Below, piece after piece: positions 1-52,358 of a stretch of 52,358 bases of DNA. The stretch spans positions 1 to 52,358 of the IMG/VR virus record IMGVR_UViG_3300043419_001551; one strand, given 5' to 3'. Both the position numbers and the translations under genes were made by a program. This DNA is from a virus (lineage: Duplodnaviria; Caudoviricetes). The notes under the pieces were generated by a model that saw nothing but the letters and a program-made list of their open reading frames with translations, was not told the DNA's origin and did not search any database. How positions within the stretch are numbered: the first letter of the stretch is position 1; each line of letters starts with the position of its first letter.

Positions 1-176
1 ACGTCCCTAGACGGCCTGTGACGTCCCTAGACGGCCTGTGACGTCCCTAGACGGCCTGTGACGTCCCTAGACGGCCTGTGACGTCCCTAGACGGCCTGTG
101 ACGTCCCTAGACGGCCTGTGACGTCCCTAGACGGCCTGTGACGTCCCTAGACGGCCTGTGACGTCCCTAGACGGCC
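1..176. repeat. Tandem array of 20-bp unit ACGTCCCTAGACGGCCTGTG (8 full copies plus a partial copy)
   Basis: Perfect repeats with no spacers, read directly; the same unit recurs at the right end of the window. Confidence 0.98.
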
Positions 177-178
177 GC

Positions 179-496
179 TTACCGTCGCCCCTGGCCGTCG
201 AGCCGCCATCCCTCTTTCGTTTCGAGCCGCGTCAACCGACCTTCGAGCGCAGCGACCGCCGCGAGGACCGACGACGCCGCTTCGACGGCCTTTTCGGCCG
301 CGGCGTGCGCCTCTATAGAGGAATTTCGGTATACGCGCGCGTGAGAGACAAAAATTTTCTCCAAGGCCCACGCGCCCGCGAGGGCGAGAAGGCCGATGGC
401 GACGGGGACCGAAGGGTCGATGATGAGTCGAAGACCGACACCGACCGACAAGGCTTCGATGACGGAGACGTCGAGGGGGGTTTGGGGGATTCGCAT
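179..496 (-). CDS. Hypothetical membrane-associated protein (hydrophobic N-terminus, coiled-coil C-terminus)
   Basis: 105-aa ORF, last gene of a tightly packed leftward operon; its stop abuts the repeat array. Confidence 0.6.
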   Translation of the reverse strand: MRIPQTPLDVSVIEALSVGVGLRLIIDPSVPVAIGLLALAGAWALEKIFVSHARVYRNSSIEAHAAAEKAVEAASSVLAAVAALEGRLTRLETKEGWRLDGQGRR

Positions 497-757
497 CTAC
501 TGCGGACCTTTCCCGAGCAGGTATGCCCGAGCCATCTCCGTCCGCAGGGCCGCGCTCGCCGCCGTTCGGTTGAGCGGACCGTGCAGGACCTCGACGTTCT
601 GAATCTCGCGGCCGGAGGTCGACGCCGAAAGGACCGCGTATCCGCCCTTCGTCTTGACCATGCTCAGCCACCGGATGGTCGGGACCTCGCCCGGTTCGGT
701 GCTGCCCGGCGGAACCGTGGTGACGCCTACGGACTCGGACTTCTTCGGTCGTGCCAT
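497..757 (-). CDS. Hypothetical protein (MARPKKSES...)
   Basis: AGGAG RBS upstream of ATG at 757; abuts neighbouring genes. Confidence 0.6.
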   Translation of the reverse strand: MARPKKSESVGVTTVPPGSTEPGEVPTIRWLSMVKTKGGYAVLSASTSGREIQNVEVLHGPLNRTAASAALRTEMARAYLLGKGPQ

Positions 758-761
758 CGTG

Positions 762-1214
762 TCAGCTCCTTCGTTTCGTGGTTGCGTGCAACCGGACTCT
801 GTTCGCCGGGGACGGGTCCGCACGGTACGTCTCACGCGCGACCTTGTACTCTTTTCCGTCGAGGTGAACGAGGTCGTCGACCACGGTGTCTTCCAGCTCG
901 ACAACCTCGTGAGGAACCTCGACGTCCACTGATAGAGCGCAGGTCATCATGTCTCGGTTCGCGCGGTTCTTGTCACGGTATACCTCGCGCCGGTCGTTCG
1001 TCGACCAAGTCACCTCAGACTCGCCCCGGAAGTCTGCGCCGTAGTACCGGTCGTTGAACTGGGCGAGCCACTCCTTGTGCTCCGGTGTCAGCGTCGAGAC
1101 GTAGTCCTGGTCGATTCTCCAAGCCACCGACCTCGGGAACGTGGCCGGGGCGAGGGCTGCACTTCCACCACGCTTGCGGTTCGTGGCCCCGGCCTTTCGT
1201 CCTCGAATCCCCAC
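762..1214 (-). CDS. Hypothetical protein with basic N-terminal arm
   Basis: 150-aa ORF abutting the upstream gene; protein-like composition. Confidence 0.65.
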   Translation of the reverse strand: MGIRGRKAGATNRKRGGSAALAPATFPRSVAWRIDQDYVSTLTPEHKEWLAQFNDRYYGADFRGESEVTWSTNDRREVYRDKNRANRDMMTCALSVDVEVPHEVVELEDTVVDDLVHLDGKEYKVARETYRADPSPANRVRLHATTKRRS

Positions 1215-1721
1215 CTACGCCTCGGTCGTCGGCCGGTAGACGAACGCCGGACGTCCGCGCTTTCCGGTCGGTGGGGCTTTCGCCTGCACGACACGCCCCG
1301 CCTCGACGAGCCGTTCGAGGCTACGCACGCACGTCACCTTGACGTAGCCGGTGGCCGCGACGACCTCGACGAGGCTCTCTGCGCCCGCGTGAAGGGCCTT
1401 CAGCACGCTTAGGTCCGTCTCGTGCCTCTTGGTCTCGCCGAACGCCCCGCCCTTCGTCCTGTCGGGGGCTTGGCACGTCTTGCGCCACGACCCGTCCAGG
1501 TTCTTTTTCCACCAGTGAGGCCGCGCAGCGGACGAACCGTCGTCCTCGTCTGAGGACGACCCGACCGGACGCTCTTCGTCCGGAGGGGTTGTCAAGGAAG
1601 CCTGAAGGTCGGGGAGTTCCTCCACCTTCTCCTCCTTCACGACCTCCGCCGCTGTGACCGGCCCGAACGTCGCCGCGAGGATGCTTTGAACGATGTCGAC
1701 CGCCTCGTTGTTTTCCGCCAT
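1215..1721 (-). CDS. Putative DNA-binding protein with C-terminal winged HTH
   Basis: GGAAGGAG RBS; C-terminal LVEVVAATGYVKVTCVRSLERLVEAGRV...GRPAFVY matches the wHTH pattern. Confidence 0.65.
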   Translation of the reverse strand: MAENNEAVDIVQSILAATFGPVTAAEVVKEEKVEELPDLQASLTTPPDEERPVGSSSDEDDGSSAARPHWWKKNLDGSWRKTCQAPDRTKGGAFGETKRHETDLSVLKALHAGAESLVEVVAATGYVKVTCVRSLERLVEAGRVVQAKAPPTGKRGRPAFVYRPTTEA

Positions 1722-1799
1722 GACTCCTTCCTATCCGACCTCAATGTTTTTGTCTACCGCCTTCCGCCCGACGCCTTTCCGCCCGGTTCCGGTCGTCTT

Positions 1800-2215
1800 T
1801 GTACCAAGTCGGCTTGGTCTTCCGGCTGAGGTCCCTATGCTAAGGAGAAAATGCTTGTGCTTCATGACCGTAATGTACTTTATCATATACTTTAATAGGT
1901 CATGGTGTACATATATACCACTTTTTGCTAGAAGGTGGACTGGGTGTGGACGGCTTTGGATCAGTCTTAAATACTGCTTTGCGGAAAGCCTAATCCAGAC
2001 GGCAAATCGCGATTTTTCGAGGCTGGTTTTACTTGGTTTCAATAAGGTGTAACTTGGTACAAACGAAGACCTCAAGTGCTGTGCCTCAAAAAGTACTTTA
2101 TACCAGATGAGCCAAGCTGGAGGCAGCGTACCAAGTCGCGGGTCTAGACTTCCATCATTTAGCACACGACCTCGGATGCCTTGCTGGATGCTTGACTGTT
2201 TATTTTCTTGACTCC
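1800..2215. other. AT-rich divergent intergenic region, candidate replication origin or control region
   Basis: Clearly more AT-rich than the flanking genes; GTACCAAGT at 1801 and 2128 and inverted at 2052; directly upstream of the primase. Confidence 0.45.
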
Positions 2216-2243
2216 TTCCTTTTCGGTGTGGGAGCCTGCGGTC

Positions 2244-3278
2244 ATGACGAAGACACCCCCATCCGCCTTCGACCTTACCCTTTTCTCCTCCATCTTCCGC
2301 CTGGAGGGCGTGCCGAAGAAGGCGTCGTGGGCGGACCTCGTCGCGGCCTTCGGCACGCACCTTCGCGCCCCGGACAAGACCGAGGTCCCCGGCTTCGGTC
2401 CTTACGTCCTGCAAGACCGGGCGTGCGACCGGCCGAGGCATCCGAAGACGGCACACCGCTGTGACGCCTGCGTGGACGCGGTCAGCCTCGCCGTGTTTGA
2501 CGTGGACTGTGGCACCTATGCCGAGGTCGAGAAGTGCGACCGCTTGCTCGAAGGCTACGCGAGGCTCTGGTACTCCTCGCACTCCTACCGACCGGAGGCG
2601 GCAAAGCCATCCCTTCGTCTCATCGTCCCGCTGGCCTCGCCCGTGCCGGCCGAGCGGTGGGCTTCCTGGCGGTCGAACTTCATCCAGGCCTTCCACGTCC
2701 CCGCGGACCCGAAGAAGTGCGGCGGTCTCTCGCACTTCTACTACGCGCCGAGCTGTCCACCTTCAGTCGAGCCCGTGGCCGTGCAGCACGAAGGCCCGTA
2801 CTTCGACCCCGAACACATCCCGTCCGTGGCCTACCGACGTACCGGCGTTGCCCTCGTCGAGCGACGGCCCGTCGACCCGTCCGCCCCGGACGAGGACCGG
2901 CTCCAGCACATCCGGGGGCGTCTAAGTCAGACCGTCTCGGGCCTGAAGCGGTCCGGCAAGCCCGACGCGACCGAACGCCGCGCGGCCCTAGAGGCACTTC
3001 TCGCGGGCCGACCGCTAGCCGAGAAGGGCTCCCGTAATCAGACGACCACCCGCGTCGTGTTCGACCTCGTGCGTAGGTTCGAGGACCTGACGCTGGGCGA
3101 GTGTCTTGCGGTCGTCGGCCCGTCCCTCGAAGCCATGCAGTCCGCCGGCAGCAGCCTGACCGAGGAGCACGTCACCCGGATGTACGAGACCGCCCGCTTC
3201 AAGCTGGAAGCCCAGCGAGAGGCCGACGCCCGAATCGAGGCGTTACTGCGCGAGCGGCTGGGCCTTCCGCCGCTCTAG
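2244..3278 (+). CDS. DNA primase (AEP/Prim-Pol-like) with PriCT-like C-terminus
   Basis: AVFDVD (DxD), YSSHS...LRLIVPL and GSRN motifs; GGAG upstream of ATG 2244; next to helicase. Confidence 0.75.
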   Translation: MTKTPPSAFDLTLFSSIFRLEGVPKKASWADLVAAFGTHLRAPDKTEVPGFGPYVLQDRACDRPRHPKTAHRCDACVDAVSLAVFDVDCGTYAEVEKCDRLLEGYARLWYSSHSYRPEAAKPSLRLIVPLASPVPAERWASWRSNFIQAFHVPADPKKCGGLSHFYYAPSCPPSVEPVAVQHEGPYFDPEHIPSVAYRRTGVALVERRPVDPSAPDEDRLQHIRGRLSQTVSGLKRSGKPDATERRAALEALLAGRPLAEKGSRNQTTTRVVFDLVRRFEDLTLGECLAVVGPSLEAMQSAGSSLTEEHVTRMYETARFKLEAQREADARIEALLRERLGLPPL

Positions 3279-3360
3279 CCACAGTCCATAGACATCAAGT
3301 TTGACGACCTTGACGAAGCCATCCTGCGTAGGGCAGGGTGGCCGTCCTCCCGAGGGGTTC

Positions 3361-4755
3361 ATGAGCACACCGTCCGGCACCGTTTCCGACGTCGAAGAAG
3401 CCCAGTTCCTACAAGCGGTGGGGGAGTTCGCCTACTCGGTACCCCATGAGAAGTACATCTACCGGAACCTCGGCAAGTGGCAGGACGGCACGCCCGTCAC
3501 CGAGAGGGGCATCCGGCAGTTCCTCCTTGCCCGCCACTACCCGCCGGACGTGGTGGACATGGTCATCGGCAAGGGCTTGTACCACCGTGCGCTCTCGCTC
3601 GAAATCCTCCCGAACGAGCCGCCGGTCGTTCGCACCCCCTCGGGCCAGTGCGTCATCAATCTCTGGTCCCCGCCGCGCTACACACCGGCCAACACCGCCG
3701 GACCCATGCCGCGCATCGAGACCTTGCTCCGGTGGCTGACGTTCTGCCCGATCAACGACCCGACCGAGGAGCAGCTCGAAGGCTTCCGGTGGGTGCTGCA
3801 CTGGATGGCCCGCAAGATTCAGAACCCCGCGCTGCTGGCCATGGTGGCCCCTATCTTCGGCACCGAGCCCGGAGCGGGCAAAGGCACCCTCTACAACATC
3901 ATCGCCCTGATGCTGGGCGAGGATAACTGCGAGATCGTCGACCGCTCGCAGCTCGAAAGCAAGTACACGCCTTGGGCCAAGGCGCTCTTCGTCTTCGGCG
4001 ACGAGATCAAGAGCCACGACAACCAGAAGGACGTTGAGGAGCGGCTGAAGTTGCTCATCGCCTCACCGAAGATGATGGTCGAGGTCAAAAACGTCAACGC
4101 CATGACGCTTCCGAATAGGAAGGCATGGATGTTCGCCTCGAACGACAAGATCAGCCCCATACGCATCGAGCCCAACGACCGCCGGTACAGTTACTTCAAG
4201 AACCACACGCCGGTCACCAAGGCGTATCGAGCGCTCCTCCGGTCCTGCTACCTGCCGGACGGCACGGGCTTTGAGCCGTCGTTCATCGAGGAGGTCCGGT
4301 CTTTCTGGCGGATGCTGCTGGACTTGGAGGTCGAGCTCCCCTTCGCCTCGGACCCGTTCCGAAACGAGTCCCGTCAGGCCCTCGTCTCGTCGAGCCATTC
4401 CGCCCACGACGTCTTCACCCAGAGGCTCGAAGAGGACGGCATCGACGCGCTCATCGACGATCTGCTCGACTCCCCGAAGGGTCTCAAGTTCCGCGGCGAC
4501 CAGAACCGGAAGGAATGGGATTTCGGAGACAAGGGCATCGCCAAGGCCGTGGTGTACGAGGCGTACAGGGTTCACTGCGAGGCGGAAGGTCGCCACGCCA
4601 TGTCCGCCAATCGCTTCGGACCGGTGCTTCGGTCCATCGACGGCGTGGTCGAAGGGCGGCACTGGGCACCGAGCGGAAAGAACGTACGGGTTTGGGTCCT
4701 TCCGAGACTCGTCGCCAAGCGAGGGGTCGACGACGGGCAGTGGGACGCAGCTTGA
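3361..4755 (+). CDS. SF3 (D5/DUF5906-like) primase-associated helicase
   Basis: Walker A GTEPGAGKGT, Walker B FVFGDE, motif C FASN, DRRY arginine finger; GAGGGG RBS before ATG 3361. Confidence 0.8.
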   Translation: MSTPSGTVSDVEEAQFLQAVGEFAYSVPHEKYIYRNLGKWQDGTPVTERGIRQFLLARHYPPDVVDMVIGKGLYHRALSLEILPNEPPVVRTPSGQCVINLWSPPRYTPANTAGPMPRIETLLRWLTFCPINDPTEEQLEGFRWVLHWMARKIQNPALLAMVAPIFGTEPGAGKGTLYNIIALMLGEDNCEIVDRSQLESKYTPWAKALFVFGDEIKSHDNQKDVEERLKLLIASPKMMVEVKNVNAMTLPNRKAWMFASNDKISPIRIEPNDRRYSYFKNHTPVTKAYRALLRSCYLPDGTGFEPSFIEEVRSFWRMLLDLEVELPFASDPFRNESRQALVSSSHSAHDVFTQRLEEDGIDALIDDLLDSPKGLKFRGDQNRKEWDFGDKGIAKAVVYEAYRVHCEAEGRHAMSANRFGPVLRSIDGVVEGRHWAPSGKNVRVWVLPRLVAKRGVDDGQWDAA

Positions 4756-4763
4756 ACGAGGGC

Positions 4764-4793
4764 TTGACGAATAAAGGACACTCGACGTACTAT
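4764..4793 (+). promoter_or_regulatory. Sigma70-like promoter TTGACG-N18-TACTAT
   Basis: Near-consensus hexamers in an intergenic region upstream of an operon. Confidence 0.55.
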
Positions 4794-4855
4794 CCGCCTC
4801 GTTCCGCTCGGTACAGGGCCGAAACGGACATCACCCGTACTATCCCGAGGGAATC

Positions 4856-5176
4856 ATGATCAAGCACCACGACCCCGAGTTCGAGACCGTCATCGACAAC
4901 GCCCCGCCCCGCTTCGGCCGCATCCGGTGGTTCCTCGTCCGCCGCCTGCTCGCCGCTCTGAACCTCGTCGAGGGGCGCTTTCAGCGTCTTCGCGAGTGGG
5001 CGCTTCAGGAAGCCGTGGAGTCCAGCCCCGACTTCGACACCTTCGAGGCGTGGGTCACCGAGCACTACGCCGCTCGTGGCCGGAAGGTCACGGTCGACGT
5101 CATCAAGGCCGTGGTCCCGCCGGTCGTCCCGACCCCGCCGCCGACGCAAGCCAACCCCTCGACGTGGGTTGACTAG
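4856..5176 (+). CDS. Hypothetical protein
   Basis: GAGGG RBS, GC3-rich codons, first gene after the promoter. Confidence 0.7.
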   Translation: MIKHHDPEFETVIDNAPPRFGRIRWFLVRRLLAALNLVEGRFQRLREWALQEAVESSPDFDTFEAWVTEHYAARGRKVTVDVIKAVVPPVVPTPPPTQANPSTWVD

Positions 5177-5177
5177 C

Positions 5178-6638
5178 ATGACCCTCCGCTCCGTCTCCGC
5201 CACTCAGATCAAGCAGCACCGCTCGTGCGCCCTTCAGTGGTACCTCCAGCGCATCGAGGGCTGGACGATGCCTCAGTCCCCGAGCCAAGCACTCGGCGAG
5301 GCCATTCACCTTCAGGTCGAGAACTATCTCTTGTCCGCCGCCGAGCCGACTCTTGGCTCGGTGCGCGTGGCGATAGAGAAAGGTTTGGTCCCGCCGATTG
5401 GCGGTGCGTACCTCGTCGAGGAGCCGAAGGACTACGCCATGCGTATCTTGGCGGCGGACGTGCCGGTCAAGGGACGCATCGACCTTCTCATCCCGCCGGC
5501 ATCGGGCGAGTCGCTGGTGAAGGTCGTTGACTGGAAGTCGGCCAGCTCCTTCCGGTACGTTCCCGAGCCGGACGTCCTGACGCGCGACGTTCAAGGCGTG
5601 CTGTACCTTCGCTACGCCTTCGAGAACTATCCGTATGCGACCGAGGGCCAGTTCCGCCACGTGTACCTGCTGACCAAGGGAACCGGCTCGAAGAAGGTCG
5701 ACGCCGAGGTGGTCGACCGTCCGTTCGTGGACGCCCAGTGGGCGCACATCGAGCAGACCGTCGAGGAGATGAAGGCCACCGCGACCCGTCCCCTGCCAGT
5801 CGTTGCCCAGACACAGGCCAACCTTTCACACTGTTCGGCATACGGGGGGTGCAGCTTCCGAGACCGCTGCCCCGCCGCTTCTAAAGGTCTCGTCGCGTCA
5901 ATGATAGAAGCCGAGTCGCAGACCTCGGCGTCAGGAGAGGGAATCACCATGTCCACGCTTGCAGAGAAACTGAAGGCCCGAAAGGCCGCGACGCAGTCGT
6001 CGCCCGTTGTAGCCACACCGCCCGAGGTGGCGACACCTGCCGTCGTCCCCGAGGTCGTCGCACCGGTCGTCGAGCCGGTCGTCGCCACCGTTATCCCGCC
6101 CGACGCTCCGGGTGGGGACAAGGTCCCCGAGAAGGCGGAGGGTATCATGGCCACGCTCGCGAAGCGTCGGTCGTCGAAGACCCAGCCCGTCGCGGTCGAG
6201 GCTCCGGCCCCGACCCCAATCGCCGAGCCGGTCGTCGTCGAGGCTCCGGTCGTCGTCGAGGCTCCGGTCGTCGTCGAGGCTCCGGTCGTCGTCGATCCGG
6301 TCATGACTTCCGCTCCCGCACCGACGCTCTCGCTCTTCGTGGACTGCTATCCGGAGCGTGCGCCGTTCGAGAACCTCCACGCACTCGAAGACGAGATTGC
6401 CGAGCGAACCCCGTCGCTGCTGGAGCACCTGCGGAAGACCTCGCCGAAGGACGTTCCCGAAGGCACCGTGGACCTCGGCGAGGTACTCTTCGGCCGCGGT
6501 TACTCCACGCTCTCGGCCTCGTTCGCTCTGAAGCCCATTACCGGTGCGTGGACCGTGTCCACACTCGGTCCGGCCTCTAGCAAGGTGCTGGAGGTTCTGC
6601 TCCCCAAGGCCGCGCTTGTCGTTCGAGGCCGGAGGTAG
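5178..6638 (+). CDS. PD-(D/E)XK (Cas4/RecB-like) exonuclease with long Pro/Ala/Val-rich C-terminal extension
   Basis: SATQI...C, GEAIH, GRIDLL, VVDWKS, Q...Y and a C-terminal CxxxxxCxxxxxC cluster. Confidence 0.8.
   Translation: MTLRSVSATQIKQHRSCALQWYLQRIEGWTMPQSPSQALGEAIHLQVENYLLSAAEPTLGSVRVAIEKGLVPPIGGAYLVEEPKDYAMRILAADVPVKGRIDLLIPPASGESLVKVVDWKSASSFRYVPEPDVLTRDVQGVLYLRYAFENYPYATEGQFRHVYLLTKGTGSKKVDAEVVDRPFVDAQWAHIEQTVEEMKATATRPLPVVAQTQANLSHCSAYGGCSFRDRCPAASKGLVASMIEAESQTSASGEGITMSTLAEKLKARKAATQSSPVVATPPEVATPAVVPEVVAPVVEPVVATVIPPDAPGGDKVPEKAEGIMATLAKRRSSKTQPVAVEAPAPTPIAEPVVVEAPVVVEAPVVVEAPVVVDPVMTSAPAPTLSLFVDCYPERAPFENLHALEDEIAERTPSLLEHLRKTSPKDVPEGTVDLGEVLFGRGYSTLSASFALKPITGAWTVSTLGPASSKVLEVLLPKAALVVRGRR
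6228..6294 (+). repeat. 18-bp in-frame tandem repeat encoding PVVVEA (about 4 copies)
   Basis: CCGGTCGTCGTCGAGGCT repeated. Confidence 0.9.
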
Positions 6639-6640
6639 TC

Positions 6641-6850
6641 ATGCGTTCCATCGAGTTCGTGCTGTGCGGCCGGAAGTTCAAGATGGCGAGGGATGGAGAT
6701 GTCCGACGAGTCTTCGACGCGAACAGGACCGAGTGGTCCGACGAAGAACTCACTATCCTTGGTGGCGAGGTTGAAGCAACGACGACCCTCGCCTACGCCC
6801 AGCGCGACCTCGAACGTTTCACCGACTATCCCCTATCCCACGAGCGGTAG
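6641..6850 (+). CDS. Hypothetical protein
   Basis: GGAGG RBS; 69-aa ORF immediately after the nuclease. Confidence 0.6.
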   Translation: MRSIEFVLCGRKFKMARDGDVRRVFDANRTEWSDEELTILGGEVEATTTLAYAQRDLERFTDYPLSHER

Positions 6851-6962
6851 CGCTCTCGTCGAGAGGGTTCGAGCGGCGGCGAAGACTCTGGGTCTGAACA
6901 TTCCCGAGTCCTCGTCGCCACCCGTTCCCGTCCCCGCCCTTCCGCCTCCGCGGGAGGCGAAC

Positions 6963-8639
6963 ATGGGCGGGTTCGCGGTTCGGCCTTCCGTTGAGCTGGA
7001 CCGCGTCGTCGGCCTGCCCCGCCGGCAGGCGAGCGTCTCCGACAAGGAGACCGAAGCCCTGCACGAGGACCTGTGCCTTCCGAACGGGACTCGAAGGCTC
7101 CGGCCTATCCAGGCGCTGGCCCTCACCGAAGCTCGCCGGTCGAACGGTCTCTTCGGCCCCATCGGCGTGGGTGCGGGCAAGAGCGATATCGCCCTTCTCC
7201 TGCCCGTGGTCATGAAGGCCAAGGTCGCGGTGCTACTCGTGCCGGCGAACCTGCGGGAGAAGGTCTTCCAGCAAGACTACCCGCTCCTCGTGCAGCACTA
7301 CCGGATGCCGAGGCTCGCGAACGCGAAGGTCCTTGCGCTTGGCGCAGAGTGCGTGCTTCACGTCCACAGCTACAACGAGCTGTCGAGCGCGAACAAGCAC
7401 GACCTCCTCGAACAGATACAGCCCGACCTCATCATCTGCGACGAGGCCCACGCCCTTCGTCACCCGTCCGCAGCCCGTACCCGTAGATTTCTGAACTACT
7501 TCCGCGCCCATCGGGACACGCGCCTTTGCGTGCTCTCGGGGACCATGACGAGCAAGTCCATCAAGGACTACGCGCATCTGGCTTGGCTGTCGCTCAAGGA
7601 CAACGCCCCCATCCCGACGAAGTGGGCCGTCCTCGAAGAGTGGGCGGCGGCTCTGGACTCGGGACCGGTGCAAGCCCCGCCGGGCGCGCTCGTCAAGCTG
7701 TGCCGCGATGGCGAGGCCGTTCGAGAGGGGTTTCAGCGTCGCGTCGTCGAGACCCCGGGCGTCATCGCCACGACCGACAACGCGCTCGGCAACGGTCTCG
7801 TCTTCTCGGAGCGCCCGCTCAAGGCCCCACCCGAGGTGCGAGAGGCGCTCAAGACCATGCGCGAGACGTGGACGACACCGGACGAGGGCGAGGCGTTCGA
7901 CGACATCTTGACCCTGCACCGGTACGCGAGGCAGCTTGCCGCAGGGTTCTACTACAAGTGGGTGTGGCCGAAAGGTGAACCGCTACAGGTACGCACGTCA
8001 TGGCTCGACGCCCGCAAGGCGTGGAACCGCGAGGTCGCGAACTTCTTGACCTACCGGGCCAAGCCGGGCATCGACTCGCCGCTCCTGCTCGCAAAGGCGT
8101 GTGCCGACGGTCGGGTGTCGTCCATGAACTACGAGCGGTGGGCGGCGCTTCGAGACACGGCCAAGCCAGAGGTCGAGGCCGTGTGGCTCGACGACTACCT
8201 TGTGGACGATGCCGTGGCGTGGGGGAAAGAGGCCGTAGGCATCGTGTGGTACGAGCACGCCGCCCTCGGGGTTCGCATCGCCGAGAAGGGCGGGTTCCCG
8301 CTTTTCGGGCCGGGAGCGGACGGCATCCTGAAGGAGCGAGGAACAAGAACCATCGTCGCCTCCATCAAGGCCCACGGCACCGGCAAGAACCTCCAGTGCT
8401 ACAGCCGAAACTTGGTGACGACCGCGCCCACGTCGGGTACGGTTTGGGAGCAGCTACTAGGCAGAACCCATCGACCTGGGCAGCAGGCCGACGAGGTCAC
8501 GATAGACGTCTACCGCCACACGCTAGAGATGCGTGGGGCCATGACGAAAGCACTGAGGGACGCGAACTACCAAGAGAGCACGACCGGCAACCGGCAGAAG
8601 CTGCTGGCGGCAACCTACACCTTCCGAGACGAGAACTGA
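6963..8639 (+). CDS. SF2 (SNF2-like) DNA helicase
   Basis: VGAGKS (I), ICDEAH (II), LSGT (III), EQLLGRTHRPGQ (VI); GGAGG RBS before ATG 6963 (start uncertain). Confidence 0.85.
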   Translation: MGGFAVRPSVELDRVVGLPRRQASVSDKETEALHEDLCLPNGTRRLRPIQALALTEARRSNGLFGPIGVGAGKSDIALLLPVVMKAKVAVLLVPANLREKVFQQDYPLLVQHYRMPRLANAKVLALGAECVLHVHSYNELSSANKHDLLEQIQPDLIICDEAHALRHPSAARTRRFLNYFRAHRDTRLCVLSGTMTSKSIKDYAHLAWLSLKDNAPIPTKWAVLEEWAAALDSGPVQAPPGALVKLCRDGEAVREGFQRRVVETPGVIATTDNALGNGLVFSERPLKAPPEVREALKTMRETWTTPDEGEAFDDILTLHRYARQLAAGFYYKWVWPKGEPLQVRTSWLDARKAWNREVANFLTYRAKPGIDSPLLLAKACADGRVSSMNYERWAALRDTAKPEVEAVWLDDYLVDDAVAWGKEAVGIVWYEHAALGVRIAEKGGFPLFGPGADGILKERGTRTIVASIKAHGTGKNLQCYSRNLVTTAPTSGTVWEQLLGRTHRPGQQADEVTIDVYRHTLEMRGAMTKALRDANYQESTTGNRQKLLAATYTFRDEN

Positions 8640-8641
8640 CC

Positions 8642-10291
8642 ATGACGACCTCGATGTCCCCGTTCGCCAAGAGCATCTACCTTGCGAAGTACGCAGCCCG
8701 TGACGAGGCCGGCGAGCTGGTCGAGACCGACTGGTCCGAGACCGCCCGCCGCGTCGTCCCGACCGTACTCGCGGCCCTCGGCTACGGCCCCGAGTCCGAC
8801 GAGGTTCGCGATCTCACGAGGCTCGTCGAAGACCGCAAGTTCGTTCCCGGTGGCAGGTACCTCTACGCGACCGGCAAGGACTATCACCAGACGAACAACT
8901 GCCTTCTGCTTCGGGCGGACGACAGTCGCGAAGGCTGGGCCGACCTGTTCCATAAGGCGGCGATGTCCTTGCAGACCGGCGCAGGCATCGGCGTGGACTA
9001 CTCGGCCGTGAGGGCCAAGGGCGCGCGTATCAAGCGCACGGGCGGCATCGCCTCGGGTCCCATCGAGTTGATGAAGGCCGTGAACGAACTGGGCCGCAGC
9101 GTCATGCAGGGCGGCAACCGCCGGTCGGCCATCTGGGCCGGTCTCAAGTGGAGCCATCCCGACGTCTTCGACTTCATCCACCTGAAGGACTGGCCGCAGT
9201 ACATCCGAGAGGCGAAGGAGAAGGACTTCAACGCTGTCGCGCCGATGGACATGACGAACATCAGCGTCCTTCTCGACGACGAGTTCTTCGCTGCGTACCA
9301 CGACGCGGGTCACGAGAAGCACGACCTTGCGAAGAAGGTCATGGTGGTCACGACCAAGCAGATGTTCATCACAGGTGAACCCGGATTCAGCGTAAATCTA
9401 GGAGAAAACGTTAACTCTACACTTAGAAACGCGTGTTGCGAGGTAGTGTCGGAAGACGACTCCGACGTGTGCAACCTCGGAAGCATCAATCTCGCTCGTG
9501 TGACGAGCCTTGAAGAGATGCGTCAGGTCACCCGCCTCGGCACCCTGTTCCTCCTCGCGGGTACGAAGTACTCGGACGTACCGTACAGCAAGGTCGCCGA
9601 GACCCGTGCGAAGAACCGCCGCCTCGGCCTCGGTCTCATGGGCCTGCACGAGTTCCTCGCGGTGCGGGGCCTGAAGTACGAGCCTTCCAAGTGGCTGGGC
9701 GAGTACCTCGTCGAGTACGCGAATAGCGGCGAGTACGCGAAGAAGTACGCGATTCAGCACGAACTCTCGGTCCCAATCGCGACTCGCGCCATCGCCCCGA
9801 CCGGAACCATCGCCATCGTGGCCGAGACGACCACGGGCATCGAGCCCATCTTCTGCGTGGCCTACAAGCGGCGCTACCTCGACGCCGGCAAGGTCTGGAA
9901 GTTCCAGTACGTCATCGACCCCACGGCTCGGAAGCTCGTCGAGCAGGGTGTCGATCCCGATGCCATCGAAGACGCCTACACCTTGTCGCTGGACATGGAG
10001 CGGCGGGTGAAGTTCCAGGCTTGGCTTCAGACCTTCGTGGACATGAGCATCTCGTCCACGATCAACATGCCCGCCTGGGGTACGCCCGCGAACGATGAGT
10101 CCATGCTGGCCGAGTACGAGCGCATTCTCATCCAGTACCTCCCGAAGATTCGCGGCATCACCGTCTACCCGGACGGCGCTCGCGGTGGTCAGCCTCTTTC
10201 CCCAGTCGCGTACTCGGTCGCTGCCGGTAACGAAGGCGTCGTCTTCGAGGAGTCGGACGAGCGTTGCCTCGGAGGCGTCTGTGGGGCCTAA
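8642..10291 (+). CDS. nrdJ: Ribonucleotide reductase, class II (adenosylcobalamin-dependent) type
   Basis: PGGR, NNC, GxGIG, RRSA, GEPG, NACCE, CNLGSINL, APTGT and C-terminal CxxxxC; no beta-subunit gene in the genome. Confidence 0.85.
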   Translation: MTTSMSPFAKSIYLAKYAARDEAGELVETDWSETARRVVPTVLAALGYGPESDEVRDLTRLVEDRKFVPGGRYLYATGKDYHQTNNCLLLRADDSREGWADLFHKAAMSLQTGAGIGVDYSAVRAKGARIKRTGGIASGPIELMKAVNELGRSVMQGGNRRSAIWAGLKWSHPDVFDFIHLKDWPQYIREAKEKDFNAVAPMDMTNISVLLDDEFFAAYHDAGHEKHDLAKKVMVVTTKQMFITGEPGFSVNLGENVNSTLRNACCEVVSEDDSDVCNLGSINLARVTSLEEMRQVTRLGTLFLLAGTKYSDVPYSKVAETRAKNRRLGLGLMGLHEFLAVRGLKYEPSKWLGEYLVEYANSGEYAKKYAIQHELSVPIATRAIAPTGTIAIVAETTTGIEPIFCVAYKRRYLDAGKVWKFQYVIDPTARKLVEQGVDPDAIEDAYTLSLDMERRVKFQAWLQTFVDMSISSTINMPAWGTPANDESMLAEYERILIQYLPKIRGITVYPDGARGGQPLSPVAYSVAAGNEGVVFEESDERCLGGVCGA

Positions 10292-10958
10292 TGAACCTAA
10301 CGACAAGGACGCCGCTCTCGACCGGCTGAAGCATCGACCGACCGAGAAGGAAACGGACGCCGGCCTCGTCGGCCGTCCGACACCGGCCTTCGTCGGCGAA
10401 GCCAAGGCGTTCTCCATGCCTCCGCCGCCCACGAACTCGTCGAAGACGACCGTCGAGGAGATGGGCAAGATTCGGCGAATGCTCAAGGACCTGAGCGACG
10501 CTCAGATTTTTCGCATCCGACACGAGGATAGGCCGGACGTCGAGACCTTGTTCGTCGAGCTGCTCGAAGAGTACGGCTTCACGGTCACAAAGCGACTCCG
10601 TAAGGAATTGGACGAACTCGCCAAGCAACTTGCGACCATCGGGTGGCACTACAAGACTCGATTCAAGAGGATGCGGCCGCAGGAGTGGCTCAAGCACAAG
10701 CGGTTCAAGACCATCCTTCCGCCTTCCAAGACCGCGAACTCGCCGTCCTACCCGTCGAACCACGCCCTTATCGGGGCGTTCTTGGCAAAGTATCTCGGTG
10801 AGAAGTTCCCGAGAGCAAAGCCCACGCTCGACGAGTTCGGCCGGCAGGTCGGCTGGAACCGGGTTCGGGCCGGATGGCACTGGCCTTCGGACTACGCCAT
10901 GGGGCGGCAACTTGCCGAGCACCTGTGGAAGCACTTTGACGAGAAGGGGATCAAGTGA
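10281..10958 (+). CDS. PAP2-superfamily phosphatase/haloperoxidase-like protein
   Basis: KxxxxxxRP, SYPSNH and RVRAGWHWPSD motifs; GGAGG RBS before GTG 10281. Confidence 0.8.
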   Translation: MGPNEPNDKDAALDRLKHRPTEKETDAGLVGRPTPAFVGEAKAFSMPPPPTNSSKTTVEEMGKIRRMLKDLSDAQIFRIRHEDRPDVETLFVELLEEYGFTVTKRLRKELDELAKQLATIGWHYKTRFKRMRPQEWLKHKRFKTILPPSKTANSPSYPSNHALIGAFLAKYLGEKFPRAKPTLDEFGRQVGWNRVRAGWHWPSDYAMGRQLAEHLWKHFDEKGIK

Positions 10959-11650
10959 GCGCACGAATCGTCGCCACCACTCAGCCCGCCCCGTGGCTCG
11001 TCGAGCGAGGCGTGAAGACCGCCGAGCACCTCATCATCTACACGGCCCGCGTATCCAACCCCGACAACCAGGACAACGTCGAGACCGGCGCGGGTCTGTT
11101 GAAGTACTGCATCCGTAAGGGTCACTGGTCCGTCTTTGAGACCGCCAGCATGACCGTCGAAATCGAGACGACCCGCGCCATCGCGGCCCAAATCCTGCGG
11201 CATCGGTCGTTCACGTTCCAAGAGTTCTCGCAGCGATACGCGAGGACGACCGATAAGGCAGCGACGACCAAGGCTCGAATGCAGGACGCGAAAAACCGGC
11301 AGTCCTCGCTTCCGTGCGAGTCCGAAGAGACGGTTTGGTGGTGGGAGCAGGAACAGCGTCGAGCGTTCCATGCGGCGGAAGAAGCCTACGCCGCGGCCCT
11401 TTCCCGAGGCATCGCCAAGGAGGTGGCCCGTATGGTCCTTCCGATGGCCACGCCGACTCGCTTGTACATGACCGGCTCGGTGCGGTCTTGGATTCACTAC
11501 CTCAAGGCCCGTCTCGACCCTGCGACTCAGCTTGAGCACAGGCTCGTGGCTGAGCAGATAGCCAACATCTTCGACGACGAATTCCCTGTCGTTGCGGCAG
11601 CTTGCGGTGTGTGGAAAAAAGTCGTTGACCTGTACGACGAGGAAGCCTAA
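10955..11650 (+). CDS. thyX: FAD-dependent thymidylate synthase
   Basis: GHWSVFE and the RHRSFTFQEFSQRY ThyX signature. Confidence 0.95.
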   Translation: MSARIVATTQPAPWLVERGVKTAEHLIIYTARVSNPDNQDNVETGAGLLKYCIRKGHWSVFETASMTVEIETTRAIAAQILRHRSFTFQEFSQRYARTTDKAATTKARMQDAKNRQSSLPCESEETVWWWEQEQRRAFHAAEEAYAAALSRGIAKEVARMVLPMATPTRLYMTGSVRSWIHYLKARLDPATQLEHRLVAEQIANIFDDEFPVVAAACGVWKKVVDLYDEEA

Positions 11651-11710
11651 AAGGCCGTCAGCGGTCGGGACGTCCCCGACCCGGTGGGCCGAAAGGCCGG
11701 TGAGGTTACA

Positions 11711-12163
11711 ATGGCGATTTGGGATGGCATTGAGAACGTGGTCGCTTCACAGAAGCTCCCCTTTCTGAACGTCGGTTCGTACCGCGTGTCCCTCGTGAAG
11801 GCCGAGGAGGGCATGGGCGGTCTGACCAAGGAACCCTACTTCCGCGCGACGTACCGCGTGGTCGAGGCGAAGGGCGAGGGCGCGACGAGCGTCGGCACGG
11901 TTGCGTGCGTCGTGTTCAAGCGCGACAAGTACGGCTACTTCCTCAAGGACATCAAGAACCTCTGTGCCGCCATCCTCGCGGTTCCGGCGCACGAGGTCAC
12001 GGGCGAGCTGATCACCGGCATCGTTGACACGGACGAGGCCATCGGCGTCGAGTTCCAGGTCGACGTGACGTCGGAAGCCAAGAAGAACGGTCTCGGCAAC
12101 GTCACCAAGCACCGCTTCTTCGCGGTGGCCGACGGCGGCGCGAACGCCCCGGCTCCGTTCTAG
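11711..12163 (+). CDS. Putative single-stranded DNA-binding protein (DUF669-like)
   Basis: GAGG RBS; beta-rich OB-like pattern (GSYRVSLVKAE), C-terminal PF; located before the polymerase. Confidence 0.5.
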   Translation: MAIWDGIENVVASQKLPFLNVGSYRVSLVKAEEGMGGLTKEPYFRATYRVVEAKGEGATSVGTVACVVFKRDKYGYFLKDIKNLCAAILAVPAHEVTGELITGIVDTDEAIGVEFQVDVTSEAKKNGLGNVTKHRFFAVADGGANAPAPF

Positions 12164-12210
12164 TTCCACAAGGTTCCAGACCGTTCCAAACGAGGTCGAG
12201 GGGCCTCGTC

Positions 12211-12303
12211 ACGAAAAGCCGACCGCTTGCCACAGTCCGACCTTGGATTCCCCTCTCCAAGCGACCGGTCCCTGCCTGTGGTGAGCGGTCGGCCTCTTTT
12301 CGT
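12211..12303 (+). ncRNA. Long imperfect intergenic hairpin, candidate structured RNA or terminator
   Basis: ACGAAAAG-CCGACCGCTTGCCACAG pairs with CTGTGGTGAGCGGTCGG-CTTTTCGT; inner TTGGA/TCCAA stem. Confidence 0.4.
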
Positions 12304-12430
12304 CGTCCTGCGGGGGACGACCGAGGGTGACCATGATTTCAAAGATTTGGCGAGCGCTCTTTCCCAAGGCGCTGACCGAAGAGCAGAAGCGGTTCGCGGT
12401 GCTGCTGGCTGTGTCATGTGAGCGTGTGCG

Positions 12431-15301
12431 ATGAGAGTCGTCGCCTTCGACACCGAGACTCATCTCATCCAGCCCGGTCTTCTCACGCCGAAGCTCGTGT
12501 GCGTGTCGGTAGCTGATGAAAACGGCGTATGGCTGCACGACCGGCGCTACGGCACCGACTACGTCGAGATGCTGCTCGGTGACCCCGATGTCGCGCTCGT
12601 CGGCCACAACGTCGCCTATGACCTCGGGGTTCTATGCGCTCGTCGTCCCGAGCTGATTCCTCTCGTTTTCCAAGCCTACGAGCAGGGCCGCATCTGGGAT
12701 ACCAAGGTCCGTCAGGAGCTCCTCGACATCGCCTCCGGTCGTAGCCAGCGCAACGGTGCGACCTTCGCACTCCGCAACGGCGAGTGGGTCAAGGCAGGCT
12801 ACTCGCTCGCCGGTCTTGCCGGTCACTACCTCGGGAAGGACCGCTTCGCCGAGAAGACCGATGAGAACGCCTGGCGGATGCGCTACCACGAGCTGGAAGA
12901 CGTGCCGCTCGACCAGTGGCCCGTCGAGGCGACGGCCTACGCCAAGGAAGACGCCGAGGACACGCTCGCCATCTTCCTGAAGCAGGGCGGCGTGGACGGG
13001 GCAGTACCCACCGAGCAGGAACAGGTCCGAGCGGCGTGGGCGCTGCACCTCATGAGCGTGTGGGGCGTGCGAACCGACGCGACCTCGGTGGCGGACCTCG
13101 AACAGCGACTCCTCACCGAACAGGCCCGTCTTCGCAAGCGAGTCATTCAGGCCGGCATCCTCGTTCCCAAGCGCGTCCCCGAAGACGAGGCCGAGTTCCA
13201 TGAAGAGGTCACGAAGCGTCGGAAGGCCACGAAGAAGGACCTTCAGCCCGCGCTCGACGGCTCGACGCCGGAGATTGAGTACGAGGACGGTGTTCCGTAT
13301 GTCGTCACGCGGACCACGGTCCCGATGCGCTGGGCGAAAGACAGCAAGAAAATCGAGGCGTACACCCAGCGTTACCTGACCCGTCGAGGCATGGACGTCG
13401 AGCTGACGGCGACGGGTCGCGTGAGCACAGCCAAGGACACGCTCAAGCAGACCGGCTCGCTGCTTCTCGACCTCGTGGCCGATGGCGGCGGCGTGGACAA
13501 AGTGCTCGGCACCTACGTTCCGGTGCTGAAGGACGGCACGCAGCGGCCCATCAACGCGCGGTTCAACGTCCTCGTGAACTCGGGCCGGACGAGCTGCGTC
13601 TCGGGCGACACGCTCGTTCGCACGAGCACTGGCTACAAGCCGATGCTGGCCGTTCAGATTGGCGATCTCGTTTGGACGCACAAGAACCGCTTCCGTCCCG
13701 TGACGCGGTTCCTGCACCAAGGCATCAGGGACGTTGTGGAACTGACGTTTAGCAACGGGAATGTTTTGGTTTGCACAACAGACCATAGGCTGCTAGGCTC
13801 CGATGGACGGTGGGTTACCGTCGAGGAGCTTGTCAATGAGCATCAGCAAGAAGTGGGTTGCGGACCCAGAGAATCAGGCCAAGGCTACAAAGCTGTATCG
13901 CGAAACGTCGAAGACGATGCAGGAAATTGCGGCCGAGCTTCAGACGACGCTACACAACGTCGGGGCGGTTCTAGATCAGTACATCCCGCCGCAGGAAAGG
14001 CAGCGGCTTGCGTCAGTTCGGTATCATCTGTCGAAGGTCGGCAGCAAGAATCCGATGAAGGGCAAGACTCGCGAGCAGCATCACAACTGGCTCGGAGCGG
14101 TGGACGACGGCTACGGTTATCTGACCATCCTACACGAGGGGAAGAGGCAGTTCGTGCATCGGATTGTGATGGCTCAGGCACTGGGGTTGGCGGAACTGCC
14201 CGAGGACCTTGCGGTGCATCACATCGATGGGGACAAGAAGAACAACAGTCTGGACAATCTGGCCTTGGTCACGAAGCGCGGACATCGGATGATTCACACG
14301 CTTCAGAAGACAACAACCGAGGAGTTGTTCTTGAAGCGTGCCACCATCGGGGAAGCCATGAAGTATTTGACCTCACAGTCTTAGACGACGAGAGTTACGA
14401 GGCCATGGGACTGTTTTCCCATAATTGCTCTCTTCCCAACCTCCAGAACCTCCCCTCGGGTCGAAAGGTCGGCGGGACTCGGGAGTGCTTCGTCCCCCGC
14501 GACGGCTACGTCTTCGTGTCGGTGGACTACGACACGCTGGAGCTCCGCGCTCTCGCTCAGGTCTGCCTGACGTTGTTCGGCAAGAGCGAGATGGCGGCTA
14601 GCATCAACAACGACCGCGACCTCCACTCGCAGGTCGGCGCGACGATGCTCGGCATGACCTACGAGGACGTCGAGAAGGGGAAGAAGGTCAAGGGTTCTCC
14701 AGCCAAGACCGCCCGAGATGCCGCCAAGGTCTTCAATTTCGGCGCTCCCGGTGGTCTCGGTGCCGCGTCCCTAGTCGACTACGCCCGTGCTGGCTACGGG
14801 GTTACCATCAACGAGCAGCAGGCCCGGGAGATGAAGGCCCAGTGGCTCAAGGCGTGGCCGGAGATGGTGACCTACTTCGAGTGGGTCAATCATGCCGTAG
14901 GCTTGGGCGAGGCGGTCCTGCGGCACCCTATCACCGGCTTCGTTCGCGGGGATGTGGGCTACACGGACGGCTGTAACCACCTGTTCCAGCACCTCGCCGC
15001 CCAAGGGGCCAAGAGGGCGCTCTTTCAGGCGGCACTCGAAGCCTACGCCGACCCGACCTCGGCCTTCTACGGGTCGCGTCCGGTGGTCTTCGTTCACGAC
15101 GAGATCATCGCCGAGGTGCCAAAGGACCGTGCCGCCGCCGCTTCAGCCCGTTTGGCGCAGATTATGTGCGCGAAGATGGCCGAAATCATCCCCGACGTGA
15201 AGATCACTGCCTCGCCCACGCTCATGCACTACTGGACGAAGGACGCCGTTGAAACCTACGACGCGAACGGAACGCTGATTCCGTGGGAGAAGACCCGATG
15301 A
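12431..15301 (+). CDS. polA: Family A DNA polymerase (3'-5' exonuclease plus polymerase), intein-containing precursor
   Basis: Exo motifs AFDTET, GHNVAYD, YAKED; GRTS/CSLPNLQNLP; motif A DYDTLELR, motif B RDAAKVFNFG, motif C VHDE. Confidence 0.92.
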   Translation: MRVVAFDTETHLIQPGLLTPKLVCVSVADENGVWLHDRRYGTDYVEMLLGDPDVALVGHNVAYDLGVLCARRPELIPLVFQAYEQGRIWDTKVRQELLDIASGRSQRNGATFALRNGEWVKAGYSLAGLAGHYLGKDRFAEKTDENAWRMRYHELEDVPLDQWPVEATAYAKEDAEDTLAIFLKQGGVDGAVPTEQEQVRAAWALHLMSVWGVRTDATSVADLEQRLLTEQARLRKRVIQAGILVPKRVPEDEAEFHEEVTKRRKATKKDLQPALDGSTPEIEYEDGVPYVVTRTTVPMRWAKDSKKIEAYTQRYLTRRGMDVELTATGRVSTAKDTLKQTGSLLLDLVADGGGVDKVLGTYVPVLKDGTQRPINARFNVLVNSGRTSCVSGDTLVRTSTGYKPMLAVQIGDLVWTHKNRFRPVTRFLHQGIRDVVELTFSNGNVLVCTTDHRLLGSDGRWVTVEELVNEHQQEVGCGPRESGQGYKAVSRNVEDDAGNCGRASDDATQRRGGSRSVHPAAGKAAACVSSVSSVEGRQQESDEGQDSRAASQLARSGGRRLRLSDHPTRGEEAVRASDCDGSGTGVGGTARGPCGASHRWGQEEQQSGQSGLGHEARTSDDSHASEDNNRGVVLEACHHRGSHEVFDLTVLDDESYEAMGLFSHNCSLPNLQNLPSGRKVGGTRECFVPRDGYVFVSVDYDTLELRALAQVCLTLFGKSEMAASINNDRDLHSQVGATMLGMTYEDVEKGKKVKGSPAKTARDAAKVFNFGAPGGLGAASLVDYARAGYGVTINEQQAREMKAQWLKAWPEMVTYFEWVNHAVGLGEAVLRHPITGFVRGDVGYTDGCNHLFQHLAAQGAKRALFQAALEAYADPTSAFYGSRPVVFVHDEIIAEVPKDRAAAASARLAQIMCAKMAEIIPDVKITASPTLMHYWTKDAVETYDANGTLIPWEKTR
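13595..14425 (+). mobile_element. Intein (277 aa) in the DNA polymerase
   Basis: Block A CVSGDTLV, block B CTTDHRL, block F VFDLTV, terminal HN followed by C+1; removing it restores the GRTS-CSLPNLQN motif. Confidence 0.93.
13836..14384 (+). CDS. HNH homing endonuclease nested in the +1 frame inside the intein
   Basis: GAGGAG RBS 7 nt before ATG; HTH-like N-terminus, GSKNPMKGK (NUMOD3-like), HRIVM...VHHIDGDKKNNSLDNL HNH motif. Confidence 0.9.
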   Translation: MSISKKWVADPENQAKATKLYRETSKTMQEIAAELQTTLHNVGAVLDQYIPPQERQRLASVRYHLSKVGSKNPMKGKTREQHHNWLGAVDDGYGYLTILHEGKRQFVHRIVMAQALGLAELPEDLAVHHIDGDKKNNSLDNLALVTKRGHRMIHTLQKTTTEELFLKRATIGEAMKYLTSQS

Positions 15302-16392
15302 AGATCATCGTGAAGAAGACCGACCTTGCCGCCATCCTGCACCGTGCCACGACCGTGACCGAGACGAAGGCTACCATGCCCATCCTCTCGGCGGTCCTGC
15401 TGGAGGACATCGGCGACGGCATGACCGTCCGGGCCTACGACCTCGAGGTCGGGTACTTCGGCTTCGTCACCGGCGAGGTGTCGAAGCCCGGTAAGGTTGC
15501 CGTGAACGCGAAGACTTTGGGCGAGGTCGTCAAGGGCTTGCCCGAGGCCACGGTCACCTTGTCGGCTGAGAAGAACCGGCTCGTCGTGACCTCGGGCGGC
15601 AGCGAGTACCGGCTGTCGACCTTGTCCGCCGAGGAGTACCCCGCGCTGCCCGAGAAGTCGGACGGCATCGACTTTCGGCTAAAGGCCCGCGACTTCGCCT
15701 CGGTCCTCGGTCGGGTCGGCTACGCTCAGTCCACCGACGAGACGCGCTACTCGCTTAACGGCACGCTGCTCGAAGGTGCGGACGGCGTTCTCGGGACCAC
15801 GGCGACGGACGGTCACCGGCTCGTCCACTCGGGCCTGCGGTGCGGTGCTCCCGACTTCAAGGGCGTCATCGTCAGCCGCAAGACCACCCGCCTCCTGCGG
15901 TCCATCCTCGACACGCTCGGCGAGACCGAGGTGTCGGTGACCGTGAGCGAGAACGCCATCGCGCTCGACACGGAGCACGAGCGGGTCGTCGCTCGGCTCA
16001 TCGACGGCGCGTACCCCGACTACGTTGGCATCTACCCCGAGACCGAAGCCAAGAGCACGCTCGACGTGAAGGAGCTGTCGTCGGTGCTCGGTCGTCTCAA
16101 GGTCGTCTCCGACTCGACGAAGTGGACCGTGGGCGGCGGCGTGGTCAAGTTCCGAGCCTTCGACCCCGACCTCGGGGAGGTCGAGGATTGGATGCACCAC
16201 GGCAACGACGCCAAAGACGTGACCTTCGGTGTGAACGGGGCCTACATTCGCGAGGCCGTGTCGGTCGTGACCGGCGGGTCGGTGGACGTGTTCTTCCCTG
16301 CCGACGACCTCACGCCGGTCGTCCTGCGGTACCCGGGGCTGTCCGATGGGCTGGAGGACTACGCCATCGTCATGCCCATGCGGGTGAAGTGA
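15298..16392 (+). CDS. dnaN: DNA polymerase III beta subunit (sliding clamp)
   Basis: MPILSAVLL, AYDLE, STDETRYSLNG, ATDGHRL, RLIDGAYPDY, IVMPMRV; full length. Confidence 0.92.
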   Translation: MKIIVKKTDLAAILHRATTVTETKATMPILSAVLLEDIGDGMTVRAYDLEVGYFGFVTGEVSKPGKVAVNAKTLGEVVKGLPEATVTLSAEKNRLVVTSGGSEYRLSTLSAEEYPALPEKSDGIDFRLKARDFASVLGRVGYAQSTDETRYSLNGTLLEGADGVLGTTATDGHRLVHSGLRCGAPDFKGVIVSRKTTRLLRSILDTLGETEVSVTVSENAIALDTEHERVVARLIDGAYPDYVGIYPETEAKSTLDVKELSSVLGRLKVVSDSTKWTVGGGVVKFRAFDPDLGEVEDWMHHGNDAKDVTFGVNGAYIREAVSVVTGGSVDVFFPADDLTPVVLRYPGLSDGLEDYAIVMPMRVK

Positions 16393-16928
16393 TGACTCAC
16401 CTCGTCTCTCTCGACCCCGGACTCCGGGGCTGCGGCGTGGCTTGGTGGCACGCGAACGGGAGCCTCGCCCACGTCGCCTACCTTCGCAATCCCGTGAAGA
16501 AGGGCGACGGTCCCGCCGCGTGGATGGGGTACGACTCGGTCGTGCTCTATGACAATCGGCCCGACTACTTCATCTCCGAGGTCCCGCAGGTCTACCGAGC
16601 CGGGGCGTCGAAAGGCGACCCGGACGACCTCATCCAGCTCGCGGGTGTGGTCGGGGTCTTCGCCCAGGCTTTCCGAGCGACGACGCACCTCGGCGTCAAG
16701 CCGAGGGAGTGGAAGGGCCAAGTCCCCAAGGACGTCCACCACGCCCGCCTCATGAAGACCCTGACCCCCGAGGAGCTGGCGATGGTGGAAGCGGCAGCAC
16801 CCCCGTCCCTCCGTCACAATGTGCTGGACGCGGTCGGGATAGGGCGGTATTGGTTCGACTCGCTTCGTAGAGAAGCGACCGTGGTCGAAAAACCGGCAAG
16901 AATACCGAGGAGGAGATTCACGCGATGA
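16392..16928 (+). CDS. RuvC-like Holliday junction resolvase
   Basis: LVSLDPG...GVA, ISE, PREWK, HNVLDAVGI. Confidence 0.75.
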   Translation: MTHLVSLDPGLRGCGVAWWHANGSLAHVAYLRNPVKKGDGPAAWMGYDSVVLYDNRPDYFISEVPQVYRAGASKGDPDDLIQLAGVVGVFAQAFRATTHLGVKPREWKGQVPKDVHHARLMKTLTPEELAMVEAAAPPSLRHNVLDAVGIGRYWFDSLRREATVVEKPARIPRRRFTR

Positions 16929-17290
16929 CCCCCGAGAAACACGACCCGTGGGCGCTGCTGCGCGAGGCGAAACGACTTATCGCCGCAAACCGCTTGATGC
17001 TTGGTCACTACTCTGGGGTCCGAGAAATCGGCAGCCTAGAGGACCGCATCGACGCCGCGCTCGCGGAGCGGCAGGACTCCGCTACGGACGTTGTGGAGTG
17101 GGAGGTGTGCGGCAGCGGCTTCAGCATCTACATCGCGAGCATGGATGACGACACGACCCTCGATGCCATTCGCCTCAATAGCGGGGATTGGCGTTGGTCG
17201 GCCGAGGTGGACCGCCGGAAGTGTGGCACCTGCGCCACCGAGGCCGAGGCCAAGTCCGCCGCCATCGCGGCGGCGAGGGGGATGCGATGA
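16925..17290 (+). CDS. Hypothetical protein
   Basis: ATGA overlap with the upstream gene; GGAGGAG RBS. Confidence 0.65.
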   Translation: MTPEKHDPWALLREAKRLIAANRLMLGHYSGVREIGSLEDRIDAALAERQDSATDVVEWEVCGSGFSIYIASMDDDTTLDAIRLNSGDWRWSAEVDRRKCGTCATEAEAKSAAIAAARGMR

Positions 17291-17445
17291 TCTTTTCTGT
17301 CGAAGAAATGTTGGCTCCTGGTTTTGGTGTGGCGCGCCTTGAGAAAGTCGTCGAGGCGTTGGGTGCACGGGTTGCAGAGCTTGAGAAGAAGCTCGCACAA
17401 TCCGAACACGGTACTCGTCGCGACTTCTGCCCGAGGTGCAAGTGA
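17287..17445 (+). CDS. Small hypothetical protein (C-terminal CPRC)
   Basis: ATGA translational coupling. Confidence 0.5.
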   Translation: MIFSVEEMLAPGFGVARLEKVVEALGARVAELEKKLAQSEHGTRRDFCPRCK

Positions 17446-17966
17446 TGACCCGTGACTACATGGCAATCGAACGCGCCCGCGAGGCAGGCCAACAGCCCGA
17501 TTACGAGGACACGAAGGACTGCGGCTGTCGGGAGTGCTTCTTGGAAAACGAGGTCGAGCGGCTCCGTGTCGAACGGGACCGTGCTATTGATGACTGTGAA
17601 ATACTTGTTCGTGAAGTCCACGCTTTGGGTGCTGGGGCAGTCATGAAGTCGCTCTTCAATGACCGGCAGCCGGTAGCTCCGGCGGGTTCGACTCCCTCCC
17701 CAGCGCCCATCTCCGATTACCGAAAAAGCTACGCCGTCATGTTTCGACGTGAGGAGCGCGAGAAGCTGGAGGCTCTGGCGAAGGCAGAGCGGCTGACTGC
17801 CGAGGTCGAACAGTTGACTGCTGAGTTGTGCCGCATGAAGTCGAGACCCTGCGAGACAGAGTTCTCGCACCTTGATGTAATGTGGCAACAACTTGTCCGA
17901 GAGCGCGACAAAGCCGTGTTTGAAGTCCAAAGGCTACGCGCCCTTCCCGTCCACGAGAACAAGTGA
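17445..17966 (+). CDS. Hypothetical coiled-coil protein
   Basis: TGATG coupling; heptad-rich. Confidence 0.6.
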   Translation: MTRDYMAIERAREAGQQPDYEDTKDCGCRECFLENEVERLRVERDRAIDDCEILVREVHALGAGAVMKSLFNDRQPVAPAGSTPSPAPISDYRKSYAVMFRREEREKLEALAKAERLTAEVEQLTAELCRMKSRPCETEFSHLDVMWQQLVRERDKAVFEVQRLRALPVHENK

Positions 17967-18166
17967 TGTTTACCATCGGCAACGATGAATTGGAACAGGC
18001 TCCTGTGCTGCGCGACGAGCCGTTCCCCTGTTACCGCTGCGGCGATTTGCACCCCATCATCGACTCGCAGCCACCGGGAGCGTTGCAGGCGGTTCGCTGT
18101 GGCGACGGAACGTTCCTGGTAGGCATCAAGTGGCGGCGATTTACACCGCCAAGAGACAAGCCATGA
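17963..18166 (+). CDS. Small hypothetical protein (CxxC, possible zinc ribbon)
   Basis: Coupled ORF; CYRCG motif. Confidence 0.55.
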   Translation: MMFTIGNDELEQAPVLRDEPFPCYRCGDLHPIIDSQPPGALQAVRCGDGTFLVGIKWRRFTPPRDKP

Positions 18167-18408
18167 TCACCTGGAAGCGCAAGGGACCGAAGGGCTGCTA
18201 CCGCACTGTTCGCGAGGGGCGTATCGTCCTTCTTGAGAAGGCAAAGGCTCCCTACGACCAGCTTTGGCTCATGCACGAACCGGACGGAGCCGGTGGTCTC
18301 TCGACGAGTGTCGTCTTCGGCAAGACTTCCGAGCAGGCCCAGCGAGGTGCTACGGCTCTGCTCCTGCGACAGAAGCCGGGAACAGCCAAGCTCCTGAGCG
18401 TTACATGA
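18163..18408 (+). CDS. Hypothetical protein
   Basis: ATGA coupling. Confidence 0.55.
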   Translation: MITWKRKGPKGCYRTVREGRIVLLEKAKAPYDQLWLMHEPDGAGGLSTSVVFGKTSEQAQRGATALLLRQKPGTAKLLSVT

Positions 18409-18605
18409 AGTTCATCGTCGAGCTGATCAACAACGGTCGGGGTTCTGTGACAGGGAGTCTCGTCGATACGGACGATGACGGCTACACGCTGTACGAGGTC
18501 ACGGTCATGACCGACAGCACGAAGGACTCCCAGACCCGCGTTCTGCGCGACCTCGCGAGGCACCTGAACTGGTTCGTCGACCTGTCGGAAGGTGGGACGA
18601 AGTAG
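18405..18605 (+). CDS. Hypothetical protein
   Basis: ATGA coupling; followed by a terminator. Confidence 0.55.
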   Translation: MKFIVELINNGRGSVTGSLVDTDDDGYTLYEVTVMTDSTKDSQTRVLRDLARHLNWFVDLSEGGTK

Positions 18606-18625
18606 CGAACCGTGTGAAACCTAAC

Positions 18626-18663
18626 GCACCCGCCCACCTGTCGGTGAGCGGGTGTTCTTTTTT
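18626..18663 (+). terminator. Rho-independent terminator
   Basis: GCACCCGC...GCGGGTGT stem followed by TCTTTTTT. Confidence 0.75.
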
Positions 18664-18664
18664 C

Positions 18665-18693
18665 TTGACCCCTCTGTGACAGTCCGGCATAGT
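18665..18693 (+). promoter_or_regulatory. Sigma70-like promoter TTGACC-N17-CATAGT
   Basis: Correct spacing, directly after the terminator and upstream of the recombinase. Confidence 0.55.
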
Positions 18694-18742
18694 CCCCCTC
18701 GTCGCAGGTCGTAGGGGCCGACGACGCACCACCGAGGGTTCC

Positions 18743-19453
18743 GTGTCAAAGTCCAAGTCCAAGTCCAAGAAGCCCGTCGCCGACGCTACCAAGGCCGTCG
18801 CGTACATCCGCGTGTCCACCGACGAGCAACACCTCGGCCCCGAGGCTCAACTTGCCGCCATCGAACTTTGGGCGAGCCGGCAAGGTGTCACGGTCGTTGC
18901 CGTTCACCGCGACCTCGGTGTGTCCGGTGCGACGCCCTTGGCGGACTGCTCGGGACTCATGGCCGCGCTCGAAGACCTCCGTGTGCATGCCGCCGGTCTA
19001 CTCGTTGTCGCCAAGCGAGACCGTCTTGCCCGCGACGTCATGAAGTCCGCGATGGCCGAGGCTCGTGCCGAGGCACTCGGTGCTCGCATCGTGAGCACGG
19101 CCGGCGAGGGCGACGGTACCGACCCTGCCGCCAAGCTCATGCGAACCATCATCGACGCCTTTGCCGAGTACGAGCGGCTCATCATCGGTGCGCGCACGAA
19201 GGCTGCGCTTGCGGTCAAGAAGACCAAGGCCGAGCGCATCGGCGGCATTCCCTACGGCTTCTCGGACGTGGACGGTAAGCTGGTCCCGAACGAAGACGAG
19301 CAGCGGGTCATCAACCACGCCAAATATCTTTCTTCACAAGGACAGTCCATGCGTGGTATCTGCGCCACGTTCTGCATCGAAGGAGTCGTCTTCCGCAACT
19401 TCTCATGGAACAGTCCCGCTCACGCCGACCGTTTGATCAAGGCGGTTCTGTAA
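18743..19453 (+). CDS. Serine recombinase (resolvase/invertase family)
   Basis: AVAYIRVSTDEQ catalytic motif, GVSG, DRLAR, FAEYER. Confidence 0.9.
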   Translation: MSKSKSKSKKPVADATKAVAYIRVSTDEQHLGPEAQLAAIELWASRQGVTVVAVHRDLGVSGATPLADCSGLMAALEDLRVHAAGLLVVAKRDRLARDVMKSAMAEARAEALGARIVSTAGEGDGTDPAAKLMRTIIDAFAEYERLIIGARTKAALAVKKTKAERIGGIPYGFSDVDGKLVPNEDEQRVINHAKYLSSQGQSMRGICATFCIEGVVFRNFSWNSPAHADRLIKAVL

Positions 19454-19474
19454 CACTCACCCTAGGAGGTCACC

Positions 19475-19771
19475 GTGTTCGTCTCTTTTGCCACCGACTC
19501 AGGTATTCGTTTCGACGCTCACTTCTACGACGTCAAGGCCGACAAAATCGAGACCCGCTCGGTCACCGGCTGGGTGACAGGCGACGACGGTCTCAGCCAG
19601 GCCACAGTGCTGGTCCCCGATAGCGGCATTCAGGTTCGTGTGGGTGCGTTCCAAAACTTCCTCGCCGTGGTTCCGAAGGGACAGGAGGAGGCGCATCAGC
19701 CCCTCATCGACGCGAAGATCGCCGAGCTGAAGAAGGCGAGCGCGGAGTCGAAGCCTGTGGCAGAGGCGTAG
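19475..19771 (+). CDS. Hypothetical protein
   Basis: Strong AGGAGGT RBS before GTG. Confidence 0.7.
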   Translation: MFVSFATDSGIRFDAHFYDVKADKIETRSVTGWVTGDDGLSQATVLVPDSGIQVRVGAFQNFLAVVPKGQEEAHQPLIDAKIAELKKASAESKPVAEA

Positions 19772-19772
19772 T

Positions 19773-20096
19773 ATGGGCATCCGTGGACCGAAAGCCGACC
19801 ATGGTGATCGACTGCGATGGAAGTGTTCGGACTTTGACTGCTCGCACACGGTCGGTTGCCGCGACAAGGTTATGTACGCCGACAACGGCAACGTCCAAAT
19901 CCACGGGGAGGTCTCGTGGAACGAGAACGACCGGAAGTGGGATTGGTGCGTGCGGGTCGACCACTACGGCTCGTCGGATATGACGCAGGCACAGGTCGAG
20001 GCGATGGCCGCTCGTCACGCTCGTCGCATGGCGGGTCAGGTCGGGATGTTGTTTCGCGGACCGAAGGTGATGGCTCTTGTTGATCCAGAGGATTGA
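19773..20096 (+). CDS. Hypothetical protein
   Basis: Abuts the upstream gene; 107 aa. Confidence 0.55.
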   Translation: MGIRGPKADHGDRLRWKCSDFDCSHTVGCRDKVMYADNGNVQIHGEVSWNENDRKWDWCVRVDHYGSSDMTQAQVEAMAARHARRMAGQVGMLFRGPKVMALVDPED

Positions 20097-20218
20097 GCCG
20101 GTGACGCCCATCGACTGTCGGCTCTTCGACCGGCGAAGGGACGAACGAGGCCGCGAGCCGCGTGAGCAGCCGAAGGACACATTCACAAGGGCGTTGCAGG
20201 ACGCCCAGGAGCAGGAAG

Positions 20219-20425
20219 ATGGACGACCGCACTTTGGCGGAACGTAGATTCGACGAGCTGGTCGCTGAGCGTCGAGCGCAGGGCCGGAAGACCTATGGCA
20301 AAGGGCTCGACCACGACGACAACTACTGCTGGAAAATGATGGCCTTGGAAGAGGCTCTCGACATGGGCCAGTACCTCATGGCCCACATCGTCCGGCTGGA
20401 AGCCGAAATCGCGGGGCGAACGTGA
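20219..20425 (+). CDS. Small all-alpha phage protein (possibly MazG/dUTPase-like helical hairpin)
   Basis: ERxxxGxxxYG...W...LEEALD...YL pattern; AGGAG upstream. Confidence 0.5.
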   Translation: MDDRTLAERRFDELVAERRAQGRKTYGKGLDHDDNYCWKMMALEEALDMGQYLMAHIVRLEAEIAGRT

Positions 20426-20661
20426 TCTTTGAGTACGACATCGAGAACGAGGACGGCACCGTCTTCGACACGCTGGAGTGTGAGGCGCGGTTCTACGGAG
20501 CCAAGGGCGAGAAGCCCGAGGTCGACCGGCTCGTCGTCAAGCGAGGCAAGCGCGTCCTCACCGACACGGAGATCAACTTCTACTACGGCCTCGGCACCTA
20601 CGAGGCCATCAAGCAGTACGCCCTCGACAACGTCAACAAAACGCTGGAAGGTGAGCCGTGA
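20422..20661 (+). CDS. Hypothetical protein
   Basis: GTGA coupling, GC3-rich. Confidence 0.65.
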   Translation: MIFEYDIENEDGTVFDTLECEARFYGAKGEKPEVDRLVVKRGKRVLTDTEINFYYGLGTYEAIKQYALDNVNKTLEGEP

Positions 20662-20846
20662 CCGACAAGGATCTGAAGAGCTACGACACCCTGCTCAAGA
20701 GCACCGTGGGCGTCCGGTGGACGAACGAAGATGTGCAGCGCCTCGTGGACGAGGTCAGGCGGCTGCGTGACATTCTTGAGGTCGAACGTCCGGTAGCGCT
20801 GCGGGACCACTGGGTCGGAATGCCCCGCTTCATCGGGGGTCACTAG
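20658..20846 (+). CDS. Hypothetical protein
   Basis: GTGA coupling. Confidence 0.55.
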   Translation: MTDKDLKSYDTLLKSTVGVRWTNEDVQRLVDEVRRLRDILEVERPVALRDHWVGMPRFIGGH

Positions 20847-21389
20847 ATGGCGACAATCGAGGTGTTCACGGGGCCGATGTTCGCCGGCAAGACCACGGGC
20901 TTGCTCGACCGAGTTCACTGCTTCCGAGGGGCTGGTGTACCGACCTTGCTCGTGAAGCACGCCTCGGACAAGAGGTACGACAGCGGTCAGTCGGTCACAA
21001 CGCATTCGGGCATCGCGCTCGCTTGCGAGTCGGCCAGCGACGTCACGGACATCGCCATCCTGACGCAGAACAATCCCGACGTGAAAGTCGTCGCCATCGA
21101 CGAGGTCCAGTTCTTCGGCGGCGACGTAGCCGGATGGGCCGTTCTCGCCCGGTCGGTCGGCATCTCGGTCATCGTCGCGGGGCTGGACCGTGAGTCGAGT
21201 GGCAAGACCTTCGGTCCGATGGGGGAGCTACTCGCCCAGGCGGACGTGGTTCACAAGCTGAAGACCGACTGCAAGTGCGGCCTTCTCGCACATCAGACCC
21301 GACGTAAGCCCGACGCCCCCGAGGGCATGGTCGGCGGCGCAGAACGGTACGAGTCGGTGTGCTGGGAGTGCTACTACCGGCGCGGTTAG
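20847..21389 (+). CDS. tdk: Thymidine kinase
   Basis: GPMFAGKT, IDEVQFF, VAGLD, zinc-binding CKC...CWEC, GGAERY. Confidence 0.93.
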   Translation: MATIEVFTGPMFAGKTTGLLDRVHCFRGAGVPTLLVKHASDKRYDSGQSVTTHSGIALACESASDVTDIAILTQNNPDVKVVAIDEVQFFGGDVAGWAVLARSVGISVIVAGLDRESSGKTFGPMGELLAQADVVHKLKTDCKCGLLAHQTRRKPDAPEGMVGGAERYESVCWECYYRRG

Positions 21390-21925
21390 GCTATCCGAGC
21401 GTCGGCGGGATTGTACGGCTCGTAGGTCGTCTTCCCGCCGACGACGAACATGGACAGCTTCTCGTTTCGCTGAGCCTTGGTCTTCGGGTGCAGGTAGCCG
21501 ACGTGGACCCACGTCCGCTCAAAGATGACCTGGTCGAGCTTCACGCCGCTCGCGATGATGTCGTTCATCAGCTTCTTACAACCGTGAGCCGGGTGGAGGT
21601 CGGCGGCGAGACCGAACGAGTGGGCGCTCGTCTTCGACCCGCCGACCGCGTCGTTCACCGGGTCGCTACGATAGCCGGAATTGATACGGAGCGGTCCGAC
21701 CTTGGCCCGGATGGGTTCGAGGACGTTGACGCACAGGCTCTTGAGGTTCGCGAGCACCTCGGGCGACGGGTCGTTGTCCAACCCCTTCGACTTCGCGGTG
21801 TTGGACGCCAGCAGCTCGGACAGGCGGAAGTGGGGCGAGAGCTGGACGTCGGGACACTTGCCGTCCCCGCCGCAGCGAACGCAAGCCTTGTTCTTGCCCC
21901 AGCACTTCGGACAGTCCATTTCCAT
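21386..21925 (-). CDS. Endolysin, peptidase M15A family, with N-terminal zinc-finger-like motif
   Basis: LSPHFRLSEL, INSGYRS, SAHSFGLAAD, WVHVG; N-terminal CPKC...CVRCGGDG. Confidence 0.85.
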   Translation of the reverse strand: MEMDCPKCWGKNKACVRCGGDGKCPDVQLSPHFRLSELLASNTAKSKGLDNDPSPEVLANLKSLCVNVLEPIRAKVGPLRINSGYRSDPVNDAVGGSKTSAHSFGLAADLHPAHGCKKLMNDIIASGVKLDQVIFERTWVHVGYLHPKTKAQRNEKLSMFVVGGKTTYEPYNPADARIA

Positions 21926-21930
21926 GTTGG

Positions 21931-22203
21931 CTACTCCGCGCACCGCTTAGGGTCCTGACTGCAAATCCACAGCGCCAGACGACGGTCGGTACGTTGAATG
22001 GCGTCGAGCACACGAGCCATGGACTCCCGCTGCTGCACCCGGTCGAGCTCCAGACCGACGACCCGCTGCTCCAGTGCGTCGAACCGGCTGTTCGTGTTCG
22101 CCCACATGGCCCCGAGGCCGGTCAACCCCATCACCGCGCTCAAGAGTATCGGCCACCACTGTCGAAGGGCGTCCATGGGCGGGTGGTTGGAGGGCGTCGT
22201 CAT
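21931..22203 (-). CDS. Putative holin or lysis-associated membrane protein
   Basis: One predicted TM helix plus coiled coil, directly upstream of the endolysin. Confidence 0.5.
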   Translation of the reverse strand: MTTPSNHPPMDALRQWWPILLSAVMGLTGLGAMWANTNSRFDALEQRVVGLELDRVQQRESMARVLDAIQRTDRRLALWICSQDPKRCAE

Positions 22204-22293
22204 GGTGTCGGTCTCGTGCCGGAGGGCGTATAAAATCGGCACACTCGGGGTGCCGTAACCCCTTGGAACTACAGGGGTTTCATGGGTTCTTGT

Positions 22294-24825
22294 TTAAGGG
22301 GCTGCCATCGCATCACGCACACGGGCGTCCTCTCGAATGGCCTGAAGCATCGAAGACACAAGGCCTGTCTTCTCGGCCAGCTTTCGCCACTTCTCAGAGC
22401 CTTCAAAGCCCTGACGCAGCACCTCGTCAAACCGCTTCAGCAGCACATTGGCGGCGGCAGCGTCTCGGTATTCCTTGCCCATCTCGACCGTGGACAGGAA
22501 CTCGCGAGCGTTGGCCGGGTCGGTCAGCTTGTTGGCGAGCACGCCGCGCAGCCAGCCGCCCGAAACCTTGAGCGTATTCGGGTTGAAGCGAGCACCTTCG
22601 GACGCAAGCAGACCGAGCGTCGCGGCCACGGGGCCGACGTTCGCGAGCGGGCGTTCGGCCTTTTCGCCAGGGATACGAACTCCCGGCTCCAAGCCCTCGA
22701 CGACACGCCTGCCCTGCTGCAAGGCCAGTTCGACCTGTCGCTGCTCCTCGGGCGTGGCCGGAACGAAGTCACGAACGCCCTGCGGTCCTGCGGCCTCCAG
22801 CCCCGCAGCAGCCTTTCGCTGCGCCTCGGTCGCTGCCGAAGGAACCGCTCGACGTTCTGCGGCGACGTCCTCGGCCTGCCGACGCTCCAGCTTGGCACGC
22901 TCGACGGCCAGTTCGCGCTCAAGTTCCGGCGAGATGGCGGTGCCACGAGCCTCAGCAAGTCGCTTTTCTAGGTCGGCAATCTTGGCGACCTGCTGCTCGT
23001 AGGCTGGCGTCACACCACGACCAACGGGAAGACGAGTGTCCGCCGCCACGAAACGGCCCACAGGGCGCTCTGTCTCAAACACCAACGAGTAGGGGATAGC
23101 GAGGTCGTTGTCCGAAAGCTGAAGACCGAAGCGCTTAGCCAAAGCTGCGTGCTGCTCCGGTGTGAGTTGCGAAACCTGCGCCCTCTGTGCCTCGGCCTGA
23201 GCCATCTCCCTGTAGTTTGGAGCGGAAGCCACACGGGCCTCGGCACGCTTCAACAGGTCGGACTGCTTGCCTTCGACTCCGGCAAGTGCCTTCTGGACTT
23301 CACGGCGAACGTAGCCTTCGGGGTCCGCCTGGTACTCGCGAATGACCGCAAACGCAGGCTCCGTCCACTTTTCTCGCGTCTCTTTCAGACCGGCGAGCAT
23401 GTCAATCCACTCAGGCGGAAGCGGCCGACGTTCGGCCACCGTCGAGGCCAGCACCTCGTCAGCCCGGTCGATATCCAAGAGTCGACCAAAGACCTCGCCG
23501 TGCTTCTGTGCAATACGCGCCCGCACCGAAGCCTCGATGTCACCCTTCTCGGCCTCCAGCTTACGAAGGTCGGAAGCCAGCTTCGCGTCTTCGCGTCCGC
23601 CGAGGGCCTCAAGCTGCGCGGCTCGGGCTTCGGTCTTGTTGGCAAGCTTGACGGCCTTGAACAGGTCGTTGTTGGCTCGCTTCTCTCTAACCGCGACCTC
23701 CTTGGCTGCAAGCTCCGGCAACTTGCCCTGCTCCTGCTCGATTTGCCGCTGAAGCTGCATCCGCTCCTTGACAGAGACCTGGTCTCCTTTGCGTGCAAGG
23801 CTTTCGCGAAGGTCTTCAATCTTGCGTTCGACCCCCATCCTGTCCTTCGTCGCTTGAATGCTTGCCGACTCAACCTCACGAGCCTGCGCCATTTCGGCCG
23901 AGGTCAGCGCCTCGCGAGCCGCAGCTACGGGCGCACGAACTTCCTTTTCCAGCACCTGCGTCTCAGCCCGAGCCGCACGTCCTGCGAGGGGCTTGCGAAG
24001 GGTCTGGAACGTCTTGCCAAGACCGGCTGCTGTAACGCCGCCAGCGCCGAGTAGTGTGGTCAGGGCCTGCGTAGTCCTGTCCGCTGGAGTTTCGGCCGTC
24101 AGAGTCGACACGGCCGGAAGACCAACGAGCGCAGCCGTAGGTGCAGCCTGAATTGCGCGGCCAGCGGCCCGCACAGGCATCGACAAACCCTTCACGAGGA
24201 CGTTGCTGTCCTTGACCGCTTCTGCGGTCTTGCCAGCTAGACCTGCGCCACCAAGTTCAAAGCCGCGAGCCACAGCCGGTACCGCAGCACCAACGCCCGC
24301 CGCCGCAAGAGCCTCACCCGGAGTCGCTCCGGCCTCGCGGGCCTGCGCGTAGGACACGGGCGCTTGACCGGCCTGCTCCAGCAGATATCGACCGGCCTTC
24401 TGAAGACCAGACAATGCCACGGGTGCCGCTTCCGTCACGACGGGAGCAGCAACGCGCAGGACGCCCTCGCCGAGTTTTCCGGCCAAACGTCCGACGCCAA
24501 GAAGAGAAGCAAACTGCCCGGCACCGTACTGAATGGGTTGTGCTTCCTTTGTCTTGGCGAATCGTTGTTCGACCTCCTGACGACTCTCCTCATAGGTCTT
24601 GGGGCTGAACGCAGACTCAATGCCCGCCACAGCCGCCTTTCCGCCAGGCGTCCAATCAATCAAGCCGCGACCAAGACCGGACAAAGTACCGAGGTCTTCG
24701 TCAGGGGTAGCAGGAGAGGGCGCAGCAGGCGCAGCGTCAGGTAGTGCGTCAAACTCGTCATTCAGTGACTTGGCCGCAAGAGCATCGGGCAGCGCGTCGA
24801 ACTCGTCGTTCAAGGTCGCCATCAC
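22294..24825 (-). CDS. Putative internal virion (ejection) protein
   Basis: 843 aa, Ala/Gly/Glu-rich and helical; position after the tail genes typical of podoviruses. Confidence 0.55.
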   Translation of the reverse strand: MMATLNDEFDALPDALAAKSLNDEFDALPDAAPAAPSPATPDEDLGTLSGLGRGLIDWTPGGKAAVAGIESAFSPKTYEESRQEVEQRFAKTKEAQPIQYGAGQFASLLGVGRLAGKLGEGVLRVAAPVVTEAAPVALSGLQKAGRYLLEQAGQAPVSYAQAREAGATPGEALAAAGVGAAVPAVARGFELGGAGLAGKTAEAVKDSNVLVKGLSMPVRAAGRAIQAAPTAALVGLPAVSTLTAETPADRTTQALTTLLGAGGVTAAGLGKTFQTLRKPLAGRAARAETQVLEKEVRAPVAAAREALTSAEMAQAREVESASIQATKDRMGVERKIEDLRESLARKGDQVSVKERMQLQRQIEQEQGKLPELAAKEVAVREKRANNDLFKAVKLANKTEARAAQLEALGGREDAKLASDLRKLEAEKGDIEASVRARIAQKHGEVFGRLLDIDRADEVLASTVAERRPLPPEWIDMLAGLKETREKWTEPAFAVIREYQADPEGYVRREVQKALAGVEGKQSDLLKRAEARVASAPNYREMAQAEAQRAQVSQLTPEQHAALAKRFGLQLSDNDLAIPYSLVFETERPVGRFVAADTRLPVGRGVTPAYEQQVAKIADLEKRLAEARGTAISPELERELAVERAKLERRQAEDVAAERRAVPSAATEAQRKAAAGLEAAGPQGVRDFVPATPEEQRQVELALQQGRRVVEGLEPGVRIPGEKAERPLANVGPVAATLGLLASEGARFNPNTLKVSGGWLRGVLANKLTDPANAREFLSTVEMGKEYRDAAAANVLLKRFDEVLRQGFEGSEKWRKLAEKTGLVSSMLQAIREDARVRDAMAAP

Positions 24826-26396
24826 GAAACCTCTTCAAAGTCGGGATTGGCAAGCCACTTGGCCTTGACGGCAGCAGGAACCGTCTTGGTCTTGCCGTCT
24901 GACTTGCGTCGAATTTGGATAGTCGTAGGTGCTGGCGAGGGAGCAGGACCCGCCGTCGTAGGAGACGTCATTCCCGCCGCCTTCTGAAGCGTAGGATTCG
25001 GACGGAAGACAGGGTCTTCTGAGGTCAAGCCGCCCGTATTCCGAAGCAGGCTGAGCACTTCCATCTGGTCGATGGCCGCGTTACCTGTACCTGCACCGAA
25101 AGGTGCTTGAGTACGACGAAGAGCGTCCTGTGTGATCTGCTTCAACGTCTCAACGGCCAGCGGTGCCTTGCGCGGGTCAGCATACCAGTTCAGACCAAAC
25201 TGGTTCTCAAAGGACGCAAGCTCCTGTCCAACGGCAGCAAGACCAGTCTTGAGCTTTTGGTAGCTTTGCTTGAGACCTTCCTGTCCCTGCAACGCACGAA
25301 GCTCTGGCGTTGAGACGAGCGACTGTCCGATGAGCGGAATCTTCGACGCAGCTTTGGCTCCGAGCGAAAGCTGTCCCGTCCCGAGAGCAGACAAAGCTGC
25401 GTCGGCCTCCTTAAGCGACGAGACGATTTCTTGAAACGGCTTCGTTTGCGCGTTGAGGTCCTTGAGTCGGTTCGTCAGAGCCTCCGGCTTGATGCCCCGC
25501 TCTTCAGCAGCAGGCTTGGCAGCGCGTTCAGCAGCCAACGCAGCAGCCGCTCGGGCTATCGCCTCTGTGGCGCGGTTATGTGTGATTCGCTCTTCAAGGG
25601 TACCTTCTTTGACCTCAGCGCCTCTGAGCGCGACCTCGGGCTTGACTCCTTCGGTCTTGGCCCGAGCCCTGTCCAAAGCAATCTGCTCCTCCAGGCGAAC
25701 GAACTGCGGGAAGTTGGCCTTGCGCGTCATGCCATAGAGCTTGGTTAGGGAATCCGTCTGCTCAGGGAACCGAGAGATGAGGTAGTCGACCTGCGCCTTG
25801 TTGTTCGCGACTTCCTGAGCGTCGGTGATCTCCTTTTCCTGACGCTTCGCCCTCAGAGCCTCGATCTGCTTCATGCGCTCGCCGAGGGTGTCGGCGGCAC
25901 CGGAACGGAGGTTCTGACCGGAGATAACGCTCCCCGAGCCTTCGAGCGCACGAACAAGGGCCTGACCCATCGACAGCCGACCCAGCTCGTCGTCGCCACC
26001 GGAACCGGCATCGACCGGAGGAGGCTTCACGGTCGAGGACGTGCCGGCGGGAGGAGCGGGTTGAGTCGAGGTCGTCGGGGCGATGACTCCGGTCGTCGGA
26101 GCCGGGACGTCGGCACGGGCAGGGGCGGAAGCGATGGGGATGGGCTGTGCTTCGAAAGCTTCCTTGACGCGCAAATGCTCAGGAAGGTCCATACCCCGCT
26201 TGGCGTAAGCCGACCGTGCGCGACGAAGGTCTTCCGCCTCCCAAGTGGCGCGACCGAGCGCGGCAAGCGGTCCCTTGGAAGGCAGAGTGGCTTCGCGAAA
26301 CTCGTCCGGCGTAACGCCTGCCAGCTTGGCGTCCGCCTCTTCGGCCGCATCTATGTCGGCAAAATACTTCTGAAGCTCACTCGCGTTGGTCGCCAT
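24822..26396 (-). CDS. Putative internal virion (ejection) protein
   Basis: 524-aa helical protein coupled to the next gene. Confidence 0.5.
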   Translation of the reverse strand: MATNASELQKYFADIDAAEEADAKLAGVTPDEFREATLPSKGPLAALGRATWEAEDLRRARSAYAKRGMDLPEHLRVKEAFEAQPIPIASAPARADVPAPTTGVIAPTTSTQPAPPAGTSSTVKPPPVDAGSGGDDELGRLSMGQALVRALEGSGSVISGQNLRSGAADTLGERMKQIEALRAKRQEKEITDAQEVANNKAQVDYLISRFPEQTDSLTKLYGMTRKANFPQFVRLEEQIALDRARAKTEGVKPEVALRGAEVKEGTLEERITHNRATEAIARAAAALAAERAAKPAAEERGIKPEALTNRLKDLNAQTKPFQEIVSSLKEADAALSALGTGQLSLGAKAASKIPLIGQSLVSTPELRALQGQEGLKQSYQKLKTGLAAVGQELASFENQFGLNWYADPRKAPLAVETLKQITQDALRRTQAPFGAGTGNAAIDQMEVLSLLRNTGGLTSEDPVFRPNPTLQKAAGMTSPTTAGPAPSPAPTTIQIRRKSDGKTKTVPAAVKAKWLANPDFEEVS

Positions 26397-26398
26397 GA

Positions 26399-27229
26399 CT
26401 ACACCCCTTCCTTCTTCTTCTGTTCCCGCGACCAGATATCCGTACCCGCCGTAATGAACGGCGTACCGAAGGTCGTGCCGATAGCCGCGACCTGCTTACC
26501 GGGCTGCGTGGCGAGGTCGTACAACGGCATTGCCGTTCCGGTCTTCATGCCCGCCTTGCTCTGGGCCACGTTCAACTGTGCCTGACCCCGGATACGCCGC
26601 ATCTCGTCTGCGGCCTGCGCCCTTCGCTCGGCTTCGCCGTAAGCTTGCTGGCGGACGTTCGTGCCGAGATTGCCCTGCGCCTGCATGGCTTGGAACGCTC
26701 GACGCTGAGCTTGAGCGGCGACGTCGAGGCCCTGCTGACCGGCGCGGTTGGCCGCTTGCGAGGCGGTCTGGAACGCGGCCACCCGCTCGGCCCCGCCGCC
26801 CGAGATGCCTCGACGAGCGAAGGCTTCCTGAGTCGCGGCCCGCTGGCTCGCTGCCGTAGCGGCGGTCTCGGCCTGAATCTGCCGGATGGCCGCTTCTTCC
26901 TCGGGCGTGTAGCCCTTCTCGGAGACCTGCTGAAGCTGGCGAAGGGCATTACGCTGAGCGGCGACCGCTTCCGGCGAGATGTTCTCGGCGTTCAGACCTT
27001 CCAAGGCACTCGGTCCACCCAGCTCGCGCTCGATGATGCCGTAAGCCTCGGGACCGTACTTATCGACGGCGTCTTGAATCGCGGCACGCGCCTTGTCGGC
27101 CTCGCCCGCGTTCATGTACATGCCGACAAGCTGCGCGACACCGGCGATTGCGGCACCACCGATTATCAAAGGAAGGGCAGCACCTCCTGTGGCGGCGGTT
27201 CCGGCTGCTGCTGCGGTAAGCGGGTCCAT
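26399..27229 (-). CDS. Putative ejection/pilot protein
   Basis: N-terminal Gly/Ala hydrophobic segment, Ala/Gln-rich helices, RRGISGGG motif. Confidence 0.55.
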   Translation of the reverse strand: MDPLTAAAAGTAATGGAALPLIIGGAAIAGVAQLVGMYMNAGEADKARAAIQDAVDKYGPEAYGIIERELGGPSALEGLNAENISPEAVAAQRNALRQLQQVSEKGYTPEEEAAIRQIQAETAATAASQRAATQEAFARRGISGGGAERVAAFQTASQAANRAGQQGLDVAAQAQRRAFQAMQAQGNLGTNVRQQAYGEAERRAQAADEMRRIRGQAQLNVAQSKAGMKTGTAMPLYDLATQPGKQVAAIGTTFGTPFITAGTDIWSREQKKKEGV

Positions 27230-27245
27230 GAGTGTGTCCTAGCTT

Positions 27246-28151
27246 TCAGCCCACAAGTCCGGGGGCCTTCTTGTCCGTGTACTGTTCGGGCGGAACCTGC
27301 TCGTCGAACATTGTGCGAAGCTGCTCGTCGGTGTAGTTCTGCTTGTACCACGGGGATAGGGTGTTGACCCACGAGGCGTAGGCTTCTTCCTTGGACCGCT
27401 GCGTGTACGAACCTTCCGGCATCTGTTCCTTGAACATCTGCTGGAGTTCAGCCTCAGTCTTGTTCTCCTTGTACCAAGGAGACAGGCGGTCGGCCCATGC
27501 CTTGTACGCATCCGCCTCGTTCTTGGCCTTTGCTGCTTGAGCCTGCTCCTGCGCCATGCGTGACTGCTCGGCACGCCATTGACCCTGCTGACCTTCCAAA
27601 GCCGACCGAAGAGCACCGAGCCGCTGCTGCTCGCCCTTGGCCGCACGCTGGGTCTCGCCGCCGCCGAGAAGCTGGTCGAAGGCACCGACGTTCTCGCCCA
27701 TATCGCCGGACTGAGCGGCGGGGTTGAGAGCGGCAAACTGAGCCGAGGTCTGAGCGATTTGAGCGGCGTAAGGGTCTTTGGCGGAAGGGCCTGCGGCTTG
27801 ACGCTGCATCATCTGACCTGCGGTCGGTGCGGGACCGAAACGCTCCGGTCTCGCCATACCCACACCGCTCGGTGCGGTCGGTATCTTCGGGGCCGTAGCC
27901 GCGCCCACGGCCTTCTGAGCCTGCGCCTGGACCGCCGGAGCGTTCCCGCCGAAGTACTGACCGAAGCTCACGAAGCCCGTACCGCCGCCCTGAGTGGCTT
28001 TCGGGGCCGAAGGTCCGCCGGCAGAACCGCCGCCCATAGGCGCGGGACCACCGGTCGGCTCAGCGGGGGCCGTCGAGTATCCGACCCGCTGCTCGGGGGT
28101 CTTACCCTTCTGCTGCTTCTCAAAGAAGCTCGACAGTGTTCCGTTGGCCAC
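27246..28151 (-). CDS. Hypothetical virion-associated protein with duplicated C-terminal module
   Basis: AGGAGG RBS; LSPWYK module present twice. Confidence 0.6.
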   Translation of the reverse strand: MANGTLSSFFEKQQKGKTPEQRVGYSTAPAEPTGGPAPMGGGSAGGPSAPKATQGGGTGFVSFGQYFGGNAPAVQAQAQKAVGAATAPKIPTAPSGVGMARPERFGPAPTAGQMMQRQAAGPSAKDPYAAQIAQTSAQFAALNPAAQSGDMGENVGAFDQLLGGGETQRAAKGEQQRLGALRSALEGQQGQWRAEQSRMAQEQAQAAKAKNEADAYKAWADRLSPWYKENKTEAELQQMFKEQMPEGSYTQRSKEEAYASWVNTLSPWYKQNYTDEQLRTMFDEQVPPEQYTDKKAPGLVG

Positions 28152-28162
28152 AGTGCCTCCTA

Positions 28163-28576
28163 TTACAAAGGCCTTTGAATAGGGCGGAAAAACGCCTGAA
28201 GGATTCGACGGTTACAGGGCTGGTTGCCCTGCCAGTTGAACCAAGCCGCGACGTGTCCGGGTTTCTTCAGCGAAAGGGCCTCGGCCGCTTCATTGGTCTG
28301 AGAATACGTTGCCTGCCACACATTTTCCAGCGCGGGGTCAATGCTGTACACCCAGTACCACCCGACCGGCGCATTGCCCTCGCCGAACGCAGCAGCAAAA
28401 TCTTCCGGTGCCGCCTTCTGACCGTCGATGAGCGTCTTCATTTCAGCGAGGGTAGGGACAAGGATGCCTTCCGGCAGATCGTTCCAACTGCACGGGGACA
28501 TGACGTTCTGTTCCCAGGCGTAACCCGTAACGTTATCGAGCACTCGTCCGCCACCAATGTCTTCAAAGCGTGCCAT
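28163..28576 (-). CDS. DUF1566/Lcl-like domain protein
   Basis: RFEDIGGGRVLDNVTGYAWEQ...VPTLAEMKTL...YW resembles the DUF1566 consensus; GGAGAGG RBS. Confidence 0.5.
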   Translation of the reverse strand: MARFEDIGGGRVLDNVTGYAWEQNVMSPCSWNDLPEGILVPTLAEMKTLIDGQKAAPEDFAAAFGEGNAPVGWYWVYSIDPALENVWQATYSQTNEAAEALSLKKPGHVAAWFNWQGNQPCNRRILQAFFRPIQRPL

Positions 28577-28599
28577 TTTGAACCTCTCCTAGGGCTTGT

Positions 28600-29004
28600 T
28601 TATTGAGCAGTCACAAGCAGGGTCACTTCGTATTCATGGTCCGCAGTCAGGTCCGACATCGCCGTGATTCGGATGGTCACACCGTCGCGCACCCAAGCTA
28701 TCCGAGGGGCGAGAGCGGGTGCTCGGTCAGTGGCGTCGTAGCACTGAAGCACGAAGACCCCGTCCGGCGTGCCGGGGAGCTCTCGCATGTTCACCGACAG
28801 CGGGAACGAGTTGCTCCGCACTCGCACCGTGCGCTTGAGCGAGGCGAAGTTTGACCACGTCAACCGCTGCGCGAGCGCGTTTCGGGTCGCGGTTACGAAG
28901 GGGTTGAGCGCGTACATGAGCTGGTCGACGACGGGTTTGACCTCTTCCGGAACGTCTCGGAAGTCGTCGGTCCGGATGCGGGTGAGCGGCGGAAGACGGG
29001 CCAT
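28600..29004 (-). CDS. Hypothetical tail-associated protein
   Basis: TAATG coupling to the nozzle-like gene. Confidence 0.65.
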   Translation of the reverse strand: MARLPPLTRIRTDDFRDVPEEVKPVVDQLMYALNPFVTATRNALAQRLTWSNFASLKRTVRVRSNSFPLSVNMRELPGTPDGVFVLQCYDATDRAPALAPRIAWVRDGVTIRITAMSDLTADHEYEVTLLVTAQ

Positions 29005-31622
29005 TAGCGCACCGTCCCCGTCCGCTCGCTCGTGCCTTCGTACACGATGCTATAACCGTTCATCGCCCAGTAGCCGCCGAGCGTCACCACGGTCAGCTCC
29101 AGCGTGTAGTAGGTCGCTCTCTGGACCTCCTGCGGAATCAGCTTGCGGAACTGGAGCGGAAGAACGGCAGTGCCGATGGTCGTGGCCGTCGAGAACGTGT
29201 CCGTCGTCAGCCACAGGTTGTTGATGGACCCGCCAGCGGGAACGATGTCTGTCTTGACGACGAGTTGGGGCGTAACGGCCTTGCCAGCAGGCTTTCGGAT
29301 GTCTCGGAAATGAGCGTGAATCTCACGCGCCTGTTTCGTGGCGTAAGGTGCTCCGAGCGTCGTCGAGGCCCACTGCACGGTGGACAGGATGGGAAGGTTG
29401 CTTTCGTCCTCGTAATCAGCTGTGGACGACGTGTTGCGGTCCTTGACGAGACGCGGACTGTTCGTCAGACCGTAGTAGGCCGTGTCCGTGAACGGGTCGA
29501 CCCGCCCGCAGAGACGAGGTGCAAGGTAGGTCCACGTCGTCCAGGCTTGCGACTCTAATCCAAAAACGTAGGCTTTGGCCTCGTAACCCGTGATGCCGAG
29601 CGACGGTAAAAACAGCGCGAAGACCTTCTCGCTCTCGTAGGCCACGCCGAACGCGCCCGTAGCCGTGATGTCCCGGTACGGCGATGCCCAATAGGGCTTG
29701 AGCGTCGAGTCGATGACCTTTGAGATCATCTGAATCCCGCCGTCCGTCACGGCCATGACACCGTCGTCCGACAGCAGCATGACCGTCGAGCCGATGGCGA
29801 CCGCCGAGTCCGGGGCAAGAATCTGCACCGTGTCGTCGATGAGCGAGACCTGAAACGGGAAGTCGCCGTAGATGGCGTAGGTGCCTTCGTCCTTGAACAC
29901 GAGGAGCCGGTCGCGCTGCGGGACGATGCGGCGGATGGCCTTGCCGCCCGTTCCCACCGGGATGAAGTTCGCAGCCGACACAGCCTCCGGCTCCCCGGGC
30001 AGGGAGTAATAGACGTAGTTCACGCCGCGTTCGTTGTCGGACGTCACGCCTGCCAACAGGTCAGGCGTCCAGACCGATTCGCCGTAGTACCGGATGACGC
30101 GGTTGATGCCGCTCAGCATGTTGACGTAGGTCGATGACGTCTTGAACGACGTGGGCGTGACCGGCCCTTTCACGAACACGTCCGTCGTTATCACGTTCGG
30201 CTGGCTAATCCGATACAGACGAACGTAGTCGCCGACCTTGAGATTGTGCGGCGCTGTGGTCGTCACCGTGTAGTTGCCGGACGTTCCCGAAACGGAAGCT
30301 GTAGACAGGAGAACGTCGTAGTTGACCGAGAACGACGTGTTGGTCGTCGAGTCGACCGTGGGGCGCTGGAACCGAATCTTGAAGTTCAGCAGTGAGTTCC
30401 CAAAGACGACCGGCTCCAAGTACGCGCGGATGGCAAACTCGGGGTGATTGATTGCCCAGGTATTGACGACGTCTTGAAGCTGGTTCAGTGTCAGCGAGAT
30501 GTTCTCTTCTGGGGTACCGCTTGACCAGACAACGAACTCGCGATTGGCATAGTTCAGCGTTGCGGCTCCGGTGAACACCACACCGTCGATGGTGACCGTG
30601 TCACCGATACGAATACCCGTAGCGGGCAGATTCGGAGTTCCGCCGCCCTCAACGCCAATGAGCTGAGCCGTGAGCGTGTGGGGCTGATTCGTGTTGGCGT
30701 ACCACTCGCGCTCTGACCACGTTGCGATGTCCTGGGCAAACGGAGGCGCGTCGTTGGGCGTGCCACCTTGCGTCGGGTTCGTGTAGAGCGGGGCCGACTG
30801 AACGGCGAACTCCTGCCGGGCCGTGTCAGGAAGGACGAGAACACTGCTCAAACCGTAAACGGTCGTGTCTATGACGGTCTCGTTCACGAGATACAGCTCG
30901 TCGGTCGTGAGCGCCTCCGTGTCGGCCATGACCGAACGATAGACTCGGACGAAGGTTCCTTTGATGATGTTCCCAGCAGCATCAGTAGGAGCGGTGAGCA
31001 GCGAGACAAACACTTTCACTGAAGCCTGTCCGGTAAAGACGTTCTCGGTGGTCACGCGAACTGACGGAGGTCCGAGGTGAACGGCGTCGTGTGAATCGAC
31101 GTACCCGAACAGCACGCGATAGGCGACCGCCTTCCCCGGATCGAGGAAACCAACAATGGTTGGAGGCGGCGAGATGGGGTCAAGTACCACGCCGGCAAAC
31201 GGTGTTAGCGGCTCCGCAATGCCGCTCAGCCTCGGGACCGTCGAGGTTGCCGACTCCAAGGCCATGACGCCCTTGTCGGTCGCCATGAAGAACGTGCTCG
31301 CGGCGATAGCCGTCTTCAGCCGGAAGTCGGGGTTCGCGGGTGCGTAGGTGCCGGTCAGGGCGCTCGCCGCACCCGAAACGCGGACCTTGTTCGTGGATGT
31401 GTGCGCCACGACCTTGTCGTCGAAGAACGAGACCTGCTTGATCTCGGCACCGACCGTTGCGCCAAAAGCGTCCGCCTCCTGCCCGCGCCTCGGCTCAAGG
31501 ACGTCGGGATAACGGATGGTCACGTTGTCGGCCACGACCAACGCGCCTTCAGACCCCGCTCCAAGGTTGTTGGGCGAGGTCTGAAGACCGCGGAAGCTGA
31601 GCGAGTTCTCAATCGACGCCAT
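29004..31622 (-). CDS. Putative tail nozzle/DNA stabilisation protein (tail tubular B-like)
   Basis: 872 aa, beta-rich; YYSLPGEPEA...LLVFK propeller-like pattern; follows the adaptor-like gene. Confidence 0.55.
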   Translation of the reverse strand: MASIENSLSFRGLQTSPNNLGAGSEGALVVADNVTIRYPDVLEPRRGQEADAFGATVGAEIKQVSFFDDKVVAHTSTNKVRVSGAASALTGTYAPANPDFRLKTAIAASTFFMATDKGVMALESATSTVPRLSGIAEPLTPFAGVVLDPISPPPTIVGFLDPGKAVAYRVLFGYVDSHDAVHLGPPSVRVTTENVFTGQASVKVFVSLLTAPTDAAGNIIKGTFVRVYRSVMADTEALTTDELYLVNETVIDTTVYGLSSVLVLPDTARQEFAVQSAPLYTNPTQGGTPNDAPPFAQDIATWSEREWYANTNQPHTLTAQLIGVEGGGTPNLPATGIRIGDTVTIDGVVFTGAATLNYANREFVVWSSGTPEENISLTLNQLQDVVNTWAINHPEFAIRAYLEPVVFGNSLLNFKIRFQRPTVDSTTNTSFSVNYDVLLSTASVSGTSGNYTVTTTAPHNLKVGDYVRLYRISQPNVITTDVFVKGPVTPTSFKTSSTYVNMLSGINRVIRYYGESVWTPDLLAGVTSDNERGVNYVYYSLPGEPEAVSAANFIPVGTGGKAIRRIVPQRDRLLVFKDEGTYAIYGDFPFQVSLIDDTVQILAPDSAVAIGSTVMLLSDDGVMAVTDGGIQMISKVIDSTLKPYWASPYRDITATGAFGVAYESEKVFALFLPSLGITGYEAKAYVFGLESQAWTTWTYLAPRLCGRVDPFTDTAYYGLTNSPRLVKDRNTSSTADYEDESNLPILSTVQWASTTLGAPYATKQAREIHAHFRDIRKPAGKAVTPQLVVKTDIVPAGGSINNLWLTTDTFSTATTIGTAVLPLQFRKLIPQEVQRATYYTLELTVVTLGGYWAMNGYSIVYEGTSERTGTVR

Positions 31623-31646
31623 GAAGGTAGCCTTCCGTTCCGAGGG

Positions 31647-32354
31647 CTACCGCATGTAATACGGACGCCGTCGATAGGTCCACCCGGGACCCTGGTAGTT
31701 GATGACCACCCGCGCCGAGCCCTCGCCACGCGGCGAGATGAGCTGGATGCACGTCACACGGGTCCGCTCGGCGGCTGCGGCAGCGGCCTCGGCTCGCGAG
31801 TCCCCGAGCGCGTCGAGGCACCGATATACCGCTCGCTGGATGAGCAGCGGACACAGGTCCATCGGAATGCCGGGGACCTGCGTTGGCGTCGAGTACGACA
31901 GCGTGTCTGGCCGGCGGTAATAGAGCAGCCGGATCTGAGCGCCGACCGGCGAGTTCACGGGGATGAGGTGAATCTTGTTCCCTCGGAACATGTACCCCTG
32001 AGTCGCGCCGGTCGCCACGAACTGCGACTCGTACTCCGGCTCGATGCGGGGCAGGGAGATCCAAGAATTCACGCTCTGAATCTGGATATCCCGAATCTTG
32101 AGACCCACCGCCCGGTAGTCCGTCGCGATGTCCAAGTCGATGGTCGTCGTCTCGGGAGTCCACGGGGCTGTGGCGTCGACCAGGTACTCCTCGGTCGTCG
32201 CCATGAGCATGGGAACGATGTACTCACGAATCTCGTCGTTGAGGAACGCGACGATGTCGTCGTTCGTCAACGTGGACGACGACGCGGGGATGAGCGCACG
32301 CCGACGCACCTCGGTCACGAGGTTCGATACCGAGTAGTCGGTCGGCTGCGCCAT
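31647..32354 (-). CDS. Putative head-tail adaptor (tail tubular A-like)
   Basis: N-terminal LVTEVRRR...IVAFLND helices, IHLIP, LLYYRRP; size and gene order fit. Confidence 0.55.
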   Translation of the reverse strand: MAQPTDYSVSNLVTEVRRRALIPASSSTLTNDDIVAFLNDEIREYIVPMLMATTEEYLVDATAPWTPETTTIDLDIATDYRAVGLKIRDIQIQSVNSWISLPRIEPEYESQFVATGATQGYMFRGNKIHLIPVNSPVGAQIRLLYYRRPDTLSYSTPTQVPGIPMDLCPLLIQRAVYRCLDALGDSRAEAAAAAAERTRVTCIQLISPRGEGSARVVINYQGPGWTYRRRPYYMR

Positions 32355-32357
32355 GTT

Positions 32358-32732
32358 CTACTTCCCCAGCTTCGCGAGGAGCATCTCAAGCAGCTCGGGA
32401 GTAATCTTGGTTTCGCCGCCCTTGCCGTGCATCGCACCCTTCATCATCTCGCCATCGGGCATCTCGTGCTCATCCATTTCGCCCTCGACCATCTTCACGG
32501 CCTCGGGTTCCATGCCCTCGTGCTTCTTCATCATCTCGGGCGGCATCATGCCTTCGCCCTCGGACATCTCGTCCTCGGACTCGCCCATCTCCGGCTCGAC
32601 CTTGGTGGACTTGATCTCAATGGCAACGGCCGGCTTGCCATAGTTCTTCTTGAGCATCTCGCCGATGCCCTCGCGCCCGTAGCCCTTGACGGCTCCGAGC
32701 ACCTTCTTCTTGACGTCCAGCGGGTTCATCAT
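32358..32732 (-). CDS. Met/Glu/Gly-rich hypothetical protein
   Basis: GAGGAG RBS; low-complexity acidic core. Confidence 0.65.
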   Translation of the reverse strand: MMNPLDVKKKVLGAVKGYGREGIGEMLKKNYGKPAVAIEIKSTKVEPEMGESEDEMSEGEGMMPPEMMKKHEGMEPEAVKMVEGEMDEHEMPDGEMMKGAMHGKGGETKITPELLEMLLAKLGK

Positions 32733-32762
32733 TGAAAACTCCTCGTCGGTCTTGTTTTGTCG

Positions 32763-32966
32763 CTACTTCTTCGCGGCCTTGATGGCGGCTACCGCGATCT
32801 TCATCTTGTCGAGGTTCAGCGCCAAAGCGTTCACCACGACCTGCGCCTTCGCCACGTTGGCCGAAGGGGCCTCGGCGGTACGGGCGTGCTGATTGAGGGC
32901 TGAAGCGATGGCCGAGAAGATGGGGACGATGGCCCCGACGATAGCGAGAACGTGTTCAAGATTCAT
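32763..32966 (-). CDS. Small membrane protein (holin-like)
   Basis: MNLEHVLAIVGAIVPIFSAIASAL hydrophobic helix; basic C-terminus. Confidence 0.55.
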   Translation of the reverse strand: MNLEHVLAIVGAIVPIFSAIASALNQHARTAEAPSANVAKAQVVVNALALNLDKMKIAVAAIKAAKK

Positions 32967-33315
32967 GGTCTTCTTCCTTCTGTTCGAGGACGCTGATGCG
33001 TGCCTCGTGGACTGTAGCACGCTCTTCGGTCGCTGACAGACGCTCGCCCTGAGCCTTGACCTGTTCCTCGACGAGTTTGTGCTTCGTCGAACAGTCCGGC
33101 TTCTTGGAATCGGCCTGCGCTTTCTTGGTCTTGTGGTCAAGCCATGCGGGAAAGAGCTTAAGCGCAAGACCCGATGCCAGAACCATGCCCACGAGGACGA
33201 GGGTCAGGGGTGAAAGGACACCGTCCTTCGGCATCAGCCCCGAGACATCGGGCATCATCGGCTCGGCGTGACCCATCGTCGCGGTGCCTTGTTCCAGCCT
33301 TGCTTCACTCTTCAT
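32956..33315 (-). CDS. Membrane protein with coiled coil
   Basis: AGGAAG RBS; one TM segment then heptad repeats. Confidence 0.55.
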   Translation of the reverse strand: MKSEARLEQGTATMGHAEPMMPDVSGLMPKDGVLSPLTLVLVGMVLASGLALKLFPAWLDHKTKKAQADSKKPDCSTKHKLVEEQVKAQGERLSATEERATVHEARISVLEQKEEDHES

Positions 33316-33452
33316 CGTGGCTTCCTTTCCGTGCGGACATCCGTTCCGTCCCTCGTAGTCGTTTTCGAGTGCGTGTCCGTGCTCATCGACCAGCGTCATC
33401 GGCACCGTGTACCGACACCTGCCCTCCTTGAGAACGAAGGGCTTGGGACACG

Positions 33453-33644
33453 TCACGGAGACTCGCCGCCGCCCGTGCGCCACAGACGACGATATGCCGC
33501 CTTCTTGGCCGACTTCACCTTCTCGGGAAGACCCTTGATGTCCTTGGTCTCCTTGGACCACCTTGCCGCAGTTCCCGGCTCGACGTCCCCGCGCTCCTCG
33601 GCTGCGTACATAAAACGCTGCTGGCTCTTGCTCTTGTAAGGCAC
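33453..33644 (-). CDS. Small basic protein (MPYKSKSQQRF..., DUF3008-like)
   Basis: N-terminal MPxKSKxQQR pattern recurrent in phage late regions. Confidence 0.6.
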   Translation of the reverse strand: MPYKSKSQQRFMYAAEERGDVEPGTAARWSKETKDIKGLPEKVKSAKKAAYRRLWRTGGGESP

Positions 33645-33646
33645 GG

Positions 33647-33967
33647 TCAGTCCCCTTTCTTGAGTCGCTTGAGCGCCGCCATCTTGGCCTTCGCCCAGTT
33701 CACGCCGGCAGCCCCGCCCCAGAGCTTGATGGCGATGGCACGTGCGGAAGGGCCACCGTCCGGCGGGTCGGACTCGGGTTGTCCGAGGTGCCGTGCGAAC
33801 GCGGCCATGCGGCCCACGGTCTCACGGGACACCTCGGACCCGTTCGACAGGTCGCGAGCGCGGGCCACTCCGACAGGAGTCCCGCCTCGGCCCCACTTGC
33901 GTCGAAGCTCCAGACCGTGGGCCGCTGCCGCTGCCGCCGAGGCGGGAGGCTTGAATCCGCTGCCCAT
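33647..33967 (-). CDS. Conserved phage hypothetical protein
   Basis: GRGGTPVGVARA...RH...LWGG motif pattern. Confidence 0.65.
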   Translation of the reverse strand: MGSGFKPPASAAAAAAHGLELRRKWGRGGTPVGVARARDLSNGSEVSRETVGRMAAFARHLGQPESDPPDGGPSARAIAIKLWGGAAGVNWAKAKMAALKRLKKGD

Positions 33968-33969
33968 GG

Positions 33970-34359
33970 CTAGTTCAGCAACTCGGGTTCGACGGCGACC
34001 GGCTCGGCGACCGGTAGGACCGGCGACATCGGCATTTCGATGACCGGCGACTCCGGAACGAAAGACGGCTCCGGAGTCACGAGGACATCGACCGCACCCG
34101 CAAACTCGGGGAGAGCCTTGAGCCACTCGTAACTAGCCGCGATGATGTTCGCGCCCACGAGGTGCGCGGTCTCGGCCGTGTACTCGCGCTGCTTGACCGG
34201 GTGCTTCATGTCGGCGCGGGCCACGCCGTTCGCGTACCAGTTCACCCAGATGAGCGAGTCGGACTTGAACGCGCGGACGAACTCGACCTTGACGTAGCTC
34301 TCGGGGAAGTTCTCGCCGACGAGCGTGTCCTTGGCGAGCAGTGCAATCTGAAGGGCCAT
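33970..34359 (-). CDS. Tail fibre-associated protein (possible assembly chaperone)
   Basis: YEWLKALPEFAGAVD motif; directly downstream of the fibre gene. Confidence 0.55.
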   Translation of the reverse strand: MALQIALLAKDTLVGENFPESYVKVEFVRAFKSDSLIWVNWYANGVARADMKHPVKQREYTAETAHLVGANIIAASYEWLKALPEFAGAVDVLVTPEPSFVPESPVIEMPMSPVLPVAEPVAVEPELLN

Positions 34360-34399
34360 GGGTTTCCTTTCGGGCGACCTCGGTCGCCGGTAGTGGGCG

Positions 34400-37099
34400 C
34401 TATGCGCCGATGCGGATGATTCGCGAGCCGGAGCCCGTGTTCGTGTGAGCGCCTTGAATAGTCATCTTGCCGTCCACCGTGGCGACGTGAAGCGTGGTGC
34501 CGTTCGCCTGGGCGAGACCACCGGCTCCGAGCGAGGCGGCGTTGTTGCACTTCAGCGTGCCGTTCGTCAACGTCGACCCATTGGAATAACTGTTTGCCAC
34601 GCCGAGCGTCAGTTTTCCGGTTCCGGACTTGGCGAGCGACCCGCCTGCGCTAGTCAAGACTGATGAGAAGGTAACGTCCTGCCCGTTCGTGTCGATTTTG
34701 AACGACTGTCCGGCTGCTGTCGAGAAGCGGAACGAGTAGTCGAACTGGTTGACCGATGAGTACTGAAGCGTGCCGCCCGTAAAAGCGATGGCTCCGGTCA
34801 GACCGAGCGGACCCGAGATGGAAACACCGAGACCTGTCGTAATTTCAGCCGAACCCGCGTTCAGCGTGCCGCTAGCCAGCGTCACGCCCGAAGAGAAGGT
34901 GCTCGACCCGGTCAGGGTCAACGCGCCGCCCAGCAGGCTGAGCGAACTGGCTCCGACGAGCGCCGTTGCGAAGGTCGTGGCCGTTCCGGCCGAGATACGC
35001 CACTGCTGCCCACCCGCCGTCGAGAAACGGCCGGAGTAGTCTACGTTCCCGTCGAGGTACGACAGAGTGCCGCCGGTCATCAGCAGCGTGTTCGCAGCGG
35101 TCAGCGACTTGTTGCCGAGCGGACCTCCGGTAGCGGGAAGCTCCTGCGCCGAGGCGACGGACGTCGTACCGAAGGCCATGGTCGTGTTGCCGGTATAGGT
35201 GTGACGAACGTCCGCACGAACGATGCCCGTGTCCCCCGAGTGTCCGCCGTAGGTCACCGAACCCGTACCGCTGAAGACGTTCGACAACGAGGCGAAGGGG
35301 GTGAAGTCCGACCCGGCCGACGCGCCGAAGATGACGCTGTTGTTGGCGGGCGTGAACGGTGCGTTGATGAGACCGTTGTTCGTGGCTCGGATGTAGGTCG
35401 GACCGGTGAGTTGGATGCCACCGAACGTGCTCGTGCCGGTGTTGTTGACGATCAATGCACCGTTGTTGGGCGCGTTTGACGACCCAGTGCCCGAGACGGT
35501 CAGCGTCCGAAGGGTGTAGGTCGCGGCCGCGCCAAGCGACAGCGTGGCTCCGCTCGTGACCGAGATTGCCGCCGTACTCGACGCCGAACCCAGTGCCGTG
35601 GCGGAGTTGGCGTTGAGAGTACCGGCGGAGACGGTAATCGTCTTGCTGATCTGGTTGTCGCCCGATAGTGTGAGCGTTCCAGTTCCGAGTTTGGTTAGTA
35701 GGAACTTGCCTGTACTGAACTCCTTGAACGGGACCGTGATGTTGAGCGTATTGCCGCTGGCAACATCGTACTGAAGCGTAACATCAAAAGCGTTATCATT
35801 GCTAATCCACGGACCCAAGCCGCCAATAGTGAACGTCGTGCCGGTTGAACCGTAGTGTCGAAAGAGCGCCGTAAACGCGGCGTTGTAGGCGTAGTGCCCC
35901 CAATAGGTTACGGTTGTTTGGATATTTGACGCACCACTGTATGTTCTCGTATGCGTCGTAGCTCCGCTGTTTACCGATTGTGCTGTGATATTTGATGCTG
36001 ATGCAGGATAGGCAGACGCAGACGCGAATATCACGGTGGGCGTCGTGTTTCCCGTAGCGTTGTCGCTAAACGTCTCAAAATCGCCTGTGAATCCAGGCGT
36101 GTTCATATTGCCATTAAATGTCACGCCGCCGTTATTGAAAATGCGTAGCGTTCCCGCGCCCGATACTGCCTGAATGGTCGACTGAGATAGCGCAGTTCCG
36201 CCGAGGTAGTTCAGCGAACCGCTGCTGATCGTGATGCTGGAGGCAGTATTGACTTGATTGGGCGTCCCTAAGATACCGGATGCGAGGTAGACGTTCGCAC
36301 CGGCAATCGTCAGAGCACCACTGTATGTGTTTCCGGTTGCGCCGGTTAGGAAGAACGCTCCTGCGCCTGTCGTCATGCTCAGTGCCGCAGATCCGGTGAA
36401 GGAACCCGACAGCGTCGTCGTCACTACGGTATTAACACTGGTCGTGCCGCTGATGGTCGTCGTCCCCGAGAACGTCAACGCACCCGTGTTCGTCGCATCA
36501 CCCAGCGTCATCGTTCCGTTGAGCGTGAGCGCGTTGGCGAGGCTGTACCCGGTCGTTGAGGAGCTCGACAGCTTCCCGCCGGTCATGGTCACCGTGCCGG
36601 TGCCGAGGGCCGAGGCGTTGCCAATCTCCACCGTACCGGCGGCGATGGACATGCCCGCTGAGAAGACGTTGACAGCGGTCAAGCGAAGGATTGAAGATCC
36701 CCGCTTTTCCCAGTTGACTGTTCCCTGAATCGGGCATGTAATAACCAAACGCCCGTTTGCTGTTACGTTTACATACGCTCCTGTACCTACAAAACCAATA
36801 CGGCCTGTGCCAGCTGCGTTGATTGTTTGTGTTCCTGCTAGATTTTGATATGTTATTCCTTTAAACCAAGCATTAACCGCTGTATCTACGGTAAGTATTC
36901 CCGGTGTTGTGTTTTGGCTTGTGTCTGGCGAACCAAAAGCCAACTCGTGTTGATTGGCGCTTGAGTATGCGGCTGTGGTTGTGGTTATGTCTCCAAGAAC
37001 TGCTGATGTGACGTTAATCAACAGCGGAGTTGAAACGTTTGCGGTAAGCGGCCCAAAGCCAAGAGTGGCTGCGTTTCTGTCCATGTAAAAGAAAGCCAT
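34400..37099 (-). CDS. Tail fibre/spike with autotransporter-associated beta-strand (PATR-like) repeats
   Basis: LTKLGTGTLTLSGDN, LAKSGTGKLTLGVANSYSNG and WEKRGSSILRLTAVN repeats; Thr/Gly/Ser-rich. Confidence 0.7.
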   Translation of the reverse strand: MAFFYMDRNAATLGFGPLTANVSTPLLINVTSAVLGDITTTTAAYSSANQHELAFGSPDTSQNTTPGILTVDTAVNAWFKGITYQNLAGTQTINAAGTGRIGFVGTGAYVNVTANGRLVITCPIQGTVNWEKRGSSILRLTAVNVFSAGMSIAAGTVEIGNASALGTGTVTMTGGKLSSSSTTGYSLANALTLNGTMTLGDATNTGALTFSGTTTISGTTSVNTVVTTTLSGSFTGSAALSMTTGAGAFFLTGATGNTYSGALTIAGANVYLASGILGTPNQVNTASSITISSGSLNYLGGTALSQSTIQAVSGAGTLRIFNNGGVTFNGNMNTPGFTGDFETFSDNATGNTTPTVIFASASAYPASASNITAQSVNSGATTHTRTYSGASNIQTTVTYWGHYAYNAAFTALFRHYGSTGTTFTIGGLGPWISNDNAFDVTLQYDVASGNTLNITVPFKEFSTGKFLLTKLGTGTLTLSGDNQISKTITVSAGTLNANSATALGSASSTAAISVTSGATLSLGAAATYTLRTLTVSGTGSSNAPNNGALIVNNTGTSTFGGIQLTGPTYIRATNNGLINAPFTPANNSVIFGASAGSDFTPFASLSNVFSGTGSVTYGGHSGDTGIVRADVRHTYTGNTTMAFGTTSVASAQELPATGGPLGNKSLTAANTLLMTGGTLSYLDGNVDYSGRFSTAGGQQWRISAGTATTFATALVGASSLSLLGGALTLTGSSTFSSGVTLASGTLNAGSAEITTGLGVSISGPLGLTGAIAFTGGTLQYSSVNQFDYSFRFSTAAGQSFKIDTNGQDVTFSSVLTSAGGSLAKSGTGKLTLGVANSYSNGSTLTNGTLKCNNAASLGAGGLAQANGTTLHVATVDGKMTIQGAHTNTGSGSRIIRIGA

Positions 37100-37123
37100 C
37101 TCTCATCTCCTCTTGACGGACGG

Positions 37124-37438
37124 CTAGGCCGACACGGTGACATACAGGATGCTGTACTGAGTGCCGCTCATGGTGCTGACGTCCTTCTCGGGGGCGCTCA
37201 CGGAATACCCACTCGGGTGCGAACCACCGACCCAAGCCGCCGTTCCGATGGGGGTGGCAAGGTTCGATATCGAACCCGTGGTTCGTATGACTGCGTACTT
37301 GCCCGTGGTCGGGAACAGGGAAGGGTTCAACTGAAAGAACACAGACTGACCCCCGGCGTCGAACGACCCTTCCGTGATGAAGTAGTCGACAACTTGAATG
37401 CCATTCAGGGCGTACCGCTGAATCCGGAGCAGAGGCAT
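37124..37438 (-). CDS. Hypothetical structural protein
   Basis: AAGGAG RBS; beta-rich. Confidence 0.65.
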   Translation of the reverse strand: MPLLRIQRYALNGIQVVDYFITEGSFDAGGQSVFFQLNPSLFPTTGKYAVIRTTGSISNLATPIGTAAWVGGSHPSGYSVSAPEKDVSTMSGTQYSILYVTVSA

Positions 37439-37447
37439 CGTGTCTCC

Positions 37448-38860
37448 TTACGCGAGCGTCATGAAGAACGTCCAGAACGGCGTATCGATAGTAAGATCCG
37501 CTGGCGGGGTCTCGACCGACAGCACGTCACCGGCAGCGAACGTGCGATCCGTGAGCGTCGCCGTGATGTTGGTCGAGAAGCTCGACGTCCCGAAAGTGAT
37601 GGTTCCAAGCGTCGTCGCGTTCTTTCGCACCGTGCAGATGAAATTGCCGGTCGGGGCCGAAAGCTGCCCGCCCTGGTGACCCGTCGTAGCCAGAATGAAC
37701 GGACGCACAGCCTCGAAGTTCACGACCTTGGTGGACACAAAAGGCGTGCCTGGAATCTCGCACGGCAGGTCGTAGGGGGTGCCGCTCGACGCCGCGAGAG
37801 CCGCAGTCACAAAAGCCGTGGTCGCGAGAGCCGTCGAGCTATTGCCTGCGCTCTGCGTCACGCCCGTCGTTCCGGTGGGCAGCGATGGCGTACCCGAGAA
37901 CGTAGGCGAAGCGAGGGGCGCGTAGGTCGACGCTGCGGTGGCCGTCGTCAAGTAGCCGCCGATACTCGCACCTGCCGGAATCGTGACCGTGCCAGTGAAC
38001 GTCGGCGAGGCGAGCGGAGCGGCTCCCGTGACGTCAGCGACCGGAATCGCTGCCGACGCGGTGAAGGCCGACGTCCCGTTGCCCTTGACGTAGCCGGTCA
38101 GGCTCGTGGCACCCGTGCCGCCGTTCGCGACCGGAAGCGTTCCCGTAACCTCATTGCTATTAAGGTTTACTGGAACGACAATGGTCGTGTGAACGTGTGA
38201 GGGCTGCACACCGCCGAAGTAAAACGTCGCAGTGCGGTTGTTCGCCGAGGCGCGAGCGTCAATCTCGATGTAAAGTCGGTCGGTTGCGCTGATGGTGTTC
38301 GATCCGATAACGACGCTGACAGCGTACTGCGCGGCGACCGTAGGATCGTAGATGTAGACATCGTCAGAAGTAAAAAGAATCGTTGGAGCGTTCGTTCCGT
38401 CGTAGACGCCGACCTTGATGCGGAACTGAACCTGCGTCGCTCCCGCGCCCGTTGAAGCCTTCGCCCACAGATTGAAATCCCACAGACCTGCGGGGATGGA
38501 GGTCAAGCCTAGCGCATCGGTGCTCAGAAAGCCCTGCACGATGGCCCACGAGCCGTCGGAGGGAAGCTCACCTGTCGGGGGCGCAAGGCGCGTCTGCGCC
38601 GTCGCCGTGAAGGTCTTCGAGGTCTGCGCGGGGGCGAAGTAAGCCGTAGCGCCGCCCGCGCCGCCGGGGACGTTGCCCGTTGGAGATGCCGCCGACGTGG
38701 CGCTGTTCAAGTAGAAGATGGCGCCGCCGCCACCCGAGCCGCCGCTGGAGCCGGGGAACCATTCTCCCGCCTCGCTCCAAGTCAAAACCTGACCCGTAAC
38801 TGAACCGGCAAGCTCTGACGCCTTGCCATTACCACCGGAGAGAAGGACGGGCTTGGACAT
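37448..38860 (-). CDS. Tail fibre-like protein
   Basis: GQVLTW, LPVANGGTGATS, APLASPTFTG (twice), ALATTAFV fibre motifs. Confidence 0.75.
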   Translation of the reverse strand: MSKPVLLSGGNGKASELAGSVTGQVLTWSEAGEWFPGSSGGSGGGGAIFYLNSATSAASPTGNVPGGAGGATAYFAPAQTSKTFTATAQTRLAPPTGELPSDGSWAIVQGFLSTDALGLTSIPAGLWDFNLWAKASTGAGATQVQFRIKVGVYDGTNAPTILFTSDDVYIYDPTVAAQYAVSVVIGSNTISATDRLYIEIDARASANNRTATFYFGGVQPSHVHTTIVVPVNLNSNEVTGTLPVANGGTGATSLTGYVKGNGTSAFTASAAIPVADVTGAAPLASPTFTGTVTIPAGASIGGYLTTATAASTYAPLASPTFSGTPSLPTGTTGVTQSAGNSSTALATTAFVTAALAASSGTPYDLPCEIPGTPFVSTKVVNFEAVRPFILATTGHQGGQLSAPTGNFICTVRKNATTLGTITFGTSSFSTNITATLTDRTFAAGDVLSVETPPADLTIDTPFWTFFMTLA

Positions 38861-38945
38861 GGAAACTCCTCGACAGTCTTGTTTACGCGAACGCCCTCCG
38901 ACCGTAAGGCCGAAGGGCGTCGCTTTGGTTCACCAGCCGGTCGAA

Positions 38946-39617
38946 CTAGGCCAGCTCGCCGAAGGTCTTGAGGACGATGACAATCTTGTCAGCGGCCACG
39001 TCGGAAACGTACCCGACCTGCGTGGCGAAGTCGCCGCTCGACAGGCTGGAGTACGGAACCACCGCACCCAGCGCACCGACGAACATCGGGTCACCCACCG
39101 ACGAACCGGCGAGGTCGCTGACCGCGATCTCAGCGTCGAGCTGAACGGTGACGGCAAGACCGTCGATGCTCTTGATGACGCCGATGGCGTTCGAGGTGAG
39201 ATCCGCGTCCTTGTCGGCGCGAGCCAGCGGCGCGTTGGTCCCCGCGCCGAGGCACACGACCTGACCGGCCGCAAGGTTCGTCGTCGCCGCAACCGTGAAC
39301 GTCTGAAGCGAGACACCCGAGGCGATGACCGCGACCTGCGCGTCAACGTAGCCCGCCGTCGCGAGCGCCGTGTCGCCGCCGCCGGCCGGGGTGGCCGTAA
39401 CCGCGAACGAGGTCGCGGCCGAAGCGGCCGAACCGATGTTCAGCGACCCGCCGTCGATGAGGCCGACGCCCGCGCTCAGGGACGCGCCCGTGATGGCCGA
39501 GTCCGAGCTGATGGGCAGGGTGACGTCGAACTGCGTCCCGCCGTCGTTGAGCTGGAGGCCAGCAACTTCCTTGACCTTGCCCGAACCCGCGCTGAACACA
39601 CTCTTGATGCTAGCCAT
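38946..39617 (-). CDS. Putative virion structural/decoration protein
   Basis: GGAGG RBS; Ala/Gly/Val-rich beta pattern. Confidence 0.6.
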   Translation of the reverse strand: MASIKSVFSAGSGKVKEVAGLQLNDGGTQFDVTLPISSDSAITGASLSAGVGLIDGGSLNIGSAASAATSFAVTATPAGGGDTALATAGYVDAQVAVIASGVSLQTFTVAATTNLAAGQVVCLGAGTNAPLARADKDADLTSNAIGVIKSIDGLAVTVQLDAEIAVSDLAGSSVGDPMFVGALGAVVPYSSLSSGDFATQVGYVSDVAADKIVIVLKTFGELA

Positions 39618-39626
39618 TGCTGCCTC

Positions 39627-40016
39627 CTACTGCCCCGAGGAAATCTCGGTGGTAATGACTCCGGTCTCGGAGTCGAACGTGAATTCGGTCTGGATGCCCG
39701 TTCGCTCGCGCACACGGGACGTCCACTCGTTGTGTCTTGTTTCCGCCTTCGACAGCCGCTCCGCGCACTCAGCGACCGCTTTTTCGATGGCGAGAATCCG
39801 GTTCTCGGGGTCGATGCGTGCGAGCAGAACCAAACGCTCCAGACGCAAGCGAGCGGCCCTCTCGTTCGACGCCTCGCCCTCCAGTGCCGCCGACAATAGC
39901 TGCCGATGCTCGTCTTCGAGCAGCTTCACGACGGGCGGAGGCTGCGGCAGGTCCTCTTTCGACACCTTCGGCTTCAAGGCATCCTTAGCAATCTTCGGTT
40001 TGTAGCTACGCGCCAT
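39627..40016 (-). CDS. Hypothetical coiled-coil protein
   Basis: Overlap-coupled ORF in the late operon. Confidence 0.6.
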   Translation of the reverse strand: MARSYKPKIAKDALKPKVSKEDLPQPPPVVKLLEDEHRQLLSAALEGEASNERAARLRLERLVLLARIDPENRILAIEKAVAECAERLSKAETRHNEWTSRVRERTGIQTEFTFDSETGVITTEISSGQ

Positions 40017-40497
40017 CGGTAATCACGATGAGACCCGGCTGAAGGAACAGCTTGGTCGTGGAGAAGGCCGCTCCGATGCGCTGAACCGCGTACCCCGAGG
40101 TCGTCGGAGGCGCGGTCGTGATGCCTCCCGCGTTGCCAACGAAGTACGAGGCACCCGCCGTCAGCCCGGTGGTCGTGAACAGGGTCTCGGTCTGCACTTT
40201 GTTTGTGGCCGGATCGAGAAGAAAACCGACGAACGATGGCATGCTCATGCCGTCCGAGGCTCTGCACGCGACGAGACCACCGCTCGCGCCGATGCCCACG
40301 GGCGTACCCACCGCGAGCGTCGAGGGTGTTCCGCCGAAGGTTGTCGTTCCGTCGCCACCGCCGCCGCCCGTACCGACAAACGTCTTGATCTGGTCCGTCG
40401 AGGCTTTGCGAAGAACGCCACCCTGCGAGACGACCACATCCTCGTCACCGGTCAGCGGACGTGCGCGGGGATAGATTTCGATGCGCGGAAAAGCCAT
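40006..40497 (-). CDS. Putative virion structural protein
   Basis: GLTAGASYFVGNAGGITTAPP...QRIGAA pattern seen in phage decoration/fibre proteins. Confidence 0.6.
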   Translation of the reverse strand: MAFPRIEIYPRARPLTGDEDVVVSQGGVLRKASTDQIKTFVGTGGGGGDGTTTFGGTPSTLAVGTPVGIGASGGLVACRASDGMSMPSFVGFLLDPATNKVQTETLFTTTGLTAGASYFVGNAGGITTAPPTTSGYAVQRIGAAFSTTKLFLQPGLIVITDGA

Positions 40498-40506
40498 GAA
40501 GAACCT

Positions 40507-41598
40507 CTAGACGATGGTCATGCCCACACGAGTTACGGTGTTGATGGTGCTGTTGACCGGGAACGCAAGGTTGCCGGACAGCAGCGTCAAGGTGCTGCCA
40601 TTCGACAGCCCCGTGATGGCGTACTCTCCCGCTCCGGACAGCGGCTTCGTGAGAATCGTCTGCCAGATAAGGGCCGCGGGGCCGAGGGTGTTGGCCAAGT
40701 ACGCGCACGCGGACGAGGAAGCGTTGGCCGTCAGAGCGCTGTTCGACACGCTCACTGGAAGTGCGGCCGTCGACAGAGCGAGATTGACGCGCAGTGCCGC
40801 GCCGGTCGTCGAAATGTCGACCAGCACTCGGTCGAGAAGACCGACCGCGTTGTTCTCAAACGACACACCGTTGCCCGTGCCGGAAACAGAAGCAAATACC
40901 CGCGTTGAGTCGAGCCGTGCGTCGCCTCGCGCAAAGCGAACGACGTCGGCGGAAGCCAAGATTTGCTTCGTGACGACGCAGTTCCTCAAGTACACCGCGG
41001 GCTTGCCTGTGTTCGAGGCGTCGCACAGAACCGCGTTCTGGCCGGCAACGGTCGTCGTGATGTAGGCGTTGACCACGTCCACGCTGAACAGACCCGTACC
41101 CGTGATCTTGAGCGCGGGCTGCGCGATGGTGCTCTGGATGAACACGCCGGACAGCGCCACGGTGTCCTGGTACTTCTGCGTAGCCGAGGCACAGTCCACG
41201 GTCACAGGACCGAGGCGCGTCATGCGGTCATCGGCCGACACGTTCGCGCCCACGATGGTCGTGCGGGCGCGGGTGATGGACAGCGGCGTAGAGTACTCGC
41301 CCGGGGCTACGTTGATGCGAACGTAGCTCGTCGTCGGGTACTCGGCCGAGGCTGCCGCAAGAGCGGCAGAGATTGAGGCCAGCGGTGCCGAAAGAGACCC
41401 GGTTCCCGTGGCGTCAGACCCGTTGGTTGAAACGAACAGCTCGCCCGCAATCTCGACCGGCGTATCGACCGCAAGGTCGGCGATGCTCTGGACCGACGTC
41501 TTGTGGAGAATGCCGTCCTGCGCCACAAGCACGTTCTCGCTCCCGCTCAACGGAAGCGCAGCGTCAGACGGGATGTTGATGTACGGGAAAGCGGCCAC
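40507..41598 (-). CDS. Putative beta-helix spike/fibre protein
   Basis: LFVSTNGSDATGTGSLSAPLASI...INVAPGEY, a pectin-lyase-like N-terminal motif. Confidence 0.65.
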   Translation of the reverse strand: MAAFPYINIPSDAALPLSGSENVLVAQDGILHKTSVQSIADLAVDTPVEIAGELFVSTNGSDATGTGSLSAPLASISAALAAASAEYPTTSYVRINVAPGEYSTPLSITRARTTIVGANVSADDRMTRLGPVTVDCASATQKYQDTVALSGVFIQSTIAQPALKITGTGLFSVDVVNAYITTTVAGQNAVLCDASNTGKPAVYLRNCVVTKQILASADVVRFARGDARLDSTRVFASVSGTGNGVSFENNAVGLLDRVLVDISTTGAALRVNLALSTAALPVSVSNSALTANASSSACAYLANTLGPAALIWQTILTKPLSGAGEYAITGLSNGSTLTLLSGNLAFPVNSTINTVTRVGMTIV

Positions 41599-41606
41599 GG
41601 TGCCTC

Positions 41607-41861
41607 CTACCAGAGCGCCAAAACGTCAGTGGCCGTCGTACCCGCCGCCCAGACCTTGCGGGCCTGCACCATGAGAATGCCGGTCGGGATGTTCTTGAAC
41701 GTCACGCGGTCGCCGTTCAGCGTCGTGACTTCGACGTGCTTTCCCGAGCCGCCGACGCCGACGTACAGCATACGCGAGAAGTTCGGCAGGTCGGCGGCGT
41801 CGTTCGGGACCACCGCAGCGGCGGACAGAGCCGGATCGTTCGGAAGGACGTAACGAGCCAT
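41607..41861 (-). CDS. Head spike base protein (RcGTA Rcc01079-like)
   Basis: AVVPND...RMLYVGVGG...VTFKNIPTG...KVWAAGTTATDVLALW pattern; just after the capsid gene. Confidence 0.65.
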   Translation of the reverse strand: MARYVLPNDPALSAAAVVPNDAADLPNFSRMLYVGVGGSGKHVEVTTLNGDRVTFKNIPTGILMVQARKVWAAGTTATDVLALW

Positions 41862-41898
41862 GAGGCACCTCTCGTCTATCTTGTTTATGGTCATCGTC

Positions 41899-41935
41899 AA
41901 ACGAAACGACCCACCTCCCTTGCGGAAGGTGGGCC
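41899..41935 (-). terminator. Rho-independent terminator after the major capsid gene
   Basis: Minus strand GGCCCACCTTCC-GCAA-GGGAGGTGGGTC followed by GTTTCGTTT. Confidence 0.65.
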
Positions 41936-41956
41936 GAGTCGCTGACCTTGGTCGGA

Positions 41957-43210
41957 CTAGTGCGTGATGCCCGTCAGGACGACGCCCTGGCCGGGCTTGT
42001 GGACGAACACCGCGAGGTCGCAGTAGTTCTGAAGCTCGACCGCGTTCTTGCCCTCGACGAGGCGGAAGAACTTGTCCTGCATCCCCGGAATCTCGAACGT
42101 GGGCTTGCTGGAACCGACGAACAGTGCGTCCTTCGGGTCCATGATGAGAGCCTGACCGCCCTTGATGAACGGGTGGCAGACCACGCTCAGCTTGCCGTTG
42201 ATGTGGTCGTAGCTCAGCTCCTTCGAGCCGTTCTCGGCCTTCGCACCCGAGTACGAGGAGTCGAACATACGCAGGCCCATGTTCTCCGCGTTCAGGTCCG
42301 CAAAAGTCTTGGTACCGACGAGGACGATGGCGTCCGTCATCAGACCCTTGTCGACGGCGAGCGAAGCGGCCTCGACGACCTTGGCCGAGCTAATCTCGCC
42401 GATGTTCTGAGCCACGTTACCCTGAAGCAGAGAATAGAGCTGACGGTCGTCGATGTTGAACAGCGACCCCGAGGTGGTCGAGTACTGCTTGAAGAGGCCG
42501 GCCATCTCGTTGTACGAGCTCACGCCCGTGCGCGCGCCCTTCGGGAAAATGTCGCAGCCGTCGATGATGTCGCTCGCCGAACCGGCAATGACCGTGAACT
42601 TCAGCTTCCGCTCGGACGAAGTGACCTCGACCAGCTTGGCCGTGACGTCCTGATCCGTGTTGCCGTCCCAGAAGTTGAACAGCGCGCCTTCAAGAACGAC
42701 CCAGATGCCGGTCGCCCACGACGCCTCGCTCAGCACAACGGTCACGTTGCTGCCCGAGACCGCCGGCGTGCCGTCGATCTGGCCGAGACCGACCTGTCCG
42801 TGCAGGGTCGACAGCTCAAGGCGCGTGAACATGCTGTTCGCCATGTCCTCGACGAGCCAGCTCGACGCCTTCTTGAACGCGCGAGCGCCGGCCGTGGACG
42901 CCTGCGAGAGCGCCTTGTAGGAGAGCTGACCACGAAGGTTCAGCTCGCTACCCTTGACCTGCGCCTCGCGCATCAGCGCGTTGATGGCGTCGTTGAGGTT
43001 GTTCACGTCGCCGGAAGAACCCAGGTAGGTGACCCCTTGCGACTGGAGAAGCACCGTAGGCACAGCGTAGAACGCACCGTTCTGCTTGTCGGCCGGAACG
43101 TACTGAATCTTTTGCTGGAGAATGGCGTTCTGCGGGATCAAGTCGTTCAGATCGGGAGCGTACTGGGTCTTGAAAAGGCCGTTCAGGGTATCGACGGTGT
43201 TGGCGGACAT
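41957..43210 (-). CDS. Major capsid protein
   Basis: 417 aa, strongest codon bias, follows portal and scaffold, own leader and terminator. Confidence 0.75.
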   Translation of the reverse strand: MSANTVDTLNGLFKTQYAPDLNDLIPQNAILQQKIQYVPADKQNGAFYAVPTVLLQSQGVTYLGSSGDVNNLNDAINALMREAQVKGSELNLRGQLSYKALSQASTAGARAFKKASSWLVEDMANSMFTRLELSTLHGQVGLGQIDGTPAVSGSNVTVVLSEASWATGIWVVLEGALFNFWDGNTDQDVTAKLVEVTSSERKLKFTVIAGSASDIIDGCDIFPKGARTGVSSYNEMAGLFKQYSTTSGSLFNIDDRQLYSLLQGNVAQNIGEISSAKVVEAASLAVDKGLMTDAIVLVGTKTFADLNAENMGLRMFDSSYSGAKAENGSKELSYDHINGKLSVVCHPFIKGGQALIMDPKDALFVGSSKPTFEIPGMQDKFFRLVEGKNAVELQNYCDLAVFVHKPGQGVVLTGITH

Positions 43211-43410
43211 GGTGTTCCTTGCCTTTCAGGGCCTCGCTCTGCGAGGCGGAGGGGGTTGTCAGACGTTGAACTTGCAGTCTTGCGTTCAGTCCCTCGTCGC
43301 CCCCCGCGGATGGCTTGCGCGTCCGTATGCGGTCGACACCGAGAACCTATGGAAAGACGGTTGGATGGCGTGAGCGTCCTTGGCCTTTCATCCTTTCTTG
43401 TTTCCGCGCC

Positions 43411-43454
43411 AAAAAGAAATAGGGGTCGATACGGACTGTCCGTATCGGCCCCTA
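43411..43454 (-). terminator. Rho-independent terminator between scaffold/tRNA-like element and capsid leader
   Basis: Roughly 16-bp stem TAGGGGCCGATACGGA/TCCGTATCGACCCCTA followed by TTTCTTTTT on the minus strand. Confidence 0.75.
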
Positions 43455-43458
43455 AATT

Positions 43459-43518
43459 TGGCTTTCGAGGCGGGACTCGAACCCGCGACCCAAGGCTCTC
43501 CCGCTGAGCTACCCGACT
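43459..43518 (-). ncRNA. tRNA-like element lacking the anticodon arm
   Basis: AGTCGGG TA GCTC AGCGGGA GAGC CTTGGGTC GCGGG TTCGAGT CCCGC CTCGAAA G CCA. Confidence 0.7.
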
Positions 43519-43528
43519 GCCAACCTTG

Positions 43529-44536
43529 CTATTCCATGCCGTACAGGTGCTTCATCCGCCACTCGGCCGGTGTCATCGGCTTGCGAGGAGCCTCGGTCGT
43601 GGGCTTGCGAGCGGGAGGCGGAGGCGTCGAGGGCGCAGCCGAAGGTCCACGAGTCGCTGCCAGCTTGGCCCGAATGGCTTCGGTCACGACATCGTCGCCC
43701 AAGTACCGGAGAAGCTGTTCGCCCTTGAGGCCCTGCACCTGACGACGGTGAATGGTCTCCAGCCGCTTGTTCGCCTCGCTCGCCATCTGCGAAGGCGTCA
43801 ACTCGACACCGTAATCGAGCGCAGACTCAGCAATCTCGGCCATCATCGGCACGAGCACCGTGCGCGAAAAGCCCTTGTCGTACCCGAGCGTTTCGACCGC
43901 TTGGATGAACTCCTGTTCGGTCTTCTCGAACACCTGCTGCTCGTAAGCCTGCTGCTTGGCGCTCTCGGCAGCGGTCTTCTGCTCCTCGAACTGACGCTCG
44001 TAGTCGGCCAGTTTCTTCTGCATCTCGGCCTTCTCGCGCTCGGCCTCGGGAAGCATGGCCTCCTGGTATCGCTCCAAGATACGCTTCTCGGCCCACTCGT
44101 CGAGGTCAAGGCCCGCGATCTCTTTCAACGCCTTGGCCGGATCGTTCTTGAGCTGGCTCAGCGCCGCCTCGATCTGCTTGCGCTGGTTCGCCACCTCGGC
44201 GAACCGCTTGTCGACTGCGTGGGACTTTTGGAGGCGTACGCGAATGTCGTCGTCGCTCAGCTCCTCCTCGATGTCCTGCCCATCGACCTTCAGCGCGTAC
44301 CGCCGCTTCTCGGCAGCGGTCGGAGCAGCGGGAGCCTTCGGCGCGGGAGCCTTCTGTTCGCCGCTCTTGCTGCCGAGCGTGGGCTTCATCGCGGCCTCTG
44401 AAGCCGCCGAGTCGTAGCCCGAGGACCTTCCTCCGGTCGACGAAGCGCCCGAGGTTTCGAGGGCTTGACCCTCGCCGCCTTCGGTCGCCGCATCGCCCGT
44501 GGGGGTGGATTCGGTCGTTCCGGTCTGGTTTTCCAT
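43529..44536 (-). CDS. Capsid scaffolding protein
   Basis: Acidic/disordered N-terminus, LKVDGQDIEE motif, coiled coil; between portal and capsid genes. Confidence 0.75.
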   Translation of the reverse strand: MENQTGTTESTPTGDAATEGGEGQALETSGASSTGGRSSGYDSAASEAAMKPTLGSKSGEQKAPAPKAPAAPTAAEKRRYALKVDGQDIEEELSDDDIRVRLQKSHAVDKRFAEVANQRKQIEAALSQLKNDPAKALKEIAGLDLDEWAEKRILERYQEAMLPEAEREKAEMQKKLADYERQFEEQKTAAESAKQQAYEQQVFEKTEQEFIQAVETLGYDKGFSRTVLVPMMAEIAESALDYGVELTPSQMASEANKRLETIHRRQVQGLKGEQLLRYLGDDVVTEAIRAKLAATRGPSAAPSTPPPPARKPTTEAPRKPMTPAEWRMKHLYGME

Positions 44537-44569
44537 GCGCCTTGCCTTTCGGTCACCTCTCGGGTGACG

Positions 44570-46657
44570 TTATCGCGGCGGAACTACCCCGCCGCCCGTA
44601 TTCGGATTCCATTCCTGTCCCGTGGCCGGATTGGTCGGCATCGAAGGAAGTCCAGCCTCGGCCGCGCCCATCGGTCCTGTAGCGGCCATCGTAGGCGTGG
44701 GCGGGGGACCTGCTTCAGGACCACCCGGCATTGGAGCACCCTCCGGTCCCATCGGTCCGGGCGGTGGACCCATCGGCTCGGGAGGCACCGGACGACCGCA
44801 CAGCATCAGGAACCGCTGTCGGTACATCGGGTCCATCTCGACCATCTCCAGAGGAACCCCGTAGAACTGGCTGTAATGCTCGTGCATGTGCTCGCGGTAG
44901 GCACGCAGGACGTTCGGGTCACGACGCGCTGCCGGCGAGGCCACCGCCGCCGTGTGTTCCTTGCCGTGGAGCGGGTGGTCGTCGGACAGGAGCACGACAG
45001 GCGTTTCGCCCCGCACCATGTCCTGATTTTCCTTAAGGATGTTGACCAGTTCCTCCTGTGTCCCCTTGACGATGGGTTCGAGGCGTCCGGTCTCCAGTAC
45101 TTCCAGCACTTCCTGCGGCGTCTTGATGACCGACATCTGCACGAGCTGCATGGCAAGCTCGAACCGACCCGCTGCCGTCTGGCTGACGGGATTGCCGAGT
45201 TCGACGACCACCTGGTCGACGCTCTGAATCGAGTCCTTCGTCACCTCGGTCTCGCGGATGAGGTCCATGCGCGACTTGCCGACGAGGCCGATCTTGAGCG
45301 GCAGTGCCGCTCGTGACCGAATGATGCGGAGGATGGACGTTCCGGCGTTCACGAGCGCGTTGAGATAGTTGCGCTGGAGAACTGACGCCTGCTGAATGGC
45401 TTGGGACTGAAGAAGAGCCAGTGCCGCGCCGGACTCCTTACCCGTCTGCATCTGTCCACGAACCACGTTGTTGAGGCCCATGAGCAGCTCCTCGTGGACC
45501 TTGAGGTCTTCGAGGTACTTGAAGGCTTCCGGCGGACTCTTGGTCAACTGAAGCGGCTGCGGAGGCTGGCTACCGGGGCGGTAGTAGATGATTCGCATCC
45601 CGCCACCCAAATCATCCGGCTGAACGGGCGAACCCTCCTCGACTGCGAGGCTTTGGGTGCCGAAGGTCGTGATGTTCGTCGTGATGGACGAGTTGATGCT
45701 GTCCATGACCTCCTGAATGCCGAGAATCTCGAAGTACGGCGTGTATCCGTAGGGCGTTCCCTGAAGTTCGGCGCAAGTAATGCGCTGAAGCGGAATCGCG
45801 CCGTAGGGAAGGATGGTGTCTTCGAGCACGTCGCCGCTCGACACGAACTTGACCATCCGACCCATCGGCAAGGACGCCGAGGGCTTGTGGTAGAAGTAGT
45901 ACAGCGGCACATCGTCGGTCGCGACCTTCAGAGCGTAGCCGGCGTCACCACGAACCGGCAATTCCGGCGGAACGTCGTGAATTTCCTTGGCCTTGGCCGG
46001 ATATTGCGCCGAAAGGTCCCACTTGTTCTTGAACAGACGGACGATGACCCACTGGCACTCGCTGAAATCGTTCTTGTACGGGTCGCGAATGACGTCCCAC
46101 GGAGCCGGATTCGTGAACTGGATGTCGCCGGTCTTGATGACGTTGCCGGGGTTCTCGGGATCGACCGAGTACTCCTCACCCATCGCCGTGTCCCACTCCT
46201 CGTGGATGAATCCCTCCGAAAGAGCGATGGCGGACTCGACGGCCTTGGTGGCGTAGCTTGAAAACTGCCGGTTGTGCCAGTAGTGCTCCAGAATCGCCCT
46301 CGCAGCCTCGACCTGACGCACGGCGTCGTAGTCCATGGTCGAGGCCCGAGGGTTCCACACGAACTGCGGGGCCACGATGAGGTTGAGTAGGGTCTGAACG
46401 AGGGACCGGGAGTGGTTGATGCGGATTTCCGCCAACTCTCCCTGAATGCCACCGCGAGCAACGTGGCCGGTGGCGTGAAAGCCCATCGGATCGTAGCCGT
46501 AGTAGTAGCGCCAAGCGTGCGCCATGCGACCGTCGACCGCCTGCACGCCGGTATCGTACCGATACTGCTGCACCTTCTCGACGAGCTTCGGTCCCAACTC
46601 CTCGGGGGGCTCGGTCGCGAAGTACTTGGTGTCGTTGTCCCAAAGATTCTGCGGCAT
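44570..46657 (-). CDS. Portal protein (P22/podovirus-like)
   Basis: 695 aa after TerL; INH, PWDVIRDP, ESGAALAL motifs; Pro/Gly-rich C-terminal tail. Confidence 0.8.
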   Translation of the reverse strand: MPQNLWDNDTKYFATEPPEELGPKLVEKVQQYRYDTGVQAVDGRMAHAWRYYYGYDPMGFHATGHVARGGIQGELAEIRINHSRSLVQTLLNLIVAPQFVWNPRASTMDYDAVRQVEAARAILEHYWHNRQFSSYATKAVESAIALSEGFIHEEWDTAMGEEYSVDPENPGNVIKTGDIQFTNPAPWDVIRDPYKNDFSECQWVIVRLFKNKWDLSAQYPAKAKEIHDVPPELPVRGDAGYALKVATDDVPLYYFYHKPSASLPMGRMVKFVSSGDVLEDTILPYGAIPLQRITCAELQGTPYGYTPYFEILGIQEVMDSINSSITTNITTFGTQSLAVEEGSPVQPDDLGGGMRIIYYRPGSQPPQPLQLTKSPPEAFKYLEDLKVHEELLMGLNNVVRGQMQTGKESGAALALLQSQAIQQASVLQRNYLNALVNAGTSILRIIRSRAALPLKIGLVGKSRMDLIRETEVTKDSIQSVDQVVVELGNPVSQTAAGRFELAMQLVQMSVIKTPQEVLEVLETGRLEPIVKGTQEELVNILKENQDMVRGETPVVLLSDDHPLHGKEHTAAVASPAARRDPNVLRAYREHMHEHYSQFYGVPLEMVEMDPMYRQRFLMLCGRPVPPEPMGPPPGPMGPEGAPMPGGPEAGPPPTPTMAATGPMGAAEAGLPSMPTNPATGQEWNPNTGGGVVPPR

Positions 46658-46703
46658 GTTCGCCCCGTATCACGGTTAAAGCGTTCGAGGTACTGGTTTT
46701 TGG

Positions 46704-48224
46704 CTAGTACCTTGAGGACGGACCTCGGGTTCGGCGGGTCCGTGCGAGTCTACGCGAAAAAGGCGTGTCGGCCATGAGTCCGAGGCCCACCGGACTCGCT
46801 GTCGGACGGGGCGAGTGCCACGTCGACTGCGTCGTGATGGCTCCGTACCCTTCGGGATAGGGGTTATGATGTCTGTTCACGCCCCGACAGAGGTATTTCA
46901 GCGCGGCCACGAGGTCGAAGTGACCGTCCGGGCTCTTTGTGCCAGCACGGGCGAAGTCCGTGGCCTTGTTGTTCCAGATAGCGTTCTTCATCTGCCGGAT
47001 GAGGTGGACGCACCTCGGGTCGATCTCCAGCTCGCGGCTCTGAATCATGTTCCGCACGAGGTTGATGGCCCCGAGCGAGTCCTGTTTCTCGCTGGCGCGA
47101 AATTGGATGCGGTGAAGCTGCCACAAATCCGCGATGAGTCGGGGGTCCACGTCGCTGACACGGGCGTAAGGCTCCTGTCCGGCCCACGCTGCCCGCTCCT
47201 TTCGTGCGATTTCAGCGGCGATGTCGCTCGTGCTCGGCCGGTGCATGAGCGATTCGTCCTCGATGACGAGGCGGGCGCGTCGAAAATCCCAATACCCGTA
47301 GAGGATCGCGGTCCGGTCTTGGAATCCGGGGTCCATGGCGACGTAGGCGTCGAAATACGGGGGCCGTGTCGAGGATTTCACTACCTGTGCTTGTGCCTCG
47401 GACGTAAATTCCGGCAGAACCGCCGAGGCGGCATCCGTCACAAACTCGCAAAAATACTCCCTGAGTGCGGTCGTCGTGGTCGGTGACGCGGTTCCGGCCA
47501 CGATGGCGTCCACGAGCGCGTCCGGCTCACCGGCTTCCTTGAGGAACTCGGCTTTGACCTCGGGCGCAACCCTCGGATTGTCGAGCAGCGTGAACTTCAC
47601 CGTCGCATTTCGACCGGCCAAGTCCTCGTAGATAGCCACCGAGTCGTGTCCGGGGCTTCGAGACGGGGTCGTGGCGAGCAGCACCCGTCCGCCGGTCGTC
47701 AGCGTCATGGGCATGACGACTGAGGAGACGACGTAGGCCAAGTCGTCCATCGTCCCGCACTCGTCGAGAATCACAAGGTCGGCTGCACCGCCTCGAAGGT
47801 TCTCAGCGTGCTCGCCGTTCACACCCTTGAACCGGATGGTGCTCCCGTTCTTGAAGCTGTAGACCTTCTGCTGCCTGTCATAGTCGGGGCGCAGCGCGGT
47901 CGGACAGTCCGGCAGGAGGTGTCCGTCCACGATGTCGGTCACAATGTCGGCAGCGTCCTTGCCGGTCGGTGCCAGATAGAGGATGCGACTCAGTGGCTTC
48001 TTAAGTGCCGACTCGAACGCTTCGAGAACCAAGGTAAAGCTCTTGCCCAAGCGACGCGAACAGAGGAGGAAGAACTTGCGTTCCTTGGTGGCCGAGAGAG
48101 AAGCCTTGATACTTCGCTGAGTCGCATCCAACTTGTAGGTCAGGTTACCACGGCTCCAGAGAGCGGTCGCGGCTCGCTTGGCGAGTTCACGCTGGATGTC
48201 CTCGTGGCTGAACGGCGATGTCAT
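46704..48224 (-). CDS. terL: Terminase large subunit
   Basis: Walker A SRRLGKS, LRGG, Walker B VILDE, coupling motif TTP, REYFCEF, nuclease MDPG...D and HFDLVAAL. Confidence 0.9.
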   Translation of the reverse strand: MTSPFSHEDIQRELAKRAATALWSRGNLTYKLDATQRSIKASLSATKERKFFLLCSRRLGKSFTLVLEAFESALKKPLSRILYLAPTGKDAADIVTDIVDGHLLPDCPTALRPDYDRQQKVYSFKNGSTIRFKGVNGEHAENLRGGAADLVILDECGTMDDLAYVVSSVVMPMTLTTGGRVLLATTPSRSPGHDSVAIYEDLAGRNATVKFTLLDNPRVAPEVKAEFLKEAGEPDALVDAIVAGTASPTTTTALREYFCEFVTDAASAVLPEFTSEAQAQVVKSSTRPPYFDAYVAMDPGFQDRTAILYGYWDFRRARLVIEDESLMHRPSTSDIAAEIARKERAAWAGQEPYARVSDVDPRLIADLWQLHRIQFRASEKQDSLGAINLVRNMIQSRELEIDPRCVHLIRQMKNAIWNNKATDFARAGTKSPDGHFDLVAALKYLCRGVNRHHNPYPEGYGAITTQSTWHSPRPTASPVGLGLMADTPFSRRLARTRRTRGPSSRY

Positions 48225-48328
48225 TCCTCACCATCTCCGGGCCATACAGCCGCAACCATCGCGCAGATGCAGACGCACGCCACGATTTTCATGAACGACA
48301 CGAAGGTCTGTGGGTCCATCTCGCGCAT
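48221..48328 (-). CDS. Possible small membrane peptide
   Basis: Short hydrophobic ORF with ATGA overlap to terL. Confidence 0.3.
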   Translation of the reverse strand: MREMDPQTFVSFMKIVACVCICAMVAAVWPGDGEE

Positions 48329-48332
48329 CGCG

Positions 48333-48869
48333 TCACCGTAGCACGTTCGACCGTAAGGCACGCGGTGTGTTGTCGAACTTTCCGAGCAGTCCTGCCTCTC
48401 GGGCCGTCTCCTGGCAAGCACCCACGAACTTCCACCAGTCCTTGCCGCCAAACCGCAGGGTGTCGAGGATGACGTGGTCCCGCCAGTTGATGCCGTACTC
48501 GACGTTCCGCTCGTAGAACTCTTGCATCGACAGGCCGAGGTGCTCGACTACGGCCATCTCCCACCCGAAGAACGTGAACTCCTTCGCCGCATCCGGCCGC
48601 TTGGTCGTGGCGACGAGGTGTCCGGCCTCGTGCAAGAGGTGCGGCCACGGGGTCTCGTCCGTCCCGACGATCTCAAACTTGTCCCAGACGCAACCGAGGT
48701 GGCTCGTGAACGGGGCCTCGCTCCACGAGGCGGGCCGCTCGTCCAAGAGCGTGCGCCACGCCTCCGCCGCGTCGTGCTCGATGACCCGCACACCAAACTC
48801 GGTGGCGAGGTAGGCGATGAGGCGACGACGGTCTCGAAGAGCGCGAGCGGTGGCGGGTGCGGAGGTCAC
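48333..48869 (-). CDS. Hypothetical protein with HExxH motif
   Basis: LLHEAGH zincin-like motif. Confidence 0.6.
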   Translation of the reverse strand: MTSAPATARALRDRRRLIAYLATEFGVRVIEHDAAEAWRTLLDERPASWSEAPFTSHLGCVWDKFEIVGTDETPWPHLLHEAGHLVATTKRPDAAKEFTFFGWEMAVVEHLGLSMQEFYERNVEYGINWRDHVILDTLRFGGKDWWKFVGACQETAREAGLLGKFDNTPRALRSNVLR

Positions 48870-48998
48870 AAGCCGCTGTGTAGTCCTTCAAGCAGCAAAG
48901 GGTCAAGAATAAAGCATACTTGGTTTGGAGGGGAAAATTTCGGTGGGGGCTAGTGCTAGCGCGGGGAGGGCGGAAAGGGTCGGCCCCCCCCCCTACCC

Positions 48999-49619
48999 CT
49001 ACCCCTTGCGGTCGATATCGCTGCGGTCCACTACATCTTGCGTCACGTCTAGGCCCGCCTGCCCCGATACAGGGGGACGGGGGACGACTATCCGCCGTCG
49101 CCTGGCAGGGGCAGGGGCAGGGAGAGGGGCAACGGGGGTTGTTGTCACAGGGGCGTTCCCCTGTGCGACGGGTTCACGGGGTCGGAGGGGTGCTTCCAGG
49201 GCCTCTGGCGGGGCATCGGGCAGGAATTCCAGGCCGGGAGACAGTGAACCGGCCGGTAGCACCACGACGGGCCGCACGGCCGACGGTGCGAGAGTCTGGG
49301 CTAGGCGCTCGAGCTCCGCGTCTGCAAGCTGAGAGAGTGCGTCGCTCGAGCCGGCATCGACCTGGAGAGAGAGAGTCGTTTCGACCGCGCGGCCGAAGCC
49401 GCGGTCCAGGAGGATGCCTGCCGCTGTGGTCCGGTCGCGATAGGCGGCGTCAGGGTTTAGGGCCATTTCGACCAGGGCGTCGATAAGCGCTTGCCCGCCG
49501 TTCGTCGCGTCACGCACCATTTGAGCGATGGATCTCGTTTTCGTATAGGACGCATTCGAGCTGGGGACAGTCCAGGCTGTGGCGGGCGGTCGAAGCGGCA
49601 TGGGCTTTTTGTACCCCAT
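48999..49619 (-). CDS. Putative terminase small subunit
   Basis: Helical core ending AAGILLDRGFGRA and LADAELERL, typical of TerS-like proteins; upstream of terL. Confidence 0.6.
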   Translation of the reverse strand: MGYKKPMPLRPPATAWTVPSSNASYTKTRSIAQMVRDATNGGQALIDALVEMALNPDAAYRDRTTAAGILLDRGFGRAVETTLSLQVDAGSSDALSQLADAELERLAQTLAPSAVRPVVVLPAGSLSPGLEFLPDAPPEALEAPLRPREPVAQGNAPVTTTPVAPLPAPAPARRRRIVVPRPPVSGQAGLDVTQDVVDRSDIDRKG

Positions 49620-49791
49620 CCTGTCTCGCGTGACAACTTGTCACTGAATGTCATTCAGTTTGACAATCTGTCAAAACGACATTTTCGGACAAGCACCCCT
49701 AAACTTTTTTCGTTGACGTGCCGACACTGTCTGTGAGACACAGTCACCACGCCGGACGACGTAGGGTCGGACGGCTGAAACGAGGGACCCA

Positions 49792-50064
49792 ATGATTCGC
49801 ACTGCTCTCCGCATCCACGTCTCCATCGCCAAGGCTGACGGCTCGTTCGACTTCGTCGTTTTGCACCCGTCGCTTGTCGCCACGTCGGCCAAGCAGGCCG
49901 AGCAGCTCGCCTTGCAGGCCGAGGGCGGCTTGCTTCGTCGCGGGCAGTCGCGTCAAGGTGTTGATGGCAACGGCACGACGGTCTGGGAGGTGTCGCTCTC
50001 ACACAACCTCGAAGCAGCCCGCTACTGGGGCGCGAAGGCGGTTCTCGCCCGCACTGGTCTCTAA
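49792..50064 (+). CDS. Hypothetical early protein
   Basis: GAGGG RBS; preceded by a leader hairpin. Confidence 0.65.
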   Translation: MIRTALRIHVSIAKADGSFDFVVLHPSLVATSAKQAEQLALQAEGGLLRRGQSRQGVDGNGTTVWEVSLSHNLEAARYWGAKAVLARTGL

Positions 50065-50170
50065 AACACCGAACCGGGGGCGCTTGCGGCCCCCATTCAC
50101 CCCGAACGGCGTAGGGCCGGACGGGATCAACGCAAGGGGCCGCGCAAGCGGCCGAAGAGGGAGCAACATT

Positions 50171-50392
50171 ATGGACCGCCAGCCCGTAACCATCCGCCTG
50201 AGGGCCGACGAAGCCGCCGTTTACGATTCGCGCGACGATCAGGCCGGCGCGGAACTTCGCGCAAATATCGACGCCCGCGCAGTCGAAATCATCGACGCTG
50301 GAAACGTGTCCAGCGTCGCCGTCTACCATCCGGACGGATTCACCGCGTGGTATTACGAAGCCCCGACCCCCGCTTGCGGATGGTATCGATAA
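50171..50392 (+). CDS. Hypothetical early protein
   Basis: GAGGGAG RBS. Confidence 0.6.
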   Translation: MDRQPVTIRLRADEAAVYDSRDDQAGAELRANIDARAVEIIDAGNVSSVAVYHPDGFTAWYYEAPTPACGWYR

Positions 50393-50581
50393 TGGGCACC
50401 CTGGACGGCCTTATCGGAAACGCCTTTCTTTTCGGACCCGGGCTCGCGCTCATGCTCGGCATCCGATACCTCTCGCGCCGCGGCTTTTTCGGCCCGCATC
50501 AGTAACCGTTCCACCCGTCCGGCGGCATGTTGCCACCGGACCACACGCAAGCGGCCGCAAGCGGCCGGAAAGAAGAGCCCC

Positions 50582-50911
50582 ATGGACGTCTTTGCATTGC
50601 GCCTGATTCGCGAACGGAACGCCGCCAGTGGAGGACACTGGTTCGATGCTGACACGCTCCGCTTTTTCCGGTCGCGGCTTCCGACCGGATGCGTGGGCCG
50701 CGTCGACAACACGGCGTGGTTCGTGACGTCGGAAGCGGGGCCTTTCGGCCGCGGGTCGCGGGCCTACACGGTGCGCCGCGCGAACGTGGCCACCGGACAC
50801 GTCGACACGGAAGGCACGTTCCGCGGCTACGCGACACGTTCGGCCGCAGTCACGGCCGCTAGGCAGTGTGTCCGGGCCGCGTCGGTCGCGTGGACGGCGG
50901 CAAATCAATAA
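50582..50911 (+). CDS. Conserved phage early protein
   Basis: GHWFDADTLRFFRSR...FVTSE motif pattern. Confidence 0.65.
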   Translation: MDVFALRLIRERNAASGGHWFDADTLRFFRSRLPTGCVGRVDNTAWFVTSEAGPFGRGSRAYTVRRANVATGHVDTEGTFRGYATRSAAVTAARQCVRAASVAWTAANQ

Positions 50912-51038
50912 CCAGGGCGAAACGGCCGGACCGGAAACGGTCCGGACCGTCTAGGCGTTACGCGCCTACTGAAGAGCCTGTCCGGCGGCATGGTGCCATC
51001 GGACCACATGTGCGGCATGAGCCGCAGGAGTCCTTCCC

Positions 51039-51887
51039 GTGGCAAAAACAAAACCTGTTACCGTGCCGCCGCACATGAATGCCGCTATCTGGAAAGCCTT
51101 TTCGGCCATCGTTTCGTCGGACGTGACGCGCCGGACTATTTGTCACGTCCATGTGCGTGACGTGCGCACGATCGAAGCGACCGACGGGCATTGCGCCGTC
51201 CAAGTCACGTTCCCCGCGGACCTTGAACTTGCGCCGGGACTGTACGACGCAAGGCAGACACTCGCCCGCGTCAAGGCCGGTGTTGCGCCTGAGCTGGCGG
51301 CGCCTTTCATTCACGAATCATGGACGTTTCCGAATATCGATGCCGTCATGCCTTCCAAGTGTGAAGGCTTTTCGGAACGCTCTGATGTCGGTTTTGATCC
51401 GGTGTTGGTCGGCCGCGTTATGAATGCCGTTGACGACATCTTGCAAGCTGTTGGTGTGAAACACGCGGGTATCACATGGGATACATCGGACGACTTGTCG
51501 CCCGCACTTGTGTACGGTGAAGCCGCGGGCGTCAAGGTCCGCTGCGCTATCATGCCGATGCGCGTCAATGAACCTCGAAAGCGGCCGCAAAAGGACACAT
51601 TCGAGACGGATGCAGCCGTCTTCGGACTGAAAGCGGACCTACAGACCGCGACGAAACGCGCCGCCTATTTGGACAGTGTCGTTTCCGACCTTCGCGCCGA
51701 AATTGTGCGACTCACTGAGGACTTGAACGAAGCGCGCGAAGCGGCCGATACCGATGCCGCGGATGCGATGCGCGCACGTGAGACGGTCGACGAATTGCGC
51801 GCGGAGATAAACGCTCTTCGTCACTTGCGCCCGAAAGGCGATACCGTGGCGCCCATCCTTCTCTCTTCTCCGATTGTGAGGGCCTAA
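51039..51887 (+). CDS. Truncated beta-clamp-like protein with C-terminal coiled coil
   Basis: AGGAG RBS; ATDGH, FPN, GFDP, SPA and IMPMR clamp-like motifs. Confidence 0.6.
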   Translation: MAKTKPVTVPPHMNAAIWKAFSAIVSSDVTRRTICHVHVRDVRTIEATDGHCAVQVTFPADLELAPGLYDARQTLARVKAGVAPELAAPFIHESWTFPNIDAVMPSKCEGFSERSDVGFDPVLVGRVMNAVDDILQAVGVKHAGITWDTSDDLSPALVYGEAAGVKVRCAIMPMRVNEPRKRPQKDTFETDAAVFGLKADLQTATKRAAYLDSVVSDLRAEIVRLTEDLNEAREAADTDAADAMRARETVDELRAEINALRHLRPKGDTVAPILLSSPIVRA

Positions 51888-51889
51888 CC

Positions 51890-52072
51890 GTGGCCGAATC
51901 GAAAAATATCTCAATTCGATGTCCGCTTGAGCTTGTCCGAGCCGTTGAAGCTCTACTCGAAAAGCGGCGCGCGGAAAACCCCTACCAGCTCCCATCCATC
52001 GGTGACGTGTACCGTGAACTGCTAGCCCGCGGCTTGGACGCACTCGCTAAGGAAACGGTCGGCCGGAAGTAG
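51890..52072 (+). CDS. Ribbon-helix-helix DNA-binding protein
   Basis: NISIRCPLEL strand, helix, then SIGDVYRELLARGL helix. Confidence 0.7.
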   Translation: MAESKNISIRCPLELVRAVEALLEKRRAENPYQLPSIGDVYRELLARGLDALAKETVGRK

Positions 52073-52092
52073 CTCGCACAATCCACAATAGC

Positions 52093-52139
52093 ACCGGAGC
52101 CCCGTAGCCTATCCAGGCCGCGGGGCTCCGGTCGTTTCT
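52093..52139 (+). terminator. GC-rich hairpin, probable terminator before the repeat array
   Basis: ACCGGAGCCCCG...CGGGGCTCCGGT followed by CGTTTCT. Confidence 0.6.
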
Positions 52140-52152
52140 CCGGTCCGATAAT

Positions 52153-52358
52153 CGTCCCTAGACGGCCTGTGACGTCCGACGACGCTCTAGAACGTCCCTA
52201 GACGGCCTGTGACGTCCCTAGACGGCCTGTGACGTCCCTAGACGGCCTGTGACGTCCCTAGACGGCCTGTGACGTCCCTAGACGGCCTGTGACGTCCCTA
52301 GACGGCCTGTGACGTCCCTAGACGGCCTGTGACGTCCCTAGACGGCCTGTGACGTCCC
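52153..52358. repeat. Tandem array of the same 20-bp unit (one detached copy at about 52153, then 8 full copies plus a partial copy from 52192)
   Basis: Read directly; continuous with the array at position 1. Confidence 0.98.

What the first reader, a model, noticed from the sequence alone, without database searches (positions are those of the whole stretch)
3318..50125. Covarying leader-hairpin family with a GUAGG pentaloop ahead of several genes
Seen, five copies. 18700-18726: CGTCG-CA-GGTC-[GTAGG]-GGCC-GA-CGACG. 49751-49775: GCCG-GA-CGAC-[GTAGG]-GTCG-GA-CGGC. 50101-50125: CCCG-AA-CGGC-[GTAGG]-GCCG-GA-CGGG. 3318-3342: GCCATCCTGC-[GTAGG]-GCAGGGTGGC. Variant 4803-4828 has loop ACAGG. Stem sequences differ but pairing is kept; three copies share a 2x2 NA/GA internal loop. 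All are intergenic and upstream of a GAGGG-type RBS. Two begin 7-10 nt after a -10 box, i.e. at the predicted transcript 5' end. Inference: a phage-wide cis-regulatory motif, such as a boxB/put-like antitermination site, a protein-bound 5' stabiliser or a DNA-hairpin promoter element. I do not recognise it as a described family.
Basis: partly seen in the sequence, partly recalled or inferred. Interest (0 to 1): 0.78.

Follow-up and report, generated by a model that had tools for sequence, protein, structure and literature searches.

The report
Phage early-gene leader hairpin family
An uncultured 52-kb phage and its relatives put a small RNA hairpin with an unchanging five-letter loop in front of the first gene of each early and replication gene block; it is a real regulatory tag that I did not find described, and its reader and exact job are still unknown.

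Summary
All five hairpins are at the stated coordinates and fold as described. Hairpins with a GTAGG loop occur 4 times in the window, against 0.53 on average in 200 shuffles. All copies lie in intergenic DNA on the sense strand.

The family is conserved in related uncultured phage contigs. Seventeen distinct copies keep C[GUAGG]G invariant while the stems change by matched substitutions: 9 of 10 pairs show double changes, and 78.8% of cells pair against 28-48% when the partner is slid. A covariance model built from nine copies found new copies at 25.7-39.7 bits in records it had never seen. Its best hit at any other place was 16.3 bits.

No Rfam family matches, and my paper searches found nothing.

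The motif is not phage-wide. It heads transcription units and sub-operons of the early and replication block only. It starts at the predicted +1 of sigma70-like promoters or just after terminator-type hairpins, and it is always 11-44 nt ahead of a GAGGG-type ribosome-binding site that other genes rarely use.

My best reading (about 0.4) is a loop-read post-transcriptional operator or stability tag for this gene class. A boxB-like antitermination site and a passive 5' stabiliser are the rivals. The trans factor and the host are unknown.

The parts
3318..3342 (+). Canonical hairpin: 10-bp stem with GUAGG loop, between the primase-like gene (2244-3278) and the DUF5906 helicase-like gene (3361-4755)
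   Evidence: 30.5 bits; -19.3 kcal/mol, z -5.3. Orthologous copies with changed stems in relatives:
4803..4828 (+). Variant hairpin with loop ACAGG. The orthologous site in relatives carries the canonical GUAGG loop on quite different stems
   Evidence: (24.6 bits). Weak on its own (z -1.9). In the whole leader the 5' arm can instead pair with the ribosome-binding region
4764..4793 (+). Sigma70-like promoter TTGACG-18-TACTAT. The hairpin starts 10 nt after the -10 hexamer
   Evidence: Equivalent promoters precede the orthologous hairpins in relatives
18700..18726 (+). Canonical hairpin (5 bp, 2x2 loop, 4 bp, GUAGG) heading the serine-recombinase operon
   Evidence: (35.7 bits); orthologues; Resolvase Pfam hit
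18665..18693 (+). Sigma70-like promoter TTGACC-17-CATAGT. The hairpin starts 7 nt after the -10 hexamer, at the predicted transcript start
18627..18660 (+). Intrinsic terminator (GC stem plus T-run) closing the preceding operon, immediately before the promoter
49751..49775 (+). Canonical hairpin, the first element of the rightward early transcript. It follows TTGACG (49713-49718) and a weak -10
   Evidence: (35.6 bits). Orthologue with changed inner and outer stems in G005
50101..50125 (+). Canonical hairpin after the first early gene. It sits 5 nt after a GC-rich hairpin without a T-run and is followed by a second GC hairpin and the ribosome-binding site
   Evidence: (36.6 bits). Conserved directly behind the early promoter in G001, G003 and G004
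12302..12321 (+). Possible replaced or degenerate copy: 7-8 bp hairpin with loop UGCGGG between a strong terminator (about 12218-12300) and CGAGGG (12322-12327), ahead of a 33-codon ORF and the DNA polymerase gene. The positional orthologue in G002 is a canonical GUAGG hairpin
   Evidence: z -3.5. Below the model's threshold
20189..20206 (+). Possible replaced copy (loop UGCAGG) ahead of gene 20219-20425. The positional orthologue in G002 is a canonical 4-bp GUAGG hairpin
   Evidence: z -3.9
3351..3356 (+). CGAGGG ribosome-binding site paired with hairpin 3318. The equivalent sites are 4846-4851, 12322-12327, 18733-18738, 49781-49786 and 50156-50161
   Evidence: GAGGG precedes only 7 of 69 predicted starts. 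Five of these carry the family hairpin and one carries the UGCGGG hairpin

Best explanation
The element is a cis-acting RNA hairpin. It has a 7-10 bp stem of free sequence, often split by a 2x2 internal loop, closed by C-G around an invariant GUAGG loop. It forms the 5' edge of the translation-initiation region of the first gene of each early or replication transcription unit and sub-operon. A trans-acting factor reads its loop. The hairpin works together with an unusual GAGGG ribosome-binding site 11-44 nt downstream, whose core (G)AGGG resembles the loop plus its closing G (UAGGG). The most likely action is post-transcriptional. One option is that a factor tethered on the loop reaches the ribosome-binding site and sets translation, in the way a CsrA dimer bridges the glgC leader hairpin and the Shine-Dalgarno sequence. 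The other is that it shields the 5' end of the primary or processed mRNA. Either way, early and replication mRNAs are marked as a class apart from late mRNAs. Shown: the structure, covariation, strand specificity, conservation, position, and association with promoters, terminators and the GAGGG site. Inferred: that the element acts as RNA, that a factor binds the loop, and that the output is translation or stability.
For: (1) The structure is under selection and the loop sequence is under stronger selection. In 17 distinct copies from W and relatives, C13-G19 are invariant, 67 of 68 cells of the inner four pairs are paired, 9 of 10 pairs show changes on both sides, and 78.8% of cells pair against 28-48% when the partner is slid.
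(2) The element is strand-specific. Fifteen of 134 paired cells are G-U. The best reverse-strand score at a true site is 12.9 bits against 30.5 bits forward.
(3) Detection is independent of the training set. Model R1, built from nine copies, scored 25.7-39.7 bits in three unseen IMG/VR records (5 hits). In 132 kb of metagenome loci, 16 of 16 hits at or above 18.6 bits fell at the two orthologous leader positions on the sense strand. Some of these loci duplicate sequences already in the training set.
(4) Position. Three W copies follow -35/-10 pairs, two of them called by the promoter scan. The others follow terminator-type hairpins by a few bases. So every copy would sit at the 5' end of a primary or cleaved mRNA.
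(5) Coupling to a special ribosome-binding site. GAGGG precedes 7 of 69 predicted starts in W. Five of these have the family hairpin and a sixth has the hairpin that replaces it. Every hairpin-led gene I read in relatives also has GAGGG, 3-5 nt before the start. Other independently initiated genes use GGAGG-type sites.
(6) Class restriction. There is no hit above 15.5 bits on the - strand, which is the sense strand of the late structural block.
(7) The geometry fits a known two-site mode. CsrA bridges a loop site and the Shine-Dalgarno sequence over 10-63 nt (passages of PMC7652899).
Against: No trans factor was identified. None of the 30 proteins scanned in Pfam (of 69 predicted) and none of the 30 scanned in PHROGs has an RNA-binding family hit. 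Transcript starts are predicted from consensus only, and no RNA data were available. The distance from the loop to the ribosome-binding site varies fourfold. The shared GAGGG site could be inherited with duplicated leader cassettes rather than required for function. A hairpin at +1 would stabilise mRNA without any factor. Read-through of the strong terminator at about 12218-12300, which has no recognisable promoter after it, points to antitermination somewhere in this block. My gene map comes from a simple caller that I wrote myself.
Confidence: 0.4

Rival explanations
1. boxB-like loading site for a processive antiterminator. The nascent hairpin binds a phage or host factor that makes RNA polymerase resistant to the terminators inside the early/replication block.
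For: Three of five W copies lie directly behind promoters, and one lies after the first early gene, as nutR lies after cro (recalled). A strong terminator at about 12218-12300 precedes the DNA polymerase gene with no recognisable promoter between them, in W, G001 and G002. Read-through is therefore needed. The element is a small hairpin with a five-base loop read by sequence, as in boxB.
Against: The loop is GUAGG in 17 of 17 copies, not a purine-rich GNRA-like loop ending in A (the boxB definition is recalled). No conserved linear boxA-like element flanks the hairpins: alignment columns 1-3 and 29-31 vary, and the wider flanks diverge. Copies in G002 (11190, 17342) and the W 12302 hairpin lie immediately after terminators, where a loading site cannot help. 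The tight coupling to a particular ribosome-binding site is not expected for a nut site. No small arginine-rich early protein is shared by W and G001.
Confidence: 0.2
2. Passive 5' stabiliser and processing boundary. The hairpin protects the 5' end of primary transcripts, and of mRNA segments released by cleavage in the short linker after an upstream terminator-type hairpin, from 5'-end-dependent decay. No dedicated factor is involved.
For: The hairpin foot lies 6-9 nt after the -10 hexamers, which is at about +1. Internal copies sit 5-8 nt after a stable hairpin or T-run. 5'-terminal stem-loops are known stabilisers: Emory, Bouvet and Belasco 1992 and related titles, seen only in the reference list of PMC3997798.
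Against: A passive role does not explain an invariant loop and closing pair while the stems change freely among 17 copies, including between orthologues. It also does not explain restriction to genes with the GAGGG site.
Confidence: 0.2
3. A DNA-level element. Options are a single-strand DNA hairpin used as a promoter or priming signal, or the boundary of exchangeable gene cassettes, in the way promoter/stem-loop cassettes (PeSLs) bound variable genes in T4-type phages.
For: Gene content changes right next to hairpins. W carries an extra gene (49792-50064) flanked by two copies, where G001 has one copy and no such gene. Six different ORFs follow the related early hairpins in W, G001, G004 and G005. 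PeSLs are described in PMC2839356 and PMC4122927 (listing and abstracts only).
Against: All copies are on the sense strand, next to a ribosome-binding site. G-U pairs would be A-C mismatches on the other strand. The arms are not conserved, so no dimeric duplex-DNA site is present. The conserved core is only 7 bases, too short for homologous exchange. None of the 30 proteins scanned in PHROGs is an RNA polymerase, and ordinary promoters lie upstream.
Confidence: 0.07

Closest known systems
Lambda/P22 nut sites (boxA + boxB hairpin read by N)
   Same: A small hairpin with a five-base loop in nascent early transcripts, a few copies per genome, placed behind early promoters and recognised by loop sequence.
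   Different: The loop is GUAGG, not GNRA-like. No boxA-like element and no N-like protein were found. Several copies lie after, not before, terminators. All copies are tied to a GAGGG ribosome-binding site. The nut definitions are recalled, not taken from a call.
CsrA/RsmA targets such as the glgC leader (loop site plus Shine-Dalgarno site bridged by one dimer; PMC7652899, passages read)
   Same: A G-rich motif shown in the loop of a short hairpin, and a second similar motif at the ribosome-binding site 10-63 nt away. Here the distance is 11-44 nt.
   Different: The defining GGA is absent from all 17 canonical loops, which read GUAGG and are closed by G. No CsrA-family protein was found in the 30 proteins scanned in Pfam. 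The host is unknown.
5'-terminal stabiliser stem-loops (ompA, papA) and STAB-SD (titles seen in the reference list of PMC3997798)
   Same: A hairpin at the very 5' end of the mRNA, with a Shine-Dalgarno-like purine run in the leader that is not used for initiation.
   Different: Those stabilisers do not need a particular loop. The loop here is not a good match to the anti-Shine-Dalgarno sequence (GUAGG rather than GGAGG), and it is invariant.
PeSL promoter/stem-loop cassettes of T4-type phages (PMC2839356, PMC4122927; listing and abstracts)
   Same: A repeated intergenic regulatory module in early regions, next to which genes are gained, lost and swapped.
   Different: The phage group is unrelated. 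The conserved part here is a transcribed hairpin downstream of the promoter with a 7-base core, not a terminator-plus-promoter unit.
T4 RegA/RegB control of early mRNAs (recalled)
   Same: Class-wide post-transcriptional control that acts at or near the ribosome-binding sites of early messages.
   Different: RegA and RegB read linear sequences, not a hairpin loop. No homologue was seen here.

Membership tests
Any Rfam 15 family | Covariance-model match at the family's gathering score | tested here: not met
   There were 0 matches at gathering score in the whole window. Permissive scans of 49600-50300, 3250-4900 and 18580-18780 gave four hits in total. All had E of 1.7 or worse, scored 11.9-17.2 bits against gathering scores of 48-50, and were to unrelated families. 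None matches the hairpin itself; two spans (50070-50173 + and 18630-18731 -) merely cover a hairpin site.
nut site (boxA/boxB) | boxB hairpin with a purine-rich GNRA-like pentaloop (definition recalled) | tested here: not met
   The loop is GUAGG in 17 of 17 distinct copies. Variants seen are ACAGG, GCAGG and UGAGG.
nut site (boxA/boxB) | Conserved linear boxA element a few bases from the hairpin | tested here: inconclusive
   No conserved columns lie outside C13-G19 in the 31-nt alignment. The wider flanks were compared by eye only. No formal motif search was run.
nut site (boxA/boxB) | Lies between an early promoter and the terminators it overrides | tested here: inconclusive
   This is true for the copies at 4803, 18700 and 49751. 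It is false for G002 11190 and 17342 and for W 12302, which directly follow terminators.
nut site (boxA/boxB) | A cognate N-type arginine-rich antiterminator encoded nearby | tested here: inconclusive
   The early proteins have no Pfam or PHROG hit. The first early genes differ between W and G001.
CsrA/RsmA binding site | GGA in the loop of a short hairpin (PMC7652899) | tested here: not met
   None of the 17 canonical loops contains GGA.
CsrA/RsmA binding site | Second site at the Shine-Dalgarno sequence within 10-63 nt | tested here: met
   GAGGG lies 11-44 nt after the loop in all the copies read. Most read GAGGGA, which does contain GGA.
5'-terminal stabiliser stem-loop | The hairpin begins within a few unpaired bases of the mRNA 5' end | not testable with these tools
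   The evidence is predicted only: the hairpin foot lies 6-9 nt after the -10 hexamers. No RNA run was listed.
REP elements read by RAYT transposases | GTAG at the 5' foot of an extragenic palindrome, many copies, both orientations (abstract of PMC3479197, plus recall) | tested here: not met
   Here GTAG is inside the loop. There are 5 copies per genome, all in the sense orientation and all 5' of genes.
PeSL cassettes | Terminator-like stem-loop fused to an early promoter, flanking variable ORFs | tested here: inconclusive
   A terminator plus promoter precedes the 18700 copy, and variable ORFs follow the early copies. But the conserved unit here is the transcribed hairpin, and no sequence relation was tested.

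The most novel reading that the evidence does not exclude
The hairpin loop (UAGGG with its closing G) and the special ribosome-binding site (GAGGG) are two copies of one recognition word. Together they form a bipartite tag that marks all early and replication mRNAs of this phage clade. One dedicated, still unidentified RNA-binding regulator bridges the two sites, in a CsrA-like mode that arose independently of the CsrA family. It thereby switches the whole class on or off during the infection cycle, while late mRNAs with GGAGG sites escape.
Probability: 0.2. Interest if true: 0.75.

Novelty: new member of a known kind. Interest (0 to 1): 0.52.

Why it matters
Almost nothing is known about how uncultured phages time their gene expression. 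This is a compact, well-supported RNA signal of 25 nt with a 7-nt invariant core. It punctuates one temporal class of genes, travels with a promoter and a particular ribosome-binding site, and stays constant while the genes behind it are swapped. It offers three uses. It is a handle for finding the regulator, by pull-down with a 25-mer. It is a marker for annotating early transcription units in related metagenomic phages. And it is a candidate small portable expression or regulation module. If the two-site reading is right, it would be a second, independent invention of the CsrA-type bridging mechanism.

Tried and rejected
- Rfam: nothing at gathering score, and only four weak hits to unrelated families in the permissive scans.
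- Papers: full-text searches for the loop word with hairpin/stem-loop and phage gave 2 and 5 unrelated papers. A search for conserved stem-loop, early promoter, leader and antitermination gave nothing relevant. The claim of "not described" rests on these searches and Rfam only. Supplements were not seen.
- Host: the genome-contig scan with the DUF5906 alignment gave only matches of about 30% identity in proteobacterial assemblies. The host stays unknown. Relatives cannot be drawn for a virus record, and metagenome records cannot be searched whole.
- Trans factor: the most conserved small protein behind a hairpin (4856-5176; 77% identical in the 57% group) has no Pfam, PHROG or Atlas lead. Its model is a low-confidence three-helix bundle (pLDDT 62) with no fold match at E of 0.001 or better. 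No candidate emerged.
- Model hit 20122-20152 (22.3 bits, loop GAAGG): rejected as a copy. It has a G-A mismatch in the inner stem and z of -0.44.
- Loop complementary to the ribosome-binding site or to another phage sequence: not found. The loop resembles the site rather than complementing it. A matching word in the G001 terminal repeats is not kept in W.
- A C-rich "anti-Shine-Dalgarno" stretch before the promoter-proximal hairpins: it lies between the -10 hexamer and the predicted start, so it is probably not transcribed.
- Duplex-DNA operator or recombinase site: rejected, because the arms vary and the centre is fixed.
- REP/RAYT and CRISPR-repeat mimicry: rejected, because the stems are not conserved.
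- The 40%-identity group of DUF5906 phages (L046, L047) has other structures at these places and no family hairpin.


Full report
WHAT THE WINDOW IS

The window is a complete IMG/VR virus record of 52,358 bp with repeated ends and 62.7% G+C. It has no close relative among deposited phages. My codon-usage gene map (a simple caller I wrote, 69 ORFs) gives two blocks:
- A + strand early and replication block (49792-52072 and 2244-21389).
- A - strand block (21386-49619) that holds the structural genes: terminase by tblastn, plus portal, virion protein and tail fibre.

The + block encodes a primase-like protein, a DUF5906 helicase-like protein, a PD-(D/E)XK nuclease, a helicase, a class II ribonucleotide reductase, PAP2, ThyX, a DNA polymerase, a sliding clamp, a RuvC-like resolvase, a serine recombinase and a thymidine kinase.

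All five hairpins are at the stated coordinates and fold as described. A descriptor search finds four GTAGG-loop hairpins, all on the + strand, against a mean of 0.53 (maximum 2) in 200 dinucleotide shuffles. GTAGG itself occurs 87 times in the window, so it is the hairpin context that is special, not the word.

CONSERVATION AND COVARIATION

- A colinear relative at about 80% nucleotide identity (G001, 41.8 kb) has a hairpin at four of the five orthologous places.
  - At the 3318 site the flanks have diverged and the stem differs, but the loop is kept.
  - At the 4803 site, where W has ACAGG, G001 has GUAGG on an unrelated stem.
  - The gene 49792-50064 and hairpin 49751 are absent from G001. 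There, the 50101-type hairpin follows the early promoter directly.
- Model R1, built from these nine copies, separates them (22.6-36.6 bits) from everything else in both genomes. The best other hit scores 16.3 bits, apart from one 22.3-bit hit that I later rejected.
- In 132 kb of metagenome loci fetched through the DUF5906 protein, 16 of 16 hits at or above 18.6 bits lie at the two orthologous leader positions on the sense strand. Several have new, compensated stems, including a group only 57% identical in the protein. Some loci repeat the W or G001 sequence, so these hits are not all independent.
- Records reached through the terminase and never used for training gave five more hits at 25.7-39.7 bits.
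- A gapless alignment of 17 distinct copies has C[GTAGG]G invariant. In it, 67 of 68 cells of the inner four pairs are paired, 9 of 10 pairs have changes on both sides, and 78.8% of cells pair against 28-48% for slid partners. No shuffle in 500 reaches the observed covariation score. These copies were partly chosen for their loop, so the loop's invariance is in part by selection. The orthologous sites found by position show that it is real, with rare variants: ACAGG, GCAGG and UGAGG.
- Fifteen paired cells are G-U, which only the sense strand can form.

ANATOMY AND CONTEXT

- Promoters. The promoter scan calls only four + strand sigma70-like sites in 1800-21500. Two of them end 9 and 6 nt before hairpins 4803 and 18700. 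The relatives have equivalent -35/-10 pairs before the orthologous hairpins, including the 57% group. Copy 49751 follows a good -35 but a poor -10.
- Internal copies. The other copies are not behind promoters. Copy 50101 sits 5 nt after a GC hairpin. G002 copies at 11190 and 17342 follow T-runs. In W, the hairpin at 12302-12321 follows a long terminator.
- Shared position. All copies therefore stand where the 5' end of a primary or a cleaved mRNA would be, and 11-44 nt before a ribosome-binding site.
- The ribosome-binding site is peculiar. GAGGG followed by 3-5 nt and the start codon precedes only 7 of 69 predicted starts in W. Five of these are the hairpin genes and a sixth is 12333. The hairpin-led genes of the relatives have the same site. 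Other genes, including ones with free intergenic leaders, use GGAGG-type sites.
- The late block has no copy.
- Gene turnover. The genes just behind the early copies differ among W, G001, G004 and G005, so the leader module is more stable than its cargo.

HOW IT MOST LIKELY WORKS

A free stem with a fixed loop, on one strand only, points to a folded single strand whose loop is read by something. The position in transcribed leaders next to ribosome-binding sites points to RNA. Three RNA-level readings remain.

1. Post-transcriptional operator or stability tag read by a factor (confidence 0.4). I rank this first for two reasons:
   - The strongest regularity is the coupling to a special ribosome-binding site whose core repeats the loop's AGGG.
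   - Copies lie on the wrong side of terminators for an antitermination loader.

   The geometry matches the CsrA two-site mode (PMC7652899). Membership in that family fails, because GGA is absent from the loops.
2. boxB-like antitermination (0.2). It is kept alive by the promoter-proximal copies and by the conserved strong terminator in front of the DNA polymerase gene.
3. Passive 5' stabiliser (0.2). It fits the positions but not the invariant loop.

DNA-level readings (0.07) are weak, for the reasons given under the rivals. At the 4803 copy alone, the 5' arm can instead pair with the ribosome-binding region. This hints at a switch, but it is not seen at the other sites.

LIMITS

- Transcript starts are consensus predictions, and no RNA data could be laid.
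- The host is unknown.
- No reader protein was found.
- Only 30 of 69 proteins were scanned in Pfam, and 30 in PHROGs.
- The definitions of boxB, RegA/RegB and nutR placement are recalled, not taken from a call.
- The statement that the family is undescribed rests on Rfam 15 and three full-text searches.
- Earlier notes of this scan report analogous promoter-proximal hairpin families in other uncultured phages. They are on other DNA and were not tested here.

Noticed in passing
window 1-176 and 52153-52358: A perfect 20-bp tandem array (8.8 and 10.3 copies) at both ends of the record. The 'direct terminal repeat' of the record may simply be this array read across a circular junction. G001 has an array at the same place with a different unit. 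It may be iterons or a packaging site.
   Followed up: partly
window 50517-50541 and 50980-51004 (+): A second hairpin family: a two-part stem of about 25 nt with near-identical sequence in both copies. Each is followed by a short GC hairpin (50551-50567, 51012-51025) and then the start of a gene (DUF7447 at 50582; 51039). One copy is conserved in G001.
   Followed up: partly
window 43459-43515 (-): A tRNA-like piece with D-arm, T-arm and CCA-like end but no anticodon arm, next to a very stable hairpin. ARAGORN calls no tRNA. It may be an attachment-site remnant.
   Followed up: no
window 49630-49674: Three adjacent palindromes (15, 13 and 15 bp) in the divergent control region between the leftward 206-codon gene and the rightward early promoter. 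They look like operators.
   Followed up: no
window 12333-12434 (+): A 33-codon ORF whose stop overlaps the DNA polymerase start. It is conserved at 64-70% in G001 and G002, behind the terminator-hairpin-GAGGG arrangement. It may be a leader peptide or a coupling ORF.
   Followed up: partly
window 8642-10291 (+): The class II ribonucleotide reductase gene has no counterpart in G001 or G002, although both neighbours are conserved. This looks like cassette-like gain or loss.
   Followed up: no
window 1880-2250 and 36650-37130: Two low-GC islands. The first is the divergent region between the small - strand gene group (179-1886) and the primase-like gene.
   Followed up: no
window 48985-49008 (- strand sense): Two GTAGGG words in tandem, followed by a run of G, at the stop codon of the 206-codon gene. 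The tandem is kept at the same place in G001. They are not in a hairpin loop. A link to the loop word is unknown.
   Followed up: no
window 6228-6295: An 18-bp perfect tandem repeat (3.8 copies) inside the PD-(D/E)XK nuclease gene.
   Followed up: no

What the first reader, a model, noticed from the sequence alone, without database searches (positions are those of the whole stretch)
13595..14425. Intein whose homing endonuclease is a separate overlapping gene in the +1 frame
Seen: the polymerase frame stays open through a complete intein (C1...HN/C+1). Its central ~180 residues read as low-complexity Arg/Ser/Gly-rich sequence with no endonuclease motif. The same DNA in the +1 frame (13836-14384) encodes a coherent 182-aa HTH/NUMOD3-like/HNH protein with its own GAGGAG RBS and stop, entirely between splicing blocks B and F. 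So 549 nt are dual-coding, and splicing and homing functions are translated independently. Known: canonical inteins carry the endonuclease in frame. From memory, alternate-frame endonucleases have been noted in some actinobacteriophage inteins, so novelty needs checking. Inference: a snapshot of a free-standing HNH gene invading a mini-intein.
Basis: partly seen in the sequence, partly recalled or inferred. Interest (0 to 1): 0.88.

Follow-up and report, generated by a model that had tools for sequence, protein, structure and literature searches.

The report
Polymerase intein with overlapping out-of-frame nuclease
A self-splicing protein insert (intein) in this lake phage's DNA polymerase carries its mobility nuclease as a separate gene in a shifted reading frame of the same DNA; the layout is real, under selection and shared by many phages, but this kind of intein was first described in 2025-2026 preprints.

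Summary
Observation confirmed. The family-A DNA polymerase ORF (12431-15301) stays open through a class-1 intein (13595-14425). A 182-aa HNH_3 endonuclease gene (13836-14384) lies in the +1 frame.

It is not an assembly error. All 16 distinct sequences analysed (window plus 15 divergent IMG/VR phages, GC 0.43-0.62) have the same layout at the same polymerase site, with 0 frame-0 stops. Synonymous shuffling predicts 3.3-11.7 stops. An independent metagenome contig matches without indels.

Codon-position variability shows selection on the HNH frame in the middle and on the intein frame at both ends. AlphaFold gives a confident HNH (pLDDT 86). The frame-0 product is a mini-intein fold with a 153-residue disordered loop.

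The closest polymerases (83-96% identical) lack the intein. One sample holds both alleles.

The nearest non-intein relatives of the HNH are group I intron endonucleases (I-PfoP3I type). Those introns interrupt polymerase genes at the same motif, 12 nt downstream in Pf-WMP3.

The "snapshot of invasion" reading is not supported: the family is old and large.

The architecture is already described for other nucleases (bioRxiv 10.1101/2025.01.02.630785; 10.64898/2026.09.14.751524). This scan has noted similar polymerase inteins on other DNA. Verdict: new member of a known kind.

The parts
12431..15301 (+). Family-A DNA polymerase precursor ORF (956 aa, stop included), with 3'-5' exonuclease and polymerase domains
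   Evidence: ORF. Pfam DNA_pol_A 5.7e-25 and DNA_pol_A_exo1 6.7e-12.
12431..13594 (+). N-extein (388 aa), ending ...NVLVNSGRTS
   Evidence: The intein-less relative P0002 reads NSGRTSCSEPNLQNLP across the site.
13595..14425 (+). Class-1 intein, 277 aa: C1, block B T61..H64, block F D259, H276-N277
   Evidence: (residues invariant in 16 of 16).
13595..13855 (+). N-terminal splicing (Hint) part, intein residues 1-87
   Evidence: pLDDT 92-97 for residues 1-80; the third codon position of frame 0 is the most variable.
13856..14314 (+). Frame-0 read-through of the nuclease gene, intein residues 88-240: a disordered Gly/Ser/Ala/Arg-rich loop kept free of stops
   Evidence: pLDDT below 50; stop avoidance; 0 of 755 risky codon pairs carry T; frame-0 position 1 most variable.
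14315..14425 (+). C-terminal splicing part, intein residues 241-277 (blocks F and G, ending SHN)
   Evidence: (pLDDT 82-95).
13823..13828 (+). GAGGAG Shine-Dalgarno-like motif, 7 nt before the HNH start; it lies inside intein codons V-E-E
   Evidence: by my reading of the printed upstream sequences, a GGAG-like motif 6-10 nt upstream in about 11 of 16 family members.
13836..14384 (+). HNH homing-endonuclease gene in the +1 frame (182 aa plus TAG)
   Evidence: PF13392; phrog_7545, 3.9e-22; pLDDT 86.4; coding-type codon variability; conserved start codon.
13836..14033 (+). N-terminal helical, HTH-like putative DNA-binding domain of the HNH protein (residues 1-66)
   Evidence: helices, pLDDT 92-98. 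Z 5-6 to many HTH domains, which is weak.
14094..14315 (+). HNH (beta-beta-alpha-metal) nuclease domain, residues 87-160, with HHIDG...NN..DNL...H..IH
   Evidence: invariant H128 H129 D131 N136 N137 N141 H150 H154. I-HmuI 1u3e, Z 6.6, rmsd 2.2, 70 aligned, 33% identity.
14426..15301 (+). C-extein, starting CSLPNLQNLP and followed by motif A (VDYDTLELR)
14435..14448 (+). Inferred target region. It is equivalent to the -3..+11 recognition stretch of the homologue I-PfoP3I around the P|N junction, 12 nt downstream of the intein insertion point
   Evidence: Inference (PMC3428280, section 10). Not tested.

Best explanation
This is a mobile class-1 intein in the family-A DNA polymerase gene of an uncultured freshwater phage. 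Its homing endonuclease is not a domain of the intein protein. It is an independent 182-aa HNH gene written in the +1 frame over the intein's middle.

Shown: both frames are conserved and selected as described below.

Inferred steps:
1. The polymerase mRNA is translated in frame 0 into a 956-aa precursor.
2. The two Hint halves (residues 1-87 and 241-277) fold around a 153-residue disordered loop, which is merely the read-through of the nuclease gene.
3. They splice out by the standard route (Cys1, TxxH, His-Asn, Cys+1) to give a 679-aa polymerase.
4. Ribosomes also start internally at ATG 13836, behind GAGGAG, and make the HNH enzyme (HTH-like DNA-binding domain plus C-terminal HNH).
5. In a mixed infection that enzyme nicks or cuts the intein-less polymerase allele near the GRTS|CSxPNLQN coding DNA.
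6. Recombinational repair copies the intein plus nuclease gene into it.

Frame 0 is kept open only by synonymous codon choice in the HNH gene: no codon ending in T stands before a codon starting AA, AG or GA.

The nuclease belongs to a lineage that otherwise rides group I introns at the same polymerase motif. The composite therefore most likely arose when such a gene entered a mini-intein sitting at its own target. It has since been stably maintained.
For: Anatomy.

Family:
- Of the 38 loci, 17 matched the full intein.
- All 18 sequences, window included, have 0 frame-0 stops, a 181-257-aa homologous +1 ORF (stop to stop) and 11-31 stops in the third frame, at GC 0.43-0.62.
- In all 18 the intein sits at the same polymerase site...GR(x)S|C...HN|(C/S)xxPN.QN.

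Selection to keep frame 0 open:
- Synonymous shuffles (5000 each, 16 distinct sequences) expect 3.3-11.7 frame-0 stops and 0 are observed. P(0) is at most 0.018 in each and under 1/5000 for the window.
- The other alternative frame has 9-21 stops, near the expected 7.5-17.
- 0 of 755 'risky' codon pairs have T at the third position, against 503 of 2162 other pairs. In 8 intron-borne homologues it is 157 of 408.
- Those 8 homologues have 11-25 stops in the equivalent frame.

Selection on each frame:
- Pairwise variability at frame-0 codon positions 1/2/3 is 0.45/0.37/0.64 in the N-splicing part, 0.61/0.43/0.33 in the middle and 0.23/0.18/0.56 in the C-splicing part.
- In the HNH frame it is 0.43/0.33/0.60.
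- Mean identity is 49% for the HNH and 24% for the frame-0 middle.

Start codon:
- There is an ATG, GTG or TTG at the aligned position in 15 of 16, and an ATG two codons upstream in the 16th.
- The +1 frame is closed 6 or fewer codons upstream in 10 of 16.

Folds:
- HNH pLDDT 86.4; I-HmuI is the top structural match.
- The frame-0 model matches mini-inteins at E 2e-8 with target-normalised TM 0.74-0.85, and its loop 88-240 is below pLDDT 50.

Not an error: a contig from another study (X3) covers 13745-14478 with 9 mismatches and 0 gaps.

Mobility:
- The 29 next-best polymerases (P0002-P0030, 83-96% identity, 658-689 aa) are too short to hold the intein. P0002 reads straight through the site.
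- 8 of 8 related DNA loci are uninterrupted at the site.
- X3 also holds an intein-less joint, 13590->14435, coding GRTSCSEP.
- The codons flanking the intein differ from those of intein-less relatives, with Ser codon-family switches on both sides and E to L.
- Family exteins are only 26-44% identical to the window's in short local alignments, while the HNHs are 45-58% identical over their full length.

Origin:
- 8 of 8 non-intein homologues examined lie inside split polymerase genes at the GRLSSSxP(NL) motif.
- The tree separates 16 intein-borne from 8 intron-borne HNHs at 100/100 support.
Against: - Nothing here shows splicing, translation of the HNH ORF or DNA cleavage directly.
- A GGAG-like motif is missing upstream of the start in about 5 of 16 members (my reading).
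- The Pfam intein models hit below their cut-offs: Intein_splicing 24.0 against 35.8 bits, Hint_2 21.5 against 28.4.
- If the enzyme recognises the stretch equivalent to I-PfoP3I's site, that stretch is intact in the intein-bearing allele. Self-protection is then unexplained. Related intron HNHs are reported to cut both alleles (PMC3428280, passages).
- The 16 sequences are relatives, so their zero-stop counts are not fully independent.
- The only RNA-library evidence (X20) is contigs of a 93%-similar relative, and such a library may contain DNA.
- The direction of the intron/intein vehicle switch is not resolved, because the tree is unrooted.
Confidence: 0.85

Rival explanations
1. Assembly or sequencing artefact: two compensating indels hide an ordinary in-frame HNH intein.
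For: The window is a metagenome-assembled virus record. In-frame HNH inteins do exist at this very site in other polymerases (P0119).
Against: The same two-frame layout is present in 15 other distinct, divergent assemblies. An independent contig from another study covers the whole HNH ORF and both frame boundaries with 0 gaps. The HNH ORF has a conserved start codon, and the +1 frame is closed just upstream of it. P0119's splicing domain is unrelated, with no significant match.
Confidence: 0.01
2. The HNH is made by programmed ribosomal frameshifting from the intein frame, as a fusion to the N-extein and N-intein, and not by internal initiation.
For: Initiation inside a translated ORF is expected to be inefficient. 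About 5 of 16 members lack a clear Shine-Dalgarno-like motif.
Against: A start codon stands at the aligned first residue in 16 of 16. The +1 frame has a stop 1-6 codons upstream of that start in 10 of 16, leaving almost no room for a shift site. HNH homology begins at the start codon. The intron-borne homologues are ordinary free ORFs.
Confidence: 0.04
3. The nested HNH no longer drives homing. The intein is inherited vertically, and the nuclease is inactive or serves another role, for example excluding co-infecting phages.
For: No cleavage data. The inferred recognition stretch is not disrupted by the intein. The dnaX preprint reports long-term coexistence of intein-plus and intein-minus alleles (abstract).
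Against: Purifying selection acts on the whole HNH ORF, and the catalytic H/N residues are invariant in 16 of 16. The intein is absent from the 29 closest polymerases but present in polymerases under 50% identical. Both alleles occur in one sample. The flanks look co-converted.
Confidence: 0.08
4. The insert is a group I intron, or holds one, and is removed at the RNA level, so the open frame 0 is irrelevant.
For: All 8 non-intein homologues examined sit in polymerase genes interrupted at this motif. Some of these are annotated or published as introns.
Against: No Rfam family matched 13300-14700 at E up to 1. Frame 0 is kept open against expectation in all 16, whereas the intron-borne copies have 11-25 stops. 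Hint splicing blocks directly abut and overlap the HNH ORF, leaving no spare sequence for a ribozyme.
Confidence: 0.01

Closest known systems
Actinobacteriophage inteins with non-canonical homing endonucleases: endonuclease VII-like gene in 'frame 3', antisense LAGLIDADG and VSR-like genes (Gosselin, Arsenault, Gogarten; bioRxiv 10.1101/2025.01.02.630785). I read the abstract, sections 8 and 15, and passages.
   Same: The splicing domain and the endonuclease are encoded in different frames of the same DNA. The in-frame middle has no recognisable fold. The authors propose an origin by a free-standing endonuclease gene invading an intein, with continuing horizontal transfer.
   Different: The nuclease here is Pfam HNH_3 of the I-PfoP3I/I-HmuI type, in the +1 frame. 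The host gene is a family-A polymerase, at the PNLQN motif. The phage is from freshwater metagenomes and its host is unknown. Their main text lists DNA polymerase III alpha, not family A, among intein hosts. Their Figure 3E and supplementary tables, which I could not see, might hold more.
Cyanobacterial dnaX intein with an out-of-frame (+2 ORF) LAGLIDADG endonuclease (Phillips, DeSimone, Gogarten; bioRxiv 10.64898/2026.09.14.751524). I read the abstract and passages.
   Same: A disordered in-frame middle, a confidently folded endonuclease in an overlapping ORF, frame-dependent selection, coexisting intein-plus and intein-minus alleles, and a proposed secondary invasion of a mini-intein.
   Different: That host gene is cellular (dnaX), the nuclease is LAGLIDADG, and the relative frame differs.
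Group I (IA2) intron of the cyanophage Pf-WMP3 DNA polymerase gene, encoding the nicking HNH endonuclease I-PfoP3I (PMC3428280; passages and section 10). By that paper, the SPO1, SP82 and Bastille introns lie at the same site.
   Same: The HNH is homologous: 33% identity over 88% of the query to Pf-WMP3 and 40% to phage Dor1, with the HNH at the C-terminal end. The target gene and motif are the same: the intron lies after ...SSSKP|N, 12 nt downstream of the intein's S|C point.
   Different: There the vehicle is a ribozyme removed from RNA, and the ORF's alternative frames are full of stops (17 in Pf-WMP3). Here the vehicle is a protein-splicing element, and the overlapping frame must stay open.
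Fractured genes: split inteins flanking a free-standing endonuclease gene (Dassa et al. 2009, PMC2677866). I saw only the search listing and the start of the abstract.
   Same: A free-standing-type endonuclease gene lies between the two intein halves on the same strand.
   Different: Here the host ORF is not broken: there are 0 stops in frame 0, so splicing is in cis. A single C/A/G-to-T change at any of 49 codon pairs would create a frame-0 stop.
ShiLan-type hidden out-of-frame HNH in phage DNA methylase genes (PMC11855218). I read the abstract and outline.
   Same: An out-of-frame HNH gene inside a host ORF that stays open.
   Different: By that abstract, ShiLan has no detectable splicing domains. 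Here a complete intein flanks the HNH.
Canonical intein with an in-frame HNH domain at the same polymerase site (P0119)
   Same: The same insertion point (GRTS|C ... HN|C, then xPNFQNLP) and an HNH_3-type nuclease.
   Different: The HNH is in frame and at the N-terminal end of the insert. It is only 29% identical over 121 aa, and the splicing domain is not detectably related. It is an independent intein lineage.

Membership tests
Class-1 intein (Hint superfamily) | N-terminal nucleophile Cys1 or Ser1 | tested here: met
   TGC at 13595. C1 is invariant in 16 of 16.
Class-1 intein (Hint superfamily) | Block B TxxH | tested here: met
   T61-T-D-H64. T61 and H64 are invariant in A1 and H64 in A3.
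Class-1 intein (Hint superfamily) | C-terminal His-Asn followed by a +1 Cys, Ser or Thr | tested here: met
   H276 and N277 are invariant. The +1 residue is Cys or Ser in every locus; the window has Cys.
Class-1 intein (Hint superfamily) | Hint fold | tested here: met
   Residues 1-87 and 241-277 have pLDDT above 90. Foldseek matches the Ssp DnaB and Npu DnaB mini-inteins at E 2e-8 to 4e-7, TM by target 0.74-0.80.
Class-1 intein (Hint superfamily) | Pfam intein models above the gathering score | tested here: inconclusive
   Intein_splicing 24.0 against 35.8 bits and Hint_2 21.5 against 28.4. These are sub-threshold hits on a domain split by a 153-residue insert. This is a detection criterion, not a defining property.
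Class-1 intein (Hint superfamily) | Protein splicing activity | not testable with these tools
   Needs expression of the precursor.
HNH_3 / I-HmuI-like homing endonucleases | Pfam PF13392 above the gathering score | tested here: met
   E 6.7e-14, 51.7 bits against 24.8. phrog_7545 'HNH endonuclease' at 3.9e-22.
HNH_3 / I-HmuI-like homing endonucleases | Conserved His and Asn residues of the HNH motif | tested here: met
   H128, H129, D131, N136, N137, N141, H150 and H154 are invariant in 16 of 16. Their catalytic roles are assigned from general knowledge and were not tested.
HNH_3 / I-HmuI-like homing endonucleases | Beta-beta-alpha-metal fold like I-HmuI | tested here: met
   1u3e is the top hit in both searches: Foldseek E 0.021, probability 1.00; VIA Z 6.6, rmsd 2.2, 70 aligned, 33% identity. 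The Z is middling, so this supports the sequence evidence and does not stand alone.
HNH_3 / I-HmuI-like homing endonucleases | Site-specific nicking or cleavage of the element-free allele | not testable with these tools
   Needs an enzyme assay.
[quoted passage not shown] | Endonuclease ORF in another frame between the splicing blocks, with the extein/intein frame open | tested here: met
[quoted passage not shown] | Purifying selection on the endonuclease frame, not on the overlapping intein frame | tested here: met
   Codon-position variability and identities.
[quoted passage not shown] | Same nuclease family and host gene as the published cases | tested here: not met
   The published cases are endonuclease VII-like, LAGLIDADG and VSR-like. 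Here it is HNH_3 in a family-A polymerase. It is a separate family of the same kind.
Fractured gene / split intein | Host gene broken into two ORFs | tested here: not met
   0 frame-0 stops in the window and in all 17 related loci.
Group I intron carrying an HNH ORF | Recognisable intron RNA, with no need for an open host frame | tested here: not met
   No Rfam match at E up to 1. Frame 0 is selectively kept open.

The most novel reading that the evidence does not exclude
One HNH lineage that specialises on the polymerase 'SxxPNLQN' coding DNA has switched splicing vehicle between a group I intron and a mini-intein inserted 12 nt apart at the same target. This would be a protein-level counterpart of the 'collaborative homing' route proposed for mobile introns (that name and proposal are recalled, not read here). 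The resulting overlapped composite is an evolutionarily stable design, kept intact by a simple synonymous-codon rule. It sits one point mutation from a fractured gene with a split intein, so this family could be the direct source of such split polymerase genes.
Probability: 0.4. Interest if true: 0.6.

Novelty: new member of a known kind. Interest (0 to 1): 0.4.

Why it matters
The finding gives a large, divergent and clean data set for a recently recognised intein architecture. There are 16 DNA sequences here, and 138 of the 150 best 50%-identity cluster representatives match the whole profile. It also offers an unusually simple read-out of selection on an overlapping frame: 0 of 755 against 157 of 408 T-ending codons.

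It ties the nested nuclease to the intron endonucleases that attack the same polymerase motif. That supports the view that homing endonuclease genes move between introns and inteins as independent modules.

For annotation it matters because gene callers report one long 'polymerase' and miss the nested nuclease gene.

It is not a new principle.

Tried and rejected
- DNA-level search of the phage collection with 13400-14600 found nothing.
- The first single-sequence scan of viral contigs gave only unrelated inteins sharing the N-terminal block. The alignment-based scan was needed.
- 21 of the 38 loci matched only the N-terminal 91 or fewer residues. These are other inteins and were not analysed further, except L001 and L002.
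- L015 (identical to L013) and L018 (identical to L010) were dropped as duplicates.
- In one search, L045 (same contig as L043), L052 and L053 (truncated) were left out.
- The profile search of solved structures by sequence gave only weak hits: pyocin AP41 at 0.063 and I-HmuI at 0.093.
- Foldseek with the whole HNH model had no match at E <= 0.001. The domain-level VIA search was clearer.
- The HNH profile found no second copy in the phage genome.
- No group I intron or other Rfam family matched.
- Look-up of earlier scan notes by sequence found nothing.
- Runs X5 and X20 cover only parts of the stretch. The uncovered parts say nothing.
- I did not test promoter or terminator motifs, RNA structure around the start, or a complex prediction.
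- I considered that the frame-0 middle might have a function of its own. I found only stop avoidance and the 'shadow' of HNH conservation: 24% identity, with codon position 1 most variable.
- They found the two preprints and the ShiLan paper. They found no report of an HNH_3 out-of-frame intein in a family-A polymerase.

Full report
**What is there**

The window is a complete 52,358-bp IMG/VR virus record with direct terminal repeats. An ORF at 12431-15301 (+, 956 aa) matches Pfam DNA_pol_A (5.7e-25) and the 3'-5' exonuclease domain (6.7e-12). It stays open through an 831-nt insert at 13595-14425. The insert begins with Cys and ends ...SHN, followed by Cys.

In the +1 frame a 549-nt ORF (ATG 13836 to TAG 14384, 182 aa) matches Pfam HNH_3 at E 6.7e-14, above the curated cut-off. 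It also matches phrog_7545 'HNH endonuclease' at 3.9e-22. GAGGAG lies at 13823-13828, 7 nt before the ATG.

Small corrections apply. The ORF's ends overlap the splicing domain, and its stop codon straddles intein codons 263/264 in block F. A NUMOD3 module was not seen in the Pfam scan.

**Is it an error or chance?**

An alignment-based scan of viral contigs returned 38 loci. Seventeen of them match the whole intein.

- All 18 sequences, window included, have no stop in frame 0.
- All have a homologous 181-257-aa ORF (stop to stop) in the +1 frame.
- All have 11-31 stops in the third frame, at GC 0.43-0.62.

After dropping two duplicates I permuted synonymous codons within each HNH ORF, 5000 times for each of 16 sequences. 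The expected number of frame-0 stops is 3.3-11.7 (window 7.2). The observed number is 0 in all. The chance of zero is at most 0.018 per sequence, and 0 of 5000 for the window. The other alternative frame has 9-21 stops, close to expectation.

The mechanism is visible directly. A frame-0 stop needs a T-ending HNH codon before a codon that starts AA, AG or GA. None of 755 such pairs has the T, against 503 of 2162 other pairs. In eight intron-borne homologues 157 of 408 do, and those genes have 11-25 stops in the equivalent frame.

Logan contigs of a run from a different study (X3) cover 13745-14478 with 9 mismatches and no gap. Compensating frameshift errors are excluded.

**Which frame is selected where?**

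| Region | Frame-0 codon position 1 / 2 / 3 variability |
|---|---|
| Intein residues 1-76 | 0.45 / 0.37 / 0.64 |
| Intein residues 85-250 | 0.61 / 0.43 / 0.33 |
| Intein residues 257-277 | 0.23 / 0.18 / 0.56 |

- The middle pattern is the wobble pattern of the +1 frame.
- Aligned in its own frame, the HNH gene gives 0.43/0.33/0.60.
- Mean pairwise identity is 49% for the HNH, 46% and 72% for the two splicing parts, and 24% for the frame-0 middle.
- The HNH motif residues (H128, H129, D131, N136, N137, N141, H150, H154) are invariant. So are C1, H64, D259, H276 and N277 of the intein.

**Folds**

- With the 16-row alignments, AlphaFold2 gives the HNH protein a mean pLDDT of 86.4.
- The nuclease part (residues 87-159) matches I-HmuI, 1u3e, best: VIA Z 6.6, rmsd 2.2, 70 residues, 33% identity; Foldseek E 0.021.
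- Residues 1-66 resemble many HTH domains at Z 5-6, which is weak.
- The frame-0 product folds confidently only at residues 1-87 and 241-277.
- That part matches mini-inteins such as Ssp DnaB and Npu DnaB at E 2e-8 to 4e-7.
- Residues 88-240 are below pLDDT 50.

**How the nuclease is probably made**

A start codon stands at the aligned first residue of the HNH in 15 of 16 sequences (12 ATG, 2 GTG, 1 TTG). In the 16th an ATG lies two codons upstream. The +1 frame is closed 1-6 codons upstream in 10 of 16. That leaves little room for frameshift fusion.

By my reading, a GGAG-like motif lies 6-10 nt upstream in about 11 of 16. Internal initiation is therefore the best-supported route, but it is inferred. 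The only RNA-library data are contigs of a 93%-similar relative and may be DNA carry-over.

**Mobility**

- The 29 best polymerase relatives (P0002-P0030, 83-96% identity, 658-689 aa) are too short to hold the intein. P0002 reads NSGRTSCSEPNLQNLP.
- Eight related DNA loci are uninterrupted at the site.
- In run X3 an intein-less joint (13590->14435, with 13 letters coding the SCSE stretch) occurs beside the intein-bearing contig.
- The codons touching the intein differ from those of the intein-less relatives. Ser codon families switch on both sides and E becomes L, while nearby sequence is almost identical. This looks like a short co-conversion tract.
- The other intein-bearing polymerases are very distant from the window's: 26-44% identity in short local alignments. 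Their HNHs are 45-58% identical over the full length.
- All carry the intein at the homologous point...GR(x)S|C...HN|(C/S)xxPN.QN.
- A close relative of P0077 (P0108; 80% and 92% identity in the flanks) has the same intein without the ~150-residue middle. The nuclease module is therefore gained or lost as a unit.

**Where the nuclease comes from**

The nearest non-intein relatives (33-40% identity) are HNH genes inside interrupted polymerase genes of podophages and others. Eight of eight examined end their upstream exon at GRLSSSxP(NL).

For Pf-WMP3 the paper (PMC3428280, section 10 and passages) reports three things:
- the element is a self-splicing group I intron, at the same site as the SPO1, SP82 and Bastille introns;
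- the enzyme needs positions -3 to +11.

By my alignment that intron site is the P|N junction, 12 nt downstream of the intein's S|C point.

A maximum-likelihood tree separates the 16 intein-borne from the 8 intron-borne HNHs with 100/100 support. That is compatible with one vehicle switch. The direction is unknown because the tree is unrooted.

A different intein with an in-frame, distantly related HNH sits at the same S|C point in another polymerase (P0119). This motif is thus occupied by an intron with an HNH, by an in-frame HNH intein and by this out-of-frame HNH intein.

**Size and age of the family**

A profile of the frame-0 intein, searched against 1.84 billion cluster representatives, gave 276 proteins at E <= 1e-30. 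Of the 150 best, 138 match all 277 profile positions in one stretch of about 277 residues. I have no DNA for these, so the nested ORF is inferred from the colinear 'shadow' region.

Four further polymerases (P0063, P0069, P0071, P0077) show the same colinear middle.

With long terminal branches in the HNH tree (0.25-0.87), this is an old, stable design and not a snapshot of an invasion.

**What is known**

Searches found three relevant works.
- bioRxiv 10.1101/2025.01.02.630785 reports actinobacteriophage inteins with an endonuclease VII-like gene in another frame and with antisense LAGLIDADG or VSR-like genes. It proposes invasion of inteins by free-standing endonuclease genes (abstract, sections 8 and 15).
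- bioRxiv 10.64898/2026.09.14.751524 reports the cyanobacterial dnaX intein with a +2-frame LAGLIDADG gene under purifying selection (abstract and passages).
- PMC11855218 reports out-of-frame HNH genes in methylase genes without an intein (abstract).

This scan's own notebook holds 61 notes in at least 54 genomes on polymerase inteins with out-of-frame HNH genes. None was found to be similar in sequence to this one.

I found no printed report of this HNH_3, family-A-polymerase family, nor of its kinship with the intron endonucleases at the same motif. The 'collaborative homing' papers of Bonocora, Zeng and Shub are recalled and were not read here.

**Verdict**

The 'snapshot' reading is not supported. 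It is a new member of a known kind. Interest is moderate, mainly for the clean selection signal and the intron-intein link.

DNA of the Logan and NCBI relatives P0063-P0077, P0108 and P0119 could therefore not be examined.

Noticed in passing
L044 and L048 (intein-less relatives), about 60 nt on each side of the position homologous to window 13594/14426: These two intein-less polymerase genes carry a ~120-nt AT-rich patch exactly around the homing site. There are 10-11 mismatches per 30 nt to the window, against 0-6 in neighbouring bins. It may be a scar of an earlier intein gain and loss, or a recoded, nuclease-resistant site.
   Followed up: partly
Proteins P0063, P0069, P0077, P0108 (relatives): In these polymerases the ORF ends 40-45 residues after the intein (...ECFVPRE.VEVVEVPDDYVLQ.GEEW, stop), just before motif A. 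The polymerase gene seems to be interrupted a second time there. No DNA was available to see by what.
   Followed up: no
Proteins P0106 and P0116: Related polymerases carry a different, larger intein at a second site (after ...AKCFHPDTE, ending before ANFG). This is another mobile element in the same gene family.
   Followed up: no
Proteins P0049, P0057, P0068: These intein-less polymerases have 10-25 extra residues between GRTS and N(I)QNLP, for example GRTSARGWTDEDGQKYGFNIQNLP. The insertion lies exactly at the homing site and would alter any nuclease target there.
   Followed up: no
L001:2722-7050: One long ORF of an unrelated 165-kb virus contig appears to hold two inteins sharing this intein's N-terminal block. 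By eye, the second has an in-frame non-HNH insert. Not analysed.
   Followed up: no
window 10955-11650 and 15283-16392: By eye, the polymerase gene is flanked by a ThyX-like thymidylate synthase ORF (RHRSFTFQEFSQRY motif) and a beta-clamp-like ORF. Neither was checked with a family search.
   Followed up: no
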